DNA from: Escherichia phage vB_EcoM_EP32a | Direction: 5' to 3' (one strand) | Sequence record: OR544954 | DNA: 64,000 nucleotides | Shown here: piece after piece, positions 1-64,000 of the stretch | Numbering within the stretch: position 1 is the first letter of the stretch | Layout: the number at the start of each line of letters is the position of its first letter | Program-made: the position numbers and the translations under genes | The notes under the pieces: model-generated | What the model saw: the letters and a program-made list of their open reading frames with translations, nothing else | Told to the model about the DNA's origin: nothing | Database searches by the model: none

Positions 1-264
1 AGAAACAGTATCCCCGCATGAAATTGGGTCAGCCATTTGAACGGCCTTTTTACCGGTGACGTATACTTTAGATGTACGAGGTTCAGTAACACCTCCATGA
101 GTCTCGTATGGTTTTTTAATTTCTGTATGAGGTGTTATTTGGTCTCCTGCCACAAGAACAGGAATACCGCCGGTGAACACTTTAGATTGGGAAGCATTTA
201 TTACAGTAGGAGGCCATGCTTCATGACCTGTTGTAACGCACTTGTCGTAACTTAAGCCAGACAT
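1..264 (-). CDS. 5.4: PAAR-repeat baseplate spike tip protein gp5.4, N-terminal part (gene runs past window start)
   Basis: Minus-strand ATG at 264-262; translation [33 protein letters not shown]... is recognisable as T4 gp5.4; sits directly downstream of the gene 5 operon. Confidence 0.8.
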
Positions 265-266
265 TT

Positions 267-782
267 TCACGGCCTCACATAAACGTAGTTTCGTAATTGA
301 TGAGCCCATTTGCTCCAATTTCCTACTATAGTTTTTGTATAAACCTTAGTAAGAGTTTTTTGTACTGGAGCCGGTGGAGGTTCTGTACCAGAGTCACTTC
401 TAGAACCGCCTGATGAACTTTCTTCTTGGTAGTTATAAATCATTTCAACCGTATAACTAAACACTTTACGAAGATTCTGAGGAGCTCTCCACAAATATAA
501 CTGGGTTGATTCATCTTTTGGTAAATCATCCCATGAAGATGCGGTTTCAAAATTATCATTTAATCGGTATTTCAATGCGTCTGAAGAAAAGCTAAACACA
601 CTTTCATATGTTCCATATAAACGATTACCATCTACCGTAATGCCTTGTGTCGGTTCATAATCTGTTATATTTATTGACACTAAAGTTTCGGTTGTTTCTA
701 ACTGTGGAGTAAAAAGGACGTCAATAGACGCCCCTTCCATGTCTTCTCCTAAGTCGGTATTTAAAGGAAGTATTTGTGCCAT
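267..782 (-). CDS. hypothetical protein downstream of gp5 (171 aa, T4 5.1 position)
   Basis: Six-frame ORF; start 4 nt after gp5 stop, stop 3 nt before gp5.4 start. Confidence 0.6.
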
Positions 783-785
783 ATA

Positions 786-2519
786 TTACCCAATATCAAT
801 ACGAGATCCGTCAACAGTGTATTGTCCTGAAGCTACTGAGCTCATTGTAGACATTGTTTCTGCCCAATCCCCTGCAACAGTCATATCAACATTACCGTTA
901 ACAGTCCATTTAACGTTTCCGTTGACGGTGTAATCATGATTCCCTTCGACCTGAGTTTTAGCATCACCTTTAACAAGAATATCTGCATTTCCGTCAACAA
1001 CTATTTTGATATTCCCCTTAACGTAAAGAGTTCCATCACCTTCAACAGTTTTAGTTTGATTACCACGAATAAAGATTGTGTCATTGCCGTCTATTTGATG
1101 GAGGCGGTCTGCCATGTTATAATATATTTCATTAGCGCCAACGTTAACAAGCTTATCGCCAGAAATCAAGAAGTTCCCATCACCATTAGTGATGTCATAA
1201 AGGTCTTCTACAGTTTTACGAGTACGACGCCCGGACGGAGAAACTTCCTCATATGACCCTGTTGGATGAACTAAGCGATAACGTTCATTACCTGGAGTAT
1301 CGTCAAATTCTTGGATATGACCACTTTCTGTTTCCATAGCATGAACGTATGGATACTCACCACGATAACTTGATTCTGGTTCTTTAAAAAGGATGCGTGA
1401 ATCTAATGGAACAGGAGGACCAGCCGGGTCTTCTGAATCGGTATTTCTAGTAACTAAATCGGCACCAACTCCTGGTGAAGGAGGTGTTTTAACAGGAACA
1501 CCGTATGATTCCATATTACCTGTTAAAATAATTGTTGTTACACGTGAAGCGCGTCCTTTAGTCTGTTGGAACCATAATGAATCGCGCCCAGATTTGTATG
1601 CAGTTTTCCAATCACCTTCGGCCATTGCTTTAAGCATAGTATTGAATTTTGCTACACCACCAACGCCCATTTGGAAGCACATGTTTTCTAATGCCATTTG
1701 GCGAGATCTGTTCATTTTAGCATAAACAGGACCCACTTTAGAATTAGAACGAATGTCTTTCTGCATCTTAGCAAGGTCTTTCTCAAATAACGCTGTTGCT
1801 TCTTCTAATGTAATAGTCCCGGGATTTCCTGTTACTTCACGCCCTACTTGATCAGATAACAATTTATTAATTCGAGACATATCTCGGGTCTTTTCCATTA
1901 CGATAAGGTGTCCAATACCTACTGTAGGATACCCGAGATGGTCCCAATACACTTTATCACGAAGACCTTCGTCACGACGTAACATTTCTGTTATTGTAAA
2001 ATTAGGGTCATCATCTTCTGGAATATTTGCTAAATCTGTATCATCTGGGTTTATACCATAATCCAAGTTGTTATCTTGAATTACGTTAGAGTTCGAATAA
2101 TAACCAGCTTCACCACCTTGGTTTAATACGTTCGTATCATTACCTAAACGTCGTGGATATTGACCTGTAGGGTCGGAAAAACCTTCGAGTCTATTAGGCT
2201 TTTCGCGTACAATTCCACCGTATGTACCGAGTACAATACCGTTTGTTTTCCATTTGTCTAAGAAATGACCATATACTCTAGTTCCTTCAACAGGACCTGT
2301 AACAGAACCACCAATACCTGACATTGACGCAGACGTAATAGGTTGAATAACAGTCATCCACGGAAGTTTTTCTGTAGGAATACCTTGTACGTCACCTTGT
2401 GCTCTCTGTGCCGGATGAAGACCAACGACTCGAACTCGAACTCGCCCTTGTTTTAATGGGTCCATTCTGTCCTCGACAACACCAACGAACCAATTAAGGC
2501 TACTGCTAATCATTTCCAT
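786..2519 (-). CDS. 5: baseplate hub subunit and tail lysozyme gp5
   Basis: 577-aa ORF (T4 gp5 is 575 aa); internal lysozyme domain (GYPTVGIGHL, GREVTG...EEA); C-terminal beta-helix repeats (VxGN/VDGN). Confidence 0.95.
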   Translation of the reverse strand: MEMISSSLNWFVGVVEDRMDPLKQGRVRVRVVGLHPAQRAQGDVQGIPTEKLPWMTVIQPITSASMSGIGGSVTGPVEGTRVYGHFLDKWKTNGIVLGTYGGIVREKPNRLEGFSDPTGQYPRRLGNDTNVLNQGGEAGYYSNSNVIQDNNLDYGINPDDTDLANIPEDDDPNFTITEMLRRDEGLRDKVYWDHLGYPTVGIGHLIVMEKTRDMSRINKLLSDQVGREVTGNPGTITLEEATALFEKDLAKMQKDIRSNSKVGPVYAKMNRSRQMALENMCFQMGVGGVAKFNTMLKAMAEGDWKTAYKSGRDSLWFQQTKGRASRVTTIILTGNMESYGVPVKTPPSPGVGADLVTRNTDSEDPAGPPVPLDSRILFKEPESSYRGEYPYVHAMETESGHIQEFDDTPGNERYRLVHPTGSYEEVSPSGRRTRKTVEDLYDITNGDGNFLISGDKLVNVGANEIYYNMADRLHQIDGNDTIFIRGNQTKTVEGDGTLYVKGNIKIVVDGNADILVKGDAKTQVEGNHDYTVNGNVKWTVNGNVDMTVAGDWAETMSTMSSVASGQYTVDGSRIDIG

Positions 2520-3094
2520 TATGCAATCTCCATCTCACGAATCAAATCTGTGATAAACGAGTTTATATCTTCTTTTGCAACAATTTTTATTTTACGAAGT
2601 TTTTCATTATCTAATACTGCCGCTTCATAAGTATCTACTGCAGCTAAAGGTCCTTTATATTGCGGATACTTACGAGCTTCATCACCTTTATCGTACCACA
2701 CTAAAGGCTCGTCCGGATATGAAACCAAATTGTAAAATTTCTCACGGTTCTCGTTAATATGATAAAGAATTTGGTCTCCGCCGGCATTTGCATATTTCTG
2801 AATAGAAGCTTGATACGCTGCTTCCTGAGATGTAATCCAACCATAATACGGGTCGTAGTTATCGTTGCACATCAAAAGAACCCAGTATAATTGTGGGTTT
2901 CCATAAATTATGTTTGCTAGTTCTTCAGGACGTGGAGAGCCTTTAATGTAATAAGAACGTAATCTATAATTGGCCGCCACACGCTTAAAGTACTCTTTAT
3001 AGTTACGAAATATGTCTGTCATAGGAATAGTAGGTGCATTCTTATTAACTGTTTTAGCACTATATCCTATTGGGTCGAAGAATGTAAATAACAA
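2519..3094 (-). CDS. 53: baseplate wedge protein gp53
   Basis: 191-aa ORF MLFTFFDPIGYSAKTVNKNAPTIPMTDIFRNY... matching T4 gp53; stop overlaps gp5 start. Confidence 0.9.
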   Translation of the reverse strand: MLFTFFDPIGYSAKTVNKNAPTIPMTDIFRNYKEYFKRVAANYRLRSYYIKGSPRPEELANIIYGNPQLYWVLLMCNDNYDPYYGWITSQEAAYQASIQKYANAGGDQILYHINENREKFYNLVSYPDEPLVWYDKGDEARKYPQYKGPLAAVDTYEAAVLDNEKLRKIKIVAKEDINSFITDLIREMEIA

Positions 3095-3121
3095 GATAGT
3101 CTCCTTCCAATATGAAATTGG

Positions 3122-3129
3122 TATAAATA
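3122..3129 (+). promoter_or_regulatory. late promoter (TATAAATA) for gene 4
   Basis: Exact T4 late-promoter octamer about 27 nt upstream of the gene 4 ATG. Confidence 0.6.
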
Positions 3130-3136
3130 ATAATAC

Positions 3137-3144
3137 TATTTATA
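3137..3144 (-). promoter_or_regulatory. late promoter (TATAAATA on minus strand) for gene 53
   Basis: Plus-strand tatttata is TATAAATA on the minus strand, about 43 nt upstream of the gp53 ATG; divergent from the gene 4 promoter. Confidence 0.55.
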
Positions 3145-3155
3145 AGGAGGACAAC

Positions 3156-3605
3156 ATGGCCTACTCTGGTAAATGGGTCCCAAAAAATTTAAAAAAATAC
3201 CGTGGAGACCATACCAAAATAACGTATCGTTCAAACTGGGAAAAATTCTTTTTCGAATGGTTGGATAAAAATCCAGAAATTATTGCATGGGGTAGTGAAA
3301 CAGCAGTAATTCCATATTTTTGTAATGCTGAAGGTAAGAAACGTCGATACTATATGGACATATGGATGAAAGATGCATCAGGCCAAGAGTTTTTTGTAGA
3401 AATAAAACCAAAGAAAGAAACTCAACCACCTATTAAGCCCGTAAATCTTACGACCGCAGCAAAGAAACGTTATATGAATGAAATCTACACGTGGTCTGTG
3501 AACTGTGACAAATGGAAAGCTGCTTCAGCTGTTGCTGAAAAGAGAAATATAAAATTTCGAGTTCTAACCGAAGATGGACTTAGGAAACTCGGATACAAGG
3601 GGTAA
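3156..3605 (+). CDS. 4: head completion protein gp4
   Basis: [43 protein letters not shown]... matches T4 gp4; start moved to the internal ATG preceded by AAGGAGG. Confidence 0.9.
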
Positions 3606-3607
3606 TT

Positions 3608-4429
3608 ATGAGCATATTCCAAATTATATCTGAAGGCGTACAAGCCCCTAAGATTGCTCAGTCTATGAATGAAAGAAAATGGATTGAGATAGGATTAGAA
3701 TACAAGAAAGCTAAAGAGAAAGGAATCACTGCAAAAGCATTTGCAGAATCAAAAGGAATAAAATACTCGTCGTTTACATCTGCAATGTCTAGATATGCAT
3801 CATCTATTAAGACTGCACAGAAAATTGAAACGCTTGAATCTAAACCTAAAAATAAACTCAATAAGCAAGAACGTCAACTTCTGATGATAAACTCGTTTCG
3901 CAGTTCAATACGAGAAAAGATTAGAAATGAAGGCGCAGCAGTAAACAACAAATCATCTAAGTGGTTTGTTGAAACAATTAAGAAAAGTGTAAAAGGTCAT
4001 AAAGTAGTCAAACCTACGCCAGGCAAAATTTATACTTACGTTTATGATGCTAAACATAAAGATACTCTGCCATACTGGGACCGATATCCTTTGATTATTT
4101 ATTTAGGATTAGGTAAACATAATTTGATGTATGGGTTAAACTTGCACTATATCCCACCTAAAGCGCGTCAACAGTTTCTTGAAGAATTGCTGAAGCAATA
4201 TGCTAGCACAACTACTATTACTAATAACACAAAGTTGAAAATAGACTGGAGTAAGGTGAAAGGATTTCAAGGTGCTGACAAAATGATTAAAGCATACTTG
4301 CCAGGCCACATTAGAGGAACAATAACAGAAATAGCTCCTAAAGACTGGGCTAACATAATCATGTTACCTACTCAGCAGTTTATGTCAAAAGGAAAACGTT
4401 TCTCTGCGAATACTGTTTGGAAATCTTAA
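3608..4429 (+). CDS. 2: DNA end protector protein gp2
   Basis: 273-aa ORF (T4 gp2 is 274 aa), conserved position between genes 4 and 3. Confidence 0.9.
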
Positions 4430-4531
4430 TTCTATTCTCTTCCGTTCGTCTGATATTCTATTGAACCGGATTAATGGAAGAGACCTAAAACCATTATACT
4501 GCATTTTTATTAAAGCGTTTTTGAGGTGCTT

Positions 4532-5116
4532 ATGACTCGTCCAGCGAGACAGATTTTTAACCAAACAAATATAACAAACTTTGTTGTGGATATCCCAGAT
4601 AGTACACGAACTTCAGGTTTTGTGCTCAATGCCCAAACGGCTCCATTGCCAGGTGTGAGAATTCCTGTTGTTGAAACTGTGACAGGCACAATGGGGCTAG
4701 GACGTGCAATGCGTGCAGGCACCACATTTGAATATGACCCTTTTATTGTACGATTTATAGTTGATGAAGACATGACGTCCTGGATGAACATGTATAAATG
4801 GATGCTCAGCACTAATAACTATATAACCGGCCATAATACAGCCCACTCTGATGGTCCTGAGTTTGTTACTTTGCACATTTTAAACAACAATAAGACCGAA
4901 GTAGTTTTGACGGCAAATTTCTATAAACCATGGATTTCTGATTTGAGTGAAATTGAATTTAGTTACACTGAAGACTCCGACCCTGCCGTTACGTGCGTAG
5001 CAACTATTCATTACGCTTATATGACGATAGAAAAAGATGGTGAAGTCATTGTATCTCAACAACCACGTCAAGCGGTCGAATCTAAATCCATTTCTAGACA
5101 CCCTTCCTTGCGTTAA
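4532..5116 (+). CDS. 3: tail completion / sheath stabiliser gp3
   Basis: ORF beginning MTRPARQIFNQTNITNFVVDIPDS...; ATG at 4532 preceded by GAGG. Confidence 0.85.
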   Translation: MTRPARQIFNQTNITNFVVDIPDSTRTSGFVLNAQTAPLPGVRIPVVETVTGTMGLGRAMRAGTTFEYDPFIVRFIVDEDMTSWMNMYKWMLSTNNYITGHNTAHSDGPEFVTLHILNNNKTEVVLTANFYKPWISDLSEIEFSYTEDSDPAVTCVATIHYAYMTIEKDGEVIVSQQPRQAVESKSISRHPSLR

Positions 5117-5143
5117 TCGCTTCTAGCTCCGTATGTTATAATC
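5117..5143 (+). promoter_or_regulatory. candidate middle promoter upstream of gene 1
   Basis: tcGCTTctA (MotA-box-like) followed 12 nt later by TATAAT, within an extended TGTTATAAT. Confidence 0.35.
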
Positions 5144-5169
5144 ACTCATAAATTATATGAGGAAAACCT

Positions 5170-5904
5170 ATGGAGCTAATCTTTTTAAGCGGCATCAAAC
5201 GTAGTGGTAAAGACACCACTGCTGATTACATCAATTCAAACTTTAAATCCGTAAAATATCAATTGGCATATCCAATTAAAGACGCTCTAGCAATAGCCTG
5301 GGGACGTAGGCATGCTGAAAATCCTGATGTATTCACAGAGTTGAAATACGAATACTTTGAAGGCATTGGATACGACCGTGAAACACCATTAAATCTCAAT
5401 AAGTTGGATGTTATTGAATTATTGGAAGAAGCGCTAATTTATTTGCAAAGCCAATATTTACCAATTAATAATGTTAAAGTATTATCATCGTTAGAAGGTG
5501 GATATTCGTATCTAGATATTAAACCATATGAAGCCCTGCGTGAAGCTATAAATAATATCAACGACACATGGTCAATCCGCCGTCTTATGCAAGCCCTCGG
5601 TACGGATGTTGTCGTTAATTTATTTGACCGTATGTATTGGGTTAAACTTTTTGCATTAAACTATATGGATTATATTGGAAGTGATTTCGATTACTATGTC
5701 GTAACCGATACACGTCAAGTCCATGAAATGGAAACCGCTAGAGCGATGGGTGCTACAGTTATTCATGTGGTTCGCTCTGGTACGGAATCCACCGATAAAC
5801 ATATTACAGAAGCTGGGTTGCCTATTGAAGAAGGCGATTTAGTTATTACAAACGACGGCTCTTTAGAAGAGCTTTATTCTAAAATTGAAACAATCTTAAG
5901 GTAA
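5170..5904 (+). CDS. 1: deoxynucleoside monophosphate kinase gp1
   Basis: P-loop FLSGIKRSGKDT; 244 aa (T4 gp1 is 241 aa); conserved synteny. Confidence 0.9.
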   Translation: MELIFLSGIKRSGKDTTADYINSNFKSVKYQLAYPIKDALAIAWGRRHAENPDVFTELKYEYFEGIGYDRETPLNLNKLDVIELLEEALIYLQSQYLPINNVKVLSSLEGGYSYLDIKPYEALREAINNINDTWSIRRLMQALGTDVVVNLFDRMYWVKLFALNYMDYIGSDFDYYVVTDTRQVHEMETARAMGATVIHVVRSGTESTDKHITEAGLPIEEGDLVITNDGSLEELYSKIETILR

Positions 5905-5908
5905 TAAA

Positions 5909-6594
<686 letters not shown>

Positions 6595-6607
6595 TTTTTA
6601 CAAAACA

Positions 6608-6637
6608 GTTTACATAAGGATGATGGTGTGTTACTAT
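6608..6637 (+). promoter_or_regulatory. early sigma70-type promoter (GTTTAC -35, TACTAT -10) within a palindrome
   Basis: GTTTAC at 6608-6613, -10 at 6632-6637, inverted repeat aggatgat...atcatcct around the -10. Confidence 0.5.
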
Positions 6638-6671
6638 CATCCTATCAAATAAACAGCCTCAAGGAAATAAA

Positions 6672-6959
6672 ATGAAAACCTATAAAGAATTTATATCACC
6701 TGTTGCTAACGTTTCTACTCTGACCGAAGCATCCCTTACTTCTGAAGTTATTAAAACAAATAAAGGACGTGAGGGTAAACCAATGATTAGTCTGGTTGAT
6801 GGTGAAGAAGTAAAAGGTACTGTTTACTTAGGGGATGGATGGTCTGCTAAGAAAGATGGCGCTACTATTGTTATCTCTCCGGCTGAAGAGACTGCACTGT
6901 TTAAAGCTAAGCATATTTCTGTAGCTCAGCTTAAAATTATTGCAAAAACTCTTCTGTAA
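6672..6959 (+). CDS. ipI: internal protein (ipI-like) with capsid targeting sequence
   Basis: N-terminal MKTYKEFI is the T4 CTS consensus; 95 aa, same as the T4 IPI precursor; T4 ipI position after 57B. Confidence 0.7.
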   Translation: MKTYKEFISPVANVSTLTEASLTSEVIKTNKGREGKPMISLVDGEEVKGTVYLGDGWSAKKDGATIVISPAEETALFKAKHISVAQLKIIAKTLL

Positions 6960-6963
6960 GTAG

Positions 6964-6992
6964 TTTACATGCTGATAGGACTATGTTATAGT
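6964..6992 (+). promoter_or_regulatory. early promoter cassette (GTTTAC ... TGTTATAGT) with palindrome around the -10
   Basis: GTTTAC 6964-6969, 17-nt spacer, TATAGT 6987-6992, flanked by ataggacta / tagtcctat. Confidence 0.55.
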
Positions 6993-7029
6993 AGTCCTAT
7001 CAAATCAAATGAGTAAATGGAGAAATAAA

Positions 7030-7215
7030 ATGAAACGCGCTGAACTGATTCGTAATGTTGCTGTAGTAATTGCTTCAATGGCTTTTAGTTTTTCGATGTT
7101 TGTAGGATTCATTTGTGGACTACTGACAACAACTGAAAACTCTATCTCATTGGTAGTAGCATTTCTAATCGGCTTAATCGCTATCGTTATGGATAAAATT
7201 GCAAAAGGTGAGTAA
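7030..7215 (+). CDS. small membrane protein
   Basis: ATG after GGAG SD; hydrophobic segments VAVVIASMAFSFSMFVGFICGLL and VVAFLIGLIAIV. Confidence 0.5.
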   Translation: MKRAELIRNVAVVIASMAFSFSMFVGFICGLLTTTENSISLVVAFLIGLIAIVMDKIAKGE

Positions 7216-7216
7216 A

Positions 7217-7579
7217 ATGAAATATCACGTATATGCTGATTTTGAAGCAAATCCTTCTAAAGACCCGGATTGTCGTTTGATACGTAATCCGTTTGATTCA
7301 GCAGCTCAAGCATGGACTTGGATTAAATCTAAATCGCCTGGTTATATGTTCTTTGAAGTAGTCGATGACAATGGTACACTGCATCCAGAACCTACAGAAA
7401 CTATTAATTTCCTTCTGTTTGCTGGTTATGACTGTTATCCTCTTGGTGGTATTGACGACCTTGTTGCTACAGGAAAAACTGTTGAGGCTCTTCGCGAAAT
7501 TTATAAAAACGCAGAAGAAAATTTTGACTGGTATCATATTGTCAGTGCACATACTTTTGAAGTGGTGGAACACTCATGA
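7217..7579 (+). CDS. hypothetical protein
   Basis: 120-aa ORF, ATG preceded by GGTGAG. Confidence 0.5.
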   Translation: MKYHVYADFEANPSKDPDCRLIRNPFDSAAQAWTWIKSKSPGYMFFEVVDDNGTLHPEPTETINFLLFAGYDCYPLGGIDDLVATGKTVEALREIYKNAEENFDWYHIVSAHTFEVVEHS

Positions 7580-7646
7580 TTCTTTACGCTAAAGTAAAAT
7601 CTGTCGAGAACGGATATGAAAGCGACTAGTCGATGACTATGGTATT

Positions 7647-7847
7647 TTGACTAATTTTGAAGTTGAAAAGGTTTATATCGACCGTTCATCTTCGCAAGTT
7701 AAATTACTCTGTGAAGATGATAAATTTAACACAGTGAACTTTGATTTCTTTATTGAAACAGAAAAAGGCCCTCTTGAATATGATATTTTCAAGAATCCTT
7801 TGAAATTACGTTGCATTGAATATAATTACATTAATATGGTACGGTGA
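7647..7847 (+). CDS. hypothetical protein (TTG start only)
   Basis: 66-codon ORF with no ATG; weak. Confidence 0.25.
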   Translation: MTNFEVEKVYIDRSSSQVKLLCEDDKFNTVNFDFFIETEKGPLEYDIFKNPLKLRCIEYNYINMVR

Positions 7848-7851
7848 TTAA

Positions 7852-8367
7852 ATGAATATTCGTTTAGGCAGTACAATTCCTAAGGGCTACGTAATTGATG
7901 TCACTACCTAGGAAAATGATGGTGACAACTATAAAACCAAAACATTGTTTGAAGTGGAAGAGCATGAGCTCCAACAGTTTAAATATCTCTTGAAGAAATT
8001 TAAGAGTCGTCATTCTAGCACTAAAGCCGAACGTTATTGTGGTAATACACCATTCAGTGATTGCTCGCTTTTAATCTATGAATACTTGGTTGAAGGGCTG
8101 TTCTCAGACCAGCTTTATCCAGAATTTATTAAAAAGGTCTTTGATATTGAAGTCGACCTCGGTAATAAATCTGAAGAAGACGAAGCGCGTGTATTTGACC
8201 TGTTCCATGAGAATGGATATTTAGTATCAGAAGGTCTCATTGATATTCTTGGCCATGCTTCTGAATACTATGATTACGATTTCTTGCGTGTAGTTGAACG
8301 TGTCGAATTTGCTTATATTGAAGAAGAAATCGTTTTGCCAACCGTTAAAATGGTTGATTTGCTTTAA
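7852..8367 (+). CDS. hypothetical protein, reading frame interrupted by in-frame TAG at 7909-7911
   Basis: ATG 7852 with GGTGA SD opens MNIRLGSTIPKGYVIDVTT, then TAG, then the same frame continues ENDGDNYKTKTLFEVEEHELQQ... to 8367. Confidence 0.4.
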
Positions 8368-8446
8368 GAATTATGTGTTATTATTAATTCATACCCTCTA
8401 TTACCAAAGGTGCTCTAAAGTGCCTTTCATAATAGAAAGTTATTTA

Positions 8447-8520
8447 GGCCCTGTAGCTCAATGGTTAGCAGCAGTCCCCTCATAAGGGAAAGGTTACCAG
8501 TTCGAATCTGGTCTGGGTCA
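8447..8520 (+). tRNA. tRNA with CAU anticodon (Met, or Ile-AUA if lysidine-modified)
   Basis: Manual cloverleaf fold: acceptor GGCCCTG/CTGGGTC, T-arm ACCAG-TTCGAAT-CTGGT, anticodon loop CTCATAA; D-stem imperfect. Confidence 0.7.
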
Positions 8521-8526
8521 TATATT

Positions 8527-8603
<77 letters not shown>

Positions 8604-8621
8604 ACTTTAAGTGAGGAAAAT

Positions 8622-9017
8622 ATGAAAGGCAATGTTTATCTGGTAGTTCATGATTTAACGTTTTATTTTAACGAACGTGAAACAGTTATTTCCGACCGGT
8701 TGATTAATTCGTTATATCAACACGCTGATTACGTTTATTTCCAAAATGAATTTGGCCATTGGAAGTTCATTAAAAACCGTTCTGGGTTAACTAGTTTTGA
8801 ATACTTTGACCGTAAAGACCTTTTAAACGAAATCCCATTGCAACATCGGTTCCAGAAACGCGAATCATTATATTATTGCCGTCATATATCAAATGCTGAA
8901 TGTGTTGATGAAGTAATTAATCTATGGCGTAGACGTAGAGAAAACAAATTGATGATATGTCAAAATAAGAAGCCGGGTCGCTACCGGCAAGTCGTCGGAC
9001 TGATGTTCCCTGAGTAA
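8622..9017 (+). CDS. hypothetical protein
   Basis: ATG after GTGAGGAAAA; the listed 8574 start would overlap the tRNA. Confidence 0.55.
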   Translation: MKGNVYLVVHDLTFYFNERETVISDRLINSLYQHADYVYFQNEFGHWKFIKNRSGLTSFEYFDRKDLLNEIPLQHRFQKRESLYYCRHISNAECVDEVINLWRRRRENKLMICQNKKPGRYRQVVGLMFPE

Positions 9018-9029
9018 GGACTGGTCTTA

Positions 9030-9280
9030 ATAAATCTTTACGATTTGTTAATATCCCCTTACATCACAGCAGAAACGGCGCACCGAATTATCGATTCGAG
9101 GAAATATCTTTGCCGTAAGCCGAGTAGCGTTTTTGACGGAACGTTCGGATATGGTCGAGATATGGCCTTTTAAAAATATTGAGTAGCGTCAACTGCTTAA
9201 TAACCGGGTTCGAATCCCGGCGTTTCGTACAAACACTTTGCCTTAGTAGGTGGAACCCCGACAAGGTTGCCGCAAGGCTT
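9030..9280 (+). ncRNA. candidate small stable RNA(s) (tRNA-like; analogous to T4 RNA C/D region)
   Basis: About 250 nt with no ORF next to the tRNAs; T-arm-like CCGGG-TTCGAAT-CCCGG at 9204-9220; repeated GAGTAGCGT at 9122 and 9181; ends at a terminator. Confidence 0.3.
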
Positions 9281-9308
9281 AGCCCCTTCCGAAAGGTCGG
9301 GGCTTTTT
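9281..9308 (+). terminator. rho-independent terminator
   Basis: GCCCCttccgaaaggtcGGGGC hairpin followed by TTTTT. Confidence 0.6.
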
Positions 9309-9320
9309 GAGGAAAATGTT

Positions 9321-9623
9321 ATGAGTCTTTACACTGAACTGAATAAAAAATCTGAAGAATCTGCTGAAACTATTTTTAAAAACGTGCAAAAGCGTATTTT
9401 AGAAAAGATGTATAACGCTGCAGCTAAAGGTGAAAAATCTTGCCGGTTTCCGATTAGGTGTTCTTCCGATTTATGCGCAAATACTATTGAATGGTTGGAA
9501 AGTGAAGGTCTTACGGTAGAGAAAAACCCGGCGACTTCTATTGGCAGTGAATCATATATTAGTATTTCTTGGGATAAATCAACAAAATTAAAAATAATGA
9601 TGTACAAGCACCAAGGATGGTGA
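9321..9623 (+). CDS. hypothetical protein
   Basis: ATG after GAGGAAAA; 100 aa. Confidence 0.5.
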   Translation: MSLYTELNKKSEESAETIFKNVQKRILEKMYNAAAKGEKSCRFPIRCSSDLCANTIEWLESEGLTVEKNPATSIGSESYISISWDKSTKLKIMMYKHQGW

Positions 9624-9659
9624 TACTATAGACTTATCAACTACAAAGGAGTAAACAAA

Positions 9660-9824
9660 ATGACTACTTTAATTATTTGGTTCGATGAAAATGAAGAAAC
9701 ATACTGTGTGAATATTGGTGAAAGTCCAATGCCTGAATTTGAATCCTCAGATAAAAACTCTGTTGTATCTTGGGCTGAAGGTTATAAAGCCGCTAAAGGT
9801 GACGTTGAAATAATTTACATCTAA
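9660..9824 (+). CDS. small hypothetical protein (54 aa)
   Basis: ATG after AAGGAG, downstream of a promoter-like TACTATAGAC element; below the ORF-track size cutoff. Confidence 0.4.
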   Translation: MTTLIIWFDENEETYCVNIGESPMPEFESSDKNSVVSWAEGYKAAKGDVEIIYI

Positions 9825-9870
9825 GTAAGTTTATGTTATAGTAATCACATCAAATAAAGAGGAAAACAAA

Positions 9871-10098
9871 ATGGCTAAAGTTAGTATTGATGTCGTTGAT
9901 TATGAATACACCGAAGAAGTTATTCGCAACCGACACCCTGAAGTTCGTATCGATTCAGTCCAAGATTCCAAGTTCTGGACAACTGAGCTTAATCTGAGTG
10001 GTCCTTATGAAGCTGTTAAGAAGTTCATGGTTGAAGAATACTGCGAAGGCATGCACCCTGAAGATGCAGAATTTTATGTCAACTTGATTAAAAAATAA
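9871..10098 (+). CDS. hypothetical protein
   Basis: 75-aa ORF after promoter cassette 9811-9845 and AGAGGAAAA SD. Confidence 0.5.
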   Translation: MAKVSIDVVDYEYTEEVIRNRHPEVRIDSVQDSKFWTTELNLSGPYEAVKKFMVEEYCEGMHPEDAEFYVNLIKK

Positions 10099-10168
10099 TT
10101 TACAAACTCTCGAGAGCAGAGTATAATGCTCTCGTTGGATAATAAACCACCAATTGAAAGGTAATAAT

Positions 10169-10762
10169 ATGAACACACTGAAGAAACTTGTTGAATTCAT
10201 CCGCACTAAACTGGGTACTGCTATGGCTAAAAATCTGACTGTCGAAGAACAGTATAACGCAGCTGCAGATAAGTTGATTACCCAAATCAAAGAACTAAAA
10301 ACGGCTTCTGTTAAATCTATTAATGAAGAAAAACGTATTCGCGAACTTGTTAATGAAAAGAATAAGCAAGCCGCTTCTAAGGAACGTGAAATTCGTAAGC
10401 TCCTGGCTGAAGGACAAGATGTTACTATGCATGCTAAGCTTGGTCTTCTGTATCGTCGAACTGCCGAACAACTTAATACAAAAGCTGACGGGTATGCCGC
10501 TATGCGAATTGAAATTGCTCGTAAGGTGGTTGAACTTGATGATGCTCGTCAGAATCTGGCAATCAAACTCGAATACATTCGTGAAACTCGAGCAGCCAAT
10601 GCCCTTGGTATCTCTACGGCTGATGATGTAATTGAAATCGCTGCACTGACTAAGGTTGATATCGAAGACACTCTGACTCGTGTTGAAACGTTCAATGGCA
10701 CTCCAGCCGGTGTCGAAACCACTTCTGCTGATGTACAAGAATATATTAACTCTTTGAAATAA
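10169..10762 (+). CDS. coiled-coil protein (possible PspA/IM30-like architecture)
   Basis: 197 aa, heptad-rich helical sequence; resemblance to PspA is by pattern only. Confidence 0.5.
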
Positions 10763-10770
10763 AATAATAC

Positions 10771-10794
10771 GGAGGACTCCGGTCCTCCTTTTGG
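10771..10794 (+). terminator. rho-independent terminator
   Basis: GGAGGACTccGGTCCTCC hairpin followed by TTTT. Confidence 0.6.
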
Positions 10795-10811
10795 ATAATA
10801 AAGGAGTTAAC

Positions 10812-11414
10812 ATGCGAAACCAAAATAATGATATTGACTCAATGTTCGAAGAGTTCCGAAATAAGGTAAATCCACCTACGTCTTTAGTTGATTCATTACG
10901 ATATGTTGCAACTGGACGTAAATGGTACTGGTCGTCTTCTTATGAGACTACTGAGAAAACGGCCAGCCATAGCAGAAAATCTTTATTAGCCCCAGGTATT
11001 ATGATTCATGATATCGGAGCTATTGCTAAACTAGTTGCAGACCATGATATTAGATTCACTGATTTCGTTGCTCCTACGTGGTCTGTTTGTTGTTTAAACA
11101 CTGAATGGGAATATATCAGCGAACGCTCTAAAGATTATTATGGTTTTAGAGACAAGCTTTTAAGGTCTAACATGTTTTATATTGATACAGAAGTTCTGGT
11201 CAATAATAAAAAATACTACTTCACTTTAATCATCGATTCTGAAACTATGTATGAAGGCAAGCCTTTGCTTAAGAGAGTTGATGCTTTAAGTGCTATTGAT
11301 GCGCTTTATGAAACTATGGTTGTTAGTCCTAATTTCACTAACAATTTAATCCTTGAGCAATTTATTATGGAATGTAGAGAATATGTCAAAGCCAACCCTA
11401 TACATGCCAAGTAA
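10812..11414 (+). CDS. hypothetical protein, C-terminal EQFIMECRE motif
   Basis: 200-aa ORF; ATG after AAGGAG. Confidence 0.55.
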   Translation: MRNQNNDIDSMFEEFRNKVNPPTSLVDSLRYVATGRKWYWSSSYETTEKTASHSRKSLLAPGIMIHDIGAIAKLVADHDIRFTDFVAPTWSVCCLNTEWEYISERSKDYYGFRDKLLRSNMFYIDTEVLVNNKKYYFTLIIDSETMYEGKPLLKRVDALSAIDALYETMVVSPNFTNNLILEQFIMECREYVKANPIHAK

Positions 11415-11778
11415 GCCCTGGGCGTATGAATACAAGCGTAAATTAATCCCAAATGAAGTACTATTTGGCCCTATTTTAGCTTTAGCATTTTTAATCTTTA
11501 TGATTATAGGAGCTGTTTTAGATTCTAGTGAAGTTATATCGTCTGATGCAGCATTTTCATTAATGTTCGTCGCACCACTTATTGTACCGTTTTTATTAAT
11601 GCCTATTAATTGGGTAGGATATTGGCACCAAGGCCGTCATCACAGAGCCCGATTAAGAGAATGGAAAGTTCAGTGCGCAAAAGCCCAAGCTCAGTATGAT
11701 GAAGCTGTTAAAAAGTATGAATATGAAGAAGCTATGGAATTCGTTAAGGAAATAAGATGCAAAAGCCTCAACTCTTAA
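11383..11778 (+). CDS. small membrane protein
   Basis: Hydrophobic segments ILALAFLIFMIIGAVL and MFVAPLIVPFLLMPI; start overlaps upstream ECRE motif. Confidence 0.5.
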   Translation: MSKPTLYMPSKPWAYEYKRKLIPNEVLFGPILALAFLIFMIIGAVLDSSEVISSDAAFSLMFVAPLIVPFLLMPINWVGYWHQGRHHRARLREWKVQCAKAQAQYDEAVKKYEYEEAMEFVKEIRCKSLNS

Positions 11779-12116
11779 CCGTATGGCCTTCTCTTGGTGA
11801 GAACATTCTAATTTTTATTATGAGTATTGGCATGGGATTTGCCTTTGGATTAGTTGGATTTCTTATTGACGGCGTTGTGTTAGGATTTATAGGGAACACT
11901 GGTGGATTCACAGACCAATGGCAGGACTTACGGTACACCCAAGCCTTTGCATCCATCGCATCATTTTGTACTGTAGTCTATTTTTACTACGATTTTATAA
12001 ACCACAACAAGAAAAATAAAAAGGTTTACGCTTCTCAAATGATTAGTTATAATGAACTCCTAGCTAGACGTGAAAATGAAACAATCGAAAACTTTATTAA
12101 GGAATGTAGAAAATGA
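11757..12116 (+). CDS. small membrane protein, C-terminal ENFIKECRK motif
   Basis: TM segments; conserved C-terminal motif. Confidence 0.5.
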   Translation: MQKPQLLTVWPSLGENILIFIMSIGMGFAFGLVGFLIDGVVLGFIGNTGGFTDQWQDLRYTQAFASIASFCTVVYFYYDFINHNKKNKKVYASQMISYNELLARRENETIENFIKECRK

Positions 12117-12418
12117 GTAAGATTATTGAAATTAAAGTACCAGAGTTTAATGATGCCAAATCCGCTTCAGATGCAATTTATAAACTTCTGAATCAAGCTG
12201 AACGTATCGAAGAAGAAGCAACAAAGATCGCAGACCAATATGCCGTATCATTTTCTGTAGGTGATTATGGTAGCGGTCGTACTTATTATCCTAAGGGTGA
12301 AATCGTATCCCAGTGGATGAAAGATGAAATTGAAAATAATGGCGGCGATGTTAAGCGTGAAGGTAATGGATACGTTATTACTGAAGGTGCTTGGGTTTCG
12401 TCTTCTGCGTTGTGCTAA
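12113..12418 (+). CDS. small protein, C-terminal GAWVSSSALC (paralog 1 of 3)
   Basis: ATGA-coupled ORF; shares C-terminal GWVxSSxxC with the next two ORFs. Confidence 0.5.
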   Translation: MSKIIEIKVPEFNDAKSASDAIYKLLNQAERIEEEATKIADQYAVSFSVGDYGSGRTYYPKGEIVSQWMKDEIENNGGDVKREGNGYVITEGAWVSSSALC

Positions 12419-12427
12419 GGAATCATT

Positions 12428-12700
12428 ATGTCTAAAGAACAAACCGAACTGGCTGAAGCTGTAGCAAAAATCTATGCAGCTATTGAGGCTGCCAAAGAAA
12501 TTGCTGATAAACAAAACACAACATTCAACTTGTACCCAGCTTATGGTATGGGTGGAACCTATCATTCACCCGGACATCTTAAAGCCGATCTTGAACGTTG
12601 TACAAAAAACGGCTATGCTGAATGGGCTGACGTTTACCAATACGACTACAACCTGAGCCTCGAAACTGGTGGTTGGGTCGCATCTTCTCACACTTGCTAA
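12428..12700 (+). CDS. small protein, C-terminal GGWVASSHTC (paralog 2 of 3)
   Basis: ORF after AAGGAA SD. Confidence 0.5.
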   Translation: MSKEQTELAEAVAKIYAAIEAAKEIADKQNTTFNLYPAYGMGGTYHSPGHLKADLERCTKNGYAEWADVYQYDYNLSLETGGWVASSHTC

Positions 12701-12709
12701 GGAAACAAT

Positions 12710-12907
12710 ATGTCTCGTGAATTAGATTGTGCTGTACGTACGGCAGTAGCTGCTCTGGAAAACCTGTTCCAAATTGCAACAGAAGAACGCGAAGAAGTTA
12801 CATTATGGATTGAAGATAACGCAGGTCTGAATCTCCAGGACGCGATCTCATTATCCCACAATAGTATCACTGTTCAAGGCTGGGTATCATCTAGTTATTC
12901 TTGCTAA
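12710..12907 (+). CDS. small protein, C-terminal QGWVSSSYSC (paralog 3 of 3)
   Basis: ORF after AAGGAAA SD. Confidence 0.5.
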   Translation: MSRELDCAVRTAVAALENLFQIATEEREEVTLWIEDNAGLNLQDAISLSHNSITVQGWVSSSYSC

Positions 12908-12913
12908 AACAGT

Positions 12914-12948
12914 TTACAACAAGATAGGGCTATGTTATAGTAGTCCTA
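12914..12948 (+). promoter_or_regulatory. early promoter cassette (GTTTAC ... TGTTATAGT) with palindrome
   Basis: agtttacaacaagatagggctatgttatagtagtcctatcaaaacaaatggag. Confidence 0.5.
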
Positions 12949-12969
12949 TCAAAACAAATGGAGTCCACA

Positions 12970-13209
12970 ATGATTTATTACGAAAGTATCGGAACCAAAG
13001 TGGTTGGCAAAACCATTACTCGTGAAAAGTTTGCAAAGATATTCGATATGCGTTATAAAAAATCTGAACACAAAGGCATCCGATTCGAAGATGCGCACTG
13101 TACAATTTGCCCTTATAATGAAGACATAAACGGTACAATCGTTCCATTGGTAGAAGCTTCACATGATGACCTCTGGGATGAATATAATATCGCATGTCGT
13201 GAAATTTAA
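12970..13209 (+). CDS. hypothetical protein
   Basis: ATG after the conserved leader caaatGGAG. Confidence 0.45.
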   Translation: MIYYESIGTKVVGKTITREKFAKIFDMRYKKSEHKGIRFEDAHCTICPYNEDINGTIVPLVEASHDDLWDEYNIACREI

Positions 13210-13237
13210 GTTAATGAATTAATCCGAGGAAAATATT

Positions 13238-14194
13238 ATGATGTTAGTTATTGGTTCTCGTGCACTTCACTATCACGGTCTTATTGATTCTAGCGCTATC
13301 AAAAATAGTGATTGGGACTTTATTGCGGACCAAGGTTCTTGGAATGCATTCAAAAATCAAATGATGGGTGTATATGTCCACCAAGATAACCCTGATGTCC
13401 AAGTTTTCAAATGCTTCCATAATGGTCGCGAAACTCATTTTGAAGCATATATTGTTCCGGCAATCACTAATGTCCGTGAATTAGTCGGTGAACTCACTCC
13501 TGAAGATTTCACATCTTCTTATGACCTTTTAAAATACGCCAAGAAAAATTTGACTAAAGACCGTTTGAACGGGTTTTACTGGGCAACTCCTGAGATATGT
13601 CTTGCAATTAAGATGTCTCATCGTTTCAAGAAAAATAATCCATTCTTTTTAAAGACTATGAACCATATTCAGTATCTTCGTGGTAAAGGTGTTACACTGA
13701 ACGATGAACTTACTGAAATTATGCTGAAACGCCAAAAAGAAACTTTGAACTATGCTCACCCTGTTCTTGACACTTCTAAAAGTGCGTTCTTTAAAGATGA
13801 CATCTATACATATGACCATGATACTATTCACGAAGCCATTGCACTAACAGACCGTCCGGCTTATATGTTTTACATGAAAGATGGTTCTGAAGTCATGACC
13901 TCACGCGAGAAGTTCGAATCATTACCGGAAATGGTCAAATTGGCCGGTGTATATGAAGAATCATGTGTACTAGCATTAGAACGTTCTCAGATTCCTAACG
14001 ACTTTAAAATCCATCCACGTGATAGTTTTATGATGGCCCTTGAAAAGGTCTGTACATCAATCACATCAGGATGGTTCCGTGAGTTCGCTTGGGAAAATTA
14101 TAGCAAAGTAGTAAGTATGTACCAAAGCTTAGGACACGACGATTACGTCAAGCGTTTCAAACAAAACTTTCATATGGTAAAACCTTTCAAATAA
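13238..14194 (+). CDS. hypothetical protein, possible nucleotidyltransferase fold
   Basis: 318-aa ORF; N-terminal IGSRAL...SDWDFIAD loosely fits the G-S...D-x-D NTase motif with atypical spacing. Confidence 0.5.
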   Translation: MMLVIGSRALHYHGLIDSSAIKNSDWDFIADQGSWNAFKNQMMGVYVHQDNPDVQVFKCFHNGRETHFEAYIVPAITNVRELVGELTPEDFTSSYDLLKYAKKNLTKDRLNGFYWATPEICLAIKMSHRFKKNNPFFLKTMNHIQYLRGKGVTLNDELTEIMLKRQKETLNYAHPVLDTSKSAFFKDDIYTYDHDTIHEAIALTDRPAYMFYMKDGSEVMTSREKFESLPEMVKLAGVYEESCVLALERSQIPNDFKIHPRDSFMMALEKVCTSITSGWFREFAWENYSKVVSMYQSLGHDDYVKRFKQNFHMVKPFK

Positions 14195-14274
14195 TTTCAC
14201 AAAACAGTTTACAAGGTCTGTAGTTGTTGATACTATAGACCTATCAAAACAAATGAGTGAATGGAGATATAAAA

Positions 14275-14475
14275 ATGACTACTTTGAATAAACGTTTCGG
14301 TAAAGCTAAACCTGGTTGTGCAGCAGAACGTCGTTATGTTTTCGCTCAGTTAGAAGATGTAGAGTATCAGATTAATCAAGTTCACATTACTGGTATCGAG
14401 CCTATGTGTGGCCTTGAAGCTCTTCGTGAAGTTCGTGATGGGTATCGTCGTGACATCGAAGAAATGTCAAAATAA
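14275..14475 (+). CDS. hypothetical protein
   Basis: ATG after a promoter cassette and aatGGAG leader. Confidence 0.45.
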   Translation: MTTLNKRFGKAKPGCAAERRYVFAQLEDVEYQINQVHITGIEPMCGLEALREVRDGYRRDIEEMSK

Positions 14476-14533
14476 GTGTACAAACTGATAGGACTATGTT
14501 ATAGTAGTCCTATTAAAACATGAGGAGAATATT

Positions 14534-14839
14534 ATGAAATTAGGCGAAACCAACCGAATTGGTCTTTTAACAATATTTGTATCACTTTTTTACGCAGCTC
14601 TTTCTGTTGCAGTATTACAAAAGGCTTACAGTATGGATGGTGTTCCTGGTTGTATATTTTTATCACCATTTTTGCTATTCGTTGGAGCTTTGTTATTATA
14701 TGCCACGTCTGGTTTCGACAATAATGTCTGGGTCAATTATAAACGTAAATTGTCTGAAGAAGAACACGCAGAAGCTCGTAAAAAAGCTATTGAATCTACC
14801 AATCTAGAAAATTTCATTAAAGAATGTCGAGGAAAATAA
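14534..14839 (+). CDS. small membrane protein, C-terminal ENFIKECRGK motif
   Basis: TM segments LLTIFVSLFYAALSVAVL and FLSPFLLFVGALLLY. Confidence 0.5.
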   Translation: MKLGETNRIGLLTIFVSLFYAALSVAVLQKAYSMDGVPGCIFLSPFLLFVGALLLYATSGFDNNVWVNYKRKLSEEEHAEARKKAIESTNLENFIKECRGK

Positions 14840-14967
14840 TATGAATAGTTCTAAAGTGTTTAATAGTCAAGCTCGTGCAGTAGGTGGTTTTGCTCACGCG
14901 ATTAAAAATGACCAGATTAAAAACGAGCCTATGTTCTTCAACTGTAGTATTTGATTCACGAGTCCAT

Positions 14968-15441
14968 ATGCTGATGCCTGGTTGGTATCCTGCTATTCCA
15001 GGTTATCACCATGACGATGTACCACGCCCGGATATTCCAGTTGGTCAACACTTTATTACTGCAGGACAACCTGACTATGACAATCCTCGCTATTTGTCTG
15101 AACACATTCTTGGTCTTGTTAACGCTGATGTGTGTCCTACTCATTTTGCAACAGGAACTGCAGAGTTCAGTCAGATTCCTGATGGCGAACTTATCTATCG
15201 CCAGTGGCACAAAGAAGTCCTCGAAAAAATCGAAAAAGGTGAACTAGAGAAATGGGAAGCTCCGGACCGTACTCTTCTTCAGTTTGATTGGCAAACATGG
15301 CACACTGGTTCTCGTGCAATTAGTAATGGATGGCGTTGGTTCGGACGTGTATCTCGTAATACAGACCGAGTTAAAAAGATTACCAATGAAATTCGTGTCA
15401 ATGCTCAAGTTTATCTGGAATTCCCTATGGAAGGCTGGTAA
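14968..15441 (+). CDS. hypothetical protein (possibly the shifted continuation of the 14851-14964 mini-ORF)
   Basis: 157-codon ORF from an ATG without an SD; a strongly SD-led 37-codon ORF (14851-14964) ends in another frame just upstream. Confidence 0.35.
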   Translation: MLMPGWYPAIPGYHHDDVPRPDIPVGQHFITAGQPDYDNPRYLSEHILGLVNADVCPTHFATGTAEFSQIPDGELIYRQWHKEVLEKIEKGELEKWEAPDRTLLQFDWQTWHTGSRAISNGWRWFGRVSRNTDRVKKITNEIRVNAQVYLEFPMEGW

Positions 15442-15932
15442 TGATTAACAAAACATATTGGTCTAATATTGACGACGGCAATGAAGGTATTTCATACTAT
15501 TCAGTAGATTGGACAGGATGTCCATCCTACTTAGTGAAACGTATTTGCCAAGAATTTAAAATCGACCAGCCAGCAGGTATTATCGTGAACAGATACATTA
15601 ATGGATATCAACCTATCGATGAAGTAATACGAACAACTCAAGCTGAGCTTGAAAAGTTTTTCAATAAGTGCCAATGGATAACAGGATGGATTATATTTGT
15701 ACCGTCTATATGGTTTTTCAGTACTAAGGTGAGTTCTTTCGGTTTTGTTGATATTATTGCTATCTTATTAGCATCTACTATCGTAAGTATTATTGGCGGT
15801 ATAATTGGTGGAGGTACTGTAGGCATCATTATTAATCTTATTAAAAGTAGTTTACAAGAACATAAAGACAAGATAAAAGCCAAGAATAATGAAGTTGAAC
15901 GTTTTATTACCGAATGCAGGAATTTGAGATGA
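15441..15932 (+). CDS. membrane protein, C-terminal ERFITECRNLR motif
   Basis: ATGA overlap; TM region WITGWIIFVPSIWFF...IIGGIIGGGTVGIIINLI. Confidence 0.5.
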   Translation: MINKTYWSNIDDGNEGISYYSVDWTGCPSYLVKRICQEFKIDQPAGIIVNRYINGYQPIDEVIRTTQAELEKFFNKCQWITGWIIFVPSIWFFSTKVSSFGFVDIIAILLASTIVSIIGGIIGGGTVGIIINLIKSSLQEHKDKIKAKNNEVERFITECRNLR

Positions 15933-16165
15933 GTATAGCAATTTACATTAAATCAGAATCATGTGATAGTTATCTGTACACATACGATAAAGATGTGTCA
16001 GAAGAAAAAATCAAAGACGACCTTAATACGGATCTTGATATGTTCTGTCCTATTGCAGATTACAAACTTGCGGTCTCTAATAGTGAAAGTCCATCTAAAG
16101 AAACGCGCATTGAAGAATTTATGTCCGAATTAATGGCCAAATCATGGGACCGAGATGATGAGTAA
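15929..16165 (+). CDS. hypothetical protein
   Basis: ATGA-coupled 78-aa ORF. Confidence 0.45.
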   Translation: MSIAIYIKSESCDSYLYTYDKDVSEEKIKDDLNTDLDMFCPIADYKLAVSNSESPSKETRIEEFMSELMAKSWDRDDE

Positions 16166-16613
16166 GAAAAATAAAGTGAAAGAACTATCAGCCGGTATTA
16201 TTTTCCTTACCGAAGATAAAGAATTATTCATGGGGCGTGTAACTGGTTCTCGTCCTAAAGGTTCTTTAGCTCATCGCTGGGATATTCCTAAAGGACGTGT
16301 CGAGCCCGGTGAATCTCCTATTGAAGCCGCTATTCGCGAATGCGAAGAAGAAACTGGGTTTACACAATATGACCCTGCCTTCCTGAAAGACCTAGGTGAA
16401 CATCATTACTCAGACAATAAGAATATTCATCTGTTCCTATATACCATCCCTGTAGAGCACGAGCAATTCAGAAACAGTGCTTGTAATTCCTATCATACAT
16501 TCCCAGACGGACGACAGATTCCTGAATTTGATGCGTTCGCTTTAATTAAACCTTCTCAATGGGAATATGTAATGGGCAAATCATTATATAAGGTGCTCAC
16601 TACCCTCCTATAA
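16155..16613 (+). CDS. nudE: Nudix hydrolase (NudE / e.1-like)
   Basis: Nudix box GRVEPGESPIEAAIRECEEETGF; immediately upstream of lysozyme as in T4. Confidence 0.8.
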   Translation: MMSKKNKVKELSAGIIFLTEDKELFMGRVTGSRPKGSLAHRWDIPKGRVEPGESPIEAAIRECEEETGFTQYDPAFLKDLGEHHYSDNKNIHLFLYTIPVEHEQFRNSACNSYHTFPDGRQIPEFDAFALIKPSQWEYVMGKSLYKVLTTLL

Positions 16614-16647
16614 GTAATAAATACCTCCTATAAACGTGGGAGGTATT
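16603..16647 (+). promoter_or_regulatory. SD-sequestering hairpin with embedded late-promoter-like TATAAAcg upstream of gene e
   Basis: tACCTCCtataaacgtgGGAGGTa: the SD GGAGG pairs with upstream CCTCC; direct repeat cctcctataa at 16603 and 16624. Confidence 0.45.
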
Positions 16648-17136
16648 ATGAATATATTTGAAATGCTTCGTAATGACGAAGGTCTTAGACTGACTTTATA
16701 CAAAGACACTGAAGGCTTTTGGACGATTGGCATAGGCCATTTAGTAACAAAGAACCCATCTTTAGCCGTAGCTAAAGCTGAACTTGACAGAATGATCGGA
16801 CGTAAATGCAACGGTACAATTACCCTTGATGAGGCTGAAAAGCTATTTAATGAAGACGTTGATAAAGCTGTTCGCGGAATCTTGGGTAATGCTAAACTTA
16901 AACCGGTATATGATTCTTTAGATGCAGTTCGTCGATGTGCATTGGTCAATATGGTCTTCCAAATGGGTGTAACAGGCGTCGCCGGTTTTACTAATTCTCT
17001 TCGTATGCTTCAACAGAAACGTTGGGACGAGGCGGCAGTAAATCTAGCCCAATCTAAATGGTACCGTCAGACACCTAATCGCGCGAAACGCGTAATCTCA
17101 ACATTTAAAACAGGAACTTGGAAAGCGTATATATGA
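16648..17136 (+). CDS. e: endolysin (T4 lysozyme e homolog)
   Basis: [32 protein letters not shown]... strongly similar to T4 lysozyme. Confidence 0.95.
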
Positions 17137-17414
17137 AAACATATAGTGAATTTTTATCAGAATCTATTCTTAACGAAGCTACTGACACATTTGCAACTAA
17201 GCTAGGTGCAGCTTTGGTTGAAGCTGAAAGTCTATTAGCACGTATTTCTGAACTTGCTAGTAAGATAGATACTCGCAAATTTGAACGTACCAGCGATATC
17301 GCTAAGCTTGAAGCCTTGTTGCGTATGTGTGATAAACCGGAAGAAATCGCTAAGAACGGCTCGCTGATGAAACAACGTCTTGAAAAATATATTTCAGGCG
17401 CTTCAGAAAAATAG
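17133..17414 (+). CDS. internal protein (ipII-like) with capsid targeting sequence
   Basis: Starts [10 protein letters not shown] (CTS consensus); 93 aa; between e and denV. Confidence 0.65.
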
Positions 17415-17416
17415 TG

Positions 17417-17455
17417 TTTACTTCCTCCAAGGGTTTTGATACTATACATTCATCA
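17417..17455 (+). promoter_or_regulatory. early promoter cassette with palindrome
   Basis: GTTTACttcctccaagggttttgaTACTATacattcatcaactacttggagg; inverted repeat cctccaag/cttggagg. Confidence 0.45.
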
Positions 17456-17472
17456 ACTACTTGGAGGAAATT

Positions 17473-17886
17473 ATGACTCGTATCAATTTAACACTTGTTT
17501 CTGAACTGACCGACCAACATCTTATGGCTGAGTATCGTGAATTACCACGCGTATTTGGTGCAGTCCGTAAACATGTTCAAAACGGTAAACGTGTAAAGGA
17601 TTTTAAAATCTCTCCAACATTTATCTTAGGCACAGGTCACGTAACATTCTTTTACGACAAACTCGAATTTTTACGTTTACGTCAAATCGAGCTAATCGCT
17701 GAATGCTTGAAACGTGGTTTCAAAATCAAGGACACGACTGTTCAGGATATTTCCGACATCCCTGCCGAATTTCGTAATAATTACGTCCCGTCCGAAGCGT
17801 CCATTGCGATAAGTCAAGCACGCTTAGATGAAAAAATTGCTCAACGTCCGACTTGGTACAAATACTATGGTAAATCAATTTACTAA
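17473..17886 (+). CDS. denV: endonuclease V (pyrimidine-dimer DNA glycosylase) DenV
   Basis: [35 protein letters not shown]... matches T4 DenV. Confidence 0.95.
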
Positions 17887-17893
17887 GGAAAAA

Positions 17894-18154
17894 ATGAAAA
17901 TGTATCAAGAATTTATCATTGAAGCAGATGCCAAAGACCCTAAATTTAAAGTTAAAGCTTTCATTGGTGATGCGGAAGACTTTGGCTCATTAAAACGTAA
18001 TGGGTATTCTTTCTTAGGTGGTGATGGTAAAGAAATCAACACCTATGCAAAACGTAGTGAAATTGCTTATGTTGTAGTAAGTCCTAAAGTAGATGTTGAC
18101 GATATTGGATACGATTTTAACAACTTCGGAATTATTTCTGGCGGTAAAGCTTAA
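17894..18154 (+). CDS. internal protein-like with capsid targeting sequence
   Basis: Starts MKMYQEFIIEA (CTS-like); 86 aa. Confidence 0.55.
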   Translation: MKMYQEFIIEADAKDPKFKVKAFIGDAEDFGSLKRNGYSFLGGDGKEINTYAKRSEIAYVVVSPKVDVDDIGYDFNNFGIISGGKA

Positions 18155-18157
18155 ATT

Positions 18158-18195
18158 GTTTACGCTTAAGTATTAATATGGTATAATTACTCTAT
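18158..18195 (+). promoter_or_regulatory. early promoter (GTTTAC -35, extended TGGTATAAT -10)
   Basis: ttGTTTACgcttaagtattaataTGGTATAATtactctatcaaaa. Confidence 0.55.
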
Positions 18196-18217
18196 CAAAA
18201 CAAACAAGGAAACAAAA

Positions 18218-18295
18218 ATGAAAACATATAAAGAATTTATCGCCGATCCAACCTGTAATAAGGTCGAGCCCAAGTGCGGTAATGGGTTTACATAG
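18218..18295 (+). CDS. 25-aa peptide carrying only a capsid targeting sequence (MKTYKEFIADPTCNKVEPKCGNGFT)
   Basis: ATG after AAGGAAACAAAA, downstream of a strong early promoter; first 8 aa identical to the ipI-like CTS. Confidence 0.4.
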   Translation: MKTYKEFIADPTCNKVEPKCGNGFT

Positions 18296-18351
18296 CGAGT
18301 CGAAGGACCTAACATGTGCCACGGAATGGCCCAAACCTTAAGAGAAATAAT

Positions 18352-18891
18352 ATGAGAACATTTTTAACTGGACCTTATCTATCCCTGATGAATGCTTTTA
18401 CACACCATTCTGATGCTAGAGTAGAAGAAATTTGTAAGAACGGTTATGTCCCGCCATTTGAAGAAGTACTCAAGCAGTACTGTACACTTCGTTTAGACGG
18501 CGGCCGACAATCCGGTAAATAAATTGCTGTGACTAACTTTGCTGCTAATTGGCTGTATGATGGTGGAACAGTTATTGTTCTTTCTAATACTTCAGCTTAT
18601 GCTAAAATTTCTGCTGGCAACATTAAAAAAGAATTTTCTCGTTATTCTAGCGATGATATTCGATTCCGTTTATTTACTGATTCTGTTCGTAGTTTTATTG
18701 GCAATGAAGGTTCTAAATTCCGTGGATTAACGCTTTCTCGTATTCTGTATATAATTGACGAGCCTATTAAAGCTCCTGATATGGATAAGATTTACAATGT
18801 ACATATTAAAACAGTCCAACACTGTTGCAAAAGCAAATATTGCATCGGCGGTAATGCTCGTCCTCAATTTTTTGTGATTGGAATGCAATGA
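18352..18891 (+). CDS. putative P-loop NTPase interrupted by in-frame TAA (18520-18522) directly after the Walker A lysine
   Basis: ...LRLDGGRQSGK-TAA-IAVTNFAANWLYDGG...ILYIIDEP in one continuous frame; GxxxxGK is followed by a stop where S/T is expected; Walker-B-like IIDE downstream. Confidence 0.4.
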
Positions 18892-19196
18892 TGACCACTA
18901 TTGAAGTTTTTGAGTATTGTTATAACAGTCCAGTATGCAATAAAAGGGCCCTTGTAGAAAATTACGAGATTTACCATTTTAAACCTAAACGATATCGTTT
19001 GACTAAAGGTCCGTTCGCAGGGCAGCAGGTTCTTTGTACTGCTCCTAATGCACGACTGATGACTAGTATTCCACATTTCAAAATGGAATTTATTGATGGG
19101 CCATTTAAGGGATTAATCACTCAAAGTTTAATGGCGTTTAATTCCGACCCATTTTTGATTAAAGAAAAATCTTGGATAAATTTATTTTCTAATTGA
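18888..19196 (+). CDS. hypothetical protein
   Basis: 102-aa ORF, ATGA overlap with upstream ORF. Confidence 0.45.
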   Translation: MMTTIEVFEYCYNSPVCNKRALVENYEIYHFKPKRYRLTKGPFAGQQVLCTAPNARLMTSIPHFKMEFIDGPFKGLITQSLMAFNSDPFLIKEKSWINLFSN

Positions 19197-19202
19197 GGTT
19201 AT

Positions 19203-19565
19203 ATGAAAGCATATCAAATTCTTGAAGGTGCACATAAAGGCACTATTTATTTTGAAGACGGTACTCAAGCCAGGATTATTGTCTCTAAGACTTTTAAAGA
19301 AGACGCTATTGTAGACCCGGAAATTTTCTACGGTTTGAATGCCCGTGAAATTGAAATTGAACATCAACCTAAAGTTAAAATTGAAGGTGGACAACATCTG
19401 AACGTTAACGTTCTGCGTCGTGAAACTCTAGAAGATGCAGTTAAGCATCCAGAAAAATATCCGCAGCTGACCATCCGTGTATCTGGTTATGCAGTTCGCT
19501 TTAACTCTCTGACTCCGGAACAGCAGCGTGACGTTATCGCTCGCACCTTTACTGAGAGTCTATAA
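19203..19565 (+). CDS. autonomous glycyl radical cofactor (GrcA/YfiD-like)
   Basis: C-terminal ...[59 protein letters not shown] carries the RVSGY glycyl-radical motif and matches, as I recall it, E. coli GrcA. Confidence 0.8.
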
Positions 19566-19789
19566 TGGCTAAATTGATTATAGAAGGGTCTGAAGATGTT
19601 TTAAAATGTTTTGCCGCCTGGTTTAGTTGCTCAGGCGAGCAATCATTCACTGAAGCATTTAGAATGGGTGATATTACTGGAAACTATCCGACAACTGATA
19701 TCACTGTACGTGGATATGGTATTAATGAGCCTATCCAATTGGTCGAATATGACCTTGCCACCGATGAGGAAATTCCTTATGTCGATTGA
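19565..19789 (+). CDS. hypothetical protein
   Basis: 74-aa ORF, ATGG-coupled to the GrcA-like gene. Confidence 0.4.
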   Translation: MAKLIIEGSEDVLKCFAAWFSCSGEQSFTEAFRMGDITGNYPTTDITVRGYGINEPIQLVEYDLATDEEIPYVD

Positions 19790-19912
19790 AGACATCAAAG
19801 GCTACAAGCCGCATACCGATGATAAAATCAGTAAAGTGAACGCTATTAAAGATGCAGAAGTTCGTGTCGTGCAGTATTTCGACCTGAGGAAAAATACTAA
19901 TGGCTAGAGTAG

Positions 19913-19962
19913 TTTACTTCTCCTCTAGTTGTGTTACTATAGACCTGTCAACTAGAGGAGAA
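19913..19962 (+). promoter_or_regulatory. early promoter cassette with 12-bp inverted repeat
   Basis: GTTTACttctcctctagttgtgTTACTATagacctgtcaactagaggag; near-identical copy at 60757-60806. Confidence 0.5.
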
Positions 19963-19968
19963 ATCAAA

Positions 19969-20427
19969 ATGACTATCAATTCAGACGTTTTTATCCGTCG
20001 TAATAAACTCCGTCGAATCTTTGAAACGGAGTTCCGCAAAATAAATGCCGGTATAAAAGATGCTGCAAAGTCTCTTGGACTACCAGGCTTTCATATCAAG
20101 TATTCTCAACATCTCTTAGATCGTGCCATCCAGAGAGAAATAGATGAGAATTACGTTTTTGAATTATTTCATAAAGTAAAAAATCACGTTAAAGAAGTTG
20201 CAGAATTTTTATCAATGCCGGCACGTCCAGATGTTGATGAAGATTTTGTCGAAGGTGTCGAGTATCGTCCAGGCCGTTTAGAAATAACTGACGGAAATCT
20301 TTGGTTAGGACTTACAGTTTGTCGCGAAAATCCGACATTCAAAATGAAGACTCTTCAATGTAGAATGGCTATTATTAACAGTAAACGACTACCAGGAAAA
20401 GCTTCTAAAGCAGTGATTAAAATCTAG
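19969..20427 (+). CDS. regB: endoribonuclease RegB
   Basis: MTINSDVFIRRNKLRR...KYSQHLLDRAIQREIDE...GRLEITDGNLWLG...LQCRMAIINSKRLPGKASKAVIK; 152 aa (T4 RegB 153 aa). Confidence 0.8.
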   Translation: MTINSDVFIRRNKLRRIFETEFRKINAGIKDAAKSLGLPGFHIKYSQHLLDRAIQREIDENYVFELFHKVKNHVKEVAEFLSMPARPDVDEDFVEGVEYRPGRLEITDGNLWLGLTVCRENPTFKMKTLQCRMAIINSKRLPGKASKAVIKI

Positions 20428-20435
20428 AGGTAAAC

Positions 20436-20978
20436 ATGAGAAAAGCACTACTCGCTGGTCTATTTGCTCTTTCATTATCAGCACATAGCTCCGAGCATAC
20501 TTTTAGTAATGTCCAACTCGATAACTTGAATTATGCTTATCAGTTTGGGGAACAGTTTTCTAAGGACGGAAAATTTAAAACGCATGAAAATATGCATAAG
20601 AAAGGACTTGGATACATAATGGCCGCAATACTATGGCAAGAATCATCTGCCGGTATTAATCTTAAAGATAAGAAAGGTCACCATGCGTATGGAATGTTCC
20701 AAAATTATCTACCAACAATGAGGGCAAGAATTAACCAGCTTGGTTATAATATGACTGATGCCCAAATTAAGAAAATGCTATCTAAGCGGTCTAATTCAGC
20801 CAGATGGGCTTATATCGAATTTTCTTATTGGTTAAATATACATAACGGGGATATAAGAAAAGCTATATCCTCATATAATGCGGGATGGAAGACAAGTGCT
20901 GGAAGTAAATATGCTTCTGAAGTCCTAGAAAAGGCTAATTACCTTAAATCAAATAAACTACTGGAAATAAAAGAATGA
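20436..20978 (+). CDS. secreted lytic transglycosylase-like protein (vs.1-like)
   Basis: Signal peptide MRKALLAGLFALSLSAHS; SLT-domain motifs ILWQESSAG, AYGMFQ, YNAG. Confidence 0.7.
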   Translation: MRKALLAGLFALSLSAHSSEHTFSNVQLDNLNYAYQFGEQFSKDGKFKTHENMHKKGLGYIMAAILWQESSAGINLKDKKGHHAYGMFQNYLPTMRARINQLGYNMTDAQIKKMLSKRSNSARWAYIEFSYWLNIHNGDIRKAISSYNAGWKTSAGSKYASEVLEKANYLKSNKLLEIKE

Positions 20979-21322
20979 CCAAAATGTTGGCTTTAATAGT
21001 TAGCTTGGTTTCATTTAACGCTCTTGCTAATACTACATATACTGATGTAACGGAGTATACAAACAGAACGGCGTCTGATTATTGTGGTAAAAGTCAAGAG
21101 TGTAAAGTAGATTTTTCACAAAAATTGTTATACGCGTATAAAGACGGAGAAAAAGATGGGGCGTCTAGTAGGTTCAAGGCGTCTACCTTAATTAAAAGAT
21201 ACTATAAAAAATGGCAAATATTAGAATGCTCGGTGGCGGAACCTAAAGATAAGGCAGCATGCAATTCTATGGTGGACCGTCTAGTTGACTCTTATAATAG
21301 AGGACTTGCAGCAAGTGATTAA
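20975..21322 (+). CDS. small secreted protein
   Basis: Signal peptide MTKMLALIVSLVSFNALA; four Cys in mature part. Confidence 0.5.
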   Translation: MTKMLALIVSLVSFNALANTTYTDVTEYTNRTASDYCGKSQECKVDFSQKLLYAYKDGEKDGASSRFKASTLIKRYYKKWQILECSVAEPKDKAACNSMVDRLVDSYNRGLAASD

Positions 21323-21782
21323 AAACTACATCAAGGGCGATATTGTCGCCCTGTTTTCTAAAGGTAATAATATTGCTCATGGGTGTAATTGTTTTCATAC
21401 AATGGGCGCCGGTGTAGCAGGCCAATTAGCAAAGGCTTATCCAAAAATTTTAGAAGCCGATAAACTTCAAACCGAATTCGGAGACGAGTCTAAACTCGGG
21501 TCTTATTCGGTTTATGAAAAATATTTTAAGACCCATAAAGCTTATTGCTTTAATCTTTATACGCAGTTTGAGCCTGGACCTAATTTTGAGTACTCTGCTT
21601 TAATGAATTGTATAATAGAATTAAATGAATTCGGAAAGAATAAGATAACAAAGCCTGTAATTTATATGCCAAGAATTGGTGCAGGTATCGGTGGTGGAAA
21701 CTGGGATGTCATCGAAGAGATTTTAGATACGTATTCCACTAAACTAGAAATTGTGATTGTTGATTGGGAACCATTATTATGA
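21315..21782 (+). CDS. macro domain protein (ADP-ribose binding / processing)
   Basis: GDIVALFSKGNNIAHGCNC...GAGVAGQL and PRIGAGIGGGNWDVI fit macrodomain signatures; start inferred at GTG 21315 after GAGGA (the ORF has no ATG before the domain). Confidence 0.6.
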   Translation: MIKNYIKGDIVALFSKGNNIAHGCNCFHTMGAGVAGQLAKAYPKILEADKLQTEFGDESKLGSYSVYEKYFKTHKAYCFNLYTQFEPGPNFEYSALMNCIIELNEFGKNKITKPVIYMPRIGAGIGGGNWDVIEEILDTYSTKLEIVIVDWEPLL

Positions 21783-21991
21783 ATATACATTATCCACATC
21801 CATATGACCCAAAGAATAAGGCAGTAATTATTCGTCAATGGGAACGCATTTGCCGTACCAAATGTCCAATTAATAGTCTACATGATGTAGATAAAGACTA
21901 CATTGGAACATTCGTTGAATATACCTTTATTGATAAGAAAGGTCGTAAACAGCATGTAGAAGAATACTGCTTAAAGGTGACATGGTTATGA
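21779..21991 (+). CDS. hypothetical protein
   Basis: 70-aa ORF. Confidence 0.4.
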   Translation: MNIHYPHPYDPKNKAVIIRQWERICRTKCPINSLHDVDKDYIGTFVEYTFIDKKGRKQHVEEYCLKVTWL

Positions 21992-22194
21992 GTCAAACAA
22001 AAATTCTTACAGGTGCTAAATGCGAAAAATGCGAATGGCCTGTAGTTTTTGCTTTATGCAATGACGAAATGGCTTGTGATTTTGATTATTGGTGTTACTG
22101 TTCGAACAAAGGTTGTAGCAATCATAAAGGTGAAGGGTTTTACTCAGGATTTTACCCTTACCCGGATTTCGTTAAAGAAGGTGAACCTAAATGA
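21988..22194 (+). CDS. Cys-rich small protein (putative zinc-binding)
   Basis: CEKCEW...CNDEMACD...WCYCSNKGC. Confidence 0.45.
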   Translation: MSQTKILTGAKCEKCEWPVVFALCNDEMACDFDYWCYCSNKGCSNHKGEGFYSGFYPYPDFVKEGEPK

Positions 22195-22373
22195 AATTGA
22201 CTAAAGAAGAGAAAACTAAACTGTTCGAACTTATCCATGACCTATTGGACGAGCAAGCAGCCACCAATGCGTACGATGAATATGCTCCTTTAACAGATGA
22301 AGAATATCAAGCATTGATGGAATCATTTGACAGGAAAGAACAAGAACTCATTGACTACGTGAATTCACTATAA
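22191..22373 (+). CDS. hypothetical protein
   Basis: 60-aa acidic ORF, ATGA-coupled. Confidence 0.4.
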   Translation: MKLTKEEKTKLFELIHDLLDEQAATNAYDEYAPLTDEEYQALMESFDRKEQELIDYVNSL

Positions 22374-22382
22374 GGGACTCTT

Positions 22383-22964
22383 ATGGCTAGTTTAATTTTT
22401 ACATATGCCGCTATGAATGCTGGTAAGTCTGCTTCATTACTTACTGCCGCACATAACTATAAAGAACGTGGCATGGGTGTATTAGTTCTTAAACCGGCTA
22501 TTGATACTCGCGATTCAAAAGGTGAAATAGTCTCTCGTATTGGTATTCGTCAGGATGCCAATATAATTACAAAAGACATGGATATCTTTGAATTCTATAA
22601 ATGGGCTGCAGCACAAAAGGATATTCACTGTGTATTTGTTGACGAAGCTCAGTTCTTAACTACTGAAAAGGTGTATCAACTTAGTCGTATTGTTGACGTA
22701 TACAATGTGCCGGTAATGGCATATGGACTACGAACAGATTTTAAAGGTAATCTATTTGAAGGTTCTCAAGCATTAATGGCTATTGCCGATAAGCTTGTTG
22801 AACTTAAAGGTGTCTGTCATTGTGGTAAAAAGGCCACAATGGTAGCTAGAGTCACGGAAGACGGACTTCCAATTACAGATGGCAGCCAAATTGAAATTGG
22901 TGATACCGATAGATATGTGTCATTATGCCGGAAGCATTGGAATGATTTGACAGGGTTGTTATAA
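22383..22964 (+). CDS. tk: thymidine kinase
   Basis: P-loop MNAGKSASLL; zinc ribbon CHCGKKAT...CRKHW; 193 aa as in T4 Tk. Confidence 0.9.
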   Translation: MASLIFTYAAMNAGKSASLLTAAHNYKERGMGVLVLKPAIDTRDSKGEIVSRIGIRQDANIITKDMDIFEFYKWAAAQKDIHCVFVDEAQFLTTEKVYQLSRIVDVYNVPVMAYGLRTDFKGNLFEGSQALMAIADKLVELKGVCHCGKKATMVARVTEDGLPITDGSQIEIGDTDRYVSLCRKHWNDLTGLL

Positions 22965-22967
22965 ATA
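22960..22967 (+). promoter_or_regulatory. late promoter TATAAATA
   Basis: Exact octamer about 25 nt upstream of the ATG at 22992. Confidence 0.5.
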
Positions 22968-22991
22968 CTAATATCTAACCAAGAGGTATAT

Positions 22992-23204
22992 ATGCAGCAA
23001 TTAAACGAAAGACAACTTCGTAATCTTACTGTAACCCAATTGGATGAAATCCGAAGAGAATTAGGACATTCTATTTCTCATTTAAACGAGGATATCCGTC
23101 AAACTGGTTCTAAAGCTGATTATACACGCAAGCGCAAGCTGGAAAAATACCTCGCAGATGTTAAGGCCGTCCAAAGGCGAAAAATAAATACTGGCCAAAA
23201 TTAA
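22992..23204 (+). CDS. hypothetical protein
   Basis: 70-aa ORF after AAGAGG SD. Confidence 0.45.
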
Positions 23205-23216
23205 CAGGAGGCCTAT

Positions 23217-23519
23217 ATGGCCTTAAGAGCGATAGCTGTCATGGCGATGCTGGGGTTTTTTGCAGCAACAACTCCTATCGTTGGTACTGCATATATCGAC
23301 CCATATTTTGATAACTTTATGGAATCAGGGATTAAAAACGTATATACTTTGTTTGAAATTCAAAATGTTGAGAATTCTGAAAAATTCTATAAGTATATGG
23401 CAAAGCATTACAAAAATAGTCCCTGTGATGATGCATTTGAATGTCATGAACAAGGCATAAAAACCGCCAGACAATTTGCTGAGTTCATGAAAATAAAATT
23501 AGAGCCTACATCTATCTAA
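23217..23519 (+). CDS. rI: lysis inhibition regulator RI
   Basis: N-terminal signal-anchor MALRAIAVMAMLGFFAA; DPYFDNFMESGIKNVYTLFE...CDDAFEC recognisable as T4 RI; 100 aa (T4 97 aa); position next to tk. Confidence 0.75.
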   Translation: MALRAIAVMAMLGFFAATTPIVGTAYIDPYFDNFMESGIKNVYTLFEIQNVENSEKFYKYMAKHYKNSPCDDAFECHEQGIKTARQFAEFMKIKLEPTSI

Positions 23520-23525
23520 TTTACT

Positions 23526-23553
23526 AGCCCCTTCCTTATGGTTGGGGCTTTTT
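23526..23553 (+). terminator. rho-independent terminator
   Basis: AGCCCCttccttatggttGGGGCT followed by TTTTT. Confidence 0.65.
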
Positions 23554-23620
23554 GGCATTTAGCAGTTTACTTTTCCTCAGGTTGTGTTATAGTAGTCCTT
23601 ACTTACTAGAGGAGAACATT

Positions 23621-23800
23621 ATGACACGTAAAGAAAAAATTTCTAAGTTAATGTTTTTGATTGAAGAGTACGCTAATGCGGTATCTGATTGGGAAAATGC
23701 TCATGGTTGCGAAGATGGAGACATCGACATTAACAGAGCTATGAAAAAGATGGCTGACGCCCACACCGAATTGCAAATGTATGTTAACGAGATTATGTGA
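23621..23800 (+). CDS. small hypothetical protein
   Basis: ATG after promoter cassette and GAGGAG. Confidence 0.4.
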   Translation: MTRKEKISKLMFLIEEYANAVSDWENAHGCEDGDIDINRAMKKMADAHTELQMYVNEIM

Positions 23801-23807
23801 GGATATT

Positions 23808-24014
23808 ATGCTTTACGATTATACTGGAAAATCTGAAGACGGTGTACTTGAGCTTTTATCTGAAAGCGCTGAAGATGACGATACGGTGGTGATGTTTTGT
23901 AAAAATGGTCCTGGGGATAAGGGATGGATTTATCTTCGCCAAGAAAATGACCTAATTGTTTTGGACCCTAAACAAGTTGAAGAACTTTATCAACATTTAA
24001 AACACAATCGGTAG
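23808..24014 (+). CDS. hypothetical protein
   Basis: 68-aa ORF after GTGAGGA. Confidence 0.4.
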   Translation: MLYDYTGKSEDGVLELLSESAEDDDTVVMFCKNGPGDKGWIYLRQENDLIVLDPKQVEELYQHLKHNR

Positions 24015-24178
24015 TTTACGTCTTGGTAGGACTATGATATAGTAATCCTACCAAAACAAATGGAGAACAAAATGAAACTTTTGCTTATCGCTTATGTTGT
24101 AGTACAATATAATTATCCGATGTTTACTTATAACATGGTAAACGGCATAGTGAATCTTATTGAAACGAGTATGGTAAA

Positions 24179-24358
24179 ATGACCCGTGAACAAGCTAATA
24201 AATTGATGGACCTTATCCATGACTTACGTGAAGCCGATTCAGATTTGAATGATGTAGCTTATCATGCGGTAAATGATAACGGAGACTTTTATGAAAATCA
24301 GGTTGATGCTTGCCAGAATGCTTTGGTGAATTTTGTTGAAACTTTAATTGGTGAATAA
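24179..24358 (+). CDS. small hypothetical protein (59 aa)
   Basis: ATGA-coupled to a 36-codon ORF at 24072-24182; below the track cutoff. Confidence 0.3.
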   Translation: MTREQANKLMDLIHDLREADSDLNDVAYHAVNDNGDFYENQVDACQNALVNFVETLIGE

Positions 24359-24359
24359 T

Positions 24360-24890
24360 ATGAAAACTGTAATTGAAACAACCGAGTTGTTTGGCGATTT
24401 ATGTATCGAAAAACGTGGTTATGCTTACGTTCTGACACAAGAAGATGATGCTGTTACTATTCTTCCTATGGAACTGGACAAGATTTTGAAACTCAATCCG
24501 CCCGGCCATGCATCTGTAATTAACATTGATGAAGACCTTCAAGTTCGTTTTTATCACGGTCTTTATAGTGGGGTTAATATCGAAACAGAAGATGAATGCC
24601 TTTCTATCAATAATTGGAAAACATTCGTCACTAAGGTGAAAGAATTCATAGAATCTGAAACTGCCAAAAAGGCCAAACTTCAATGGGCTAAATGCCGTAA
24701 TGCTTTTATTACAAATCAGGACCGCCCTGACTATACAACAGTCCTAGGCGTTAATCCTTCTTATGAAGACGGTGATGTCGTAGTTATTCGCCAAATTGAT
24801 GACCTTCGTCAACATATCGTTACATTAGACAAAGATGAAGCAGTTGCTCTTAAAGCTTATCTTGATTCTATTATCCCGACTTTGAAATAA
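24360..24890 (+). CDS. hypothetical protein
   Basis: 176-aa ORF, TAATATG coupling. Confidence 0.5.
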   Translation: MKTVIETTELFGDLCIEKRGYAYVLTQEDDAVTILPMELDKILKLNPPGHASVINIDEDLQVRFYHGLYSGVNIETEDECLSINNWKTFVTKVKEFIESETAKKAKLQWAKCRNAFITNQDRPDYTTVLGVNPSYEDGDVVVIRQIDDLRQHIVTLDKDEAVALKAYLDSIIPTLK

Positions 24891-24900
24891 GGAAATTATT

Positions 24901-25374
24901 ATGATTATCAATGAAAACTCTTGGCACTTTAAAATTTATGCCGCGTTCAATAGTACGTGGAATCGTCCGAAAACATTATGTGCTTATTTTTGGAAAACGC
25001 TAATCCCGGTATTGGCTGCTTCAATTATTGGATTTGCGATTTTAGCAGCAGTCACAATCATTGGCCAGGAAATTTTAACTAAATTCTTTGTTTTTAGCAG
25101 TCTATGGACATTAGTTCCAGCCTCAATTGGTGTAGGCATTTTGATTGTAGCAGTCATGGCTTTTATTGCTACCGGGGCGGTAATTGGTCCGTCTTGGTTG
25201 TTAGACAAATATAACGACAGAAAATATTATAAAGAAATTGAGTTCATTGCACAAAACCAAGAACGAATTAAAAATGGACTTGAGCCTATTGAACGTAAGA
25301 AATCATTAATAGGTGAATACCTTAAAGCTCGTAAAGAAAAAGTCTGTCCTACTCTTGAATATAAGGCTAAATGA
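24901..25374 (+). CDS. membrane protein
   Basis: TM segments LIPVLAASIIGFAILAAVTIIG and LVPASIGVGILIVAVMAFIATGAVIG. Confidence 0.5.
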   Translation: MIINENSWHFKIYAAFNSTWNRPKTLCAYFWKTLIPVLAASIIGFAILAAVTIIGQEILTKFFVFSSLWTLVPASIGVGILIVAVMAFIATGAVIGPSWLLDKYNDRKYYKEIEFIAQNQERIKNGLEPIERKKSLIGEYLKARKEKVCPTLEYKAK

Positions 25375-26360
25375 TGAAAACAATTATGAAAGGCTACTTT
25401 GGTAGCCACCTTTATGGAACGTCTACTCCTGAATCTGACGTCGATTTTAAAGAAATTTATGTCCCTCATGCTCGTGATATCTTGACCGGTAACGTTAAAG
25501 AACACATGAGCAAGAACACGAATAACACATCTTCTAAGAACACAAAAGACGACGTGGACCACGAGTTGTATAGTCTCAAATATTTCTTTAAACTAGCTGC
25601 GGATGGTGAAACCGTCGCATTAGATATGCTTCACACTCCACAAAGTCTAGTAGTTAAATCTGATTTGCCTGATGTATGGAAGTATATTCAAGATAACAGG
25701 TCTCGTTTCTATACCACTAACATGAAATCTTATTTAGGGTATGTCCGTAAGCAAGCTTCTAAATATGGTGTCAAGGGTTCTCGACTGGCTGTTCTTCGTC
25801 AAGCCCTTAAACGTTCTAATGAATGGGGACGATACTTTGATAATGGTGCCGTAATTCGTTTATCACATATGAAGAACGTTCTGCCTGTAGGTGAATTTGC
25901 TTTGTGGGTTGAAACCGAAAACGAGAAAACAGGTAAGCAAACATTCTATAATCTGTTAGACCGTAAATTCCAAGACACATTAACCAATAAAGAGTTCAAT
26001 GCCATCCTGGTTAAACTAGAAGAGAACTATGGTGAACGTGCTCGTAAGGCAGAAGCTAACGAAGGTATTGACTGGAAAGCATTGAGTCATGCATGTCGTG
26101 GTGGACTTCAATTATTGGAAATTTACAAAACCGGCGACCTGGTTTACCCACTTCAGGATGCTCCGTTTATTCTCGATGTTAAGCTTGGTAAACATACGTT
26201 TAAAACCGTACAAGAATTCCTAGAAGATATCGTTGACCAAGTTGAACATGCGTCAGAACAAGCTGCCAAGAACGGTATGCAACAAAAAGTAGATATGAGT
26301 TTCTGGGATGATTTCCTTGAGCAAGTCTATCTCGAAAATCATAATTCTTACTATAAATAA
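25371..26360 (+). CDS. nucleotidyltransferase-fold protein (Pol-beta superfamily)
   Basis: N-terminal GSHLYGTSTPESDVDF fits the hG[GS]-x(9-13)-[DE]h[DE] minimal NTase motif; 329 aa. Confidence 0.55.
   Translation: MMKTIMKGYFGSHLYGTSTPESDVDFKEIYVPHARDILTGNVKEHMSKNTNNTSSKNTKDDVDHELYSLKYFFKLAADGETVALDMLHTPQSLVVKSDLPDVWKYIQDNRSRFYTTNMKSYLGYVRKQASKYGVKGSRLAVLRQALKRSNEWGRYFDNGAVIRLSHMKNVLPVGEFALWVETENEKTGKQTFYNLLDRKFQDTLTNKEFNAILVKLEENYGERARKAEANEGIDWKALSHACRGGLQLLEIYKTGDLVYPLQDAPFILDVKLGKHTFKTVQEFLEDIVDQVEHASEQAAKNGMQQKVDMSFWDDFLEQVYLENHNSYYK
26352..26359 (+). promoter_or_regulatory. late promoter TATAAATA
   Basis: Exact octamer 33 nt upstream of the ATG at 26392. Confidence 0.5.
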
Positions 26361-26391
26361 GTAGATAAATAACCCTTAACTTGAGGTAAAT

Positions 26392-26673
26392 ATGAAAAAA
26401 TTAGCAATTGGTTTATTCGCAGTAATGATGGCATTCTCTGTTGGTGCTACCACGGGTGCAGCCAGCGGTAGTGCAGGAGCTGGTGGTAACCAGTCTTCTG
26501 GGCCTTCCAACGGTTCGGTAAATGCATCACATTCTCAGGGTATTGAGAATATCAAATCGAGCTATATTAATAGCACGGCCGGACAAGCAACTGAAGCATG
26601 GTCAAAGGGTCGAGTAGTTACTCGCTCCGTATTCTGTGATATGCCTAATTATGTTGCTAAGTGCGATAAGTAA
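26392..26673 (+). CDS. small secreted Gly/Ser-rich protein
   Basis: Signal peptide MKKLAIGLFAVMMAFSVGA; low-complexity G/S/A/N region. Confidence 0.5.
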   Translation: MKKLAIGLFAVMMAFSVGATTGAASGSAGAGGNQSSGPSNGSVNASHSQGIENIKSSYINSTAGQATEAWSKGRVVTRSVFCDMPNYVAKCDK

Positions 26674-26676
26674 ATG

Positions 26677-26697
26677 TGGGGACCTTCGGGTCCCTTT
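26677..26697 (+). terminator. terminator-like UUCG hairpin
   Basis: GGGGACCttcgGGTCCC followed by TTT. Confidence 0.45.
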
Positions 26698-26791
26698 AGG
26701 GGGTTAAAATATTTTTAAAAAGTAGTGTACATGCTTTTAGGATATGTTATTATAGACCTATCGAAACGAAATGAGTAAATTGGAGAATAAA

Positions 26792-27772
26792 ATGTTCAAC
26801 GTTCAAATCAAAAAAGGTATCTATCGTAATAACGAAATCTCTGGTTCTTATGTTGCCACAAAGACCTGGTTCCCGGCAAAGCTTAATCCTGAATGTTCCC
26901 ACTTAGGTGATGGTAAAATTTTCGTTATGATTGATGGTTCTGAACGTGGAGTATGGGTCTTCAAATCAGACATCGTAATGGAAGGAGTTGAGACGTCGCC
27001 AGTTGCAGTTGTTGAAAGCACTGAAGATATGAAAACTCGTATCAACAAACGCTTTAAAGTAATGAACATGATGACGAATGGCATTATCGATGGCAAAATT
27101 CGTTCACTCATTATTTCAGGTGCAGCTGGTATTGGTAAGACGTATTCTCTGGATAAAGCACTTAATAATGCTAATGATAATGGTTTCATCAAATACAAAA
27201 GCATTAATGGTAAAATCTCCGGTATTGGCCTTTACGAACAACTTTGGCTCAACCGTGATGCAGATAGCGTTCTCTTAATCGACGACGTTGATGTATTCTC
27301 GGATATGGATATCTTAAACCTTCTTAAAGCAGCATTAGATACCGGAGATAAACGCAAAGTTTGTTGGAGCACTGCGTCATCTTATCTCGAGGATAAGGGT
27401 ATTGATAAAGAATTTGAGTTTGAAGGTACTATCGTTTTCATTACAAACGTTGATATCGATAAAGAGTTAGAACGGGGTTCGAAACTTGCTCCACACCTTC
27501 AAGCTTTAGTATCTCGTTCAGTGTATCTCGACCTTGGAGTACACTCTAATGAAGAGATTATGGTTCGAGTTGAAGATGTAATATTATCTACTGACATGAT
27601 GCAGAAACGTGGTCTGACGGATGCAGAAACGTATAAAGCATTGTCCTGGATGAAGGCTAACGTATCTCGTCTTCGCAATGTATCATTACGTACGGCTCTT
27701 TATGTAGCAGATTTTATTTCAACCGATAAAGATGGTTGGGAGGAAATCTCGGAAGTTACTTTACTGAAATAA
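26792..27772 (+). CDS. P-loop ATPase (AAA-like)
   Basis: Walker A GAAGIGKTY, Walker B LLIDDVD; start at the ATG after the aatTGGAG leader. Confidence 0.6.
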   Translation: MFNVQIKKGIYRNNEISGSYVATKTWFPAKLNPECSHLGDGKIFVMIDGSERGVWVFKSDIVMEGVETSPVAVVESTEDMKTRINKRFKVMNMMTNGIIDGKIRSLIISGAAGIGKTYSLDKALNNANDNGFIKYKSINGKISGIGLYEQLWLNRDADSVLLIDDVDVFSDMDILNLLKAALDTGDKRKVCWSTASSYLEDKGIDKEFEFEGTIVFITNVDIDKELERGSKLAPHLQALVSRSVYLDLGVHSNEEIMVRVEDVILSTDMMQKRGLTDAETYKALSWMKANVSRLRNVSLRTALYVADFISTDKDGWEEISEVTLLK

Positions 27773-27909
27773 GCTTATAGGAAGTTCTTAGGTAACAAAA
27801 GCCATAAAGATGAATAATCATATGGCTTACCTCAAAGAAGGACACCAGGAACCTACTGAGGGCATAGAAATATTTAAAATAACGATGTACAAATCAAAGA
27901 GGATATGTT

Positions 27910-28197
27910 ATGGATTTTATGCAAAAAATTAAAGCCGCAGTCGAACTGTATGCTCATCGTATGGTTAGTTCTACGATGCAATATAGTGAGGAGGTTCGCC
28001 ATGACTCTTCCTTGAAAGGAAAAACTAAAGCCTTAATTACCTTAGATCGTTTGCAAAAGAATGCCATAGAGATGCTCCAGTACGACAAGGGTGTATATAA
28101 GAAAGAACAGGAAGAGAAACTTAAATCTGAAAAATTACAAAAAATCCCGAAGTCTGTTTGGTTCAGTGGAAAAAATACCGAAAAAAGTTTCTTTTAG
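27910..28197 (+). CDS. hypothetical protein
   Basis: 95-aa ORF. Confidence 0.4.
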   Translation: MDFMQKIKAAVELYAHRMVSSTMQYSEEVRHDSSLKGKTKALITLDRLQKNAIEMLQYDKGVYKKEQEEKLKSEKLQKIPKSVWFSGKNTEKSFF

Positions 28198-28255
28198 TTG
28201 TTTACAAGGTCTATGGTTATGTTATTATAGACCTATCAACTACTGGAGGTAAAAC

Positions 28256-28783
28256 ATGAACGCTAAAGATATTTTCAACCTGGTAAATTATAACGACGGT
28301 AAATTTAAATCTGAAGCACAAAGCAAGTTCTTTAATGACGTTGCTTATGGTAACGAGATTACCGTGGACGGAGGTCAGATTTTCAAATCTCGCTGGAATT
28401 GGATTGTTATCATCGATTCAGTTGGAATTGTGGAAGTCTACAAAAACACTAACAAAAAACGTACATTATTCTGGTCTCGTGAAACTAACGAGCAGTACAA
28501 AAAGGATAAAGCATCTCGTTTATCCAAAGTAACCCAGGAAGATATCGACTTCATCAAGAAAGATATCGAGATGTACGAAAATTTAATTGCTGAAGACCAG
28601 GCAGTACTCGATAAGTTTGATGAAATTAAAGCTTCTCGTGAAATCCCTGACTTCATGAAAGAAACAGTAAACGAACGATACGCTCTCACTTCAGAACGTA
28701 TTGCAAACTATACAAAACAGAAAGCAGAACGTATTAGTACTCTTCGGAAATTTGAAGAACGTTTAAAGACGGTTCACGCATAA
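28256..28783 (+). CDS. hypothetical protein
   Basis: 175-aa ORF after promoter cassette 28199-28250. Confidence 0.5.
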   Translation: MNAKDIFNLVNYNDGKFKSEAQSKFFNDVAYGNEITVDGGQIFKSRWNWIVIIDSVGIVEVYKNTNKKRTLFWSRETNEQYKKDKASRLSKVTQEDIDFIKKDIEMYENLIAEDQAVLDKFDEIKASREIPDFMKETVNERYALTSERIANYTKQKAERISTLRKFEERLKTVHA

Positions 28784-28845
28784 ACGCTTTACCCAAGGAC
28801 GGGTTATAATGGTTTTGAGTTCCAATTCAATCTGAGGAAATAGTT

Positions 28846-29841
28846 ATGAGCATTACATCTGATGCGGTAAAACATGAAATTAACGGTTTATGTGCTTCAC
28901 AGATTAAAGTGTGGTTTAAAGACCATAATGATCGCAGAGCACTTAATTATGAACGAATTGCTATCCAAGTTCATCAATTACTGGTTAGTAAATTTGATTT
29001 TCATATGCCGTCTGAAATCTATACTAATCTACCTCGAGCGCTTATTAAAGCGTGTAAAGGCTACGGAAAATCAATGGCTGATGGAATCTTCAGCGCGCTG
29101 AATAAACTTAACGTTCTGTCGATGATTAACTCTAACAACATCCTGCGTAATCTAGGACGTACTGATTTGTTCGGTCGTGAACAGTGTAAAATGCCTTTGA
29201 AATGGATTGTTGCTCATCTTAACGAGAACCAAACACGTTTTATGGCCGTAACAGCACGTTTACAAATGGGCCTAGATCGTCAGATGAACTTTAAAACTCA
29301 TCCACGTTATTCAGGTTCAACTGACTTTTATAAATGCGAGCTTCAAAAGGTTGCAGGCAAAACTGTCTTAGTAGTTCGTGTAACGTTTGAAGGACGACGT
29401 CAAGGATATTTTGACCTAATTGGCTCTGGTCTCAAACATTGTGGATTTATCGACGAAGTTGATATCAAGCGAGACGGCACTGGATACCGTATTGGATATG
29501 TTTGCACTCTTAAAGAAGAGATTTCGGGACCAGCACCAGGACTAAAAGACGTTAGATATAAAGACGAGCTAGTTGAAGAAATAAAAGAAGTTGAATATGA
29601 TATCAACCAAGAAGATGCTCTTAAAGACCTTATTGACGAACTAAACCAAGACGTTATTCCGGTTCAGAAATTTGAATCAAAACATGCTGAGCAAATCAAA
29701 TACTTTGAAGCTTTGATTAACGAACTTAATGTAACTATTCAGCAGACTGACGATGAAATCTCACGATTAGCAGGCTTAAATGGTAAAAATAAAACAGAAC
29801 GAGCTAATCTTATTCAAGTAGTAAAACTTCTTAAGGAATGA
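28846..29841 (+). CDS. hypothetical protein with C-terminal coiled coil (family member 1 of 3)
   Basis: 331 aa; globular N-terminal part plus helical C-terminus. Confidence 0.5.
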   Translation: MSITSDAVKHEINGLCASQIKVWFKDHNDRRALNYERIAIQVHQLLVSKFDFHMPSEIYTNLPRALIKACKGYGKSMADGIFSALNKLNVLSMINSNNILRNLGRTDLFGREQCKMPLKWIVAHLNENQTRFMAVTARLQMGLDRQMNFKTHPRYSGSTDFYKCELQKVAGKTVLVVRVTFEGRRQGYFDLIGSGLKHCGFIDEVDIKRDGTGYRIGYVCTLKEEISGPAPGLKDVRYKDELVEEIKEVEYDINQEDALKDLIDELNQDVIPVQKFESKHAEQIKYFEALINELNVTIQQTDDEISRLAGLNGKNKTERANLIQVVKLLKE

Positions 29842-29896
29842 TGTACAACCAAGGATGGTTGGAGTATAATAAATTTTTCAACATGAGGAATATAAA

Positions 29897-30727
29897 ATGG
29901 CTTTTATTACACGTAGAGAACTTATCAAAGAATTTACCTCTAACGCATATACTCCAGGACCTAATCCTATCCGTATGCCTGTAAAGACTCCTGAAGAGAT
30001 TGAGGAAATCTGTTCATATTATGGGATTACTTCTCGTAAGTTTACTCAATTTGAATGTGTTACTAACACACCCGTTAAAGAGTTCATTAAAAATGGCGAG
30101 TTCAGCCGTTTATTAGCCAAACAGAAACTTCGTAATTTTTGTATCGGCGGTGAAGGACAATATTTCGCTAAGCAGTTCCGAAATAACCTTAACAATCTGA
30201 TGGCCATTGCTTCTCGTATTCGTCCTCAAGCAATTAACATGAAACATTTGAAATATACTTACGATAAGTTAGAAATCATGGTTATCAGTGAGAACGAGTT
30301 CACTCTTACATATAATCCTAAGAATGATAACGTTGCTCGTGTATTCCACCAAGCACTGGAAGTTTTAGGCGATAATATCCACCAGATTAAAGCGATTTAT
30401 TCTCGTGAGCTTAATATTATTGACCCTATCAAGAATAAGGGCAATATCGCTATCCAGGCTCGTGTATCTATTGGTAAAAAGGTTCCTGCGCCATGGTGGC
30501 ACAAAGACTCTGAATACTATCAAAATCTTAAAAAGGAAAATGCATTGTTTGAAGCTCTTCTTCCGGCCGAAGATTACCATTACAATCAAATCAAGGCCAC
30601 TATGGACCAACTGTCTGTTGAACTTGACAAAGCACAAGCTAAGCTTCGTGATGCTCAACAAGTAGTTACCAATCTCCAGTTGCAGTACTCTAAACTTTTT
30701 AACGCAATGAATGCATTAAAATCATAA
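29897..30727 (+). CDS. hypothetical protein with C-terminal coiled coil (family member 2 of 3)
   Basis: 276 aa; preceded by caaccaaggatggttgGAGTATAAT cassette. Confidence 0.5.
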   Translation: MAFITRRELIKEFTSNAYTPGPNPIRMPVKTPEEIEEICSYYGITSRKFTQFECVTNTPVKEFIKNGEFSRLLAKQKLRNFCIGGEGQYFAKQFRNNLNNLMAIASRIRPQAINMKHLKYTYDKLEIMVISENEFTLTYNPKNDNVARVFHQALEVLGDNIHQIKAIYSRELNIIDPIKNKGNIAIQARVSIGKKVPAPWWHKDSEYYQNLKKENALFEALLPAEDYHYNQIKATMDQLSVELDKAQAKLRDAQQVVTNLQLQYSKLFNAMNALKS

Positions 30728-30789
30728 ATCAGTTTACAACCAAGGATGGTTGGAGTATAATGAATCTATCTTAACGAGAGGAAAATATT

Positions 30790-31740
30790 ATGACACGTTC
30801 ACATTACATTGATTATTTTGCAGGTCTTATCGCTAATGTTCATGCCCAACGTGCTTCTGGTTCATTAGGATTTGATGTTCCACACCGAGATGTAGTAAGT
30901 GGTATTCTTCGCGATTTTGGTACATATACCGGCCAAGAAAATCATATCTGTAAAGATACTCAAAATGCGTATTCTCATTCATTAGGGACACTGCTTCAAT
31001 GGTTCAAACGTTCTCGTTTATTATCTTCTACTGTAGCTCGCGATAACATTAAAAACTTTATGAAACCGAGCTTTATTAAATCTGTGACATCTAAAACCGA
31101 TTTGGTTGAATTCACTATTGTTAATGATGTTAAAAAGACTCATTTAGCTGATTGGTTATCTACCATTCCTGAAACTAAATTTGCTGATAAATTTGCTTGT
31201 GAATTCAATAACCAAGTGAATATGCTTTTTAAACATTCTCGTAAATTATTCACTGGCGGTGATGGTCGTACAAATAAAGTTCATGTTAAAGATTGGGTTA
31301 CTGCAGTATTCAAACCAACCGGTAATGGTAACGCATCATTATCAATTGATATCCAGGTTCCTTATTACTACTCATGTAATCTCGGTACCATGAAAGCCGA
31401 AGAAATTAAGAAGCACAATAAAACCGTTCGTTCGCTGTCTTATAAACTTCGCATGATGTTAAGAGTCATGGACGTGGTAGAAATGTATGATGAAACCGAA
31501 GATAATGGTTCAATGTTATACAGTTCTCGCATTCAAATTAAGTTGAAGAACCCTAACGAGTATAAGCCTAAGCCTATTAAAGAGCCTAAAGCAGAAAAAG
31601 TTGATAACTTAAGAGAAGAACGTGAGTACCTCAAATCTCGTCTGAAAGAAGTCGAAGCCCAGATTGCAGAACAAACTAAATCGTTAAAAGCTCTGAATGC
31701 GAAAGCGGACGGTTTACGAAATGCCATTGAGGTTTTATAA
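30790..31740 (+). CDS. hypothetical protein with C-terminal coiled coil (family member 3 of 3)
   Basis: 316 aa; preceded by a near-identical caaccaaggatggttgGAGTATAAT cassette. Confidence 0.5.
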   Translation: MTRSHYIDYFAGLIANVHAQRASGSLGFDVPHRDVVSGILRDFGTYTGQENHICKDTQNAYSHSLGTLLQWFKRSRLLSSTVARDNIKNFMKPSFIKSVTSKTDLVEFTIVNDVKKTHLADWLSTIPETKFADKFACEFNNQVNMLFKHSRKLFTGGDGRTNKVHVKDWVTAVFKPTGNGNASLSIDIQVPYYYSCNLGTMKAEEIKKHNKTVRSLSYKLRMMLRVMDVVEMYDETEDNGSMLYSSRIQIKLKNPNEYKPKPIKEPKAEKVDNLREEREYLKSRLKEVEAQIAEQTKSLKALNAKADGLRNAIEVL

Positions 31741-32045
31741 TGAAACTACGTCTTTTAGAGGATATTGACATGAGCACTAATCATGGCTTGGTTAAGTTTA
31801 TTGACGATAGTTCAAAGATTGAATTTGTTCAGCGAGATAAAATCCACGGTGAAGAAGAGTTCGTTCCTCCGGCATGGAACGAAATAATGAAAATGGTTGA
31901 ACGACGTGAAAATGCTGCCAAATCGGCAGCAAAACATCCATGCCCGGAATGTGGAACTATCCAAGTCCAACTGGTTAACTGGACCAGTGATAACTTGAAA
32001 TTGAAATGCCGTAAATGCTTCCACAAATTTGAGAGAACATTATAA
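31740..32045 (+). CDS. zinc-ribbon protein
   Basis: CPECG...CRKC pair; ATGA-coupled. Confidence 0.5.
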   Translation: MKLRLLEDIDMSTNHGLVKFIDDSSKIEFVQRDKIHGEEEFVPPAWNEIMKMVERRENAAKSAAKHPCPECGTIQVQLVNWTSDNLKLKCRKCFHKFERTL

Positions 32046-32458
32046 TGAGATATAGCCTTCGTTGTTTTATCGCAGCTTTAGTTTTTGCTATTATTCCATT
32101 CATTTGGAACAGCCAGAATACTTACATGGAAACTAAAGTAATTCCCGTGGAGGTAGTGGAATTAATCTCAGGCCAATCTACAGGAAAATATTCTAAATTA
32201 GAATTTATTGCAGTCTATAAAGATGAGCAAGGACGAGTTTTTGACAGGCGTATATCACCGTCGTTTTATACGCTTCTGAATAAAGGTGATACGATAGCTA
32301 TAGAAATTCGTGAGATGGATATCAAACAAACTACTAAAGATAACTTGATTTGGTTCTTTGGTACAGTGTTGTTGGTTTCTATCTGTATCACAGGTTTTAT
32401 TACATGTATTGTATTTGGCATTGCATATTTAATCGATGAAAGGAAAAATAATGTTTAA
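32045..32458 (+). CDS. membrane protein
   Basis: N-terminal and C-terminal TM segments. Confidence 0.45.
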   Translation: MRYSLRCFIAALVFAIIPFIWNSQNTYMETKVIPVEVVELISGQSTGKYSKLEFIAVYKDEQGRVFDRRISPSFYTLLNKGDTIAIEIREMDIKQTTKDNLIWFFGTVLLVSICITGFITCIVFGIAYLIDERKNNV

Positions 32459-32714
32459 AGTGTACGGGTATGACTCTACTATTCATAAATGCATTTATTG
32501 CGATAATGCGAAACGATTGCTGACTGTTAAGAAACAGCCGTTCGAATTCATTAATGTTATGCCAGAAAAAGGTGTTTTTGATGATGAGAAAATTGCTGAG
32601 CTTCTGACTAAGCTCGGGCGTGAAACAAAAGTCGGATTGACAATGCCACAGGTATTTGCTCCTGATGGAACTTTGATCGGCGGATTTGACCAACTGCGAG
32701 AATATTTTAAATGA
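32451..32714 (+). CDS. nrdC: glutaredoxin NrdC
   Basis: MFKVYGYDSTIHKCIYCDNAKRLL... matches T4 NrdC; CxYC active site; 87 aa. Confidence 0.9.
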   Translation: MFKVYGYDSTIHKCIYCDNAKRLLTVKKQPFEFINVMPEKGVFDDEKIAELLTKLGRETKVGLTMPQVFAPDGTLIGGFDQLREYFK

Positions 32715-32738
32715 GACCTGCGAGAATATTTTAAATGA
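32694..32738 (+). repeat. tandem direct repeat 2 x 21 bp (CTGCGAGAATATTTTAAATGA) separated by GAC
   Basis: Copy 1 is the last codons and stop of nrdC; copy 2 supplies the ATG of the next ORF. Confidence 0.85.
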
Positions 32739-33091
32739 CATATTCATTAAATCTTAAAGATTTCCAAGATGTATACGAAGTTTGTGCCAATGAACTTGGT
32801 CCTGATGCTCCAACTATTATTGAAGTTTTAAATGTGCTCCCTTCATCATTAGCTTACGAAGCCAAATCATGGGGTTGGAACGACACTGTCGTTCGTGATG
32901 ACCTTTACGTCCTGATGAACGATATGATGGTTAAAAAGGCAGAACCGGTTGCACCAATTGTTACCATTACCGTTGAAGAATATAATCGCCTGCAAGCCAT
33001 TGAAGAGCTTCTGTGGAACATTGAATGTGACCTGCCATCCGGACTAGAATCCTGGATTGATTATGAAGAGCTCAATAAACTCCGGGGTTAA
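32735..33091 (+). CDS. hypothetical protein
   Basis: 118-aa ORF whose ATG lies in the duplicated nrdC 3' end. Confidence 0.5.
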   Translation: MTYSLNLKDFQDVYEVCANELGPDAPTIIEVLNVLPSSLAYEAKSWGWNDTVVRDDLYVLMNDMMVKKAEPVAPIVTITVEEYNRLQAIEELLWNIECDLPSGLESWIDYEELNKLRG

Positions 33092-33219
33092 ACCATGGTA
33101 TTCGGCTCGATGGGAGACAGTCGAGCCAGACGTCGAAACAGTTTACAATGACGAAGAAACGTGTTATGATGAACCTTCAATAAATGAATTAATTGATATG
33201 GAAATGGGAAGAGATTATT

Positions 33220-33390
33220 ATGCAAGTTAAATTATTGTACCGTTTATTAAAAAATGGCAAGCATGATTGGTATTTGCTTATTAAAACCGATCCGAATTTT
33301 TTCTCTGGACAACCATTTACAGTTCGTCCTACTAAACGTCAGCTTCGCAAAGCTAAACGTTCCCATCGTAACTTTTATAGAGAATATTGA
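33220..33390 (+). CDS. small basic protein with C-terminal VRPTKRQLRKAKR
   Basis: ATG after GGGAAGAG; shares the VRPTKRQ[IL]R motif with ORF 61315-61527. Confidence 0.4.
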   Translation: MQVKLLYRLLKNGKHDWYLLIKTDPNFFSGQPFTVRPTKRQLRKAKRSHRNFYREY

Positions 33391-33391
33391 T

Positions 33392-33817
33392 ATGAATATT
33401 TCTGAAACTCGCGGTAAATGGTTCAAGATTGTTAAAGAAGACGAAGAACTCCAAGATAAGTTTCCTGAATTAAAGAAAGATACGATCATCAAGGTAATTG
33501 GTACTACTACCGAAGATGGTTATGGCGACCATGGCATTATCGAAGTGATGTTGAACACAGGTGAGAAACTTTGCATCTATGACCGTGATACTTCTCTTTG
33601 GTGCTTCTGGGAATCCCATTCAATAGATGAACTCGAAGAAATTGATTCGGCTGATATTGCGGATGTGCTAGGTAGTAAACTTGGTGAATTCGAAGGTGAA
33701 CGAATTTCTTATGCATTAGCTAAATTAGCTGGACAAGAAAATAACGACGGCTATGAAGGTAACCTGATGCAAGCAGCCGCAGAATACATTGAATATTTAG
33801 AAAGACGTTTAAGTTAA
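33392..33817 (+). CDS. hypothetical protein (T4 pin position)
   Basis: 141-aa acidic ORF between nrdC and gene 49. Confidence 0.45.
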   Translation: MNISETRGKWFKIVKEDEELQDKFPELKKDTIIKVIGTTTEDGYGDHGIIEVMLNTGEKLCIYDRDTSLWCFWESHSIDELEEIDSADIADVLGSKLGEFEGERISYALAKLAGQENNDGYEGNLMQAAAEYIEYLERRLS

Positions 33818-33852
33818 TAAATACCCTTATCTATTTATGGTAAGGGTTTATT

Positions 33853-34326
33853 ATGTTATTATCTGGCAAATTATACAAAGAAGAAAAACAAAAATTTTAT
33901 GATGCACAGAATGGTAAGTGTCCTATTTGCCACCGTGAATTAGACCCTGATGTTCAAGGTAACCATCTTGACCACGACCACGAATTAAACGGGCCAAAAG
34001 CAGGTAGAGTTCGTGGGTTACTCTGTAATCTGTGCAACGCAGCAGAAGGCCAAATGAAGCATAAGTTCAACCGTTCCGGTCTTAAAGGACGTGATGTCGA
34101 CTACCTCGAATGGCTTGAAGCTCTTCTTGCTTATTTGAAACAAGATTATTCTGATAATAATATCCATCCTAATTTTGTTCCAGACAAAACTAAAGAGTTC
34201 TCAAGACTAGGTAAAGAGGAAATGATGACTGAGATGCTTCAAAGAGGATTTGAATATAATGAATCTGATACCAAAACACAATTAATAGCTTCATTCAAAA
34301 AGCAGCTTAGAAAGAGTTTAAAATGA
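33853..34326 (+). CDS. 49: recombination endonuclease VII (Holliday junction resolvase) gp49
   Basis: MLLSGKLYKEEKQKFYDAQNGKCPICHRELDPD...HLDHDHELNGPKAG; 157 aa as in T4. Confidence 0.95.
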   Translation: MLLSGKLYKEEKQKFYDAQNGKCPICHRELDPDVQGNHLDHDHELNGPKAGRVRGLLCNLCNAAEGQMKHKFNRSGLKGRDVDYLEWLEALLAYLKQDYSDNNIHPNFVPDKTKEFSRLGKEEMMTEMLQRGFEYNESDTKTQLIASFKKQLRKSLK

Positions 34327-36140
34327 AAATTGAAAAAGAAATTGAAGGATTAATTCATAAAACTAATAAAGATCTTTTGAACGAGAATGCTAATAAAGAT
34401 TCTCGTGTTTTTCCAACTCAACGGGACCTTATGGCTGGTATTGTGTCTAAGCACATTGCCAAAAATATGGTCCCGTCTTTTATTATGAAAGCACATGAAA
34501 GCGGAATTATCCATTTCCATGATATTGATTATTCCCCTGCTCTTCCATTTACTAATTGCTGTTTAGTAGATTTAAAAGGAATGCTTGAAAACGGGTTTAA
34601 GCTAGGTAATGCTCAAATTGAAACGCCTAAATCGATTGGTGTTGCTACTGCAATTATGGCACAAATTACCGCACAGGTTGCTTCACATCAGTACGGCGGA
34701 ACGACTTTTGCTAATGTAGATAAAGTACTTTCTCCTTATGTTAAACGCACCTATGCAAAACATATTGAGGATGCAGAAAAATGGCAAATTGCTGATGCGT
34801 TGAATTATGCCCAATCTAAAACAGAAAAAGACGTATACGATGCATTTCAAGCTTATGAGTATGAAGTAAATACTCTTTTTAGCTCAAACGGTCAAACGCC
34901 TTTTGTAACAATTACATTTGGTACTGGAACTGACTGGACTGAACGAATTATTCAGAAAGCAATTCTGAAAAATCGTATTAAAGGTCTTGGTCGTGATGGA
35001 ATAACTCCTATTTTCCCTAAACTTGTTATGTTCGTTGAAGAAGGTGTTAATCTTTATAAAGACGATCCGAACTATGATATTAAGCAGCTTGCGTTAGAAT
35101 GTGCAAGCAAAAGAATGTATCCTGATATTATTTCGGTTAAGAACAATAAAGCTATCACTGGTTCATCTATTCCTGTTTCTCCAATGGGTTGTCGTAGTTT
35201 CTTGAGTGTATGGAAAGATTCGACTGGAAATGAAATTCTTGATGGACGTAATAATCTTGGTGTTGTAACACTGAATCTTCCTCGTATTGCGTTAGATTCT
35301 TATATTGGAACACAATTCAATGAACAGAAATTTGTTGAGCTATTTAATGAACGAATGGATCTGTGTTTTGAAGCCTTGATGTGTAGAATTAGTTCTTTAA
35401 AGGGTGTTAAAGCAACTGTTGCTCCTATTCTTTACCAAGAAGGTGCATTCGGGGTTCGTCTTAAACCTGATGACGATATAATTGAGTTATTTAAAACCGG
35501 TAGAAGTTCAGTGTCCTTAGGATACATTGGTATTCACGAATTGAATATTCTTGTCGGTCGTGATATTGGACAAGAAATTTTAACTAAAATGAATGCTCAT
35601 CTTAAGCAGTGGACTGAAAGAACCGGTTTTGCTTTTAGCTTGTATTCTACTCCTGCTGAAAACCTGTGCTATCGCTTCTGTAAACTTGATACCGAGAAAT
35701 ATGGAAGTGTAAAAGATGTTACTGATAAAGGCTGGTACACTAATAGTTTCCATGTTTCAGTAGAAGAAAATATCACTCCGTTTGAAAAGATTTCTCGCGA
35801 AGCCCCATATCATTTCATTGCGACTGGCGGACATATTTCTTATGTTGAACTTCCAGATATGAAAAACAATTTAAAGGGTCTTGAGGCTGTATGGGATTAT
35901 GCTGCACAACATTTAGATTATTTTGGTGTTAATATGCCAGTAGATAAATGTTTTACATGTGGAAGTACTCATGAAATGACTCCTACTGAAACCGGATTTG
36001 TTTGTTCTATTTGTGGAGAAACTGACCCTAAAAAGATGAACACCATAAGAAGAACATGCGGTTATCTTGGAAATCCTAACGAACGCGGATTTAATCTCGG
36101 CAAAAATAAAGAAATCATGCATAGGGTTAAACACCAATGA
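34323..36140 (+). CDS. nrdD: anaerobic ribonucleoside-triphosphate reductase NrdD
   Basis: 605 aa as in T4 NrdD; C-terminal glycyl-radical region and Cys cluster CFTCGSTHEM...CSICGE; no intron. Confidence 0.9.
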   Translation: MKIEKEIEGLIHKTNKDLLNENANKDSRVFPTQRDLMAGIVSKHIAKNMVPSFIMKAHESGIIHFHDIDYSPALPFTNCCLVDLKGMLENGFKLGNAQIETPKSIGVATAIMAQITAQVASHQYGGTTFANVDKVLSPYVKRTYAKHIEDAEKWQIADALNYAQSKTEKDVYDAFQAYEYEVNTLFSSNGQTPFVTITFGTGTDWTERIIQKAILKNRIKGLGRDGITPIFPKLVMFVEEGVNLYKDDPNYDIKQLALECASKRMYPDIISVKNNKAITGSSIPVSPMGCRSFLSVWKDSTGNEILDGRNNLGVVTLNLPRIALDSYIGTQFNEQKFVELFNERMDLCFEALMCRISSLKGVKATVAPILYQEGAFGVRLKPDDDIIELFKTGRSSVSLGYIGIHELNILVGRDIGQEILTKMNAHLKQWTERTGFAFSLYSTPAENLCYRFCKLDTEKYGSVKDVTDKGWYTNSFHVSVEENITPFEKISREAPYHFIATGGHISYVELPDMKNNLKGLEAVWDYAAQHLDYFGVNMPVDKCFTCGSTHEMTPTETGFVCSICGETDPKKMNTIRRTCGYLGNPNERGFNLGKNKEIMHRVKHQ

Positions 36141-36607
36141 ATTATGATAGATTTTATCCTTGCGATTTTGTGAATGGCCCTGGTTGCAGGGTCGTTCTTT
36201 TCGTTACAGGTTGTTTGCATAAATGCGAAGGGTGTTATAATAAATCAACATGGAACGCTAGAAATGGTATTCCATTCACGGGTGAAACACTAGAGCAATT
36301 AATTGAATGTTTGAATAATGATTATATAGAAGGATTAACTATAACTGGAGGAGACCCTCTCTATCCCGATAACAGAGATGTTGTTCATTGCATTGCTCAA
36401 ACAGTAAAAAATCTTTATCCCAATAAAAGCATTTGGTTGTGGACAGGATATAAGTTTGAAGATATTAAACAACTAGAAATGCTTAAATATGTTGATGTTA
36501 TTATTGATGGGAAGTATGAGAAAAATCTTCCGACCAAAAAACTGTGGCGAGGATCAGATAATCAGCGACTTTGGTCAAATACCGATGGGGTGTGGAAACA
36601 TGATTAA
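36137..36607 (+). CDS. nrdG: anaerobic RNR activating enzyme NrdG (radical SAM)
   Basis: GCRVVLFVTGCLHKCEGCYN (CxxxCxxC); ATGA overlap with nrdD. Confidence 0.9.
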   Translation: MNYDRFYPCDFVNGPGCRVVLFVTGCLHKCEGCYNKSTWNARNGIPFTGETLEQLIECLNNDYIEGLTITGGDPLYPDNRDVVHCIAQTVKNLYPNKSIWLWTGYKFEDIKQLEMLKYVDVIIDGKYEKNLPTKKLWRGSDNQRLWSNTDGVWKHD

Positions 36608-36717
36608 ATTGAATTACATTATGGATACTATAAATGATATGATTTTTCGTTTTGGTCCAGAATTTTATTCGCAGTATAGTTTGGTGTTTATCAATGCTTA
36701 GTTAATTAAGGGTAAAT

Positions 36718-36933
36718 ATGTATAAATTTCGTAAAGGTTTAGCTGATTTTCTTACAACTGTAACGTTCTTTTTGTTTATGGCAGTTGGAGCTATTTTTCT
36801 TATTCCTTTTACTGTTGTATTTTTCTTGATTAGTTTAATTTCTCCGGAAAAGGGTTTATCCTCCAGCGAATTCAATGAACGTTTGGACAAAATTACTAAT
36901 AAACTGAATTCTGTTCTTGATAAAAAGGCTTAA
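36718..36933 (+). CDS. small membrane protein
   Basis: TM segment FLFMAVGAIFLIPFTVVFFLISLI. Confidence 0.45.
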   Translation: MYKFRKGLADFLTTVTFFLFMAVGAIFLIPFTVVFFLISLISPEKGLSSSEFNERLDKITNKLNSVLDKKA

Positions 36934-36935
36934 TT

Positions 36936-37253
36936 ATGATTAGTTTTGAGCGGTATGTGGTAGAGAGTTGGAAAGGTTTTGATATGTTCGGTAATGACTA
37001 TTATTTTTACGAATGTAATCTGAACCCAAGCTTCTGGGCTGGACGTGAACGAGATCTCGAAGAAATTAATGCTCGTGCCGAATTGTTAGGTGAACTGCCT
37101 ACAGTTTATTTTACCTTTGATGAATCCGGCTTCGTTATCCAGGTTTATTTTCCTGAAGAAAACTCTGGCGAGGATTCTGTTAATCCTCCTTATTGGGCTT
37201 ACCAAGGAATTATTTCTCGTGGAACAAAACTCGAACTTAAAGAACAAGATTGA
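36936..37253 (+). CDS. hypothetical protein
   Basis: 105-aa ORF. Confidence 0.45.
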   Translation: MISFERYVVESWKGFDMFGNDYYFYECNLNPSFWAGRERDLEEINARAELLGELPTVYFTFDESGFVIQVYFPEENSGEDSVNPPYWAYQGIISRGTKLELKEQD

Positions 37254-37542
37254 AATTTATGGCATCCCTGAAGAAGTAGGACGTTGTCCGGGATGTTATA
37301 CTGTTACAAAACTTTTAAAGGAGCTCAATGCTCCTTATACATTTTATAAAGTCCTCACTAATAATGGTAAGATTGAATATGACCGTCCTTTAATCGTATC
37401 TCTTGCTAAACGTGCAGGATTCACTTCACTTAATATTCGTTATCCTGTCATATTTTTAAATGATAAGAAACAAAAGAATATTGCAGAGTTTAAAAAGACC
37501 TTGATTTCATTAGGATATGACTCTGATATCATAGAAGATTGA
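37219..37542 (+). CDS. nrdH: glutaredoxin-like NrdH (start uncertain; no in-frame ATG)
   Basis: KIEIYGIPEEVGRCPGCYTVTKLL... with CPGC active site; candidate start GTG 37219 after AAGGA, or ATT 37249; overlaps upstream ORF. Confidence 0.6.
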   Translation: MEQNSNLKNKIEIYGIPEEVGRCPGCYTVTKLLKELNAPYTFYKVLTNNGKIEYDRPLIVSLAKRAGFTSLNIRYPVIFLNDKKQKNIAEFKKTLISLGYDSDIIED

Positions 37543-37641
37543 CCAGGTGCCGCCTGGTCTTCTTTATCTCATTTCTAATATAATCCATTGGAATCTTCAC
37601 TTCACTATCTCCTTGTGCCACTCTCAAATCAAAAAATATTT

Positions 37642-37700
37642 TCATAAAACAGTTTACATCCTCAATAGATGTGTTAAGATTAAACCATCTACTATAGAGG
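37642..37700 (+). promoter_or_regulatory. early promoter cassette
   Basis: caGTTTACatcctcaatagatgtgTTAAGATtaaaccatctactatagagg. Confidence 0.4.
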
Positions 37701-37708
37701 AAAATAAA

Positions 37709-37891
37709 ATGACAATTGAAGATAAAGAAATTAAGGTCGACCAGTACTATTCTGTCAACGGTAGTGCAGTACAGATAACCAGAGTTTCAAGCCTGGATGT
37801 TTGGTACCGTTCGATCAAATATCCGGAAATTGGTGAAATGCTTTGTGACCGTGGTATCTTCTGTTCAATTGCGAAGGAAATTAAGCCATGA
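37709..37891 (+). CDS. small hypothetical protein
   Basis: ATG after AGAGGAAAATAAA. Confidence 0.4.
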   Translation: MTIEDKEIKVDQYYSVNGSAVQITRVSSLDVWYRSIKYPEIGEMLCDRGIFCSIAKEIKP

Positions 37892-38136
37892 TTAGTTTAG
37901 ATTCAAAGAAAGTTGTTCTATCTCTTAATGTAAATAACGAACGTCCGATATTCATTACCATTTCCGATTTGAATGTTGAAATTGCTAATGGCGTCCGTAC
38001 TTATCAAACGTCTAAAACACAATGGGACTATATCCCAATGTTGACTCTTACTCAGCGTTTAGAATCAATCGGTCTTAAAGACCTTTCAGTAAGTGAAGTG
38101 AATTTTATCAAACGTATTGTATCAATCAACCTCTGA
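37888..38136 (+). CDS. hypothetical protein
   Basis: 82-aa ATGA-coupled ORF. Confidence 0.4.
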   Translation: MISLDSKKVVLSLNVNNERPIFITISDLNVEIANGVRTYQTSKTQWDYIPMLTLTQRLESIGLKDLSVSEVNFIKRIVSINL

Positions 38137-38143
38137 GGTACTT

Positions 38144-38437
38144 ATGGGTAAAACGTATCGTCGTAAAGATTTGAAAGTTCGCGATTACGACTATTTTGGT
38201 AAGCGTAAAGCTCCTGATGGTGTTAGCCACAAAGACATGGTTGAAAACATTTTCCGCTCAGATAAATGGAAACGTATGAAAGGCGTTGATTCTGAAGTCA
38301 AGAATGAAATGAATCGACAACTCCGCAAAGAAGTTCGTAAGTTGAAAAAAGATGTTTACAGTAAAGAAGAGTATGATTATAATACTTCTCATACTGAAGC
38401 CAAACGTAAAGCTAACGAATGTTATCGTTACAGTTGA
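38144..38437 (+). CDS. small basic protein
   Basis: Lys/Arg-rich 97-aa ORF after GAGGTA. Confidence 0.4.
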   Translation: MGKTYRRKDLKVRDYDYFGKRKAPDGVSHKDMVENIFRSDKWKRMKGVDSEVKNEMNRQLRKEVRKLKKDVYSKEEYDYNTSHTEAKRKANECYRYS

Positions 38438-38444
38438 GGAAATT

Positions 38445-38579
38445 ATGAATATCAAACGAATGCTTTTTAAGCAGGGATTATATACTTTAAATGTTAATCC
38501 AAAGGGTGATACAACTAAATGGTCTGTAAATGACTGGATTAAGTTCATCGATGAAAATGGGGCGTGGAACACAAAATGA
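38445..38579 (+). CDS. small hypothetical protein (44 aa)
   Basis: ATG after GAGGAAA. Confidence 0.3.
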   Translation: MNIKRMLFKQGLYTLNVNPKGDTTKWSVNDWIKFIDENGAWNTK

Positions 38580-38779
38580 ATCCTGAAAATATTGTGTCAT
38601 GGCAAAAGCTTCGTGAAGAACGTGCCGAATTCTTTGCCAATATGAAACTCAACGGTGTTGAGGATGAAGACTTTTTACGTTGGTTCTGGATTTACAAATA
38701 CAAAGAATGCCAGCACGCTGTACTACTGACTTGTGCAGTTATGTACGAAGGCTGGAAAGGCGCTAAAAAGTTCGGTTAA
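38576..38779 (+). CDS. hypothetical protein
   Basis: ATGA-coupled 67-aa ORF. Confidence 0.4.
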   Translation: MNPENIVSWQKLREERAEFFANMKLNGVEDEDFLRWFWIYKYKECQHAVLLTCAVMYEGWKGAKKFG

Positions 38780-38852
38780 TAATATACAACGATAGGAAGA
38801 CATGTTATTATCTTCCTATCGTCTTAAAATGAGGAAAATATCATGGCCCAAG

Positions 38853-38912
38853 AATTAGATTTTATTACAAACTCTTGAGAGCAGAGTATAATGCTCTCTC
38901 ATTGGATAATAA
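38853..38912 (+). promoter_or_regulatory. early promoter cassette with inverted repeat around GAGTATAAT (near-duplicate of 10088-10150)
   Basis: attacaaactcttgagagcaGAGTATAATgctctctcattggataataaa versus 10091 atttacaaactctcgagagcaGAGTATAATgctctcgttggataataaa. Confidence 0.5.
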
Positions 38913-38931
38913 AATAACCGAGGAAAATAAT

Positions 38932-39264
38932 ATGTCTACTAAAATCAAAAACGTAGTTAATTCTTTCGCTTTCGATAAAGTTGTTGCTCTTCTGGAATCC
39001 GGCAATATTGTTACTCCTCAAGTCCTTGACGCGTGGGAATTCCGTCTTTATGAAATCATGCAAAAACACGACCAGAAAATTGGACGTAATTCTATTCGTG
39101 AAATTCTAGTACAATATATTCTTTCTGAATTTGACGTTGCTGCATTTGGTGTTGAATCTAAAGCTTATCAGAAACATGAAATCTCTGAAAAGACTATCCG
39201 TCGTATGAAAAATCAACGTAAGAAAAAATTCGTTGACCTGAAAATTGTTAAGGCGGTAAAATGA
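38932..39264 (+). CDS. hypothetical protein
   Basis: 110-aa ORF after GAGGAAAATAAT. Confidence 0.45.
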   Translation: MSTKIKNVVNSFAFDKVVALLESGNIVTPQVLDAWEFRLYEIMQKHDQKIGRNSIREILVQYILSEFDVAAFGVESKAYQKHEISEKTIRRMKNQRKKKFVDLKIVKAVK

Positions 39265-39488
39265 GCGTATTAACAGAATCTTTGATTAATGACCTGCGTC
39301 TAGCTGGTTACGAAGTTGGTACAAATAGCCTAGGTCTTTCTCAGATTGAAGGGCTTGGATTTATCCTAGAATATGAATTCAAACAATGGTGGCTATATGC
39401 TACGGCTGACGATGCGTTGAATATCGATTTCGTTGACCAATTTGATTCGTTGGATGATGCTCTTGAAGCAGCAAAGGAACTAGAATGA
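39261..39488 (+). CDS. hypothetical protein
   Basis: ATGA-coupled 75-aa ORF. Confidence 0.4.
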   Translation: MSVLTESLINDLRLAGYEVGTNSLGLSQIEGLGFILEYEFKQWWLYATADDALNIDFVDQFDSLDDALEAAKELE

Positions 39489-39754
39489 AATTAACTCGAA
39501 TCAGTATAACTGAAGAAAAGCTGGGCGAATTTTATGTTGACGAATACATGAAAGTCACGTATTTTCCATTCGTTAAAGGTGTTGGTTTTTGGGAAACTCA
39601 TGTATCTCAATTAAACGAAGGCGACTATAACGAAACTCATGAGAACTTTTTAGATTTTCTTTATAATGCCGGTCTTACTGAGCTTTATATCGATATCCAT
39701 GAGTTCAAACGTTTAATGGAAAAAGTGTTTCAGGCTTATTGTTTGCTCCGATAG
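39485..39754 (+). CDS. hypothetical protein
   Basis: ATGA-coupled 89-aa ORF. Confidence 0.4.
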   Translation: MKLTRISITEEKLGEFYVDEYMKVTYFPFVKGVGFWETHVSQLNEGDYNETHENFLDFLYNAGLTELYIDIHEFKRLMEKVFQAYCLLR

Positions 39755-39763
39755 TATCTCGTG

Positions 39764-39802
39764 CTTTAAGATAGGTCTCTAAATATTATGATATAATAGA
39801 CC
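39764..39802 (+). promoter_or_regulatory. promoter upstream of gene 55 (MotA-box-like TGCTTTAAG plus -10) with palindrome
   Basis: tgctttaagaTAGGTCTctaaatattatgatataatAGACCTA. Confidence 0.4.
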
Positions 39803-39826
39803 TATGAATTGAGCTAAGAGGTACTT

Positions 39827-40384
39827 ATGACTGGACAAAAACCTAAAAATAACTATGTGAATAATAAAGAGCTTCTCGCCGCTATAATCGAGTGGAAAAA
39901 GGAGCTCTTAAATAATAAAGACCCAAACAAAATTATTCGTCAGAATGATACCATCGGTTTAGCAATTATGCTTATCGCCGAAGGCCTGTCCAAACGTTTC
40001 AACTTTTCAGGATATACCCAGTCTTGGAAGCAGGAGATGATTGCAGATGGGATTGAAGCCTCTATTAAGGGACTTCATAATTTCGACGAAACTAAGTACA
40101 ATAACCCACATGCATACATAACTCGAGCTTGTTTTAATGCTTTTGTCCAACGTATCAAAAAAGAACGTAAGGAAGTTGCAAAGAAATATAGTTACTTCGT
40201 TCATAATGTCTACGACAGTCATGACGATGATATGGTAGCGTTGGTAGATGAAACGTTTATTCAAGACATCTACGATAAAATGACGCATTATGAAGAATCC
40301 GCTTATAAAGCTCCTGGGGCTGAAAAGAAGGAAGTTGTTAGCGATTCGCCTAGTTTGGATTTTTTATATGAGGATGACAATTGA
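39827..40384 (+). CDS. 55: late-transcription sigma factor gp55
   Basis: 185 aa as in T4 gp55; [26 protein letters not shown]... Confidence 0.85.
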
Positions 40385-40583
40385 CATCTCTAACTACTTA
40401 GAAGAACCTTTTGACGAAGCAATCCCTTATTTGGTAAAACTGTTGGGTCGTGAATTTAAAATTAATTTTGACATCGACCCTTTGAACCCACATGACGTGT
40501 CATTTTCGATAAATGGGACTCCGGTTGAGTATGAGTTCTGTATTGAAGAGGATGGACGTTTTTATTTTAATTTAATGAGATAA
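40374..40583 (+). CDS. hypothetical protein
   Basis: 70-aa ORF overlapping the gp55 stop. Confidence 0.35.
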
Positions 40584-40584
40584 T

Positions 40585-40908
40585 ATGACTACCGAGATTA
40601 TTGAAAATAAAGAAGCAGAAGATGCAGTAGCTAAAATGCTACAAGAAATCCAAAAGAAAAATGAAGCTGAAGCACGTAAAAAATCCGAAAAGATTCTTAA
40701 AAAGAATCGTTTTGAACTAAACCGTCTTTATGCTCACGCTCAAGAAGCAGCAATTCAAAACAACTTCGAAGCTTACGAATATGCTATTAAGAAATCTCGG
40801 GATATTCTACGCCAACCATATAATGACAAGTTAATTAAAATCCAGTGGGTTACTACTCGTCAGGCTATTGAGGACATCATTAATGGCGCTAGTTCAAACA
40901 AAGTTTAA
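40585..40908 (+). CDS. hypothetical protein
   Basis: 107-aa ORF. Confidence 0.45.
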   Translation: MTTEIIENKEAEDAVAKMLQEIQKKNEAEARKKSEKILKKNRFELNRLYAHAQEAAIQNNFEAYEYAIKKSRDILRQPYNDKLIKIQWVTTRQAIEDIINGASSNKV

Positions 40909-41089
40909 ACGTCTGAAGCTGAACGCAGGGTTCACCCTTAAATTGGGAGGTCCTCTTTGTGTTAAAATCTCTGAAAAGGAATATCACGACTGTTCTATTA
41001 CAGAAATTTGTCCGCCTATTGTAAAGGCAGACCCAAAACAACTCGTGTGGGTTGATTCATTTCAAGTTAAGAAATGGTGGAAACGATGA
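40883..41089 (+). CDS. hypothetical protein
   Basis: 68-aa ORF. Confidence 0.35.
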   Translation: MALVQTKFKRLKLNAGFTLKLGGPLCVKISEKEYHDCSITEICPPIVKADPKQLVWVDSFQVKKWWKR

Positions 41090-41128
41090 GAGAAATCGAT
41101 TTAGGTATTTTCTGAGAGGTGCTTATGC

Positions 41129-41302
41129 ATGACGAACATCCCGACTTCTGAAAATTTCGATAAAATCCATAAAGGCAAAGCAGAAAGAATGAGACGTTTT
41201 AAAGAGTCTTATGATAAAGCTAAAGCCGAAGGAACTATTACATACAAGCCCATTCGATTTAAAAGTTCAAATGAGCCTCTGTACGGTGTACTATGTGGAT
41301 AG
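41129..41302 (+). CDS. small hypothetical protein (57 aa)
   Basis: ATG after GAGAGG; below the track cutoff. Confidence 0.35.
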   Translation: MTNIPTSENFDKIHKGKAERMRRFKESYDKAKAEGTITYKPIRFKSSNEPLYGVLCG

Positions 41303-41329
41303 GAACTCTTCGGAGTTCCTTTTTTTTTT
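41302..41329 (+). terminator. rho-independent terminator (UUCG hairpin plus T9)
   Basis: GGAACTCttcgGAGTTCC followed by TTTTTTTTT. Confidence 0.8.
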
Positions 41330-41353
41330 GCTTTATAGCCGGATGATAGAATG
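41328..41353 (+). promoter_or_regulatory. middle promoter for gene 47 (MotA box TTTGCTTTA plus TAGAAT -10)
   Basis: MotA-box consensus at 41328-41336, -10 about 12 nt downstream, 22 nt before the gene 47 ATG. Confidence 0.5.
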
Positions 41354-41375
41354 AATTAACTAATGAGGAAATAAT

Positions 41376-42395
41376 ATGAAAATTTTGCACTTAGGCGACT
41401 TCCATATCGGAGTCAAACAAGATGACCCATGGGTTCAAGATATTCAACGTGATGGTATTCGTCAAGCAATTGAATACTCTAAGAAACACGGGATTAAAAC
41501 TTGGATTCAGTACGGTGATTGGTTTGACGTCCGTAAAGCAATAACACATCGTACGATGGAATTCAATCGTGAAATCGTTGATATGATTTCTAAAGCAGGC
41601 ATTCACGTTCATGTCACGATAGGAAACCATGACATGGCGTTTAAGAATACAATAACACCTAACACTGTTTCTGAATTGTTAACTCAATTTGAAAACTTTA
41701 CTATTTACGAACATCCAACTACTGTAGATTTTGACGGATGTCTGATTGATATCGTTCCATGGATGTGTGAAGAAAATACGGGTGAAATCTTAGAGCACAT
41801 CAAGACTTCTTCTGCGGCGTATTGTGTTGGGCACTGGGAATTAAATGGCTTCTATTTCTATAAAGGAATGAAGTCTCATGGGCTTGAACCTGATTTCTTA
41901 AAGACCTATAAACAAGTCTGGTCTGGCCACTTCCACACAATCTCTGAAGCTGCTAACGTCAAATATATTGGGACACCATGGACCCTTACTGCAGGCGATG
42001 AGAACGACCCGCGCGGATTCTGGGTATTTGACACTGATGTTGAACGTATGGAATTTATTCCTAATGAAACAACATGGCATCGACGAATCACTTATCCGTT
42101 TAAAGGCAAAATCAATTATTCTGATTATACTAATCTAGCCGTACGTGTTATAGTATCAGAAATTGATTCAGAGTTGACTAAGTTTGAATCTGAACTTGAA
42201 AAAGTAGTTCACTCTCTTCGTATGGTTTCTAAAGTTGATAACAGTGTTGAATCTGATGATGACCAGGAAATCGAGATTAAATCACTTCAAGATATCATTA
42301 AAGAATATATTGACGCGATTCCAGATATCTCAGACGAAGACAGAGAAGCGCTGGTTAAATATTCTAACGAACTTTATATTGAGGCAACACAATGA
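41376..42395 (+). CDS. 47: recombination endonuclease subunit gp47 (Mre11/SbcD-like)
   Basis: Phosphoesterase motifs LHLGDFH, GDWFD, GNHD, GHWE; 339 aa as in T4. Confidence 0.95.
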   Translation: MKILHLGDFHIGVKQDDPWVQDIQRDGIRQAIEYSKKHGIKTWIQYGDWFDVRKAITHRTMEFNREIVDMISKAGIHVHVTIGNHDMAFKNTITPNTVSELLTQFENFTIYEHPTTVDFDGCLIDIVPWMCEENTGEILEHIKTSSAAYCVGHWELNGFYFYKGMKSHGLEPDFLKTYKQVWSGHFHTISEAANVKYIGTPWTLTAGDENDPRGFWVFDTDVERMEFIPNETTWHRRITYPFKGKINYSDYTNLAVRVIVSEIDSELTKFESELEKVVHSLRMVSKVDNSVESDDDQEIEIKSLQDIIKEYIDAIPDISDEDREALVKYSNELYIEATQ

Positions 42396-42649
42396 CTTTA
42401 GATGAATTTAACAATGCCGGGCTCAGCCTTGAAGTTGAAATGGACGTTAAAGATGATGATGGATTCGAGAACACTATCAAGTATTGGATTGAGCCATTAC
42501 GCGTTGAAGGCAATGAAGTTAAAGCAGTTCATGTCTGCACCGACTGGGCTATTGAATTTAGCTTTAATATAATGGACAACGATACTCCTGGCTCTATTCT
42601 TAAAATGGCCGAAGCGTGTATCGAGGATGCGTATAATGACGAAGACTGA
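42392..42649 (+). CDS. hypothetical protein (46.x position)
   Basis: ATGA-coupled 85-aa acidic ORF. Confidence 0.45.
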   Translation: MTLDEFNNAGLSLEVEMDVKDDDGFENTIKYWIEPLRVEGNEVKAVHVCTDWAIEFSFNIMDNDTPGSILKMAEACIEDAYNDED

Positions 42650-42875
42650 TTATGAAATCCATCGTCATGAATTTAGTATTGGTGACGGTTATATTGGTAT
42701 CGTTGAATGGACCGAGAATTACGAGGAATCAACTCCTCGTTTCTTTGGAACAATGTATGTTACCTGTGAGTACGCACCAGGTGTTGTTATGTATGCAGAA
42801 CTAGATGAATATTTTGCTGATAGAGATGACATGTTAAAATATGTAGAGGACTTCATTCGAAGAGAATACATATGA
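42636..42875 (+). CDS. hypothetical protein (46.x position)
   Basis: 79-aa ORF. Confidence 0.45.
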   Translation: MTKTDYEIHRHEFSIGDGYIGIVEWTENYEESTPRFFGTMYVTCEYAPGVVMYAELDEYFADRDDMLKYVEDFIRREYI

Positions 42876-44392
42876 AATCATTTAAATTAAATCGTGTTCG
42901 TTATCAAAACATCATGTCGGTAGGTGGGAATCCTATTGATATCCAATTAGATAAAGTCCAAAAGACATTAATCACTGGTAAAAATGGCGGTGGTAAATCT
43001 ACGATGTTAGAAGCCATTACTTTCGGACTTTTCGGTAAACCATTTCGTGATGTTAAGAAAGGACAAATCATTAACAGCACGAATAAGAAAGAGCTCTTAG
43101 TTGAGCTTTGGATGGAATTCGATGGTAAAAAATACTTCATTAAACGTGGCCAAAAGCCCAATATTTTCGAAATCTCCGTTGACGGTGTTCGTCTTGATGA
43201 ATCTGCCAGCAGTCGCGACTTCCAAGAAGAATTTGAACGTAGCATCGGAATGTCATACGCGTCTTTTAAACAAATCGTTGTGCTTGGGACGGCAGGGTAT
43301 ACCCCTTTCATGGCTCTTAGCACCCCTGCTCGTAGAAAACTTGTCGAAGACCTTTTAGAAGTCGGCACACTCGCTGAAATGGATAAAATCAATAAGTCTC
43401 AAGTTCGAGAACTTAATTCCCAGGGACAAGTTCTCGATGCCAAGAAAGATGGTATTATCCAACAAATTAAGATTTATAACGAGAATATCGAACGTCAAAA
43501 GAAATTATCTGGTGATAATGTAGCGCGTCTACAGAATATGTATGACGACCTAGCCAAAGAAGCTCGTTCATTAAAAGCAGAAATCGAAGAAGCTAATGAG
43601 CGACTACTTAATATCGTTCTTGACGAAGACCCTACTGAGGCATTCAACAAGATAGGACAAGAAGCATTCTTGATTAAATCTAAAATTGACTCATATAACA
43701 AAGTTATTAAGATGTATCATGATGGCGGTACATGTCCTACTTGTGCATCACAGTTGCACCAGGGTGATCCTATTGTCTCTAAGATTACCGATAAGCTTCA
43801 CGAATGTAATCACTCATTCGAGCAACTTACATGTCACAGAGATAATCTGAGTGTCCTAGTGGACGAATATAGAGCTAATGTTAAGACTAAACAGGACCTT
43901 GCATCTGATATTCGCACCAAGAAACAAGCAATGATTGCCACTATTGATAAAGCTAAGAAAGTTAAAGCTGCAATAGAGCAAGCCTCAGCAGAATTTATCG
44001 ACCATGCCGATGAGATAGCTTTGCTTCAAAAAGAACTTGATAAAATCATTAAAACAAAATCAGATATCGTTCTTGAAAAATACCATCGTGGTATTATCAC
44101 AGATATGTTAAAAGATTCTGGTATTAAAGGTGCTATCATTAAAAAATATGTGCCTCTGTTCAACAAGCAGATTAACCATTATCTTAAAATCATGGAAGCT
44201 GATTACGTGTTTTCTATTGATGAAGAATTCAATGAATCTATAAAATCACGTGGTCGTGAAGATTTTAGTTATGCTTCATTTAGTCAAGGTGAAAAAGCGC
44301 GTATCGATATCGCATTGTTGTTTACATGGCGAGATATTGCTGAAAAGGTCTCTGGCGTTAGAATCAACAAACGTGTTCATTATTTGTCATAG
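42872..44392 (+). CDS. 46: recombination endonuclease subunit gp46 (Rad50/SbcC-like), frame broken near 44366-44372; the H-loop segment continues in another frame to 44471
   Basis: Walker A GKNGGGKST, coiled coil, signature FSQGEKARIDIAL; after ...VSGVRIN the frame stops (KRVHYLS*), while the shifted frame reads TNVFIICHRDHDPQAYGQHLQMSKVGRFTVMTVS; no Walker B/D-loop between signature and H-loop. Confidence 0.85.
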   Translation: MKSFKLNRVRYQNIMSVGGNPIDIQLDKVQKTLITGKNGGGKSTMLEAITFGLFGKPFRDVKKGQIINSTNKKELLVELWMEFDGKKYFIKRGQKPNIFEISVDGVRLDESASSRDFQEEFERSIGMSYASFKQIVVLGTAGYTPFMALSTPARRKLVEDLLEVGTLAEMDKINKSQVRELNSQGQVLDAKKDGIIQQIKIYNENIERQKKLSGDNVARLQNMYDDLAKEARSLKAEIEEANERLLNIVLDEDPTEAFNKIGQEAFLIKSKIDSYNKVIKMYHDGGTCPTCASQLHQGDPIVSKITDKLHECNHSFEQLTCHRDNLSVLVDEYRANVKTKQDLASDIRTKKQAMIATIDKAKKVKAAIEQASAEFIDHADEIALLQKELDKIIKTKSDIVLEKYHRGIITDMLKDSGIKGAIIKKYVPLFNKQINHYLKIMEADYVFSIDEEFNESIKSRGREDFSYASFSQGEKARIDIALLFTWRDIAEKVSGVRINKRVHYLS

Positions 44393-44475
44393 AGACCATG
44401 ACCCACAAGCTTATGGACAACATCTTCAAATGAGCAAAGTTGGACGATTTACTGTAATGACTGTTTCATAAACGC

Positions 44476-44510
44476 TTTAACACGATGTGGTTATAATGAC
44501 CACATCAAAT
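44476..44510 (+). promoter_or_regulatory. promoter-like palindrome with TATAAT
   Basis: cgATGTGGTtataatgACCACATcaaattaaatggag. Confidence 0.35.
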
Positions 44511-44525
44511 TAAATGGAGAACAAC

Positions 44526-44714
44526 ATGGAGTATTCAACTGGCCAACATCTTCTCGTTGTCCCTGAAATTAAAAAATATGTTTTGACCAATACGTTTTCA
44601 GGTGAAGAACATATTGTTACTGAACAAATGCTCAAATCTGCTTTTAAAGATGAGTATAATAAAATAATGTCTAATCGCAATTCCGCATGGACAGTTACCG
44701 ACTTCTACGAATAA
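44526..44714 (+). CDS. 45.2: gp45.2-like small protein
   Basis: 62-aa ORF between 46 and rpbA, as in T4. Confidence 0.55.
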   Translation: MEYSTGQHLLVVPEIKKYVLTNTFSGEEHIVTEQMLKSAFKDEYNKIMSNRNSAWTVTDFYE

Positions 44715-44726
44715 GAGAGAAATAAT

Positions 44727-45143
44727 ATGTTTACTACTGCTAAAGGTTTCACTGCTGCTGATCTGAAAGTTACTTCTATCCGTACTGACGCTAACCCACA
44801 TAACCATAATCGTGTTCGTAAAGCATGGGTCCTGCATTGTGATGACGCAAGTGCTAAAAAACTCCAATCTTTGCCACAAGAAACTCGTTTTATGATTTAT
44901 GGTTTTATTGATAATGATGTATCTGATATGTGGATTCATCTGATGCATAAGCACTATAAAGATTCTATTGAAGCTGGTGGAAAAATCGTTCTTGATAAAG
45001 ACGGTTCTGAGCGTCTGGAAGATTTCTATTGTGTTGACGCTGACGAACAACTAATTGCAGCTGGCGAAATTGTTGCTTCTAAAATTCCAGAATATATTGA
45101 ATCACTGCCTGAAGCTATTAAAAAGCAGATGGTTGCTGCATAA
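44727..45143 (+). CDS. rpbA: RNA polymerase-binding protein RpbA-like
   Basis: 138-aa ORF directly upstream of gene 45 (synteny). Confidence 0.55.
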   Translation: MFTTAKGFTAADLKVTSIRTDANPHNHNRVRKAWVLHCDDASAKKLQSLPQETRFMIYGFIDNDVSDMWIHLMHKHYKDSIEAGGKIVLDKDGSERLEDFYCVDADEQLIAAGEIVASKIPEYIESLPEAIKKQMVAA

Positions 45144-45185
45144 TAAATTTGTTATAAACTTTGAATTGTCTTGAAAGGAAATAAA

Positions 45186-45872
45186 ATGAAACTGTCTAAA
45201 GATACTATCGCTATTCTGAAAAACTTTGCCTCTATTAACTCCGGCATTCTGCTGAGTCAAGGTAAATTTATTATGACTCGTGCAGTTAATGGCACCACTT
45301 ATGCGGAAGCAAATATCTCTGATGAAATTGATTTTGACGTAGCACTTTATGATTTGAATAGCTTCTTAAGCATTTTGAGTCTAGTGTCTGATGATGCTGA
45401 AATTTCAATGCACACTGATGGCAATATTAAAATTGCAGATACACGTTCCACAGTTTATTGGCCTGCCGCTGACAAGAGCACCATTGTTTTTCCTAATAAG
45501 CCAATTCAATTCCCGGTGGCTTCTGTGATTACTGAAATTAAAGCTGAAGACCTTCAACAATTGCTTCGAGTTTCACGTGGTCTTCAGATTGATACAATTG
45601 CTATTACAAATAAAGATGGTAAAATTGTTATCAATGGCTATAATAAAGTTGAAGATTCTGGTCTAACTCGTCCTAAGTATTCTTTGACTCTTACCGATTA
45701 TGATGGTTCTAACAACTTTAACTTCGTAATCAATATGGCTAATATGAAAATCCAGCCAGGTAACTATAAAGTAATGTTGTGGGGAGCTGGTGATAAAGTT
45801 GCAGCCAAGTTTGAAAGCTCTCAAGTAAGTTATGTTATTGCGATGGAAGCCGATTCTACTCACGACTTCTAA
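45186..45872 (+). CDS. 45: sliding clamp gp45
   Basis: MKLSKDTIAILKNFASINSGILLSQGKFIMTRAVNGTTYAEANISD... matches T4/RB69 gp45; 228 aa. Confidence 0.95.
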   Translation: MKLSKDTIAILKNFASINSGILLSQGKFIMTRAVNGTTYAEANISDEIDFDVALYDLNSFLSILSLVSDDAEISMHTDGNIKIADTRSTVYWPAADKSTIVFPNKPIQFPVASVITEIKAEDLQQLLRVSRGLQIDTIAITNKDGKIVINGYNKVEDSGLTRPKYSLTLTDYDGSNNFNFVINMANMKIQPGNYKVMLWGAGDKVAAKFESSQVSYVIAMEADSTHDF

Positions 45873-45947
45873 GTCAAAGCTTTACGTTTATTGTGATACG
45901 ATTATGGAGGAGAAATCCTCCAGTTTAATGATAATGAGGAAAATTAC

Positions 45948-46910
45948 ATGATTACTATCAATTCCAAAGAACACATTCTAGAACAGAAATATCGTCCTTC
46001 TTCCATTGATGAATGTATTCTGCCTGCGTATGACCATGAAACATTCAAGTCTTTAGTATCTAAAGGAAAACTTCCTCATATTATTTTACACTCTCCATCT
46101 CCTGGTACCGGTAAAACCACCGTGGCAAAAGCATTATGTAACGATATCAACGCTGAAATGATGTTTGTCAACGGTTCTGATTGTAAAATTGATTTTGTAC
46201 GCGGTCCGTTAACTGCATTTGCTCGTTCAGTCTCAATGGAAGGCAAACCTAAAGTTATTGTTATTGATGAATTTGACCGTAGTGGCCTCGCCGAATCACA
46301 ACGTCACCTTCGTACATTCATGGAAGAATTCTCTAGTAACTGTTCTATTATTATTACTGCCAACAACATCGATGGAATTATTGAACCATTACGTAGTCGT
46401 TGTCGAGTTATTGAATTCGGTCGTCCGACTGAAGAAGATAAAATCTCAATGATGAAGAAAATGATTCATCGCATGGTTGAAATCTGTAAGAACGAAAATA
46501 TCGAAATCGCTGATATGAAAGTTGTTGCAGCTCTGGTTAAAAAGAACTTTCCGGACTTTCGTCGTACAATTGGTCAATTAGACCAGTACTCGTCTAAAGG
46601 TGTTCTTGATGCAGGTATTTTGTCTATTGTAACCAATGATCGTGGCACGGTAGATGATGTCATAGAAGCAATGAAAAATAAAGATATCAAACAGCTTCGT
46701 GCGTTAGCTCCAAAATATGCCGCTGATTATTCATGGTTCATCGATAAATTAGTTTCTGAGTGTTATGACAAAGTTGCACCAGGTAAAAGTATTATTTCGC
46801 TTTATGAAATTGCAGGCGAAAATAATAAGTTTCATGGATTAGCAAGTAATATTGAATTACATGTTATGTATATGCTTCTTCAACTGACCTGCGAACTGAC
46901 TTGGAAATAA
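45948..46910 (+). CDS. 44: clamp loader large subunit gp44 (AAA+)
   Basis: Walker [11 protein letters not shown], Walker [12 protein letters not shown] motif; 320 aa. Confidence 0.95.
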
Positions 46911-46911
46911 T

Positions 46912-47475
46912 ATGAACTTATTTGATGATGACGTCCAACTTAACGAGCACCAAATTGCATGGAAGTCTAACGACGCTGATGCGATTCAAAAATGTGCTGA
47001 CATGTTTAAAGAAAAACCTGAGAATGAATTCTTTAAAATCATTAATGCTATTAATGAAAAGAAATCTATGTCAATTGCTCAGGTCGACTACTCAAAATTT
47101 ATGGTTGAGAACTCATTATCCCAGTTTCCAGAATGTATGCCCGCAGTTTACATGATGAACTTGGTCGGTTCTGAATTAAGTGATGAAGCACACTTCAACT
47201 ATATGATGGCCGCCGTTCCGCGTGGCCGACGATTCTCTAAATGGGCTAAACTAGTTGAAGACACTTCAGAGTTACTAGTTATCAAACTGTTGATGAAACG
47301 TTACACAATCAACATGAATGATGCTACCGAGTATAAGCGGCTCCTTGAAAAAAATAACAAGTTGCCAATAGTCCTTAAAGAACTGAAGGCCATGGTCACT
47401 GATGAGTTTCTCAAAGAAGTTACAAAAAATGTGAAAGAACAAAAACAATTTAAAAAATTAGCATTGGAATGGTAA
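46912..47475 (+). CDS. 62: clamp loader small subunit gp62
   Basis: 187 aa as in T4; immediately after gene 44. Confidence 0.85.
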
Positions 47476-47477
47476 AA

Positions 47478-47846
47478 ATGATTGAAATTAAATTGAAGAA
47501 CCCCGAAGATTTTCTTAAAGTCAAAGAGACTCTGACCCGTATGGGCATCGCTAATAACAAGGATAAAGTTCTTTATCAGTCCTGTCATATCCTCCAAAAG
47601 CAAGGTAAATATTACATCGTCCACTTTAAAGAAATGTTGCGTATGGACGGGCGTCAAGTTGATATTGATGGTGAAGACTACCAACGACGTGATTCGATTG
47701 CCCAGTTGCTTGAAGACTGGGGATTGATTGTTATTGAAGACTCTGCTCGTGAAGATCTGTTTGGCCTAACTAATAACTTCCGTGTTATCTCTTTTAAACA
47801 GAAAGATGACTGGACTTTGAAAGCAAAATATACAATTGGTAATTAA
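47478..47846 (+). CDS. regA: translational repressor RegA
   Basis: MIEIKLKNPEDFLKVKETLTRMGIANNKDKVLYQSCHILQKQGKYYIVHFKEMLRMDGRQV matches T4 RegA; 122 aa. Confidence 0.9.
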   Translation: MIEIKLKNPEDFLKVKETLTRMGIANNKDKVLYQSCHILQKQGKYYIVHFKEMLRMDGRQVDIDGEDYQRRDSIAQLLEDWGLIVIEDSAREDLFGLTNNFRVISFKQKDDWTLKAKYTIGN

Positions 47847-47852
47847 AGCAAT

Positions 47853-47866
47853 GGGACTTCGGTCCC
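47853..47866 (+). terminator. UUCG hairpin (terminator or RNA stability element)
   Basis: GGGACttcgGTCCC; weak T-run (attt). Confidence 0.35.
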
Positions 47867-47899
47867 ATTTGGAGTATAATAAGTTCATCAACAAACAAA

Positions 47900-47927
47900 A
47901 GACAATAACTCGTCTAAAGGAAATTAA
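47900..47927 (+). promoter_or_regulatory. gene 43 translational operator (hairpin with 8-nt loop AAUAACUC next to the SD)
   Basis: AGAC-aataactc-GTCT followed by aAAGGAaattaaATG; matches the T4 gp43 autoregulatory operator as I recall it. Confidence 0.5.
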
Positions 47928-50639
47928 ATGAAAGAATTTTACTTAACGGTTGAACAGATTGGTGATTCAATTTTTGAACGTTACATCGATTCTAATGGCC
48001 GTGAACGTACTCGTGAAGTAGAATATAAACCATCGCTGTTTGCTCATTGTCCAGAAAGTCAGGCTACGAAATATTTCGATATCTACGGTAAGCCGTGTAC
48101 TCGTAAGTTGTTCGCTAATATGCGTGATGCCTCCCAATGGATTAAACGCATGGAAGATATCGGACTTGAAGCACTTGGCATGGACGATTTCAAATTGGCG
48201 TATTTGTCTGACACTTATAACTATGAAATCAAATACGACCATACAAAAATTCGTGTGGCTAACTTCGACATCGAAGTAACATCTCCGGACGGGTTCCCTG
48301 AGCCGTCACAAGCAAAACATCCTATTGATGCTATCACCCATTATGACTCAATTGACGACAGGTTCTACGTATTTGATCTATTGAATTCTCCATATGGTAA
48401 TGTGGAAGAATGGTCTATCGAAATTGCAGCTAAGCTTCAAGAACAAGGTGGTGATGAAGTTCCATCCGAAATTATCGACAAAATCGTTTATATGCCGTTT
48501 GATAATGAAAAAGAATTATTGATGGAATATCTCAACTTCTGGCAACAGAAAACTCCTGTCATTTTGACTGGATGGAACGTTGAGTCATTTGATATTCCAT
48601 ATGTGTATAACCGAATCAAGAATATTTTTGGCGAATCTACTGCGAAACGTTTATCACCACATCGTAAAACTCGCGTTAAAGTTATCGAAAACATGTATGG
48701 TTCTCGTGAAATCATTACATTGTTCGGTATCTCTGTTCTTGATTACATTGACCTTTACAAAAAATTCTCTTTTACTAATCAACCGTCGTATTCTCTGGAT
48801 TACATTTCAGAATTTGAATTGAACGTTGGTAAACTGAAATATGACGGCCCTATTTCTAAGCTTCGTGAAAGCAATCACCAACGATATATTTCTTATAACA
48901 TTATCGACGTGTATCGTGTATTGCAAATTGATGCTAAGCGTCAGTTCATCAACTTGAGTTTGGACATGGGTTATTATGCTAAGATACAGATTCAATCTGT
49001 GTTTAGCCCAATTAAAACATGGGATGCTATTATTTTTAATAGCCTTAAAGAGCAGAACAAGGTGATTCCACAAGGTCGTTCTCACCCGGTTCAACCTTAT
49101 CCTGGCGCTTTTGTTAAGGAACCTATTCCAAATCGATACAAATATGTAATGAGTTTCGACCTTACATCTCTGTATCCAAGTATTATTCGCCAAGTGAATA
49201 TTAGCCCAGAAACAATAGCAGGAACGTTTAAAGTAGCTCCATTGCATGATTATATTAACGCTGTTGCTGAACGTCCTTCTGATGTGTACAGTTGCTCTCC
49301 TAACGGCATGATGTATTATAAAGACCGTGATGGTGTAGTTCCAACTGAAATCACTAAAGTCTTTAATCAACGTAAAGAACATAAAGGTTATATGCTTGCG
49401 GCTCAACGTAATGGTGAAATAATTAAAGAGGCGTTGCATAATCCTAATCTTTCTGTTGACGAACCATTAGATGTTGATTATCGTTTCGACTTTAGCGATG
49501 AGATTAAAGAAAAGATTAAAAAGTTGTCTGCTAAATCTCTTAATGAAATGTTGTTTAGAGCTCAACGTACTGAAGTTGCAGGTATGACTGCCCAAATTAA
49601 CCGTAAATTGCTTATCAACTCACTTTATGGTGCACTTGGCAACGTTTGGTTCCGTTATTACGATTTGCGTAATGCTACTGCAATCACAACATTTGGTCAA
49701 ATGGCTTTACAGTGGATTGAACGTAAAGTTAATGAATATCTGAATGAAGTTTGTGGCACAGAAGGTGAAGCTTTCGTTCTTTATGGTGATACAGACTCTA
49801 TTTACGTATCTGCTGATAAAATTATCGATAAGGTTGGTGAATCTAAATTCCGTGATACCAACCATTGGGTAGACTTCTTAGATAAGTTTGCACGTGAACG
49901 TATGGAACCAGCTATTGATAGAGGTTTCCGTGAAATGTGTGAATACATGAACAATAAACAACACTTAATGTTCATGGACCGAGAAGCTATCGCTGGTCCT
50001 CCGCTTGGTTCTAAAGGTATTGGTGGATTCTGGACTGGCAAGAAACGTTATGCATTAAACGTGTGGGATATGGAAGGCACTCGTTACGCTGAGCCTAAAC
50101 TCAAAATCATGGGTCTCGAGACTCAGAAATCTTCGACTCCTAAAGCAGTACAGAAAGCTCTTAAAGAATGTATTCGTCGTATGCTTCAAGAAGGTGAAGA
50201 ATCATTACAAGAATATTTTAAAGAGTTTGAAAAAGAATTCCGTCAATTGAATTATATTAGCATCGCGTCGGTATCTTCTGCGAATAACATTGCTAAATAT
50301 GACGTAGGTGGATTCCCTGGTCCCAAATGCCCGTTCCATATTCGTGGAATTCTGACGTATAACCGGGCTATCAAAGGTAATATTGATGCTCCACAAGTTG
50401 TAGAAGGTGAAAAAGTATATGTTCTGCCTTTACGTGATGGAAACCCATTCGGTGATAAATGTATCGCATGGCCTTCTGGTACTGAAATCACAGATTTAAT
50501 TAAAGACGACGTACTTCATTGGATGGACTACACTGTTCTCCTTGAGAAGACATTTATTAAACCACTTGAAGGATTCACATCAGCAGCGAAACTCGATTAC
50601 GAGAAGAAAGCATCTCTGTTCGATATGTTCGATTTTTGA
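47928..50639 (+). CDS. 43: DNA polymerase gp43 (family B)
   Basis: 903 aa; exonuclease motifs FDIEV, YNIIDV; polymerase motifs DLTSLYPSII, KLLINSLYGALG, YGDTDS; long stretches match the RB69 gp43 sequence as I recall it. Confidence 0.97.
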   Translation: MKEFYLTVEQIGDSIFERYIDSNGRERTREVEYKPSLFAHCPESQATKYFDIYGKPCTRKLFANMRDASQWIKRMEDIGLEALGMDDFKLAYLSDTYNYEIKYDHTKIRVANFDIEVTSPDGFPEPSQAKHPIDAITHYDSIDDRFYVFDLLNSPYGNVEEWSIEIAAKLQEQGGDEVPSEIIDKIVYMPFDNEKELLMEYLNFWQQKTPVILTGWNVESFDIPYVYNRIKNIFGESTAKRLSPHRKTRVKVIENMYGSREIITLFGISVLDYIDLYKKFSFTNQPSYSLDYISEFELNVGKLKYDGPISKLRESNHQRYISYNIIDVYRVLQIDAKRQFINLSLDMGYYAKIQIQSVFSPIKTWDAIIFNSLKEQNKVIPQGRSHPVQPYPGAFVKEPIPNRYKYVMSFDLTSLYPSIIRQVNISPETIAGTFKVAPLHDYINAVAERPSDVYSCSPNGMMYYKDRDGVVPTEITKVFNQRKEHKGYMLAAQRNGEIIKEALHNPNLSVDEPLDVDYRFDFSDEIKEKIKKLSAKSLNEMLFRAQRTEVAGMTAQINRKLLINSLYGALGNVWFRYYDLRNATAITTFGQMALQWIERKVNEYLNEVCGTEGEAFVLYGDTDSIYVSADKIIDKVGESKFRDTNHWVDFLDKFARERMEPAIDRGFREMCEYMNNKQHLMFMDREAIAGPPLGSKGIGGFWTGKKRYALNVWDMEGTRYAEPKLKIMGLETQKSSTPKAVQKALKECIRRMLQEGEESLQEYFKEFEKEFRQLNYISIASVSSANNIAKYDVGGFPGPKCPFHIRGILTYNRAIKGNIDAPQVVEGEKVYVLPLRDGNPFGDKCIAWPSGTEITDLIKDDVLHWMDYTVLLEKTFIKPLEGFTSAAKLDYEKKASLFDMFDF

Positions 50640-50679
50640 TATAATGTCATGGACGGTAAACTAATTAAATGAGAGAAAT

Positions 50680-51315
50680 ATGAAAACTACTCCTATTACT
50701 ATCGCTATTGACGCAATCATAAAACAAGCTTCTTCTTTGGCCGCTATGGCCAAAGTAATTAGTCAAAACCCTGCTCGTTATAATGCTATTCTAGAAACTC
50801 TTCGACGCCCTGGACTTAGTAATTATGAAAGCCGGGTAATTATTACAGGTGTTGGTAAGAATGCTAATATCGCAACTAAAGCTTCCGAGACTTTTGCTTC
50901 ACTAGGTATTCCTAGCATGTATTTGAACACCGGGCATTATTCTCATGGTGATGCAGGATTTATTGCGCCTAATGATGTGTTGATTCATATTAGTCGTTCT
51001 GGTAAAACTGAAGAAATGATAGGTGTTGCTAAACATCTTCGTATGATTCGTCCTCAGGTTAAACAGATTCTGTTACATTGTAACCCAGACATTCCACAAG
51101 AATACGAAGCTCTTTTTGATTATACGTTCTGTACCGGTATCGCGGTAGAAGTTGACGAGAACTCTTTGGCTCCGACTATGTCCACTACATTGTTGTTAGC
51201 GCTTATCGATACGTTTGCTATCAACCTTTCGTCTGAACGCGGATTTACCTCTAATGACTTCCTTAAGTTCCACCCTGGTGGTGCACTAGGTGCCATGTTA
51301 CGAGGCGAACAATGA
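50680..51315 (+). CDS. SIS-domain sugar phosphate isomerase, KdsD/GutQ-type arabinose-5-phosphate isomerase-like
   Basis: VIITGVGKNANIATKASETFASLGIP, HGDAGF, ISRSGKTEE, LAPTMSTT, RGFTSNDFLKFHPGGALG align with the KdsD SIS domain by eye; 211 aa, single SIS domain. Confidence 0.8.
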   Translation: MKTTPITIAIDAIIKQASSLAAMAKVISQNPARYNAILETLRRPGLSNYESRVIITGVGKNANIATKASETFASLGIPSMYLNTGHYSHGDAGFIAPNDVLIHISRSGKTEEMIGVAKHLRMIRPQVKQILLHCNPDIPQEYEALFDYTFCTGIAVEVDENSLAPTMSTTLLLALIDTFAINLSSERGFTSNDFLKFHPGGALGAMLRGEQ

Positions 51316-51443
51316 AAGCAATAACAATAGGACTTTTACTATTGATGCTTGTCATGACTATCTACTGGAGCTTAATGGCTCCAGTAATGATTCCAACACT
51401 TGTAATTGGATGGATTATGATTGGACTACAAGCAAAGTATGAA

Positions 51444-51468
51444 TGCTTTATCTAGAATAGTGTACAAT
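51444..51468 (+). promoter_or_regulatory. middle promoter (MotA box aaTGCTTTA, -10 TACAAT)
   Basis: MotA box 51444-51450, TACAAT at 51463-51468, 29 nt before the ATG at 51497. Confidence 0.45.
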
Positions 51469-51496
51469 ACTCCTACTTACCAATGAGGACTTCAAC

Positions 51497-53182
51497 ATGA
51501 AAAAAGCTGTTATTCTTGGTGCTGGACTGGCAACTCGTTTGTATCCAATAACGCATCATATTCCTAAGGTGCTTGTTAACTATAAACAAGACACTATTCT
51601 GAGCAATTTGTATACAATTTATTCTGACCTTGGCGCAGATGAAATTATTGTAGTAGTTCATTCAAAATTTGCTGAAACCGTTCGAGCTTATTGTGAGCAA
51701 GAAGGGTTCAATGTGACTATTCGTACAGTTGATGAAGCGTATGGTTCTGCTTATGCTCTTGCTAAATTATACAAAGATTTAGATGGCCATAACGTAATTG
51801 TTAACTGGTGTGATATTATTCCTGATTTTGGTTCATGGTCTTGGAATGTTAACGCAATCTATGTTAAGGGTGATGAATGTCGATATAATTTCGACGGTGA
51901 AAATATCACTAACGTAGGTTCAACGGGTGGTAATGTTGTAGGAATTTACCAGTTCAAAGACTGGGAATTCTATATGGGTTCTACTGATGAGGAAATTCAT
52001 GAATACTGCAAAGGACGTGATTTCGTAGAATTCCTTTACGGGAGTGCATTCAATAAATCAGAGCTTATGAATCTAATTGATTTAGGTGATATGCCTAAAC
52101 TTGAAAAAGCTCATGAAGTTCGTGAACTTAATCGTAGTTTTAATGCAGTTGAAATTGGTGAAGAAACTGTAACTAAATTCGCATTAACCGAACAGGGTCG
52201 AGCTCTTCAGAAAGATGAGATTTCATGGTATCTTAAAGTGAAATCAGATTCAGTTCCTCAGTTAGTTTCTGTTAATGAAAATAACTTTGAAATGGAACGC
52301 ATTAAAGGTAAGCCGGCATTTGAATATATTAAATCCAAATCAAGTCTTGCTCGTCCACAAATTGTTGATGCAATTTTAGATGCACTGAAATTCAGCACAG
52401 ACACTTATTTTGTAAGTCCTGAAACTGTTCGTCGTGATTTCACTAAAGAATTCTATACGAAAGTTATTGATCGTTGTGAAAGCATTCAGCCATTGATTGA
52501 TTCATTTGGTAAAATCACACATGTGAACTACACTAAGATTGGACGTCTGAAGCCAATGCTGAAACAAGCTTTAGAACACCTTATTCGTTATCATAACCGT
52601 TCTCAGGGACAGTACTCTGTTATTCACGGTGACCCGAACTTCAGTAATACTATGATTACTGATAATGGCGAAGTCAAGTTTATCGACCCTCGTGGATATT
52701 TTGGTGAAACCAAGATTTACGGGCCAAAATTGTATGACGAAGCTAAAGTGCTTTATGCTGTTTCAGGTTATGATGAATTCAATGCTAATCCAACCTGGGG
52801 ACAGTTTACTATTGATGAAACAACTTGTAATGTGACTATTAACATCAATCCATTAGTTTACAAATATGGAAAGATGAGTTCGTTTAACGAGTATCATCAT
52901 TTGGCAGTGGCAATTATCTGGATTGCATTAGGTGGTTATTTCAAGAATAATCCACTTAAAGCGGTAGCCGCATATTATAAAGGTATGGAACTTCTGACTA
53001 AGCAATTACGTAACATGGGCCGTGTACTTCAGGACGGCTCTATTAGTTATGACGTAGCAGAACCTGTAACGGCTACTCTGATTACAAAAAATCCTGGTAA
53101 ATGGGTACTAACTGATAAAGAAACTGGTGTTTCCTATCGTCCAATCGGTGGCGATATCACTCATCAATGGGAACGAATCTAA
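51497..53182 (+). CDS. bifunctional sugar-1-phosphate nucleotidyltransferase (N-terminal) / APH-ChoK-fold kinase (C-terminal)
   Basis: N-terminus AVILGAGLATRLYPITHHIPKVLV (G-x-G-x-x-R, LicC/MurU-like); C-terminus VIHGDPNFSNTMITDNGEVKFIDPRG (HGDxxxxN catalytic loop plus D of the APH/choline-kinase fold); 561 aa. Confidence 0.75.
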   Translation: MKKAVILGAGLATRLYPITHHIPKVLVNYKQDTILSNLYTIYSDLGADEIIVVVHSKFAETVRAYCEQEGFNVTIRTVDEAYGSAYALAKLYKDLDGHNVIVNWCDIIPDFGSWSWNVNAIYVKGDECRYNFDGENITNVGSTGGNVVGIYQFKDWEFYMGSTDEEIHEYCKGRDFVEFLYGSAFNKSELMNLIDLGDMPKLEKAHEVRELNRSFNAVEIGEETVTKFALTEQGRALQKDEISWYLKVKSDSVPQLVSVNENNFEMERIKGKPAFEYIKSKSSLARPQIVDAILDALKFSTDTYFVSPETVRRDFTKEFYTKVIDRCESIQPLIDSFGKITHVNYTKIGRLKPMLKQALEHLIRYHNRSQGQYSVIHGDPNFSNTMITDNGEVKFIDPRGYFGETKIYGPKLYDEAKVLYAVSGYDEFNANPTWGQFTIDETTCNVTININPLVYKYGKMSSFNEYHHLAVAIIWIALGGYFKNNPLKAVAAYYKGMELLTKQLRNMGRVLQDGSISYDVAEPVTATLITKNPGKWVLTDKETGVSYRPIGGDITHQWERI

Positions 53183-53568
53183 TGCACCGTGTAGAAAACA
53201 TGCTTAATCTTTGTTTTGATGTCGACGATTGTATAACAGAGTGGAATAACAATCGTGATTACGTGAACTTCAAGCCAGACGTCGAAATGGTGACTGCCAT
53301 TAATGCCCTGTATGATGCAGGGCATACCATAACGCTTTACACTGCTCGTGGTATGAAGTCAGTAGGTCCTGGACGTATAGCAATTGATATTCTCCCAAGT
53401 CTGATTCAGAACTTGGCAAACATTGGCTTGAAGTACCATAATTTGCTAACACATAAACCAGTATATGATTGGATTATCGACGACAAAGCTATGCGTCCTG
53501 ACGAATTCAAAGCTCTTATGAATAAAGGCGAATTCGAAACATTTAAATCGTATAAACCGAATCTATAA
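53182..53568 (+). CDS. HAD-superfamily phosphatase-like protein
   Basis: Motif I-like FDVDDCIT, motif II ITLYTARG, motif III/IV HKPVYDWIIDDKA; start taken at the ATG overlapping the upstream stop. Confidence 0.55.
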   Translation: MHRVENMLNLCFDVDDCITEWNNNRDYVNFKPDVEMVTAINALYDAGHTITLYTARGMKSVGPGRIAIDILPSLIQNLANIGLKYHNLLTHKPVYDWIIDDKAMRPDEFKALMNKGEFETFKSYKPNL

Positions 53569-53628
53569 TAATTTAAGTAAGACCTGCAAAAAAAAACCAT
53601 CGCGTCAATTAACGTGAGATGCAAAAAA

Positions 53629-54789
53629 ATGAATACTTTTAAAATCGGAACGAATTTTGATTTAGCTCTTCTTGATAAAATCGTAGAGCTCAATAAAACT
53701 TATCCTAATAGCTTGATAAACGAAGTATACGGCTCTACAAGAGAAATGGCTTTTGTAGCAGCCAGACCTGATTTTAGGCTTCCTGACGTTGACAAAAAGA
53801 TGTTAGAAGATTACGTTAAACGTTGTAACGAATTAGGTATTTGCTTTAACTATACACTCAACACGATAAATCCTGGTTCAAAAAGAGAACTAGTTGAGTG
53901 GAAGAAGAAAGCTATTCAGGATTATGTTCAGTATCTTTGGTCAATAGGCGTATGGCGTATTACTATCGCTAACCCTGTTGTTATGGAAATTGTTCGTGAA
54001 GTCAATAAAGACATTGAGATTGAAGTTTCAACAATTCTACATGTCGATGCTGTAACTCAAATAAAATACTTACATGACCAATACAATATCAAAAAGGTCT
54101 GCTGTGGAATTCATAAGAACCGTTCAGTTTCTTTCCTGAAGCGTGCAGCAGAGTTTTGCAATAAGAACAATATAATATTTGAAGTTCTTGTAAATGAGTT
54201 CTGTTCTAATGCTGGTAAAGGGTATACAACACATTGTAGCTATCGTGACTCTTGCTATATTTTCCATAGTACTGATGTTACAGCTGATGATGCTAAATCC
54301 TTAAACGGGTATCCTATGCAGCACTGTATTAAAGCTCGTGATACAGACCCATTTAACTGGTTGAGAACTCGTTTTGTTCGTCCTCAAGATTTGAAACTTT
54401 ATAATGATATTGGTATCACTCAATTCAAAGTTTCAGGACGTACAGGTAGCACAGACTACATTTTGAAAGTTCTTGAAGCATACGCTTCTGAAAAGTTTGA
54501 AGGTAATTTGTTAGAACTGTGGAAGCCTTTAGAGACTATTTTCACTCTTGAAAACGAAACTGAGTTTTCACATACAGTAAATATTGAAACCTCTTTGTTA
54601 GATGGCTTTTTAGAAAAAAGGTGGTTCAGACATCCAGATTTCGATTGTGCTAATGAAATCTGCGGGACGACGTGTACATATTGTGAAAGATATTATAAAC
54701 GTCAATTATCTAAAAACGGGTTAGCAGAAAACTCTATATCTATTATTGATATAACTAACTCTGATGACGCTTTGAGGTACCCGGAATGA
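53629..54789 (+). CDS. hypothetical Cys-cluster protein (possibly peptidase-U32-like)
   Basis: 386 aa; NEFCSNAGKGYTTHCSYRDSC resembles the U32 signature E-x-F-x2-G-[SA]-h-C-x4-G-x-C; C-terminal C-x4-C-x3-C-x2-C; assignment tentative. Confidence 0.45.
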   Translation: MNTFKIGTNFDLALLDKIVELNKTYPNSLINEVYGSTREMAFVAARPDFRLPDVDKKMLEDYVKRCNELGICFNYTLNTINPGSKRELVEWKKKAIQDYVQYLWSIGVWRITIANPVVMEIVREVNKDIEIEVSTILHVDAVTQIKYLHDQYNIKKVCCGIHKNRSVSFLKRAAEFCNKNNIIFEVLVNEFCSNAGKGYTTHCSYRDSCYIFHSTDVTADDAKSLNGYPMQHCIKARDTDPFNWLRTRFVRPQDLKLYNDIGITQFKVSGRTGSTDYILKVLEAYASEKFEGNLLELWKPLETIFTLENETEFSHTVNIETSLLDGFLEKRWFRHPDFDCANEICGTTCTYCERYYKRQLSKNGLAENSISIIDITNSDDALRYPE

Positions 54790-55025
54790 TTTCTAGAAAA
54801 ACTTTTAATCACCGACTTAATGAAGAGATTTTGACTACGAAACTGAACACTAACGAACAAATTCTTAAAAAGGCCCTGATGGGCCTGTTTGAAATTAAAG
54901 CGGCTAAAGTGATTAAAGAACCTGTTCAATTGGAATACTACGCTGATGCATTTCTTCATAGTGTTCTTGGAAGTATCGATGCTGAAGCTTTACGTTATAT
55001 CAACATTGTCAAGAAATTCAAATAA
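54786..55025 (+). CDS. hypothetical protein
   Basis: 79-aa ORF ATGA-coupled to the preceding gene; not membrane-like, so unlikely to be Imm. Confidence 0.4.
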   Translation: MISRKTFNHRLNEEILTTKLNTNEQILKKALMGLFEIKAAKVIKEPVQLEYYADAFLHSVLGSIDAEALRYINIVKKFK

Positions 55026-55066
55026 GCTTTACGAATTGAGTATATAATAATTGTATTGAGGTAAAC

Positions 55067-55783
55067 ATGGGAAAACATAACACAATGAAATATATCAAAG
55101 CCGCAGATTTTCAAACCGCATTTAAAGCAGTCAATCGTGAAATTTTAGAAAACCCGGAATTCGTAACTGATTCTCGTATTGGACGTTGTAATGAAATTGG
55201 GTCTATGACAGTAGTTGTTGACACTCCATCATCATTCAAAATGACAGACCCACGTATTAACCGCATCTCTTATGAATATGCCGAAGACTTCTGGAAGTTT
55301 ATGATTTCTGGTGGTACCAACGCAGAAGAAGCGTTTAAGGCATATCCTAATGTCGCTAAATTTATTTCTAAACCAAAATCAGATGTTTTGCCGGCGAACT
55401 TCAACACTTTCTATGGTCCTCGCATTGCGGCCCAGCTACCGGCTCTTCTAAAAGAACTTAAAGAGAAGCCTAACTCTCGAAGAGTTGTGTTCCAAATTCT
55501 AGAAAGTTCTGATCAGGCTTTGCTTGATTCGGACGAAACGCTTGAATATCCATGTACTGACTCAGTGACTTATTATATTCGTGATGGTAAGCTTTATACC
55601 CACTGTCATATGCGTTCCCAGAACTGTGCTGTTGTTATGCAGTTGGATTTTTATCTCCAAGGAAAATTACTTCATTATATCGCTAACGAATGTGGTGTAG
55701 AAGTTGGTGATTATACTCATACCATGGTAAGTGCCCATGTGTTTGAACGTGATTTTGATTATGTTAAAGGATTCCTTGACTAA
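55067..55783 (+). CDS. 42: dCMP hydroxymethylase gp42 (thymidylate-synthase fold)
   Basis: NSRRVVFQI, YPCTDSVTYYIRDGKLYTHCHMRSQN, VSAHVFERDF correspond to T4 gp42 motifs (DSRRG, CTNTVQYLIRD, SLHVYSRHF); 238 aa. Confidence 0.8.
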   Translation: MGKHNTMKYIKAADFQTAFKAVNREILENPEFVTDSRIGRCNEIGSMTVVVDTPSSFKMTDPRINRISYEYAEDFWKFMISGGTNAEEAFKAYPNVAKFISKPKSDVLPANFNTFYGPRIAAQLPALLKELKEKPNSRRVVFQILESSDQALLDSDETLEYPCTDSVTYYIRDGKLYTHCHMRSQNCAVVMQLDFYLQGKLLHYIANECGVEVGDYTHTMVSAHVFERDFDYVKGFLD

Positions 55784-56682
55784 TGGCTATTTTCCGCGTA
55801 CCTATCTTGAGTATGCGGTCTTATGAAACTGGACAGTATGCTATCCTTAAGGATGGCAACTTCCAACTTCATTTGCACCGTGCTAATCCAGGTGATGTGA
55901 TTACATATCCACGTAATGCATCTGATATTAAAGAATGCGAACGTCTTTTTCCGGAATTTAAGTTTGTTCCATTATGGTATAAAGATAACGCGTATAACAC
56001 TCGTAAATATTTCTGGTCTGAAAATGAATTTGTGGTTGATTCATTAATTGCTTATTATGATTGTGATTTTCTAATCACAGATATCACCGGATATGATGGC
56101 GCTTTTGACGTAGAATTCAATTTCAATATCACTGCAGACCCTAATAAACCACGTTTTTATATTGATGAATTCTTAAAAACCGACATGTTGTCTGTTAATC
56201 GTTCACTTCAAACTACTGTGTTGAATGAACGTCAAAAAGAAGTGCTGGTTAACGCAGGTGCAGATGGTAATAAGATTATCGTAACACAGAAAGTTATACG
56301 TCCTTCCGTCATGCAGCGTCTTGTAGGTGATTTGGCTCCTATTCATCTAGATGGTATTTTTCATCCATTTCGAATTAGTGACCCATGCTATCGTTTTGAA
56401 CAAGTGGTTGAATGCGCAATTCAATTAGGTCAACCGCTTTATATAACTGATCCAAATAATAGTTTCGACAGAAATAAGTATCCTGAAGAAGCGCTGATTC
56501 GAATTTTTAATCCAACTAAAACTGAGTACTATCAAATTCTTAAAGGACGTCCGAAGATTCAATATTTCGAAAATCCTGAAGAAGTATTCCATCCAGGTCT
56601 TGGTGAGTTCATCTACTTTAATGCTTTAATTTCTTCACCGTATAATATACCTAAATACGAAGATGTCGTAATCGAGGAATAA
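55783..56682 (+). CDS. hypothetical protein in the beta-glucosyltransferase slot (candidate hmC-DNA glycosyltransferase)
   Basis: 299-aa ORF ATGG-coupled to gene 42, between 42 and uvsX where T4 has beta-gt; no similarity to T4 beta-gt by eye; function from position only. Confidence 0.45.
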   Translation: MAIFRVPILSMRSYETGQYAILKDGNFQLHLHRANPGDVITYPRNASDIKECERLFPEFKFVPLWYKDNAYNTRKYFWSENEFVVDSLIAYYDCDFLITDITGYDGAFDVEFNFNITADPNKPRFYIDEFLKTDMLSVNRSLQTTVLNERQKEVLVNAGADGNKIIVTQKVIRPSVMQRLVGDLAPIHLDGIFHPFRISDPCYRFEQVVECAIQLGQPLYITDPNNSFDRNKYPEEALIRIFNPTKTEYYQILKGRPKIQYFENPEEVFHPGLGEFIYFNALISSPYNIPKYEDVVIEE

Positions 56683-56683
56683 A

Positions 56684-57232
56684 ATGGCTAAAATTATTTT
56701 AGTAGACGGGCCTGATAATGCTGGTAAAACAACTTTCATTAATGACATAATGGAAATTAGTGAAAGATATGTAAAGATTGATTTCCCTAAACGAACAGTT
56801 GATGGGCGTTTCGATGTTAAGTCTCGAAATGAAGTTGGCTGTTTCGAAACGATGTTGAATTATTTAGACCCTACTAAGATTTATCTATTAGACCGTGGAT
56901 ATATTAGTAACTGGGTTTATGGACGTATTCGACAAGATGCGGACTCGGTTCTTGACGTTTATGAACAGGATTATGTTCGTCTTTGCCAAAACCATGATGT
57001 GTTCACAATTATTTTAACCCGTAACGAAATGACTGAAAGTTTTGAAGACGACCTTATTACTTTGTCTTCATTCGGTTTTAATACAGTCATTTCACATTTT
57101 GAAGAGTTTGCAATTCATAACAAAATCCAAACGTATCAATTACTTAATCATGATGGTTCTAACAAAGTTATAGGATTTAATGCAAGTGAACGTAATAATT
57201 TGATTACAGAAATCATTAAATGGGCTCGTTAA
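56684..57232 (+). CDS. P-loop kinase, thymidylate-kinase/dNK-like fold
   Basis: IILVDGPDNAGKTTFIND, LLDRGYISNWVYG (DR motif); 182 aa; separate from gene 1. Confidence 0.55.
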   Translation: MAKIILVDGPDNAGKTTFINDIMEISERYVKIDFPKRTVDGRFDVKSRNEVGCFETMLNYLDPTKIYLLDRGYISNWVYGRIRQDADSVLDVYEQDYVRLCQNHDVFTIILTRNEMTESFEDDLITLSSFGFNTVISHFEEFAIHNKIQTYQLLNHDGSNKVIGFNASERNNLITEIIKWAR

Positions 57233-57251
57233 GAGCCATTTAAAGTTTTAA

Positions 57252-57281
57252 ATGCTGTATAACTCTTAGTATATAATCATC
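57252..57281 (+). promoter_or_regulatory. middle promoter upstream of uvsX (MotA-box-like AAATGCTGTA plus TATATAAT)
   Basis: MotA-like box 57252-57261, -10 about 12 nt downstream. Confidence 0.4.
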
Positions 57282-57330
57282 TTATCTTTTAAACATGAGT
57301 AAAATATAATGATGCCTATGGAAAAATACA

Positions 57331-58503
57331 ATGTCTGATTTAAAATCTCGTCTGATTAAAGCTTCTACTTCTAAAATGACTGCAGACTTGACTAAGTCTA
57401 AGCTGTTTAATAATCGTGATGAAGTCCCTACTCGTATTCCGATGTTGAATATTGCATTAGGTGGTGCTCTGAATGCAGGATTGCAATCAGGCTTGACTAT
57501 TTTTGCTGCTCCTTCTAAACACTTTAAAACGTTGTTTGGACTAACTATGGTTGCAGCATATATGAAGAAATATAAAGATGCAATTTGTTTGTTCTATGAT
57601 TCAGAATTTGGTGCTTCAGAATCTTATTTTCGTTCAATGGGTGTTGATTTAGACCGTGTAGTTCATACACCAATTCAGTCAGTAGAACAACTTAAAGTTG
57701 ATATGACTAATCAGCTTGACGCGATTGAACGCGGTGATAAAGTTATTATCTTTATCGATTCAATCGGTAATACTGCATCTAAGAAAGAAACTGAAGATGC
57801 ATTGAACGAGAAAGTTGTAGGTGATATGTCTCGTGCTAAGGCACTTAAATCTCTTTTCCGTATTGTGACCCCGTATCTGACTATTAAAGATATTCCGTGT
57901 GTTGCAATTAACCATACCGCAATGGAAATTGGCGGATTGTATCCTAAAGAGATTATGGGCGGTGGTACAGGTATTCTTTATTCTGCTAACACTGTATTCT
58001 TTATCTCTAAACGTCAGGTTAAAGAAGGTACAGAATTGACCGGTTATGACTTCACGTTGAAAGCAGAAAAATCTCGTACAGTTAAAGAGAAATCTACTTT
58101 CCCGATCACGGTTAATTTCGATGGTGGTATCGACCCATTCAGTGGCTTGCTAGAAATGGCAACTGAAATCGGTTTTGTGGTTAAGCCTAAAGCCGGGTGG
58201 TATGCTCGTGAATTCCTTGACGAAGAAACAGGTGAAATGATTCGTGAAGAGAAATCGTGGCGTGCTAAAGCTACTGATTGTGTAGAATTCTGGGGACCGT
58301 TGTTTAAACACAAGCCTTTCCGTGACGCAATTGAAACTAAATATAAACTAGGTGCTATCTCTTCTATTAAAGAAGTTGATGACGCTGTTAACGACCTTAT
58401 TAATTGCAAAGCAACAACTAAAGTTCCGGTTAAAACTTCTGATGCTCCGTCTGCAGCAGATATAGAAAACGACCTTGACGAAATGGAAGATTTCGATGAA
58501 TAA
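57331..58503 (+). CDS. uvsX: recombinase UvsX (RecA-like)
   Basis: MSDLKSRLIKASTSKMTADLTKSKLFN...; Walker A AAPSKHFKT; 390 aa (T4 391 aa). Confidence 0.95.
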   Translation: MSDLKSRLIKASTSKMTADLTKSKLFNNRDEVPTRIPMLNIALGGALNAGLQSGLTIFAAPSKHFKTLFGLTMVAAYMKKYKDAICLFYDSEFGASESYFRSMGVDLDRVVHTPIQSVEQLKVDMTNQLDAIERGDKVIIFIDSIGNTASKKETEDALNEKVVGDMSRAKALKSLFRIVTPYLTIKDIPCVAINHTAMEIGGLYPKEIMGGGTGILYSANTVFFISKRQVKEGTELTGYDFTLKAEKSRTVKEKSTFPITVNFDGGIDPFSGLLEMATEIGFVVKPKAGWYAREFLDEETGEMIREEKSWRAKATDCVEFWGPLFKHKPFRDAIETKYKLGAISSIKEVDDAVNDLINCKATTKVPVKTSDAPSAADIENDLDEMEDFDE

Positions 58504-58837
58504 TCTCGATGATTTAAATCTAGAAATCGTTGATGAATCCCCTTCTTTGGAAGGGGAGGACATTCGCAAAGAACGAGTGTTTAATGAATCTCTTAAAATT
58601 GTCCGTTCAGCAATGGAAAATGTCATTCAAGAGATTCTGATTACACTTGAAGACGGTTCCCATCATATAGTCTATATTACAAAACTAGACTGGGTTGATG
58701 GTAAAATCGTAATGGACTTTGCAGTTCTTGACCAGGACAGAAAAGCAGAACTTGCGCCACATGTTGAAAAATGTGTTACAATGCAAGTACAACAAGCTTT
58801 TAATGAACGGACCAAGAAAAAATTTAAATTCTTTTAA
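58496..58837 (+). CDS. 40: gp40-like protein
   Basis: 113-aa ORF between uvsX and 41 (synteny); start overlaps uvsX stop. Confidence 0.55.
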   Translation: MNNLDDLNLEIVDESPSLEGEDIRKERVFNESLKIVRSAMENVIQEILITLEDGSHHIVYITKLDWVDGKIVMDFAVLDQDRKAELAPHVEKCVTMQVQQAFNERTKKKFKFF

Positions 58838-58846
58838 GGAGTTATC

Positions 58847-60289
58847 GTGGTAGAAATTATTTTGTCTCATCTAGTATACGACCAGGCTTATTTTTCTAAG
58901 GTCTGGCCTTATATGGATTCTGAGTATTTTGAGCGTGGACCGGCAAAAAACGTCTTTAAAATTATAAAGAGCCACGTTAACGAATATAATGCAATGCCGT
59001 CTATCAATGCATTAAAGGTGGCTTTAGATAACAGTTCTTTAACTGAAGCTGAATATAAAGGAACTTCAGACCTAATTGAAAAATTGGCTGATACTCCTGA
59101 AGACCATGAATGGCTGGTTAAAGAAACTGAGAAATATGTCCAGCAAAAAGCGATGTATAATGCTACGTCCAAAATCATTGAGATTCAGTCTAATGCTGAA
59201 CTACCTCCAGAACAACGTAACAAGAAAATGCCTGACGTAGGAGCTATTCCTGATATTATGCGTCAAGCACTTTCAATTTCGTTTGATAGTTATGTTGGAC
59301 ATGACTGGATGGAAGACTACGAAGCACGCTGGCTTTCTTATCTAAATAAAGCACGTAAGGTCCCGTTCAAATTAAACATTCTGAATAAAATCACTAAAGG
59401 TGGTGCTGAAACAGGTACACTGAATGTTTTAATGGCCGGTGTTAACGTTGGTAAATCTTTAGGCCTTTGTTCACTTGCTGCAGATTATCTTCAAACAGGT
59501 CATAATGTTCTTTATATTTCCATGGAAATGGCTGAAGAAGTTTGTGCTAAGCGTATAGATGCAAACATGCTTGACGTATCACTCGATGATATCGATGATG
59601 GTAACGTATCTTATGCCGAATATAAAGCCAAGATGGAAAAATGGCGTTCAAAATCCACATTAGGACGTTTAGTAGTTAAACAGTATCCTACTGGTGGAGC
59701 TAACGCTAATACATTTCGTGCATTGCTTAATGAGTTAAAACTTAAGAAGAACTTTGTGCCATCTGTAATCATGGTTGATTACTTAGGTATTTGTGGGTCT
59801 TGTCGTATCAGAGTTTACACTGAAAATAGCTACACATTAGTTAAAGCTATCGCAGAAGAACTTCGTGCATTAGCAGTAGAATCTGAAACAGTTCTATGGA
59901 CTGCAGCTCAAGTAGGACGTGCAGCATGGGATGCTTCGGATATGAACATGAGTGATATTGCAGAATCAGCAGGTTTACCAGCAACGGCAGATTTCATGTT
60001 GGCTGTAATTGAAACCGAAGAACTTGCACAAGCTGAACAACAACTTATCAAACAAATCAAATCACGATATGGTGATAAGAATAAGTGGAATAAATTCCTG
60101 ATGGGTGTACGTAAAGGCAACCAGAAATGGATTGAGATTGAGCAAGAAGGCATGAACACACCTAACACAGTAAATGAAAACGCAGGTGCTCAGATGCGTC
60201 AGGCAGAGGTGAATCGTACGGAACGCGTAGGTAAAGCCAAAGCAACACGGGCTGACCTAGATAGCTTAGCCAATGAGTTAAAATTTTAA
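58847..60289 (+). CDS. 41: replicative helicase gp41 (DnaB-like)
   Basis: MVEIILSHLVYDQAYFSKVWPYMDSEYFE...; Walker A MAGVNVGKSL; GTG start after AAGGAG; 480 aa. Confidence 0.95.
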   Translation: MVEIILSHLVYDQAYFSKVWPYMDSEYFERGPAKNVFKIIKSHVNEYNAMPSINALKVALDNSSLTEAEYKGTSDLIEKLADTPEDHEWLVKETEKYVQQKAMYNATSKIIEIQSNAELPPEQRNKKMPDVGAIPDIMRQALSISFDSYVGHDWMEDYEARWLSYLNKARKVPFKLNILNKITKGGAETGTLNVLMAGVNVGKSLGLCSLAADYLQTGHNVLYISMEMAEEVCAKRIDANMLDVSLDDIDDGNVSYAEYKAKMEKWRSKSTLGRLVVKQYPTGGANANTFRALLNELKLKKNFVPSVIMVDYLGICGSCRIRVYTENSYTLVKAIAEELRALAVESETVLWTAAQVGRAAWDASDMNMSDIAESAGLPATADFMLAVIETEELAQAEQQLIKQIKSRYGDKNKWNKFLMGVRKGNQKWIEIEQEGMNTPNTVNENAGAQMRQAEVNRTERVGKAKATRADLDSLANELKF

Positions 60290-60294
60290 TAAAA

Positions 60295-60313
60295 AGGAGA
60301 CTTCGGTCTCCTT
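60295..60313 (+). terminator. UUCG hairpin terminator after gene 41
   Basis: GGAGACttcgGTCTCC followed by TTTCGGGG. Confidence 0.5.
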
Positions 60314-60377
60314 TCGGGGTTTACATCTTCCTCTAGGCATGATATGATGTACTTACACCAACCAAGAGGAAAACATT

Positions 60378-60752
60378 ATGAATATGTCTCAAGCAATTTT
60401 TACTGCAATCACCGAAAACACAACTGTTGAAGTAGTTTCTCCACTGGCAACCTACGTTATTCTTGCTCCTAAAACTATTGTATCTCGTATGGAAAACATG
60501 GGCAAACGTATCGTACAAATTGTTGGAGCCGGAAATCAAAAACTTGATTATCTGCGAACCATCAAAGCTTATGAACATTTCCAACTCGAAAAAGGTTCTC
60601 CTATCCAGGTAGAACTTGTAAATGGTGATATCGTTCGAGCAATGTTCCATCATTTCTATGCATTGAATGACCCATCTAAAGCGGTTCGTTTAATTGCATA
60701 CGACGCAAACCAAAACGAAATCAACGCAGATATATCTAAATTACGTTTTTAA
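60378..60752 (+). CDS. hypothetical protein
   Basis: 124-aa ORF after AGAGGAAAACATT. Confidence 0.5.
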   Translation: MNMSQAIFTAITENTTVEVVSPLATYVILAPKTIVSRMENMGKRIVQIVGAGNQKLDYLRTIKAYEHFQLEKGSPIQVELVNGDIVRAMFHHFYALNDPSKAVRLIAYDANQNEINADISKLRF

Positions 60753-60756
60753 GTTT

Positions 60757-60806
60757 ACTTCTCCAGTAGTTGTGTTATTATAGACCTATCAACTACTGGA
60801 GAACAA
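60757..60806 (+). promoter_or_regulatory. early promoter cassette (near-duplicate of 19913-19962)
   Basis: GTTTACttctccagtagttgtgTTATTATagacctatcaactactggag. Confidence 0.5.
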
Positions 60807-60807
60807 A

Positions 60808-61125
60808 ATGAAAACCATCGATTGTAAAGCAGAATTTAAGATTTTTTATCACGGTTCAAGTAGTTCAGCTAACATCGAAAACATGCTTTGTCCTCCTGAG
60901 GAAACAGGAGTTCTGTCTGAAACTGGGCGTAAGAAAAACTTGGATCGTGTATTCTTTACCGAAGATATCGGTTTAGCAAAGATTTATGCAGGACGAGCAG
61001 CACGCTCTTATGGAGGTGAACCACGTCTCTATCGAGTAATTTCTCCGGTAGATGTAGTTCAAATGAATGATACTAAAGGCGCTACAGTTTATCACGCTGA
61101 ATGGGCATTTTGCGAGGAAATATGA
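60808..61125 (+). CDS. hypothetical protein, possible Arr-like ADP-ribosyltransferase fold
   Basis: FYHGSSS, RVFFTEDIGLAKIYAGRA, EPRLYRVISP resemble Arr motifs (FYHGT, IYFS...AVWGA, YIYIVEP) by eye; 105 aa. Confidence 0.5.
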   Translation: MKTIDCKAEFKIFYHGSSSSANIENMLCPPEETGVLSETGRKKNLDRVFFTEDIGLAKIYAGRAARSYGGEPRLYRVISPVDVVQMNDTKGATVYHAEWAFCEEI

Positions 61126-61313
61126 GCAAATTAACTAAAGTTACTTTTATTGGTTGGTTTAAAAGCGGTGAGATGTTCACTAAAGATATCATGTTATCAG
61201 GCGACCGTGAAGAAATCGAGTGGGTTGCGGTACAACTTGCTGAAGTGAACAAAGCATTAGTTAAAGCATTTGTTAATGACGAGAAAGTTTTTGAAGCTGA
61301 TTTCAGAGGATAA
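61122..61313 (+). CDS. small hypothetical protein
   Basis: 63-aa ATGA-coupled ORF. Confidence 0.4.
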   Translation: MSKLTKVTFIGWFKSGEMFTKDIMLSGDREEIEWVAVQLAEVNKALVKAFVNDEKVFEADFRG

Positions 61314-61314
61314 T

Positions 61315-61527
61315 ATGTATTCAACTGTGTTTAAACCATCAACATACGAATTTGCATCAACTACACAATGGAAAGCTCTTATTCTGGAAGGATGGGAACT
61401 AATGATGGACTGTGAAGCATCTGAAAAGTTTCCACACGGCAAAGTGGACTTCGTTAAATTTGCTGTACGTCCGACTAAACGACAGATTCGTCAAGAAAAA
61501 CGCAAATTTCGAAAAAGTTTAAAATAG
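61315..61527 (+). CDS. small basic protein with C-terminal VRPTKRQIRQEKRKFRK
   Basis: Shares the xVRPTKRQ[IL]R motif with ORF 33220-33390. Confidence 0.4.
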   Translation: MYSTVFKPSTYEFASTTQWKALILEGWELMMDCEASEKFPHGKVDFVKFAVRPTKRQIRQEKRKFRKSLK

Positions 61528-61587
61528 CTGTTTACAAGCACCACATACTGTGTTACTATCTTTCTATCAACTACAGAGGAAATTGAA

Positions 61588-61956
61588 ATGAAAAAATTAA
61601 TCGCTTTAGCAATGGTATTTGGATTAACCGGATGTGGTGCCCATGGCTTTATTCCTAATAACGTTGGCCAACTGATTTACAATCCGAATGTTAAACAGTA
61701 CAACCAACCTAAAGTTGAAGTGGAAGACCCGGTTACTGTAGGTAATCGAATGATTCAAGCCGATGCTCATGCTCAACGTTATCGTGATTCCGATACTGTA
61801 GCTATGTCAAAAGAACAGCGCGTTAAAGAACATTGCTTACAGGCTACTGAAATCGCATTCATTCGCTATGTTGAAACAACTGGTAAAGAGCCTACCCAGA
61901 AACAAATCGCGAATAACTATGTCCAGTGTATTGAACGTTTAAACAAATTTAATTAA
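61588..61956 (+). CDS. lipoprotein
   Basis: Signal peptide with lipobox MKKLIALAMVFGLTGC. Confidence 0.6.
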   Translation: MKKLIALAMVFGLTGCGAHGFIPNNVGQLIYNPNVKQYNQPKVEVEDPVTVGNRMIQADAHAQRYRDSDTVAMSKEQRVKEHCLQATEIAFIRYVETTGKEPTQKQIANNYVQCIERLNKFN

Positions 61957-62017
61957 TTGGTTTACACCAAAGTTAAAATAAGATACTATAAACATAACAA
62001 ATCAAGAGGAAATTAAC

Positions 62018-62266
62018 ATGGAATTATTCGTAGCTAGTTCAGTAGCAGTTTTAATCGCAGGTATTGGTTCAATCATCATTTACATGTTGCCTTGGGTAAT
62101 CGCACTTATTCGTGGCACAAAAAGCACAACAGCAATCTTCTTTGTATCTTTACTCTTTAACTGGACGATGGTTGGTTGGATTGGAACTTTAATTTGGTCT
62201 ATCGTTGCCGAAAAGAAATCGGCTCAGCAGCCTCAACAAGTAATTATTATTCGCGAAAAAGAATAA
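62018..62266 (+). CDS. small two-TM membrane protein
   Basis: Two hydrophobic segments; 82 aa. Confidence 0.5.
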   Translation: MELFVASSVAVLIAGIGSIIIYMLPWVIALIRGTKSTTAIFFVSLLFNWTMVGWIGTLIWSIVAEKKSAQQPQQVIIIREKE

Positions 62267-62329
62267 ACTTGTTTACATTATAGATGGACTATAGTATAGT
62301 AGTCCTATCAAATCAACTAAGGAGTTAAA

Positions 62330-62623
62330 ATGAAAAAGTTATCATTAGCAGCAATCTTACTTGCAGTATCATGTGCACCGGCTCCAGTTACGGCAGGTTA
62401 TGATAAAGACCTCTGTGAGTGGTCAATGACTGCAAATCAAGAAGATGTTGAACAACAAATCTTCTCTGATATCATGAACATCACTAAACGAGACCGTCCT
62501 AATATGGTTAATAAAGTTGTTCAACAACTTAAATCTGGCGGTATCATGCAGTACAATTATGTTTTGTATTGTGACCCTAATTTCGATAACAAAGATATCG
62601 TAACCGAAATCACAGGTGAATAA
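62330..62623 (+). CDS. sp: spackle periplasmic protein (superinfection exclusion / lysozyme inhibitor)
   Basis: Signal peptide MKKLSLAAILLAVSCAPA; GYDKDLCEWSMTANQ...SGGIMQYNYVLYCDPNFDNKDIVTEITGE matches T4 Sp as I recall it; 97 aa. Confidence 0.8.
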   Translation: MKKLSLAAILLAVSCAPAPVTAGYDKDLCEWSMTANQEDVEQQIFSDIMNITKRDRPNMVNKVVQQLKSGGIMQYNYVLYCDPNFDNKDIVTEITGE

Positions 62624-62624
62624 T

Positions 62625-63275
62625 ATGATTTATTACATGCACAAAAACGCGCCGTTTAAATATGGTAAATTTCCTAATGCACAATGTTATAATATAACGC
62701 CGAACGAAAATAATAATGGATACCATATTGGTATAATTTTTGTAATTGTTAAAGATAACGAAATCGTTGCCTGGGCAGATTTTAAAGGTACAACATATGA
62801 TGTTAATCCCGTGCCTTTCACATATTACAATATAATGGATTTGGCATATGATTATAATTGGTTTAATCATGACGCGTTGGCTCATATTGAAGGTGTAGGA
62901 TTTGACATCTCATATTCTAGTTATTCATTATGTCCTATGAGCCGAGCTCACGGTAAAGATGCATCATATCTTTCATTTCGGAAACGTGTAAACTTCAAAC
63001 GTAGTACAGAGTATGTTGGTGGGCTCTTTGTTAAAGATAATAAAATAACCCGTATTAGTTATCCTTTAAGTGTAGGTCAAAAAGATGTTGATGTTGATTT
63101 AGACTTAACTGAAAGTAACATTAATCGTATTGCTTCTGTATATTTTGATATCGATGAAAAAATTGTAGTGTGTGGATACGAATTACCACCTGAAGAAAAG
63201 GCTGAAACAATTGAAGTCGAATTAGAAATTTCTGTTGATGACCAAATATTTAATGCATTTATGAATCGAGGTTAA
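62625..63275 (+). CDS. hypothetical protein
   Basis: 216-aa ORF. Confidence 0.45.
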   Translation: MIYYMHKNAPFKYGKFPNAQCYNITPNENNNGYHIGIIFVIVKDNEIVAWADFKGTTYDVNPVPFTYYNIMDLAYDYNWFNHDALAHIEGVGFDISYSSYSLCPMSRAHGKDASYLSFRKRVNFKRSTEYVGGLFVKDNKITRISYPLSVGQKDVDVDLDLTESNINRIASVYFDIDEKIVVCGYELPPEEKAETIEVELEISVDDQIFNAFMNRG

Positions 63276-63276
63276 A

Positions 63277-63474
63277 ATGACTACTGCAATTTGCACTGGT
63301 TCTAAAATTAGTGTTTTTACAAGTTTTGAAGATTATGAAGTTGTTTCAAAACACCAATGCCATATTAGCGTAAAAGCTAATGACGGTGTAATTTGGAATA
63401 TTCCACAGTATGAAGGCACTACATATGAAGTCACAGATATAAATGGTGACAAAGCAATCTTTGTAATTGATTAA
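63277..63474 (+). CDS. hypothetical protein
   Basis: 65-aa ORF. Confidence 0.4.
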   Translation: MTTAICTGSKISVFTSFEDYEVVSKHQCHISVKANDGVIWNIPQYEGTTYEVTDINGDKAIFVID

Positions 63475-63493
63475 ATATACTCAGGAGGTACCT

Positions 63494-63961
63494 ATGGGTA
63501 TTATTAACACTGCAATAGATTCTGTTTACGCATATAAGTTTATTCGACTAATGCAAAAACCTTTTACCGAATGGAAAGCATACGAAGCCAAAATCATCGA
63601 TGAACGTGGAAGTGTTCTTAAACGTCCTTCTACTCCTGAAGAGAAAGCGGCTTATACACCTTTTCATGCTTCAGTTCGTTCAATGAAGCGAATGATGAGC
63701 ACTGTTCCAGGTCTTAATGGAATGGCCTCAATGATGTCTGCCTGGAGTGCTGTAGCTTCACGCTATAACATTACGGAAGAACAACAGAAAGAAATATTTA
63801 AAGAACTCCCTTTATTTGAGGATATGGTTGCTGGTGATTCAGGTGGCAACCCTCAAGCTATTGCATCAGGAACAACTACAGGTGCAGTCGTAAATAAAGG
63901 TCCAGAACAAATTCCTTCCAAGAAAAGAAAGCGAATTAAAGTAAATATTAATAAGTTGTGA
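63494..63961 (+). CDS. hypothetical protein
   Basis: 155-aa ORF after GGAGGTACCT; basic C-terminus. Confidence 0.45.
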   Translation: MGIINTAIDSVYAYKFIRLMQKPFTEWKAYEAKIIDERGSVLKRPSTPEEKAAYTPFHASVRSMKRMMSTVPGLNGMASMMSAWSAVASRYNITEEQQKEIFKELPLFEDMVAGDSGGNPQAIASGTTTGAVVNKGPEQIPSKKRKRIKVNINKL

Positions 63962-64000
63962 TATGATGGCCTTAAATTAATAAGGCCTCTGGAGAATACT

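Follow-up and report, generated by a model that had tools for sequence, protein, structure and literature searches.

The palindromic repeats scattered through the 64,000-nucleotide stretch of Escherichia phage vB_EcoM_EP32a analyzed here (record OR544954; the window) are probably the early promoter cassettes of an RB69-like T-even phage. In one group of them (class B), a hairpin would hide the Shine-Dalgarno (SD) sequence on read-through RNA, and the cassettes would also act as occasional crossover points. Sequence comparison and taxonomy put Mosigvirus genomes at 96-98% identity to the window, which, as judged from its sequence, is an RB69-like (Mosigvirus) T-even phage with the + strand carrying the early genes.

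The exact pattern GTTTAC-N16-18-TATAAT occurs five times in the window, always on the + strand (expected 0.01), and a matrix of two blocks, built by iterative training on the sites, returns 28 + strand matches of the GTTTAC-N17/18-(TGn)TAnnnT type at a score cut-off of at least 12. At that cut-off there are no matches on the - strand of the window and none in shuffles or Markov controls; the matrix scores are circular for the training sites, but the strand asymmetry and the exact-pattern count are not. Twenty-four of the 28 matches are intergenic, in keeping with the claim of the first-pass annotation that more than twenty intergenic sites share a promoter layout, and in these the end of the -10 is mostly 26-30 nt, and otherwise 34-41 nt, from the ATG. 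Four extra sites picked by eye (28781, 38863, 39768 and 44468), three of them with a MotA-box GCTTTA instead of a -35, bring the total to 32. The 25 nt that precede the -35 have an AT content of 72% (window, 63%). All 28 matrix matches are confined to variable regions; the replication-gene core (39.9-60.3 kb) has none, and the variable regions flanking it contain 6.9 and 13.5 cassettes per 10 kb. Of the strings quoted in the first-pass annotation, ATAGGACTATGTTATAGTAGTCCTAT is found at 6975 and 14488, and TATCAAAACAAATGGAG at 12947.

Each cassette, of about 60 nt, would combine an AT-rich stretch, GTTTAC as the -35, a spacer of 17/18 nt, a TGn-extended -10 and CC at -3/-2. Transcription would begin at the A of CCTATCAA, with about 20 nt of leader ahead of a GGAG-type SD sequence and the ATG. 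These are predicted promoters for host sigma-70 RNA polymerase, each presumably at the head of one small, variable-region early gene; the predicted start sites, like the read-through discussed below, are assumed from what is known of T4.

Table 1. Cassettes, doubtful matches and separate terminator-like hairpins in the window
Feature	Position	Strand	Stem (class; arms)	Remarks
ipI cassette, early promoter	6608..6671	+	A; 6617-6627 / 6633-6643	
trna.4 cassette	6963..7029	+	A; 6973-6984 / 6991-7002	long leader variant with AAATGAGTAAATGGAG
cassette 5' of 54-aa ORF (RB69ORF145c-like)	9600..9659	+	no qualifying stem	-35 ATGTAC
cassette 5' of frd.3-like ORF	9813..9870	+	no stem	ATTTAC; spacer contains stop codon of upstream gene
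e.6 cassette	10098..10168	+	A; 10111-10118 / 10127-10134	arms CGAGAGCA / TGCTCTCG flank TATAAT; repeat partner 38863
doubtful intragenic match in ORF 11757-12116	12024..12053	+		exact-pattern / matrix search
cassette 5' of 79-aa ORF (PHROG 3723)	12912..12969	+	A; 12923-12933 / 12940-12950	
cassette 5' of 66-aa ORF	14207..14274	+	A; 14214-14224 / 14232-14242	
cassette 5' of 101-aa ORF	14476..14533	+	A; 14486-14497 / 14504-14515	GTGTAC
doubtful intragenic match	15941..15970	+		matrix
denV cassette	17416..17472	+	B; 17422-17431 / 17460-17469	arms TTCCTCCAAG / CTTGGAGGAA; SD paired with spacer
cassette 5' of internal-protein-like ORF (ATG 18217)	18158..18216	+	no stem	ORF truncated by window-specific deletion, 18246/18247
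regB cassette	19912..19968	+	B; 19918-19931 / 19949-19962	14 bp, GGAG included
terminator-like hairpin with T-run, 5' of mobD.2a cassette	23525-23553			
mobD.2a cassette	23565..23620	+	weak B; 23571-23578 / 23609-23616	
cassette 5' of 36-aa ORF and tk.1	24014..24071	+	A; 24023-24031 / 24046-24054	SD matches RegB strong-site consensus
terminator-like hairpin, 5' of nrdC.10 cassette	26678-26694			
nrdC.10 cassette	26725..26791	+	bulged stem only	GTGTAC
doubtful weak match overlapping nrdC.9 start	27885..27914	+		matrix
nrdC.8 cassette	28200..28255	+	A; 28207-28217 / 28224-28234	
nrdC.6 middle-type promoter	28781..28845	+	no stem	MotA-box-like CGCTTTA, TATAAT
nrdC.5 cassette	29841..29896	+	small hairpin within spacer, AACCAAGGATGGTT	ATGTAC; repeat partner 30732
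nrdC.3 cassette	30732..30789	+	spacer hairpin as in nrdC.5 cassette	
doubtful intragenic match	33141..33170	+		matrix
terminator-like hairpin, 5' of 55.6-like ORF cassette	37543-37557			
cassette 5' of 55.6-like ORF	37652..37708	+	interrupted stem, extends to SD	
cassette (ATATAC)	38782..38842	+	A; 38789-38800 / 38811-38822	12 bp; window-specific deletion cuts ORF after 7 codons
55.2 cassette	38863..38931	+	A; 38877-38883 / 38892-38898	-35 rebuilt at deletion junction 38865/38866, peculiar to window
gene 55 promoter region	39768..39826	+	class A-like; 39771-39778 / 39798-39805	TGCTTTA MotA-box-like upstream
45.2 middle-type promoter	44468..44525	+	A; 44484-44493 / 44497-44506	CGCTTTA, TATAAT
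terminator-like hairpin, 5' of 60319 cassette	60296-60311			
cassette 5' of 124-aa ORF, after gp41 helicase gene	60319..60377	+	B; 60328-60334 / 60365-60371	
cassette 5' of 105-aa ORF	60753..60807	+	B; 60759-60772 / 60790-60803	14 bp
cassette 5' of 122-aa ORF	61530..61587	+	no stem	
cassette 5' of imm-like ORF	61960..62017	+	no stem	
cassette 5' of spackle-like ORF	62271..62329	+	A; 62286-62292 / 62299-62305	

Under a strict rule (an ungapped stem of at least 7 bp), 17 of the 32 sites have an inverted repeat whose 5' arm lies within the spacer. Twelve of these have arms on either side of the -10 (class A), and in the other five, namely denV, regB, 60753, 60319 and 23565, the spacer pairs with the SD sequence (class B). 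The sites had been described as lying inside an inverted repeat, which is true of these 17 and not of the remainder, a few of which have bulged or weak stems below the rule; the spacer is complementary to sequence 3' of the -10 in about half of the cassettes. Of the 28 usable cassettes, 11 lack a qualifying stem; the promoter can therefore do without the hairpin.

Duplexes between spacers and downstream sequence have a mean energy of -10.8 kcal/mol, compared with -5.07 ± 0.40 for shuffled spacers and -7.0 for cross-pairings, and the observed value is reached by 0 of 5000 permutations. Across 113 distinct cassettes, the class A register gives 66.4% paired cells (shuffles, 61.0 ± 0.8; slid controls, 35-52%). 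For class B, the covariance-model alignment has 89.1% of cells paired (shuffles, 69.6 ± 1.1; slid, 40-57%) and changes on both sides in 12 of 14 pairs, this alignment (A4) being fitted to structure and including a few antisense rows. At regB, the segment from the SD sequence to the AUG pairs with a segment 5' of the predicted +1 in all 10 distinct upstream regions, and compensatory changes preserve the pairing (duplex energy, own -21.1 versus cross -14.6; 0/5000). At denV, such pairing is present in 27 of 32 distinct upstream regions of T4-like phages (own -14.4 versus cross -9.6; 0/5000), and the cassette at 60753..60807 differs from that of regB by two adjacent compensatory pairs. Orthologues of the trna.4 cassette keep the stem with different arm sequences, and those of e.6 in other genera have a class A stem, but a different one. 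Internal mismatches are more often G.T than A.C (23 versus 10; p = 0.035, a weak bias among related sequences), an excess that points to the + strand as the one that would fold. The nrdC.8 junction is class A in the window and class B in T4-like and other relatives; this could reflect equivalence of the two classes or a superficial classification.

Because the predicted start is 3' of the 5' arm, RNA from a cassette's own promoter should be unable to fold the hairpin, whereas read-through RNA could. If such RNA folds in vivo as predicted, the class B hairpin would bury the SD sequence, and the gene would be translated mainly from own-promoter transcripts, or only where the stem has been opened by a ribosome completing the upstream gene. 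For the SD-to-AUG segment, the predicted probability of being unpaired is 0.46 in read-through RNA versus 0.58 in own-promoter RNA (Wilcoxon p = 0.0007), with the biggest fall at class B sites. Class A hairpins cause no consistent shift in predicted SD accessibility, so one mechanism does not account for both classes; sitting directly 5' of the leader, they could have roles in attenuation, processing or RNA-end stabilization.

A somewhat unlikely alternative is that the hairpins serve translational coupling, not silencing: on reaching the stop codon of the preceding gene, a ribosome would unfold the 5' arm and expose the SD sequence, and translation of read-through RNA would depend wholly on that of the preceding gene. 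The stop codons of the preceding genes are 0-13 nt 5' of the -35 or overlap it, class B 5' arms start 0-2 nt past the -35, where a terminating ribosome could reach them, and SD sequestration and covariation support coupling and ribosome-site hiding alike. No sequence feature separates coupling from plain silencing. However, the SD sequence is not part of class A stems, and several cassettes come after a terminator or a long gap and so would receive no ribosome from upstream.

It is unlikely that the hairpins are terminators or attenuators that halt RNA polymerases entering from upstream, insulating each unit of cassette and gene, although this is the function first proposed for promoter-early-stem-loop (PeSL) elements. 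The RB49 stem-loop PeSL211/210 is reported to have cut lacZ expression as strongly as rrnB T1 (Arbiol 2010, PMC2839356), and the hairpins in the window are intergenic and come straight after the upstream stop codon. However, no embedded hairpin is followed by a T-run (at most four scattered T in the following 10 nt), and without a U-tract they are not classical terminators. Their stems are AT-rich, class B loops span 17-30 nt, and a terminator scan of 6-26 kb returned 17 sites, none coinciding with a cassette hairpin. Genuine GC-rich hairpins with T-runs stand apart, 5' of four cassettes (Table 1), and the phage thus uses ordinary terminators where needed. Termination would also leave unexplained the specific pairing of class B arms with GGAG and their covariation with it. 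Concealment of the ribosome site on read-through RNA fits the hairpins better than termination does.

Action of the palindromes in DNA, as operators for dimeric proteins or as cruciform-prone sites, through which early promoters would be modulated or turned off, is improbable. Class A arms do bracket the -10, nearly the same palindrome, ATAGGACTA...TAGTCCTAT, is common to five window sites, and how T4 early promoters are shut off is "not completely understood" (PMC3014915). However, pairing is kept while arm sequences vary among sites and genera, the symmetry centre shifts by 7 nt relative to the -10, class B arms are 17-30 nt apart and include the SD sequence, the G.T excess is unexpected for duplex DNA, and 11 cassettes have no stem. 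More improbable still is that the inverted repeats are functionless by-products of paralogous-cassette copying or template-switch repair of quasi-palindromes: the cassettes are clearly paralogues between which sequence is exchanged, and adjacent double changes (19912 versus 60753) could come from one template-switch event, but pairing is kept at orthologous sites across several genera (32 variants at denV, 10 at regB) and own partners exceed cross partners in 5000/5000 permutations.

Near-identical cassette copies had also been reported far apart. The pairs are real, but shorter and less alike than proposed, with 68-77% identity over the intervals originally given, which were slightly out of register. 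Positions 10100-10133 and 38865-38898 are 97% identical over 34 nt, 29844-29879 and 30735-30770 are 92% identical over 36 nt, and about 60 nt can be aligned between 19911-19972 and 60752-60811; the genes downstream of these pairs are not paralogues. Cassettes were also looked for at homologous junctions in five relatives, where they are kept at 19-22 of 20-23 alignable sites. The suggestion that they are recombination substrates finds support in three of 14 natural indels among these relatives, which are bounded at either end by a cassette copy, the shorter genome having a single cassette or a hybrid one. The other 11 are not cassette-to-cassette, nor are any of the window-specific deletions, and with about one-third of junctions carrying a cassette, three of 14 is not far above chance, junction sequence overlap aside. 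A gene-sized indel, missing in ST2 and RB69, has its left edge at the cassette at 14207..14274 and its right edge at 14476..14533, and two copies of the trna.4 cassette bracket an extra gene in O157 typing phage 3. As dispersed repeats of 35-75 nt, the cassettes could be occasional crossover points at which single genes are added or removed.

Early promoter layouts have been described for T4 (Hinton 2010, PMC2988021) and, as predictions with C at -3 to -1, for RB69 (Nolan 2006, PMC1524935). The window sites share this T4-type or RB69 layout, with AT-rich upstream sequence, GTTTAC, a TGn-extended -10 and C at -3/-2, and the ipI, trna.4, e.6, denV, regB and mobD.2 junctions are shared with T4 early promoters. 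T4 has the same design with other arm sequences, class A at ipI (orthologous to the class A cassette of the window), trna.4, e.7 and mobD.2, and class B at denV and regB. PeSLs consist of an AT-rich stretch, a sigma-70-like promoter, an overlapping or adjacent stem-loop, an SD sequence and a start codon (PMC2839356, PMC4122927), and are located in hyperplastic regions (Arbiol 2010, PMC2839356; Comeau 2014, PMC4122927). The window cassettes fall within this descriptive definition, and the likeness to T4-type PeSL cassettes noted in the first-pass annotation extends to layout, stem-loop position and hyperplastic location. On sequence grounds, then, the cassettes are a known kind of element, of the PeSL type.

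The pattern GTTTAC-N16-18-TATAAT occurs five times in the window, always on the + strand, against 0.01 matches expected. A two-block weight matrix trained on the sites recovers 28 sites, every one on the + strand, and gives no match in controls; such scoring is circular for its own training sites, which is not true of the strand bias or the exact-pattern count. A looser pattern gives 20 sites on the + strand and 5 on the - strand, with 5.6 in Markov controls. A generic sigma-70 scan of 6-26 kb shows no enrichment (76 vs 68.7 +/- 8.7), the enrichment being limited to the phage-specific pattern. Intergenic spacers hold 24 of the 28 matrix matches, and in 24 the -10 is followed at 26-41 nt by an ATG with GGAG or GAGG in front of it. 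The first-pass annotation had read more than twenty intergenic sites of this layout from the sequence; these are confirmed, and the strings it quoted are present in the window.

The cassettes, ~60-nt early promoter units named here by start coordinate, have a consistent anatomy. Their boxes are sigma-70-like, the spacing (TTTACN to -10) is 17 in nearly all of the 28, and the distance from the end of the -10 to the ATG is mostly 26-30 nt, otherwise 34-41 nt. Across 113 distinct cassettes, drawn from the window and its relatives, the consensus reads GTTTACA-N-TA-G-T-TG-TAT-AT-TCCTATCAAAT. Numbering that sets the final T of the -10 at -7 places CC at -3/-2, in agreement with the RB69 logo of Nolan et al., in which C is preferred at -3 to -1 (PMC1524935). 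The predicted +1 is the A of CCTATCAA, giving a leader of ~20 nt that would end in a GGAG-type Shine-Dalgarno sequence (SD); here, as for promoter activity and folding in vivo, we infer from sequence. The 25 nt 5' of the promoter are 72% AT and 43% A (window, 63% and 33%). Inspection of all spacers added four sites, in three of which a MotA-box-like GCTTTA replaces the -35. Two of these three middle-type promoters share with the early cassettes the type of stem that surrounds the -10.

Three cassettes have in common a longer leader, AAATGAGT(A/G)AAT(T)GGAG, and an additional ATG upstream of the gene's own; two of these extra codons share the reading frame of the gene's ATG and one does not. 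In all three the -10-to-ATG distance is 37-38 nt, compared with the usual 27-29. The RegB strong-site consensus GGAGRAYARAA has three exact matches in the window, all of them cassette SDs. It is not claimed as a cassette feature because matches with one mismatch are not enriched (14 vs 11.0 +/- 3.0).

Over long stretches the window is 96-98% identical to the Mosigvirus phages APCEc01, ST2, O157 typing phage 3, JK36 and RB69. Gene names follow the RB69 record and PHROGs, and the gene calls are rough ones made in this analysis. Baseplate genes lie on the - strand until ~3.1 kb. From there the + strand, which is the early-gene strand, carries 4, 2, 3, 1, 57A/B, ipI, the tRNA region, e.x, nudE and e, then denV, vs.x, regB, tk, rI, mobD.x, nrdC.x, pin, 49 and nrdD/G, then 55.x, 55, 47, 46, 45, 44, 62, regA, 43, uvsX and 41, and lastly small ORFs, imm-like and spackle-like genes among them. 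No cassettes occur in 39.9-60.3 kb (genes 55 to 41), and 28 occur in the flanking variable regions. An Rfam search of the window at the gathering score returned only two tRNAs and no family matching the cassettes.

After folding, an ungapped stem of at least 7 bp is present at 17 of 32 sites, and at more if bulges are allowed. The earlier statement that the promoters lie inside an inverted repeat thus applies to part of the set, since stems are absent or weak at the 11 remaining usable sites. Two classes can be distinguished. In class A (12 sites), an arm in the spacer pairs with the last -10 bases and the discriminator, as in TGATAGGACTAT / GTAGTCCTATCA, leaving the -10 in or beside the loop. 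In class B (five sites: denV, regB, 23565, 60319 and 60753), a ..CTCC.. at the start of the spacer pairs with the ..GGAG.. of the SD, with 17-30 nt between the arms. The duplex energy between each spacer and its own downstream part averages -10.8 kcal/mol, compared with -5.07 +/- 0.40 for shuffled spacers and -7.0 for the downstream parts of other sites; the observed average is reached in 0 of 5000 permutations. The complementarity of the spacer is not a by-product of base composition.

A fixed operator is rejected because the position of the symmetry centre relative to the -10 varies over 7 nt among the sites. Mismatches inside the stems are more often G.T than A.C (23 vs 10, p = 0.035, among related sequences), the direction expected if, as is probable, the + strand folds as RNA.

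Intrinsic (Rho-independent) terminators resemble the cassette hairpins in lying in an intergenic spacer 3' of a stop codon. They differ in that the embedded stems are AT-rich, the class B loops are large, and no cassette has a T-run after its hairpin; a terminator scan of 6-26 kb gave no match at any cassette hairpin. True terminator-like hairpins, GC-rich and with T-runs, do occur elsewhere in the window, separate from the cassettes, four of them just upstream of one. The embedded hairpins are accordingly rejected as intrinsic terminators, and their features do not favour termination or attenuation by the cassette stem-loops. Since the stems lack terminator features and a conserved subset pairs with the SD, the label "promoter-terminator" may be wrong for T-even phages.

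The position of the arms suggests a different role. Because the 5' arms are part of the spacer and precede the +1 predicted from sequence, a transcript initiated at the cassette's own promoter lacks one side of the hairpin and cannot form it; read-through RNA that started further upstream can. Early transcription units of T4 are known to run on through downstream genes (PMC2988021). The SD..AUG segment has a predicted unpaired probability of 0.58 in own-promoter RNA and of 0.46 in read-through RNA (p = 0.0007), the class B sites showing the largest drops, 0.16-0.35. In the longer transcript the SD and/or AUG is paired in class B, by folding and in denV and regB orthologues, and not in class A, whose hairpins have no consistent effect on predicted SD accessibility.

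It may be, then, that the early promoter is built into the 5' arm of a hairpin that acts as a filter on transcript origin. RNA from the proximal promoter alone would expose the ribosome site and the RegB target GGAG (at denV, regB and others), and in read-through RNA the ribosome site would stay buried. Class B would in this way tie translation to the proximal promoter, an early sigma-70 switch that would limit translation either to the proximal transcript or to the first minutes. RNA structure shields GGAG from RegB (PMC3014915), which bears on the self-control of regB. For class A, attenuation, processing or stabilisation of RNA ends are possible roles. A coupling variant is also conceivable: the upstream stop codon overlaps the -35 or lies 0-13 nt before it, and a ribosome halting at such a nearby stop could open the class B stem. 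That promoter-embedded hairpins serve T4-like phages generally as a filter on transcript origin rather than as terminators, maintained by compensatory change in several genera, is a tentative proposal that we place somewhat short of probable.

The first-pass annotation expected cassettes at the homologous junctions of related phages, and they are kept at 19-22 of 20-23 alignable sites in five Mosigvirus genomes. T4 has class A cassettes at ipI, trna.4, e.7 and mobD.2 and class B at denV and regB, with different arm sequences. The upstream regions of regB, denV, nrdC.8, trna.4 and e.6 were compared in IMG/VR contigs from several T4-like genera. Most of SD..AUG pairs with a segment 5' of the predicted +1 in all 10 distinct regB upstream sequences and in 27 of 32 for denV, where the 5' arm is either the spacer (class B) or the -10/discriminator. 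Own partners pair better than cross partners for both regB (-21.1 vs -14.6) and denV (-14.4 vs -9.6), in each case with 0 of 5000 permutations reaching the observed value. For nine regB upstream regions MAFFT misaligned the 3' arms, and RNAalifold therefore returned no structure; own-versus-cross duplex tests and a covariance-model alignment were used in its place.

The regB-hairpin covariance model recovers the class B cassettes of regB, denV and nrdC.8 orthologues. In the resulting alignment, which is fitted to the structure and includes a few antisense rows, 89.1% of cells are paired (shuffles 69.6 +/- 1.1; partners slid, 40-57%), with both-sided changes at 12 of 14 pairs. An ungapped alignment of 113 distinct cassettes with 18-nt spacers in the class A register is 66.4% paired (shuffles 61.0 +/- 0.8; slid, 35-52%). 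The sequences used for covariation are related to each other, and some are paralogues. At trna.4 and e.6 in other genera the class A stems are kept with unrelated arm sequences. At the nrdC.8 junction Mosigvirus has a class A hairpin, and T4-like and other relatives a class B one, with the same sequence downstream.

The cassettes had also been proposed as plausible substrates for shuffling and deletion, and near-identical copies had been noted far apart. The pairs in question are 34-60-nt repeats with cores 92-97% identical, but over the full intervals originally assigned to them identity is 68-77%. Pairwise comparison of the five relatives and the window yielded 14 natural indels. Cassette copies bound three of these at both ends, with junction overlaps of 7-77 nt. 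RB69 has an extra internal-protein (IP) gene, with an overlap of 55 nt, and O157 typing phage 3 has an extra gene, with 75-77 nt; the third event is a 66-aa gene absent from ST2 and RB69, where a hybrid cassette remains. Five further events have a cassette at one junction only and six have none. Crossover at cassettes is thus real, but they are not the dominant sites for it. The three cassette-bounded events give a numerical share of the local gene turnover explained by cassette repeats. Part of the remainder is explained by other repeats, found at some of the six cassette-free events, namely conserved IP-gene 5' ends and a 21-34-nt gene-end repeat at 32715. It was also considered whether duplicated cassettes mark paralogous genes; this is rejected, the downstream proteins being unrelated.

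The conserved 5' ends of three internal-protein-like genes form a second dispersed-repeat family (AAAATGAAAAC/TxTATxAAGAATTTAT, the capsid-targeting N-terminus). At one natural indel, a 625-nt segment that O157 typing phage 3 lacks, the junction overlap of 40 nt falls in such a 5' end and not in a promoter. The direct repeat of 21-34 nt (CTGCGAGAATATTTTAAATGA) marks the place where APCEc01 and JK36 have an extra 49.3-like gene of ~290 nt, absent from the window, ST2, O157 typing phage 3 and RB69, and is an example of gene gain or loss via a non-promoter repeat.

At seven points the window lacks 84-709 nt present in all five Mosigvirus relatives. These deletions are rejected as cassette-mediated, the junctions being clean, mostly intragenic and free of flanking repeats. 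A number of ORFs are disrupted, among them that of gp46 at its C-terminal end (506 aa in the window vs 562 aa), and one deletion rebuilds the -35 of cassette 38863. The 38865 junction is found in 0 of 161 phage records, and the 44367 junction is common only to vB_EcoP_EP32B (156.7 kb), a phage with numerous further clean deletions. The missing segments could reflect real deletions or faulty assembly of the source. Two hairpins precede the DNA polymerase gene, one with a UUCG loop and a short T-run and a smaller one with UAAC in its loop; the latter is similar to the translational operator of gp43 known from T4 and RB69.

Coordinates of features in the window
Feature	Position	Detail
Middle-type promoter	28781-28845	before nrdC.6; GCTTTA, no -35
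Middle-type promoter	39768-39826	before gene 55; GCTTTA (probable), no -35
Middle-type promoter	44468-44525	before 45.2; GCTTTA, no -35
Longer leaders	7007-7022, 14251-14266, 26769-26785	
Exact RegB consensus	24062, 26782, 60798	
tRNAs	8447-8520, 8527-8600	
Terminator-like hairpins	10771, 23525, 26678, 37543, 41302, 60296	
Two-ended event, RB69	6640-6694	internal-protein gene
Two-ended event, O157 typing phage 3	6961-7035	extra gene
Two-ended event, 66-aa gene	between 14207 and 14476	
IP-gene 5' ends	6669-6694, 17891-17916, 18215-18240	
Gene-end direct repeat	32692-32737	
Window-specific deletions	9309, 14943/14944, 18246/18247, 19865-19905, 30555/30556, 38865/38866, 44367-44369	
UUCG-loop hairpin	47853-47866	GGGACTTCGGTCCC
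Small hairpin	47900-47915	AGAC-AATAACTC-GTCT

The resemblance to promoter-early stem-loop cassettes (PeSLs) noticed at first reading is well founded. PeSLs were reported for RB49/phi1 (Arbiol et al. 2010, PMC2839356) and for PST/T4 and nt-1/KVP40 (Comeau et al. 2014, PMC4122927), and as judged from sequence the cassettes fit the description of PeSLs, and that of T4-type early promoters, at every point. PeSLs are further characterized by stem-loops that terminate or attenuate transcription and by mini-circles formed between neighbouring cassettes. The order is the same (AT-rich stretch, sigma-70-like -35/-10, promoter-overlapping stem-loop, SD, start codon), as is the PST/T4 consensus TTTACW-N17-TAYWAT; PST/T4 stems are of the AGNA-loop-TCNT kind, and a window example is AGGA...TCCT. 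Both cluster in hyperplastic regions and stand at some indel boundaries. The stems of RB49 PeSLs are G/C runs, unlike those of the window, which also lack a U-tract. A compact terminator-promoter overlap ~60 nt upstream of denV homologues in four IMG/VR jumbo-phage contigs of 346-378 kb (L045, L047, L051 and L053) is unlike the T-even design and nearer the RB49 type. In this element, GGGTTGAC-TTCG-GTCAGCCC-TTTTT-GC-TATAAT, a GC-rich terminator hairpin contains the -35 TTGAC and the T-run doubles as the spacer to the -10.

For RB69, 57 early promoters were predicted (Nolan et al. 2006, PMC1524935). Like these and the early promoters of T4 (Hinton 2010, PMC2988021), the cassettes have a UP-like AT-rich region, GTTTAC, TGn and a -10, and precede T4 early-gene orthologues and novel ORFs. 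Early promoters of the T4 type are used in the first minutes by host RNA polymerase that is unmodified or Alt-modified. Both papers describe the sites as promoters only, with no mention of an inverted repeat or stem-loop, and PeSLs in RB69-like phages are not listed in PMC2839356, PMC4122927 or PMC1524935. With RB69 promoters predicted in 2006 and PeSLs described in 2010 and 2014, the cassettes as found matter little beyond adding an RB69-like example. The polymorphism of T-even internal-protein genes (Repoila et al. 1994), as summarized in PMC4122927, concerns the IP locus only and comes with no mechanism; the extra IP genes of RB69 and O157 typing phage 3 are similar, and are flanked by repeats that combine the cassette with the conserved IP 5' end. 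The pairing of a subset with the SD is absent from the PeSL papers (PMC2839356, PMC4122927). No description of a transcript-origin filter was found in the T4 reviews consulted. The SD-pairing subset and its conservation, which go beyond the PeSL and RB69 promoter papers, are on this comparison rated possibly new rather than new.

The closest precedent for class B is found in T4 e, soc, 49 and I-TevI, where a hairpin buries the SD/AUG and its 5' strand is encoded upstream of the start of an internal promoter (PMC3014915, section 29). Long transcripts of these genes are silent and internal-promoter transcripts are translatable; the internal promoter is late (TATAAATA), and expression is delayed to late times (PMC3014915). 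The promoters of the window differ in being of the early sigma-70 type, as recognized from their sequence. It is this precedent, with an early promoter in place of the late one, that leads us to interpret class B as a link between translation and the proximal promoter. If this is correct, class B would mirror, among early genes, the late switch at e, soc, 49 and I-TevI, under a rule that links a gene's translation to the promoter from which its transcript originates.

Follow-up and report, generated by a model that had tools for sequence, protein, structure and literature searches.

The window, the whole 64-kb stretch of Escherichia phage vB_EcoM_EP32a DNA that we analyzed (64,000 nt; sequence record OR544954), comes from a Mosigvirus, an RB69-like T-even coliphage, and the 2-kb region treated here is 92 to 96% identical to more than 100 such genomes. 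The closest phage record is APCEc01, with 97.9% identity over the first 25 kb of the window. On the plus strand, we found a 516-nt frame (7852-8367) that consists of 19 sense codons beginning with the ATG at 7852-7854, a TAG at 7909-7911, 151 further sense codons, and a TAA at 8365-8367 (Table 1). An earlier note on this DNA had described an ATG at 7852 led by a Shine-Dalgarno (SD) element, a TAG after 19 codons, and a frame then open to 8367, and these coordinates were confirmed on the sequence. The first 19 codons (7852-7908) encode the peptide MNIRLGSTIPKGYVIDVTT. At the base composition of the window, the probability of a stop is 0.071 per codon and that of a 151-codon open stretch is about 1.4e-5; only about 0.04 stretches of this length are expected by chance in the six frames of 64 kb, and therefore the open frame past the TAG is not a chance occurrence.

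Table 1. Features of the locus at 7852-8367 and its neighbors, and disrupted or deleted sites elsewhere in the window
Feature	Position	Strand	Gene or region	Remarks
19-bp deletion	junction 7625/7626		tRNA.2 (Pfam Phage_T4_Y07B, phrog_2023) homolog, 7576-7629	frameshift; TAG 7627-7629, codon 18
Shine-Dalgarno-like GGTGAT	7843-7848	+	upstream of conserved start ATG 7852	
Start codon and first 19 codons	7852-7908	+	RB69ORF151c/APCEc01_155 homolog	N-terminus conserved
In-frame amber TAG, codon 20	7909-7911	+	RB69ORF151c/APCEc01_155 homolog	sense codon in relatives
Stranded 3' part, 151 sense codons and TAA	7912-8367	+	RB69ORF151c/APCEc01_155 homolog	open, without its own start signal
tRNA-Met (CAT)	8447-8520			ARAGORN
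tRNA-Arg (TCT)	8527-8603			ARAGORN
Deletion	~9309			about 520-770 nt vs all four reference genomes
86-bp deletion	junction 14942/14943		APCEc01_172, phrog_1843 homolog, 14841-14954	frameshift; TGA 14952 after 37 codons
Deletion	~18247			about 705-970 nt vs all four reference genomes
Ochre TCA to TAA	18520-18522		APCEc01_182, phrog_1488 homolog, 18352-18891	codon 57
Deletion	~19865			about 350-410 nt vs all four reference genomes
Deletion	~30556			102-130 nt, in-frame, vs all four reference genomes; extra length varies among references
291-nt loss	32716		interior of APCEc01-specific ORF insert	
Deletion	~38866			219 nt vs all four reference genomes
89-bp deletion	junction 44369/44370		gene 46 (SbcC/Rad50-like), 42872-44392	TAG 44390 after 506 of 562 codons

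The frame aligns without gaps to the 516-nt annotated genes RB69ORF151c of RB69 and APCEc01_155 of APCEc01, which encode a hypothetical protein of 171 amino acids and lie between tRNA.2 and the tRNA-Met/tRNA-Arg pair. The gene order ipI, tRNA.4, tRNA.3, tRNA.2, RB69ORF151c homolog, tRNA-Met, tRNA-Arg is shared by the window, RB69, and APCEc01, and it recurs in 20 further contigs found by look-up of the IpI and Acb1 proteins, all of which have a 171-amino-acid call for the RB69ORF151c homolog. By hmmscan, the gene belongs to phrog_2290 (function unknown), with an E value of 4.4e-66 and residues 1 to 170 matching positions 1 to 164 of the 165-position profile. The family had no match in Pfam or the literature and no fold relative in the PDB. 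As DNA, the gene is 95 to 96% identical to annotated 516-nt genes, and the part past the stop (7912-8367) is still this close to the intact homologs. Two unannotated copies of the family gene were found in relatives: one in ECCR664 (OL631257.1, 677-1194), which carries an independent 1-nt frameshift, and one in vB_EcoM-ZQ3 (677-1195), which is intact.

The SD-like element upstream of the ATG matches the 3' part of the extended SD consensus AGGAGGTGATC at six of six positions and shares bases with the TGA (7845-7847) at which the tRNA.2-homolog frame ends. RB69 and APCEc01, in which the gene is intact, have the same start arrangement, GGTGAG-TAA-ATG. Past the stop, the first start-type codon in frame is the TTG at 7945 (codon 32), as the earlier note had pointed out, and it is followed by the GTG at 7954, the TTG at 7990, and the sole in-frame ATG of this part, at codon 168. 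The mechanical list of open reading frames shows only a 140-amino-acid TTG-initiated ORF here (7945-8367). The 20 nt before each of the codons at 7945, 7954, and 7990 are A-rich and contain no SD sequence of the GGAG/GAGG type.

A census of the family in a collection of 5.8 billion proteins returned 22 members, down to 28% identity. Of these, 21 begin at the upstream Met, the remaining one being a 109-amino-acid fragment on a 2.6-kb contig, and none of the 22 starts at the position equivalent to the TTG at 7945. The N-terminus is nearly identical in all Mosigvirus homologs and still recognizable at 28 to 30% identity, and the best-conserved block of the family is formed by residues 19 to 29, T19-x-E-N-D-G-D-N-Y-K-T (TT-x-ENDGDNYKT), inside which the stop falls. 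Homologs that start at the downstream TTG, or a lack of conservation of the 19-codon piece, would have spoken against a nonsense mutation; we found instead that the homologs use the upstream Met and that the piece is conserved and leads into the best-conserved motif. The normal start of the gene is thus the ATG at 7852, and the frame is a nonsense allele of it.

To describe codon 20 in relatives, we collected 27 distinct intact alleles from 29 intact copies, which came from phage records and, by way of neighboring proteins, from contigs in NCBI, ENA, and Logan. All 27 have their ATG and TAA at the same positions as the window. Codon 20 is TAT (Tyr) in 18 of these alleles, TGG (Trp) in 8, TCG (Ser) in 1, and TAG in none, with TAT present in RB69 and TGG in APCEc01. 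None of the 20 related contigs is closer than about 96% in this region or has TAG at codon 20. No exact protein match was obtained for the 140-amino-acid TTG-initiated ORF or for the tRNA.3 homolog, the latter under two start choices. Among phage records, a 69-nt query around the stop found 62 that are at least 95% identical and none that is 100% identical, and neither a 41-nt query, built so that each megablast seed has to span the TAG, nor a 28-mer across the TAG had a match there. A degenerate pattern with the TAG in it likewise had no match in JGI metagenome contigs or in IMG/VR, the latter being a search of low power with only two family members present. Among the collections searched, the TAG allele is thus private to vB_EcoM_EP32a.

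The flanking haplotype points to the origin of the stop. The codon before it, codon 19, is ACC, as in most TAT alleles, whereas ACT stands there in all TGG alleles examined; residue 34, after the stop, is Glu, as with most Tyr alleles, although one Trp allele (L029) also has Glu. Because the ACC and E34 match the TAT haplotype, a TAT-to-TAG change, by a T-to-G transversion at 7911, seems the most parsimonious route, as judged from these flanking positions only. The stop could also have come from a TGG-to-TAG change or from intracodon recombination of a TAT with a TGG allele.

Within residues 8 to 31, which are otherwise invariant, variation is confined to codon 20, a tolerant aromatic/small position. 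Mosigvirus alleles encode W, Y, or S there, and L and G are found in addition among the more distant, Dhakavirus-like relatives. A single base change separates TAG from each of TAT, TGG, TCG, and TTG, and only one other codon could likewise serve as a one-step intermediate between the common Trp and Tyr alleles. These features would fit a selected loss of function, for example by escape from a host defense, or a TAG caught in transit between the W and Y alleles, and we consider such an origin very unlikely. Sites with three or more states are not rare in the gene (15 of 171), selection cannot be demonstrated from a single allele in a single genome, and Pfam, PHROG, PDB fold, and literature comparisons gave no link of the family to defense.

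The rest of the gene speaks to the age of the lesion. Compared with APCEc01, there are 18 synonymous and 7 nonsynonymous codon differences (counting the stop), a pattern that marks purifying selection in the past. In a comparison with eight relatives, the gene has just two other private substitutions, at 8097 and 8127, both synonymous, and the 151 codons past the TAG contain neither another stop nor an indel. With so few other private changes, the inactivation of the RB69ORF151c homolog would be very recent, unless the stop is a sequence error. The proposal of an amber mutation or recent pseudogenization in the earlier note is thus supported, both by the use of the ATG at 7852 in homologs and by the small number and synonymous nature of the other private changes.

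In our judgment, the frame at 7852-8367 is probably a private, very recent amber allele of a dispensable Mosigvirus accessory gene, the RB69ORF151c/APCEc01_155 homolog. A single T-to-G change at 7911 would have turned the TAT (Tyr) of codon 20 into TAG, and the phage would tolerate the loss of the homolog because the gene is nonessential. The independent frameshift in ECCR664 suggests that the gene may indeed be dispensable. The fact that the TAG allele is unique among all sequences examined could also indicate a sequencing, consensus, or assembly artifact, in which the true codon 20 is TAT (or TGG) and the G (or A) is erroneous. We regard such an error as unlikely, in part because the window diverges by about 2% from its nearest relative and so contains many real private single-nucleotide polymorphisms, which makes a real nonsense polymorphism in a dispensable gene likelier a priori than an error that chances to produce a stop.

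We also considered whether the stop is bypassed and the product still made, by reassignment or a suppressor tRNA, by hopping of the T4 gene 60 type, by frameshifting, or by reinitiation at the TTG at 7945. The fully open frame past the stop is compatible with such a bypass, but the evidence at each step makes it extremely improbable. Conserved genes in the window are terminated by TAG in 7 cases, TAA in 72, and TGA in 37; across 133 reference coding sequences (CDS), the codon 20 TAG is the only in-frame TAG that was not made by a frameshifting deletion. ARAGORN found just tRNA-Met(cat) and tRNA-Arg(tct) in the 64-kb window, and no suppressor tRNA with a CUA anticodon. Recoding or reassignment of TAG was rejected since TAG ends seven conserved genes and the window lacks a suppressor tRNA. 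Frameshifting was rejected as an explanation because the downstream ORF is in frame 0. Reinitiation at the TTG at 7945, the GTG at 7954, or the TTG at 7990 was rejected because these codons lack an SD and are used as a start by no homolog, and because the conserved motif would be missing from the product.

Hopping has a superficial appeal. The ACC at 7906-7908 directly before the UAG is matched by an identical in-frame ACC 27 nt further on (7936-7938), an arrangement that resembles the take-off and landing codons of T4 gene 60. These two triplets are, however, the codons of the conserved residues Thr19 and Thr29, and both are likewise ACC in TAT-haplotype relatives such as RB69. The local hairpin at the stop has a minimum free energy of -11.1 kcal/mol (z = -0.96), with 32 of 200 shuffled sequences folding at least as well, and its sequence, the stop base aside, is that of intact TAT-haplotype relatives such as RB69. 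A hop from ACC19 to ACC29 was rejected because the hairpin is not significant and because the gap encodes the conserved ENDGDNYK motif, so that hopping would delete residues 20 to 28 or 29, the most conserved part of the family.

The intact Tyr allele closest to the window was modeled with AlphaFold at high confidence (mean pLDDT, 90.4; pTM, 0.85). In the model, residues 12 to 21 and 26 to 35 form an N-terminal beta-hairpin, and strand 12-21 has residue 20 at its end. A product starting at residue 32 would lack both this hairpin and the conserved motif. In a sup0 E. coli host, ribosomes would start at 7852 and release a 19-residue peptide, so that the first modeled beta-strand would be cut short at residue 19 and the rest of the protein would not be made. 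We infer that this peptide is the only product in such a host and that the gene is functionally null there. Among E. coli suppressors, supF inserts Tyr at amber codons and supE inserts Gln. A supF or supE laboratory host would be expected to allow partial read-through, with insertion of Tyr, which restores the wild type, or of Gln.

We also compared all 133 annotated CDS of the syntenic 67 kb of APCEc01 with the window. Between 117 and 119 of these are present there at full length and free of stops, and 1-nt indels are not scattered through the sequence. Four other genes are disrupted by clear lesions (Table 1). The 19 bp that are missing at 7625/7626, in the tRNA.2 homolog directly upstream of the amber gene, are kept in 26 of 26 relatives examined. 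The phrog_1843 gene hit by the 86-bp deletion encodes 228 amino acids in relatives. The ochre at 18520 replaces the Ser of a P-loop-like GGRQSGKS motif. The 89-bp deletion in gene 46 takes out the LILDE (Walker B)/D-loop region, and the H-loop is no longer in frame. None of the junctions or sites at 7625/7626, 14942/14943, 18520, and 44369/44370 is present in any phage record or in the four reference genomes, the ochre having been tested in phage records with a 28-mer.

Since the adjacent tRNA.2 and RB69ORF151c homologs are each cut after 17 to 19 codons, about 0.7 kb of RNA upstream of the tRNA-Met and tRNA-Arg genes is probably untranslated, and Rho-dependent polarity on these tRNA genes is therefore possible.

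Several larger losses were also seen, those at about 9309, 18247, 19865, and 38866 being private deletions (Table 1). The lost ORF insert at 32716 is flanked by a 22-nt direct repeat, CTGCGAGAATATTTTAAATGA, of which the window retains both copies, whereas the natural empty site of this insert in TH58, phiEC1, and mar005p1 has a single repeat copy. None of the tested junction 41-mers of the larger deletions occurs in any phage record. Relative to APCEc01, the window shows deletions only. Relative to three further genomes, it shows insertions too, and the sites at 9583 and 30556 prove to be ordinary variable regions; the insertions relative to more distant genomes are normal mosaicism. We counted 5 clearly disrupted CDS in the window, compared with 0 in phiEC1, 1 in mar005p1, and 3 in TH58, the last being an NCBI "UNVERIFIED" record. 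The idea that the window is grossly abnormal was dropped on account of these insertions and variable regions and of the 0 to 3 disrupted CDS in the control records. The load of disrupted genes is elevated but not of a different order.

Gene 46, which encodes a recombination endonuclease subunit, is needed for normal T4 growth. Because the deletion in it is disabling, this lesion raises doubt about whether the sequence is a faithful copy of a viable phage, and it serves as a warning that the sequence may come from a laboratory-passaged or defective population or may hold assembly faults. This lesion and the excess of disrupted genes are the further points in favor of a sequence artifact at codon 20. 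Against it, the sequence is otherwise clean, and the clean 19-, 86-, and 89-bp deletions together with a second substitution are not the typical error profile of a sequencing platform. We prefer a general mutational load, with a sequence artifact being less likely. Counting the amber, at least five private lesions disrupt genes in the window, and the amber therefore belongs to a general inactivating load of the lineage or the sequence, with no dedicated amber mechanism.

The same set of lesions bears on a possible history of isolation or propagation on an E. coli K-12 host that suppresses ambers, in which the TAG would be silent or leaky and could have drifted to fixation or been selected deliberately. 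Strains of E. coli K-12 with supE44 or supF include DH5alpha, C600, and LE392. According to the host column, DH5alpha or Top10 served as the propagation host of several Mosigviruses in the collection, the supF reading of a TAT-to-TAG change would restore the wild-type Tyr, and the neighboring tRNA.2 homolog also ends at a TAG, brought into frame by its 19-bp deletion. The other nonsense lesion is an ochre, however, the 19-, 86-, and 89-bp deletions are frameshifts beyond rescue by suppression, and an accessory gene without known function is not a classical conditional-lethal target. With an ochre and deletions beside the amber, the pattern does not point to a purpose-made amber lineage; we consider this history improbable, and a laboratory origin is not specifically favored as the cause of the amber.

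The loss or breakage of many accessory genes in this lineage also speaks for selection as a cause. If the TAG was selected, or is in transit at a hypervariable site, the shedding or breakage of about 10 other accessory segments could reflect escape from defenses that sense early proteins, in nature or in the laboratory. We find this a highly doubtful account and retain the recent amber allele of a dispensable accessory gene as our reading of the locus.

This allele can be set against several known systems. The conditional-lethal collection of Epstein et al. from 1963 reportedly consisted of amber (UAG) mutants of T-even phages grown on supD, supE, or supF hosts. Like these classical mutants, the allele described here would be a one-base change from a sense codon to UAG, with a product that is truncated in a sup0 host, restored by supF (Tyr), and altered by supE (Gln). 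Unlike them, it affects a gene that appears to be nonessential, shows no sign of mutagenesis or selection on a suppressor host, and is accompanied by an ochre and frameshifting deletions that are not suppressible. In essentials it matches the young pseudogenes of the hyperplastic accessory regions of T4-like phages, being likewise a private inactivating lesion in a small early-region ORF beside a tRNA cluster. As in the decay of T4-like accessory ORFs, the same gene carries a frameshift in ECCR664, and gene presence and absence differ throughout the region; relative to ordinary decay of this kind, the only notable aspect is the number of disrupted CDS in the 64-kb window, 5 compared with 0 to 3 in the controls.

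The resemblance to bypassing in T4 gene 60 is one of form only, a sense codon before a UAG with an identical in-frame codon downstream (ACC19 and ACC29). Unlike T4 gene 60, there is no significant take-off hairpin here, the gap consists of the most conserved residues of the family, and the homologs have a sense codon at the position of the stop. Reassignment of TAG to Gln occurs in crAss-like and Lak phages with suppressor tRNAs. The window shares with TAG-reassigned phages an in-frame TAG inside a conserved phage ORF, but here the TAG is a single case, it terminates seven conserved genes elsewhere in the window, and relatives have a sense codon. The phenomenon is a textbook one and involves no new mechanism.

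On this reading, this Mosigvirus could do without the RB69ORF151c-family protein, and probably without its tRNA.2 neighbor too, which would make both dispensable accessory genes. The stretch at 7852-8367 is better annotated as a pseudogene than as a 140-amino-acid TTG-initiated ORF. Given the unusual load of private inactivating mutations, that in gene 46 included, the annotation of this sequence and its use as a reference need checking against the reads.

Upstream of the tRNA.4-tRNA.2 block, two other genes are intact: an Acb1-family homolog (6139-6594; PF23474, an anti-CBASS phosphodiesterase, at the T4 57B position) and the gene for the internal head protein IpI (6672-6959; PF11634). Many public contigs encode proteins identical to these two; the collection lists the Acb1-family protein in 351 index blocks and IpI in 93. 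Downstream of the RB69ORF151c homolog, the second tRNA is Arg(tct) in most Mosigviruses and Asn(gtt) in vB_EcoM_WFL6982 (L006, 1377-1448). The first tRNA is called Ile rather than Met in some records (the MZ501056 and MZ501047 annotations), which is probably an issue of how CAT-anticodon (lysidine) tRNAs are called.

Follow-up and report, generated by a model that had tools for sequence, protein, structure and literature searches.

The question raised by positions 9030 to 9308 of the window (the whole stretch of DNA analyzed, 64,000 nucleotides from Escherichia phage vB_EcoM_EP32a) is what might be made from a region that follows two tRNA genes and appears to lack a protein-coding gene. From the letters alone, a first-pass annotation had suggested a homolog of the two stable RNAs encoded in the tRNA cluster of T4 or, alternatively, a degenerate tRNA. 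The former was supported by alignment of the region at 94 to 99% with hundreds of T-even genomes and by the match with rnaD and rnaC as annotated in T4, RB3, RB5, and Aplg8. With high probability, the locus is the rnaD-rnaC pair of a T-even, Mosigvirus-like phage, comprising two small stable noncoding RNAs at the 3' end of the tRNA operon, a statement that covers both their identity and the biogenesis outlined below. These RNAs ("species 2 and 1") have been recognized in phage T4 since the 1970s, for some 50 years, and derive from the tail of the tRNA operon. Judged by its sequence, the copy is identical to annotated genes; both elements are already known, and their detection here is a rediscovery. 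The operon was laid out as follows.

8357 to 8384, plus strand: putative T4-type middle promoter of the tRNA/stable-RNA operon, inferred from a MotA-box-like ATTTGCTTTA at 8357 to 8366, a 12-bp spacer, and TATTAT at 8379 to 8384
8447 to 8520, plus strand: tRNA with anticodon CAT, called Met by ARAGORN and Rfam, identical to T4 tRNA-Ile at 73/74 positions
8527 to 8603, plus strand: tRNA-Arg (TCT), found by ARAGORN and Rfam
8622 to 9017, plus strand: ORF of 131 aa (396 nt), phrog_3355, with no assigned function, between tRNA-Arg and rnaD
8965 to 9084, plus strand: rnaD (species 2 RNA) homolog of about 120 nt, with the 5' end set only by homology with the T4 annotation
9085 to 9090, plus strand: 6-nt spacer GAATTA between rnaD and rnaC, taken from the annotated ends in T4 and RB3 to be removed in processing
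9091 to 9229, plus strand: rnaC (species 1 RNA) homolog of 139 nt, a tRNA-shaped four-way junction, based on identity to RB3 and T4, covariation, and a covariance model
9230 to 9281, plus strand: conserved trailer with the core CACUU(U)GCCUUAG.AGGUGGAACCCCGACAAGGUU, kept in sequence in T4, Mosigvirus, Gaprivervirus, and Dhakavirus
9282 to 9308, plus strand: intrinsic terminator of the operon, with the stem GCCCC..GGGGC followed by five T residues

The order on this strand, with tRNAs, (ORF), rnaD, rnaC, and terminator, is that of T4, T2, and Aplg8. As first delimited, the region from 9030 to 9308 enclosed the whole of rnaC, the 6-nt spacer, the trailer, and the terminator, but its start fell in the middle of rnaD; since rnaD begins near 8965, the element starts about 65 nt further upstream. 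It had been placed "downstream of the two tRNAs" but does not directly adjoin them, as the 131-aa ORF lies between tRNA-Arg and rnaD. Two further claims held: the strong terminator was located as the stem at 9282 to 9303 with its T5 at 9304 to 9308, and the absence of a credible ORF was confirmed by finding 9030 to 9308 overlapped only by TTG-started ORFs of 42 to 58 aa.

ARAGORN and Rfam identified two tRNAs, at 8447 to 8520 and 8527 to 8603, which were the only hits at Rfam gathering thresholds in the whole 64 kb. Neither ARAGORN nor RF00005 called a tRNA in 8604 to 9400, ARAGORN found no tmRNA in the region, with no tag reading frame present, and no Rfam family, including the Y-RNA-like, 6S, and sRNA families, reached its gathering threshold for rnaC or rnaD. 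When 8900 to 9400 was searched against Rfam at a permissive E value, only sub-threshold, chance-level hits were returned, the best being tRNA-Sec, which scored 16.6 bits where 47 are required. A covariance search had been recommended in the first-pass annotation; Rfam 15 gave no family, but a covariance model built from the rnaC homologs scored the locus at 150 bits, as a single copy in the window. In phages without rnaC, the same model produced only weak hits, located on tRNA-Asn. To have taken the lack of a covariance-model hit as a refutation would have been misleading, because Rfam 15 holds no model for either RNA.

The identity of the two elements was established by comparison with other T-even phages. 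Megablast and blastn matched 740 to 799 T-even records. Blastn of 9020 to 9320 matched 799 phage records, mostly at 90 to 99% identity, and the features beneath the match in carefully annotated records (T4 NC_000866, RB3, RB5, and Aplg8) were rnaD and rnaC. The ends of the elements were mapped from the annotated regions of RB3, Aplg8, and T4 NC_000866. The best matches of 8400 to 9400 were Mosigvirus genomes, such as APCEc01 at 97%, identifying the window as that of a T-even phage. Positions 9091 to 9229 were identical to the annotated rnaC (species 1 RNA) of RB3 at 139/139 nt and to that of T4 at 137/139. The two substitutions relative to T4 convert a G·U to a G-C in the long arm and an A-U to a G·U in the 10-bp hairpin, and there was otherwise no difference of substance: T4 rnaC (T4s001) and its copies in RB3, RB5, Aplg8, and T2L are 139 nt long, and the window copy likewise lies between rnaD and the operon terminator on the same strand. 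The published northern blot probe for T4 RNAC (PMC9697503) exactly matches window positions 9091 to 9148.

The segment from about 8965 to 9084 was 86% identical to rnaD (species 2) of T4, 90% to that of RB3, and 100% to that of Mosigvirus mar005p1. Both invariant blocks of T4 rnaD (T4s002), 45 nt at the 5' end and 25 nt at the 3' end, are present in it; it has the same overall fold and likewise lies directly upstream of rnaC, and differs in its diverged central hairpin and in being preceded by an ORF rather than by tRNA-Arg. In T4, rnaC and rnaD accumulate late in infection as stable products, as confirmed by northern blotting, and rnaC is abundant and forms a discrete RNA of about 140 nt (PMC9697503). 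Their function is given as unknown in reviews and recent papers (PMC3014915, PMC9697503, PMC12685909).

The surroundings of the two RNAs were also consistent with a shared transcript. In T4, a middle promoter sits just upstream of the tRNA cluster and gives rise to one primary transcript; this terminates beyond the species I gene, and both the tRNAs and the species I and II RNAs are processed from it (PMC2330249). In the window, a candidate for such a promoter was found at 8357 to 8384. Its elements ATTTGCTTTA and TATTAT are presumably counterparts of the MotA-box and −10 consensus. No late-promoter motif TATAAATA was present within 2.9 kb upstream, and a dedicated late promoter was therefore not proposed. 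Of the tRNAs themselves, the Met label on 8447 to 8520 is probably wrong, its sequence being more in keeping with a CAU tRNA that is read as Ile after modification, and the tRNA-Arg (TCT) was unlike that of T4 in sequence.

In the window, rnaD does not directly follow tRNA-Arg as it does in T4 and RB3; the 396-nt ORF stands between them, as in T2, Aplg8, and APCEc01. This is a known variant of the arrangement and no ground for excluding the segment from rnaD. The last ∼17 codons of the ORF (about 51 nt) overlap rnaD. In APCEc01, Aplg8, and T2, the stop codon of the ORF is a UAA at the very start of rnaD. Compared with APCEc01, the window carries a 2-nt insertion (GAGAAAACAAATT versus GAG--AGCAAATT; window 8945 to 9017), and the resulting change of frame bypasses the shared TAA at 8966 to 8968 and lengthens the ORF by ∼17 codons. 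The insertion could be a true frameshift or a sequencing error in a run of A residues.

For biogenesis, the following steps are proposed from the literature and general knowledge. Transcription would start at the middle promoter upstream of the tRNAs, and the transcript would be cut by the host tRNA-processing enzymes. Cleavage by RNase P at the 5' side of the rnaC acceptor stem would also free the 3' side of rnaD, 3' exonucleases would then trim back to the stems, and the compact closed folds would leave long-lived RNAs. According to the classical literature, the 5' end of T4 rnaC is produced by RNase P from a dimeric rnaD-rnaC precursor. An acceptor/T-arm minihelix resembling an RNase P substrate is present in the rnaC of the window. 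The 5' end of the window rnaD, by its position, must be made differently from that in T4, because rnaD here follows the ORF and not tRNA-Arg.

To define the structure of rnaC, homologs were gathered from a phage collection and IMG/VR and aligned, giving 20 distinct sequences from at least nine T4-like genera. The parts of the molecule, in window coordinates, are as follows.

9092 to 9098 (CGAUUCG) paired with 9221 to 9227 (CGUUUCG), plus strand: P1, an acceptor-like 7-bp stem with an invariant tandem U·U
9099 to 9168, plus strand: long arm of about 25 bp, the middle of which is wholly different between two sequence types while the apical stem-loop is kept
9133 to 9138, plus strand: loop L6, UUGACG, at the apex of the long arm, complementary to L7
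Between the long arm and the 10-bp hairpin, plus strand: A-rich linker of 8 nt that includes AAAAU
9177 to 9202, plus strand: 10-bp hairpin in which 8/10 pairs covary
9187 to 9192, plus strand: loop L7, CGUCAA, capping the 10-bp hairpin and exactly complementary to L6
9204 to 9220, plus strand: T arm CCGGG-UUCGAAU-CCCGG, in which the middle pair varies among G-C, U-A, and A-U

The single sequence folded at −50.2 kcal/mol with an MFE z-score of −4.55. Across the alignment of 20 distinct sequences, 92.1% of cells were paired and 29/51 pairs were changed on both sides; these values were reached in 0/500 shuffles, and slid controls were ∼40% paired. RNAalifold independently reported compensatory changes in 26/43 rnaC pairs. 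In P1, the third pair showed a compensatory switch from A-U to G-C (4 versus 16 sequences). The length was 141 to 144 nt in all homologs when measured from the acceptor stem to the CAA tail. In the resulting fold, the acceptor-like stem is stacked beside the T arm, and no part resembles an anticodon loop. The tRNA-like T arm that had been read from the sequence as CCGGG-TTCGAAT-CCCGG was found where it was claimed, at 9204 to 9220, as part of a larger conserved structure.

Two lineages depart from this pattern near the tRNA-like end. In the MY742/IME523-type rnaC, the T loop UGCAUGC replaces UUCGAAU, with the T stem and everything else kept; the canonical T loop is therefore inessential for the rnaC family. 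In the Klebsiella phages of Marfavirus, the acceptor stem is followed by a 3' tail of U-CCA-A in place of the U-ACA-A found elsewhere, and only there are a discriminator and CCA encoded. The same lineage also has the compensatory loop change described below.

The two loops L6 and L7 were 100% complementary in every rnaC homolog, even where the flanking stems were unrelated. The hexamers themselves were invariant in all true homologs found, with the exception of Marfavirus, in which they read UUGGCG and CGCCAA, an A-U to G-C exchange. The case for contact is made up of this one independent compensatory event and the invariant complementarity. The chance that two 6-nt loops are perfect complements is ∼1/4,096, and the single compensatory event adds ∼1/18. 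The comparison thus points to a kissing-loop contact between L6 and L7. A loop-loop contact rather than an alternative ordinary helix was indicated, because the neighboring bases cannot extend the pairing. The contact is proposed to form either within one molecule or between two; an intramolecular contact would need bending at the internal loops, because the long arm has ∼25 bp and the hairpin 10 bp.

A repeated motif had also been noted in the region. The 9-nt sequence GAGTAGCGT does occur exactly twice in the 64-kb window, at 9122 to 9130 and 9181 to 9189, against a mean of 0.22 copies in shuffles, of which 1/100 contained at least two copies. One or both copies differ in SonariX, Marfavirus, and the PEi20 type. 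The candidate was rejected as a functional repeat since the homologs do not keep it; the repeat is real but, not being conserved as such, is probably not a functional unit.

For rnaD, eight diverse copies were compared (T4, RB3, T2, JE01, VR25, two Dhakaviruses, and the window). The 5' 45 nt and the 3' 25 nt were invariant among these eight copies, and the central hairpin occurred in three unrelated versions. The fold comprises a 5' hairpin, given below in window coordinates, a 7-bp closing stem, GUCGUCG/CGGCG(C)AC, and a variable long central arm.

8972 to 8988, plus strand: rnaD 5' hairpin GCCGG-GUCGCUA-CCGGC, with the loop GUCGCUA

In the consensus fold, which was derived from the same sequences, 96.5% of cells were paired and six pairs had double changes. 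The comparison gives moderate covariation support for an rnaD fold separate from that of rnaC. The sequence CGCUAC in the loop of the rnaD 5' hairpin (8979 to 8984) is complementary to GUAGCG at 9124 to 9129 and 9183 to 9188, within both copies of the rnaC repeat GAGUAGCGU. With ∼4 such 6-mer matches expected by chance at these sizes, this match is regarded only as a lead.

The downstream trailer was conserved in a different manner. Its ∼35-nt motif CACUU(U)GCCUUAG.AGGUGGAACCCCGACAAGGUU (window 9233 to 9268) was also found in TH55 and lies between rnaC (or rnaD) and the terminator, and no convincing structure or covariation was detected in 9233 to 9268 and its homologs. A trailer hairpin at 9240 to 9278 was considered as a third structured RNA and rejected, having a z-score of −1.06 against shuffles and an outer stem that is absent in T4.

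The two RNAs differed in their distribution. rnaC was found in Tequatrovirus, Mosigvirus, Gaprivervirus, Karamvirus, Kanagawavirus, Moonvirus, Gelderlandvirus, Kagamiyamavirus, and Marfavirus, always within a tRNA array, and rnaD only in Tequatrovirus, Mosigvirus, Gaprivervirus, and Dhakavirus. Karamvirus and the other genera lacking rnaD have rnaC without it, often between tRNA-Trp and tRNA-Gly, and in Dhakavirus (dhabil and C6) rnaD is joined straight to the trailer ...CACTTGCCTAGCAGGTGGAACCCCGACAAGG, with rnaC precisely missing. The Mosigvirus AV114 has neither. Since occurrence differs between genera, rnaC and rnaD are modules that behave like tRNA genes, each gained and lost independently of the other; both are under selection yet dispensable. 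The AV114 locus is a natural deletion in which the 5' part of an Asn-type tRNA (anticodon GTT) runs into the 3' end of rnaC, the junction falling inside the T loop, with rnaD and most of rnaC gone. The T-arm strands of this fusion mismatch, and the annotated "tRNA-Asn" was not called by ARAGORN.

Beyond these phages, a loop-agnostic pattern run against IMG/VR, the JGI metagenomes, and 185k GTDB genomes yielded no cellular homolog and no further loop variants, recovering only the T4, MY742, and Marfavirus types together with GC-rich chance hits in coding DNA. Across the 185k bacterial and archaeal genomes and the JGI metagenomes, no homolog was seen outside T4-like contigs. No match to rnaD and rnaC, in sense or antisense, emerged from a blastn comparison with 5,426 complete E. 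coli genomes, although short seed matches are beyond the reach of such a search; there was therefore no sign of host-derived or host-mimicking sequence.

With the identity of the locus in place, several functions were weighed for rnaC. The comparison with a canonical tRNA (RF00005) is instructive in both directions. rnaC shares with it an acceptor-type stem of 7 bp that runs directly into a 5-bp T arm with a UUCGAAU loop, the four-way-junction topology, the seat in a tRNA array, and tRNA-like spacing to its neighbors, but is 139 nt long, has neither a tRNA-sized D arm nor an anticodon loop of 7 nt, contains the tandem U·U, and has an encoded CCA in Marfavirus only. Without such an anticodon loop, and with both of its own loops sequestered, rnaC cannot decode, and given the tandem U·U in the acceptor stem and the lack of an encoded CCA in most lineages, it does not seem built for charging. 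It would therefore most likely act in trans as a tRNA mimic. At low confidence, rnaC is tentatively seen as a nondecoding mimic or decoy that would occupy a factor recognizing the acceptor/T-arm end of tRNAs; this factor could be a host tRNA-targeting defense enzyme or a tRNA-processing or -modifying enzyme. The MY742-type T loop UGCAUGC weakens those models that need a canonical T loop.

Nondecoding RNAs with a tRNA-like domain are known, among them the tRNA-like domain of tmRNA, the bacterial and phage Y-RNA-like YrlA, and the 3' tRNA-like structures of plant viruses. All resemble rnaC in fusing an acceptor/T-arm mimic that engages tRNA enzymes to a non-tRNA body; rnaC differs in matching no Rfam family by sequence or covariance model and in lacking a tag frame. 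In YrlA, the RNA termini make the Ro-binding stem and not an acceptor stem, and E. coli is not known to have Ro. Phage tRNAs, for their part, neutralize tRNA-targeting defenses, as T5 tRNAs do against PARIS or retron nucleases. These tRNAs, on which the functional guess for rnaC was modeled, resemble it in lying within phage tRNA arrays, in being needless on most hosts, and in having host-specific value. They are, however, true decoding tRNAs with altered anticodon loops, and rnaC could at most decoy readers of the acceptor/T arm.

An extended form of the mimic proposal is speculative and, taken as a whole, unlikely. It would make rnaC a widespread, structurally locked tRNA mimic, its body closed by the kissing contact, that serves as a decoy or inhibitor of a host enzyme reading tRNA 3' ends or elbows, such as a tRNA-targeting antiphage toxin, and rnaD an independent module with a comparable host-specific role. 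If true, it would explain how rnaC can be dispensed with in laboratory hosts and still be kept by at least nine genera. A host-specific role for rnaD is hinted at by experimental evolution of a T4-like phage on the semipermissive host ECOR34, in which the same rnaD SNP arose in all lines (PMC12685909).

The candidate functions were ranked with the trans-acting mimic first, followed by a purely cis-acting module, a base-pairing regulatory RNA, and last a pseudogene or small ORFs. Under the second of these, rnaD and rnaC would have no role in trans and would only aid the processing of the polycistronic tRNA precursor and protect its 3' end, by offering RNase P a site of entry and by blocking exonucleases ahead of the terminator. 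They are indeed the last elements before the terminator in T4-type phages, a tRNA-like shape would recruit RNase P, and some phages dispense with them. In Karamvirus, Kagamiyamavirus, and Gelderlandvirus, however, rnaC lies within the array and is flanked by tRNAs on either side, such as tRNA-Trp and tRNA-Gly, a position where protection of an end is not evident; a barrier role also leaves the invariant complementary loops and the fixed length unexplained, and the RNAs accumulate as stable products. A purely cis-acting role was accordingly considered rather unlikely.

Somewhat less probable still is that rnaC and rnaD are regulatory sRNAs that base pair with phage or host mRNAs. The term "small regulatory RNAs" has been applied to them (PMC9697503), rnaD has its invariant 45-nt 5' segment, and the convergent rnaD SNP arose during host adaptation (PMC12685909). 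Against this, neither RNA has a Rho-independent terminator of its own with a U tail for Hfq, and the invariant single-stranded stretches of rnaC are either short (the AAAAU linker) or used in loop-loop pairing. The blastn comparison with E. coli genomes likewise revealed no similarity or antisense match, with the reservation that short seeds would escape such a search.

That rnaC is a tRNA pseudogene without a function of its own, its T arm a relic, was suggested by the canonical T arm and acceptor-like stem, the seat in a tRNA array, the weak tRNA-Sec hit at 16.6 bits, and the entries tRNA-OTHER, tRNA-Lys, or 95-nt tRNA-Met in some GenBank records. The degenerate tRNA proposed at the outset nevertheless found no support, as the non-tRNA features of rnaC are under strong compensatory evolution across at least nine genera: the long arm, the 10-bp hairpin, the complementary 6-nt loops, and the tandem U·U are all conserved with many compensatory changes. 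No such covariation would be seen in a pseudogene, and that reading is therefore contradicted. The length is moreover fixed at 141 to 144 nt, ARAGORN and the Rfam tRNA model call nothing, and the T4 RNA is abundant and stable (PMC9697503), so that decay is very improbable.

Least credible of all is that the short ORFs over the region are real genes, since the CDS calls in many records ("hypothetical protein (x2)" in GenBank) and the existence of ORFs of 42 to 58 aa are outweighed by the TTG start of every ORF and its lack of convincing context, by substitutions among homologs that keep base pairs and not reading frames, by indels of 1 to 3 nt among homologs, and by the classically known RNA products.

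GenBank labels for the locus vary across T-even genomes. Most records have none; others read "hypothetical protein (x2)," "tRNA-OTHER," "tRNA-Lys," or a 95-nt "tRNA-Met," and few name rnaC or rnaD. With Rfam lacking a model, a covariance model like the one built here could repair the annotation of the locus in the deposited T-even genomes. The function of the species 1 and 2 RNAs is a small, long-standing question, and the comparative model makes it testable by cheap mutational tests. The content of that model is the tRNA-shaped junction, the invariant tandem U·U, the covarying complementary loops, and the independent gain and loss of rnaC and rnaD.

Downstream of the operon, an additional ORF of 465 nt (APCEc01_157) separates the rnaC terminator from the next gene in the closest relatives APCEc01, JK45, and AV114. 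The window is missing ∼618 bp there, at 9309 to 9321, and its terminator directly precedes the ATG at 9321.

Follow-up and report, generated by a model that had tools for sequence, protein, structure and literature searches.

A conserved C-terminal peptide of the T4-type early proteins e.2-e.5 is overlaid with the ribosome-binding site of the next gene

In a T4-like, RB69-type phage, five small early genes encode proteins that end in a shared module, and this module is probably subject to superimposed protein-level and translation-initiation constraints. The module reads hydrophobic(-3)-[E/N/D]-x-[F/W]-[I/V]-x1-x2-C-[R/K], followed by 0-15 mostly basic residues, and the tail is probably a docking helix. 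A single stretch of 25 bases encodes this tail and also provides the downstream gene with its ribosome-binding site. The genes lie between positions 10812 and 15932 of the window, by which we mean the whole 64-kb stretch of DNA that was analysed. A preliminary description had offered conservation at the protein level or a reused coupling or RNA element as alternatives; both kinds of constraint appear to act, on different positions, and it is the structured or reused RNA element that falls away. The mechanisms behind the overlap of tail and Shine-Dalgarno (SD) sequence are of known kinds.

Judged by sequence comparison, the five ORFs, all on the plus strand, comprise the RB69-type (Mosigvirus) homologues of T4 e.5, e.4, e.3 and e.2 and, in addition, a lineage-specific short paralogue. 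The e.5 homologue (10812-11414; 200 residues; phrog_2607, E=7.6e-96; 47% identity to T4 e.5) is soluble, with no predicted TM segment. Two TM segments are predicted in each of the other four: the e.4 homologue (11383-11778; 131 residues; phrog_2604, E=2.7e-64; 54% identity to T4 e.4), the e.3 homologue (11757-12116; 119 residues; phrog_2330, E=4.5e-50; 35% identity to T4 e.3), the Mosigvirus-specific paralogue (14534-14839; 101 residues; phrog_9798, E=2.7e-64) and the full-length e.2 homologue (15441-15932; 163 residues, with an N-terminal domain of ~80 residues; phrog_2203, E=3.7e-55). The e.2-e.5 set has full-coverage matches to PHROG profiles 2203, 2330, 2604 and 2607 (E from 4.5e-50 to 7.6e-96), and BLASTP of the window proteins against T4 proteins gave 31-54% identity. 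The 101-residue paralogue resembles the C-terminal half of full-length e.2, and it occurs in only 7 clusters, all at least 75% identical, among 5.8 billion proteins.

Gene order in the window is e.6 (10169-10762), e.5, e.4, e.3 ... e.2, a 78-residue ORF, nudE (16155-16613) and e (16636-17136). In T4 the direct homologues follow the same order, between e.6 on the upstream side and nudE and e on the downstream side, and they carry the same tails (...EKFVKECREYVKAITIPSK, ...KFVKESRCKSQS and ...EFVIDCRKIK). Unlike the full-length e.2 of the window, T4 e.2 is broken by two in-frame stops; the window also has the additional 101-residue paralogue, and a 3.3-kb block of other genes separates its e.3 and e.2. 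T4 e.2, e.3, e.4 and e.5 are annotated as hypothetical or conserved hypothetical proteins. A literature search returned no published function for them and no account of the shared tail, and a Pfam and NCBIfam domain search of all five window proteins gave no match. Some GenBank records label e.4 or e.3 a rhodanese/sulfurtransferase, a domain with a Cys-X5-Arg active-site loop; this label was rejected, as the proteins consist of two TM helices and the tail, with no such domain.

The strict motif, searched as [EN].F[IV].EC[RK] in the six-frame translation, has four matches in the window and none in 60 block shuffles of it. All four lie inside ORFs between 10812 and 15932, as does a degenerate fifth copy, and the four ORFs with a shared C-terminal motif and the weaker fifth of the preliminary description are therefore real. 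The e.5 homologue carries EQFIMECR at 11355-11378. This protein had been taken to end at ...ECRE; it in fact reads 10 residues further (...ECREYVKANPIHAK), and the motif is internal to its C-terminal helix (...LEQFIMECREYVKANPIHAK). The e.4 homologue ends with the degenerate motif (EFVKEIR, 11737-11757; ...AMEFVKEIRCKSLNS), whose F120 and R125 do not vary among the aligned family members. In the e.3 homologue, which ends in ...IENFIKECRK, ENFIKECR occupies 12087-12110 (12087-12116 with tail and stop), F113 and C117 are invariant in the family, and the motif-encoding string quoted earlier, TTTATTAAGGAATGTAGAAAATG, was placed at 12093-12115. The paralogue, ending in ...LENFIKECRGK, has ENFIKECR at 14807-14830 (14807-14841 as far as the first base of the next ATG, with ENFIKECRGK and stop), and the e.2 homologue has ERFITECR at 15897-15920 (ERFITECRNLR and stop, 15897-15932; ...VERFITECRNLR). 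In the e.2 family C159 and R160 are the only invariant columns, with I156 nearly invariant.

The proteins had been called a family, and this does not hold for whole-protein homology. A single paralogous family over the whole length was rejected: hhalign aligned just 37, 17 and 13 C-terminal columns, so that profile-profile similarity between groups is confined to the last 13-37 residues, and BLASTP matches between the groups are restricted to the motif. The one exception is the 101-residue ORF: its match to the e.2 profile, though weak, spans the C-terminal half (phrog_2203 positions 79-165).

When the motif was searched for in other T4-like genomes and aligned, it proved conserved in nine genera and near-invariant in four families. 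Generalised over these genera it becomes hydrophobic-x-x-[FW]-[IV]-x1-x2-C-[RK], at or near the C-terminus, and each genome has four to six copies. Examples of such C-termini come from Gaprivervirus, Kanagawavirus, Marfavirus, Moonvirus, Winklervirus, Biquartavirus and Klebsiella phage Roth21. In the e.5, e.4, e.3 and e.2 families, otherwise 14-35% identical, it is the sole near-invariant block, and only the F/W, I/V, C and R/K columns are near-invariant across genera. For example, the e.5 family is 14-21% identical between genera (47% to T4), with R189 nearly invariant. The e.4 group replaces C with I, V or M, and T4 e.4 has S. The E of 'ECR' is not a conserved residue, as other genera have G, H, Y, S, L, Q, M or N in its place.

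Alignment across genera shows F/W, I/V, C and R/K to be kept at the protein level, because their codons vary: TTT, TTC or TGG; ATT, ATC, ATA or GTN; TGT or TGC; and for Arg CGT, CGA, CGC, CGG, AGA or AGG, with AAA where Lys replaces it. Codons for F, I and C in the motif follow genome-wide usage. The motif also persists in genes that are separated from the following ATG by 14-38 nt and have the SD sequence at another place; examples are the genes for the e.5-like proteins in Kanagawa-, Moon-, Winkler- and Biquartavirus and Roth21, and for a further soluble Roth21 protein.

The tail of the two-TM proteins would be cytoplasmic by the positive-inside rule, and prediction makes it a helix. It is amphipathic: positions -3, 0, +1 and +4 form a hydrophobic face, and the mean hydrophobic moment of the motif is 0.60 versus 0.40 for shuffles. 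AF2 places the motif in a helix, and e.2 TM2 and tail in one helix (residues 102-161), both models having modest confidence over the tail (pLDDT ~50-68). From these features we infer a cytoplasmic amphipathic docking helix, through which several different early proteins, four membrane-bound and one soluble, may contact one another or a partner that they share. A candidate for this partner is the neighbour e.6, which is strongly conserved. C-terminal docking motifs are known from the FtsZ C-terminal peptide, the SSB tail and clamp-binding motifs. The phage tail is likewise a short conserved terminal amphipathic peptide, attached through a variable linker to several different proteins, but it has no sequence resemblance to these, and its docking is putative.

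The same peptide might instead be a membrane-surface amphipathic anchor, or a helix for homo- or hetero-oligomerisation among family members, with no separate partner. Its amphipathic pattern and basic C-terminal residues, its continuation of the last TM helix in the AF2 model and its four to six copies per genome would suit such a role. However, generic membrane-binding helices can usually do without an invariant Cys-Arg pair and without acids at -2/-1, and overall we consider this explanation unlikely. A docking tail would be a concrete lead on e.2-e.5, T4-type early genes without known function; conservation in these proteins is highest in one short cytoplasmic tail, which is therefore an obvious bait for finding the partner.

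Translational coupling is known from bacteria and phages: the SD sequence of one gene lies within the final codons of the gene before it, with overlaps of the ATGA type. The genes e.5-e.2 are similarly packed end to start, with overlaps of 32, 22, 4 and 4 nt and one 1-nt gap at the five window junctions, and the SD sequence would be laid over the tail codons at a position set by the distance to the ATG. The motif DNA had been said to be the SD and start context of the next gene in each case; taking as SD a purine tract 4-11 nt upstream of the ATG within the upstream ORF, this holds clearly at four junctions and weakly at e.5 to e.4. There the 10812-11414 ORF overlaps the next gene by 32 nt, and the ATG at 11383, 4 nt downstream of the motif, has just a weak GGA/AGAG in front. 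The e.4 and e.3 ORFs overlap by 22 nt; AAGGA (11746-11750) comes from the K-E codons AAG GAA, 6 nt before an ATG at 11757 that begins within the Arg codon. At the end of e.3, AAGGA (12099-12103) stands 9 nt before the ATG at 12113, in an ATGA stop/start overlap. The motif's K-E codons are not always the source: the paralogue writes K-E as AAA GAA, without an SD, and takes GAGGA (14829-14833; 7 nt before the ATG at 14841) from the Arg and Gly codons CGA GGA, and in e.2 AGGA (15918-15921), 7 nt before the ATGA overlap at 15929, comes from the Arg codon AGG and the Asn codon AAT.

These ATGA and longer overlaps, the SD spacing of 6-9 nt and the purine-rich codon choice are those of translational coupling, which is here putative and read from sequence. 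Two features differ from it: the SD overlies a conserved peptide, and it shifts between the x1x2 codons and the Arg codon with tail length. Such natural dual coding, with a ribosome-binding site moving between two codon positions, bears on annotation, on the reading of 'conserved' residues (the E being none) and on the recoding or engineering of T4-like phages.

The overlap could still be incidental to a purely protein-level motif, a product of tight packing and purine-rich K/E/R/G codons; residue conservation across genera is strong, and cytoplasmic tails in any case often contain K, E and R. However, covariation shows a translation-initiation constraint on x1x2 and the Arg codon. An SD 4-mer falls in x1x2 at 16/22 junctions with the ATG at most 5 nt away versus 1/17 with it farther (Fisher p=4.7e-5, which overstates the evidence because the compared junctions share phylogeny and are not independent). 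Near the ATG the x1x2 residues differ (KE, KG, EE, RS, ME, written AAG GAA, AAA GGA, GAG GAA, AGG AGC, ATG GAG) while AGGA, GGAG or AAGG stays. With the ATG at least 7 nt off, x1x2 is unconstrained; a purine-rich Arg codon and the codon after it then make the SD (AGG AAx, AGA GGx, or CGA GGA as in the window's 101-residue paralogue), or the SD lies in the tail. In the e.2 family alone, KG or EE accompanies an ATG at +1/+2, and TE or NS plus AGG-A one at +8. Arg is AGA or AGG in 20/36 motif cases versus 17% genome-wide, a three-fold enrichment. In the comparison of synonymous variation proposed earlier, Tequatrovirus has synonymous changes at the F, V and C codons and none in the SD-forming codons; the Mosigvirus motif has no variation at all. 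We accordingly give little credence to a motif shaped by the protein alone. With two superimposed constraints, the x1x2 codons spell the downstream SD when the ATG is near, so the 'E' of FIKECR, and its 'K' in large part, would be mainly ribosome-binding-site sequence, and the 'K-E' part appears to be largely an RNA constraint.

Three further observations weigh against the reading with two constraints. K stands at x1 in 27/46 cases and could also be favoured at the protein level. The division into near and far ATG classes is in part also that into membrane and e.5-like families. At the e.5 to e.4 junction the SD is weak despite an ATG 4 nt away, and SP18 e.5 has none.

At the other extreme, the ~23-nt repeat would be purely a nucleotide-level element, a coupling or ribosome-binding cassette or other RNA or DNA signal, with the peptide similarity a by-product. 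All five copies do lie on the start region of the next gene, the Mosigvirus motif has 0 variable codons in 40 versus ~16% synonymous-variable codons elsewhere (7 closely related genomes), and pieces of a deleted e.3 and a disrupted e.2 are retained in phiE142 and T4. This reading is nonetheless very improbable and already largely refuted: the key residues stay between genera while their codons change, and the motif persists where the ATG is distant and the SD elsewhere. Nor does RNA structure support it. An Rfam search over 10000-17000 gave 0 matches at E<=1, folding of the five junctions against shuffles revealed no excess structure (z-scores -0.84 to +1.69), and the e.3 junction (12087-12116) was less structured than 195/200 shuffles; a structured RNA element at the motif copies was rejected on these results. 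Hardly credible is nascent-chain arrest or slow termination of the SecM, MifM or TnaC style, holding the ribosome at the junction to control the next gene. The motif does sit at the extreme C-terminus, with 22-40 residues between it and the final TM segment, and immediately at the start of the next gene. But an arrest peptide is placed so that the regulated gene's SD is freed from a hairpin, and no such hairpin is present. The distance of the motif from the stop and from the next start also varies: several copies have 14-38 nt between them and that start, and in the e.5-like proteins, which are soluble, 5-24 residues separate the motif from the stop. A paused ribosome would moreover cover the downstream SD, and no likeness to known arrest peptides was seen.

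Comparison of T-even genome sequences shows the junction to be also a crossover point for exact gene loss; it is a repeat of ~10 nt, and crossover between copies would therefore remove or add whole genes in frame. In T2 and G4498, e.2 is precisely deleted. The G4498 tail, EFVSDCRKLK and stop, is an e.3/e.2 hybrid joined in TGCAGGAAA, and T2 and IME340 have the same junction. Coding-junction microhomology is thereby documented as a source of exact gene loss in natural T-even phages. PeSLs (promoter-early stem-loops) are short repeated promoter and terminator sequences at gene boundaries in the variable region, and whole genes are deleted or inserted by recombination between their copies (2010, PMC2839356; Comeau et al. 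2014, PMC4122927). The present junctions are boundary repeats too, with e.2 lost in G4498, T2 and IME340, but they consist of coding sequence and a ribosome-binding site, their crossover homology is just ~9-11 nt and one event type is documented. With a PeSL defined as a strong sigma-70-like promoter joined to a terminator stem-loop, PeSL identity was rejected, as no stem-loop is present at any of the five copies.

It is conceivable, if rather improbable, that tail and start form a portable dual-coded cassette of ~25 nt, docking peptide plus ribosome-binding site, by which small membrane-protein genes of T4-like phages are deleted, duplicated or swapped in frame with neither function lost. Such a cassette would be a coding-sequence analogue of PeSLs, and would explain both the same tail on otherwise unrelated protein bodies and the dead-gene remnants (T4 e.2, phiE142 e.3) that retain exactly that piece. 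The nonsense-disrupted e.2 of T4 keeps its tail upstream of nudE. An early-promoter-like site, TTTACG-17-TATAAT (12025-12053, plus strand), falls within the 3' part of e.3, before both motif and SD, and has no hairpin; in phiE142 e.3 is deleted save for its last 30 codons, with this stretch kept.

ORFs in the region, which is 98.5% identical to that of Escherichia phage APCEc01 and other Mosigvirus (RB69-type) phages, were identified with PHROG profiles and by BLASTP against T4 proteins. The genes that share the C-terminal tail [EN]xF[IV]xEC[RK] are already-known, uncharacterised T4 ORFs: e.5 (10812-11414), which encodes a soluble protein of 200 aa, e.4 (11383-11778), e.3 (11757-12116) and a full-length form of e.2 (15441-15932). 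They are accompanied by a Mosigvirus-restricted ORF of 101 aa without a T4 counterpart (14534-14839), which is weakly matched by the C-terminal half of the e.2 profile. The motif genes are followed on their 3′ side by nudE, which encodes a Nudix hydrolase (16155-16613), lysozyme gene e (16636-17136) and then denV; the interval thus corresponds to the ‘e’ cluster of T4. The preliminary description of these products as mostly membrane proteins holds: four of the five have two predicted transmembrane (TM) segments each, and e.5 has none. The e.5 product does not end at ECRE, as had been stated: its frame reads on through YVKANPIHAK into a 32-nt overlap with e.4.

The strict tail pattern occurs four times in a six-frame translation of the 64 kb, always on the + strand in the named ORFs and 1-11 codons from the stop, and was absent from 60 shuffled sequences. 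The weaker fifth copy, EFVKEIR, lies in e.4. A looser pattern added two matches, at 3071 (+ strand) and 4927 (- strand), both in non-genic frames. Domain searches of the five proteins against Pfam and NCBIfam gave no match, and the e.5 and e.2 alignments, run as profiles against the PDB, returned only noise. In precomputed Pfam annotation, e.5 homologues are assigned PF26876; the window's e.5 had no match in the Pfam-A copy searched, from which this presumably newer family is missing. A ‘sulfurtransferase’ label carried by GenBank records under the e-cluster matches (JK42, ESCO47, CT01 and others) looks spurious, as neither a rhodanese nor any other domain can be detected in the five proteins.

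Related endings are found in most of the other T4-like genomes compared, on several proteins each. The clusters compared were those of T4, Gaprivervirus (SP18, VR7, CJ20), Kanagawavirus (Q7622), Marfavirus, Klebsiella phage Roth21, Moonvirus (Merlin), Winklervirus (CHI14), Biquartavirus (avDM5), Muldoonvirus (WSPA) and RB43; even in the most distant, avDM5, WSPA and RB43, the motif is kept on the e.5-like protein. Endings in relatives include ETFIKECKS, NSFIEECRK, FANWIKGCRK, FNTWIRSCRK, ISDFIKGCRK, FDKFVKGCRNGRRS, IELFIMQCRMRKTECC, INSFIKYCRGKHVS and ELFVDYCRRTASKK. Numbered from the aromatic residue, 46 instances show L, F or I at -3; E, N or D at -2; F (40) or W (6) at 0; I (33) or V (11) at +1; K (27) at +2; E (17) or G (11) at +3; C (37) at +4; and R (43) or K (3) at +5. 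Between 0 and 15 residues follow, most commonly a single K.

In family alignments, where identity between genera is 14-35%, no block other than the motif is conserved. R189 is nearly invariant in e.5, C159 and R160 are the sole invariant columns in e.2, and F120 and R125 are conserved in e.4, as are F113 and C117 in e.3. Profile-profile alignments between groups cover the tails alone: e.4 against e.3 at 94% probability over 37 columns, e.2 against e.3 at 93% over 17, and e.5 against e.2 at 16% over 13. Thus, what had been proposed as a family of small proteins is a shared C-terminal module, not a whole-protein family. Word-indexed protein searches told little: they returned 7, 3 and 6 clusters, with few beyond close relatives, the 7 being those matched by the 101-aa ORF among 5.8 billion proteins. 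An IMG/VR scan with e.3 found two loci. Exhaustive HMMER searching of 1.84 billion representatives recovered only 12 e.2-like clusters, and the e.2 family is therefore confined to T4-like phages.

A Shine-Dalgarno (SD) sequence inside the 3′ end of the upstream gene, like an ATGA overlap, is textbook. Motif DNA had been said to supply the SD and start context of the next gene, and it does so for the e.4, e.3, 101-aa and e.2 tails; the case is weak at the e.5-e.4 junction. Whether the conservation was of protein or of an RNA element had been left open. The motif is held at both levels, each acting on different positions. On the protein side, the F/W, I/V and C codons vary in line with genome-wide usage, the motif Arg is encoded by AGA, AGG, CGT, CGA, CGC or CGG, and the motif is kept even with the next start 14-38 nt off and the SD elsewhere. 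On the RNA side, SD placement follows the distance to the start. With the ATG at most 5 nt from the Arg codon, an SD 4-mer lies within the codon pair that separates I from C at 16 of 22 junctions, compared with 1 of 17 at distances of 7 nt or more (Fisher p=4.7e-5, for junctions that are not phylogenetically independent).

The residues at these two codons differ accordingly. Near-ATG junctions carry the SD as KE (AAG GAA or AAG GAG), KG (AAA GGA or AAA GGG), EE (GAG GAA), RS (AGG AGC) or ME (ATG GAG). The far class has TE, ID, QM, KY, NS, MQ, AK, NL, KH, DQ or DY there; its SD is spelled by the Arg codon and the one after it (AGG AAx, AGA GGx, CGA GGA) or sits in the tail. The switch is visible within a single family: e.2 has KG or EE where the ATG is at +1/+2 (Q7622, Marfa, CHI14, SP18), and TE or NS together with AGG-A where it is at +8 (the window, T4, Merlin). 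In the window's e.3, the K-E codons AAG GAA are the SD itself; in the 101-aa ORF, K-E is AAA GAA and CGA GGA supplies the SD. Of the 36 Arg codons in the motif, 20 are AGA or AGG, compared with 17% in the genome as a whole. None of the 40 motif codons varied among seven Mosigvirus genomes; elsewhere in the same genes, ∼16% of codons varied synonymously. In five Tequatrovirus genomes, the F, V and C codons showed synonymous changes, and the SD-forming AAG GAA and AGG showed none. The RNA is not structured: an Rfam search found nothing, and the five junctions folded no better than shuffles, that of e.3 being unusually open (z=+1.69).

The junctions are also sites of gene loss. In T4, OMNI12, slur14 and GiZh, the e.3 tail (...TG[C/T] AGG AAA AT[T/C] AAATGA) and the e.2 tail (...TGC AGG AAA TTA AAATGA) have their C-R-K codons in common. 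In G4498 (L022, 3050-3412), a hybrid e.3 ending EFVSDCRKLK* is joined straight to the nudE start, with the crossover within the shared TGCAGGAAA and e.2 wholly absent; T2 (AP018813) and IME340 have the same 141-nt junction, unbroken, and also lack e.2. Crossover at the junction therefore deletes a whole gene in frame while the tail and the next start are kept. Two sets of remnants point the same way. T4 e.2 (NC_000866; L002, 3492-3961, minus strand), annotated at 102 aa, has two in-frame stops, TAG then TAA, past which its frame runs to ...NNFITECRKLK* and overlaps the nudE start; the gene is intact at 162 aa in the Tequatroviruses OMNI12, slur14 and GiZh. In phiE142 (L004, 7991-8090), e.3 has lost ∼240 bp internally, so that all that is left is a promoter-like site and the final 30 codons, motif included, and search alignments of LF82-5 and moha show a similar-sized gap in the same query stretch. 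Both sets could also be explained by mere retention of the start region of the gene downstream. Functionally, the motif junction resembles promoter-early stem-loops (PeSLs), which shuffle genes as modules (PMC2839356); it differs in having no promoter-terminator hairpin and so is not a PeSL. Literature searches on the e.x genes yielded nothing relevant, and in them we found no earlier account of (i) a common tail as the conserved feature that defines e.2-e.5 and related genes, (ii) two alternative SD placements covarying with tail length or (iii) the crossover at the e.3/e.2 junction.

The tails of the two-TM proteins are probably cytoplasmic by the positive-inside rule. In an AF2 model of full-length e.2 (pLDDT 74), residues 102-161 form one helix in which the tail continues TM2, with pLDDT falling to ∼50-68 at the end; the model of e.5, weak (pLDDT 57) because the alignment is shallow, with few word-indexed matches, has a helix at 179-194. 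Hydrophobic positions -3, 0, +1 and +4 fall on one helix face, and the mean hydrophobic moment of the tails is 0.60, against 0.40 for shuffles. Since the same terminal helix is carried by four to six different proteins per genome, both membrane-anchored and soluble, it would be most simply explained as a shared docking site, either for one common partner or for each other.

Intramolecular docking of the e.2 tail is unsupported, as the modelled tail does not pack on the N-terminal domain. A metal or Fe-S ligand, or a rhodanese-like Cys, was set aside as the leading idea: e.4 has I, V or M at the Cys position (S in T4), which would therefore act mainly as a small hydrophobic residue, and no domain is present. 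A gp21 prohead-protease site (I-x-E) is ruled out by the lack of conservation of the E beyond three genera.

For a shared docking site, the product of the e.6 homologue (10169-10762) is a candidate partner. This gene is always directly upstream of the e.5-like gene, and its 88% identity to T4 is much above the conservation of its neighbours; identity is 31-65% out to Klebsiella, Aeromonas and RB43-type phages. Searches of Pfam, NCBIfam and PDB gave no match or recognisable domain, and the idea of a PspA/IM30-like protein was dropped for want of sequence support there. Some GenBank records label e.6 ‘host specificity protein’. A promoter-like site (11/12) lies upstream of e.6 at 10099-10127, and a strong intrinsic-terminator-like hairpin, GGAGGACTCCGGTCCTCC then TTTT, lies between e.6 and e.5 at 10771-10788.

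Two other features of the cluster were noted. At 14841-15441, the homologue of RB69ORF132c (228 aa, phrog_1843) lacks 86 bp that phage 55 and phiE142 have, a deletion that shifts the frame to give ORFs of 37 and 185 aa; the locus is a pseudogene, encodes a product truncated at its N-terminus or reflects an assembly error. Three tandem small soluble proteins, at 12113-12418 (phrog_899), 12428-12700 and 12710-12907, form a second C-terminal motif family, ending in ...EGAWVSSSALC*, ...GGWVASSHTC* and ...QGWVSSSYSC*, respectively. Such paralogues, ending in W-[VF]-S-S-S-x-x-C or ...W-x-x-S-S-C, number 2-6 per locus in 8 of the 11 other cluster loci compared; the T4, Roth21, avDM5 and RB43 clusters have none.
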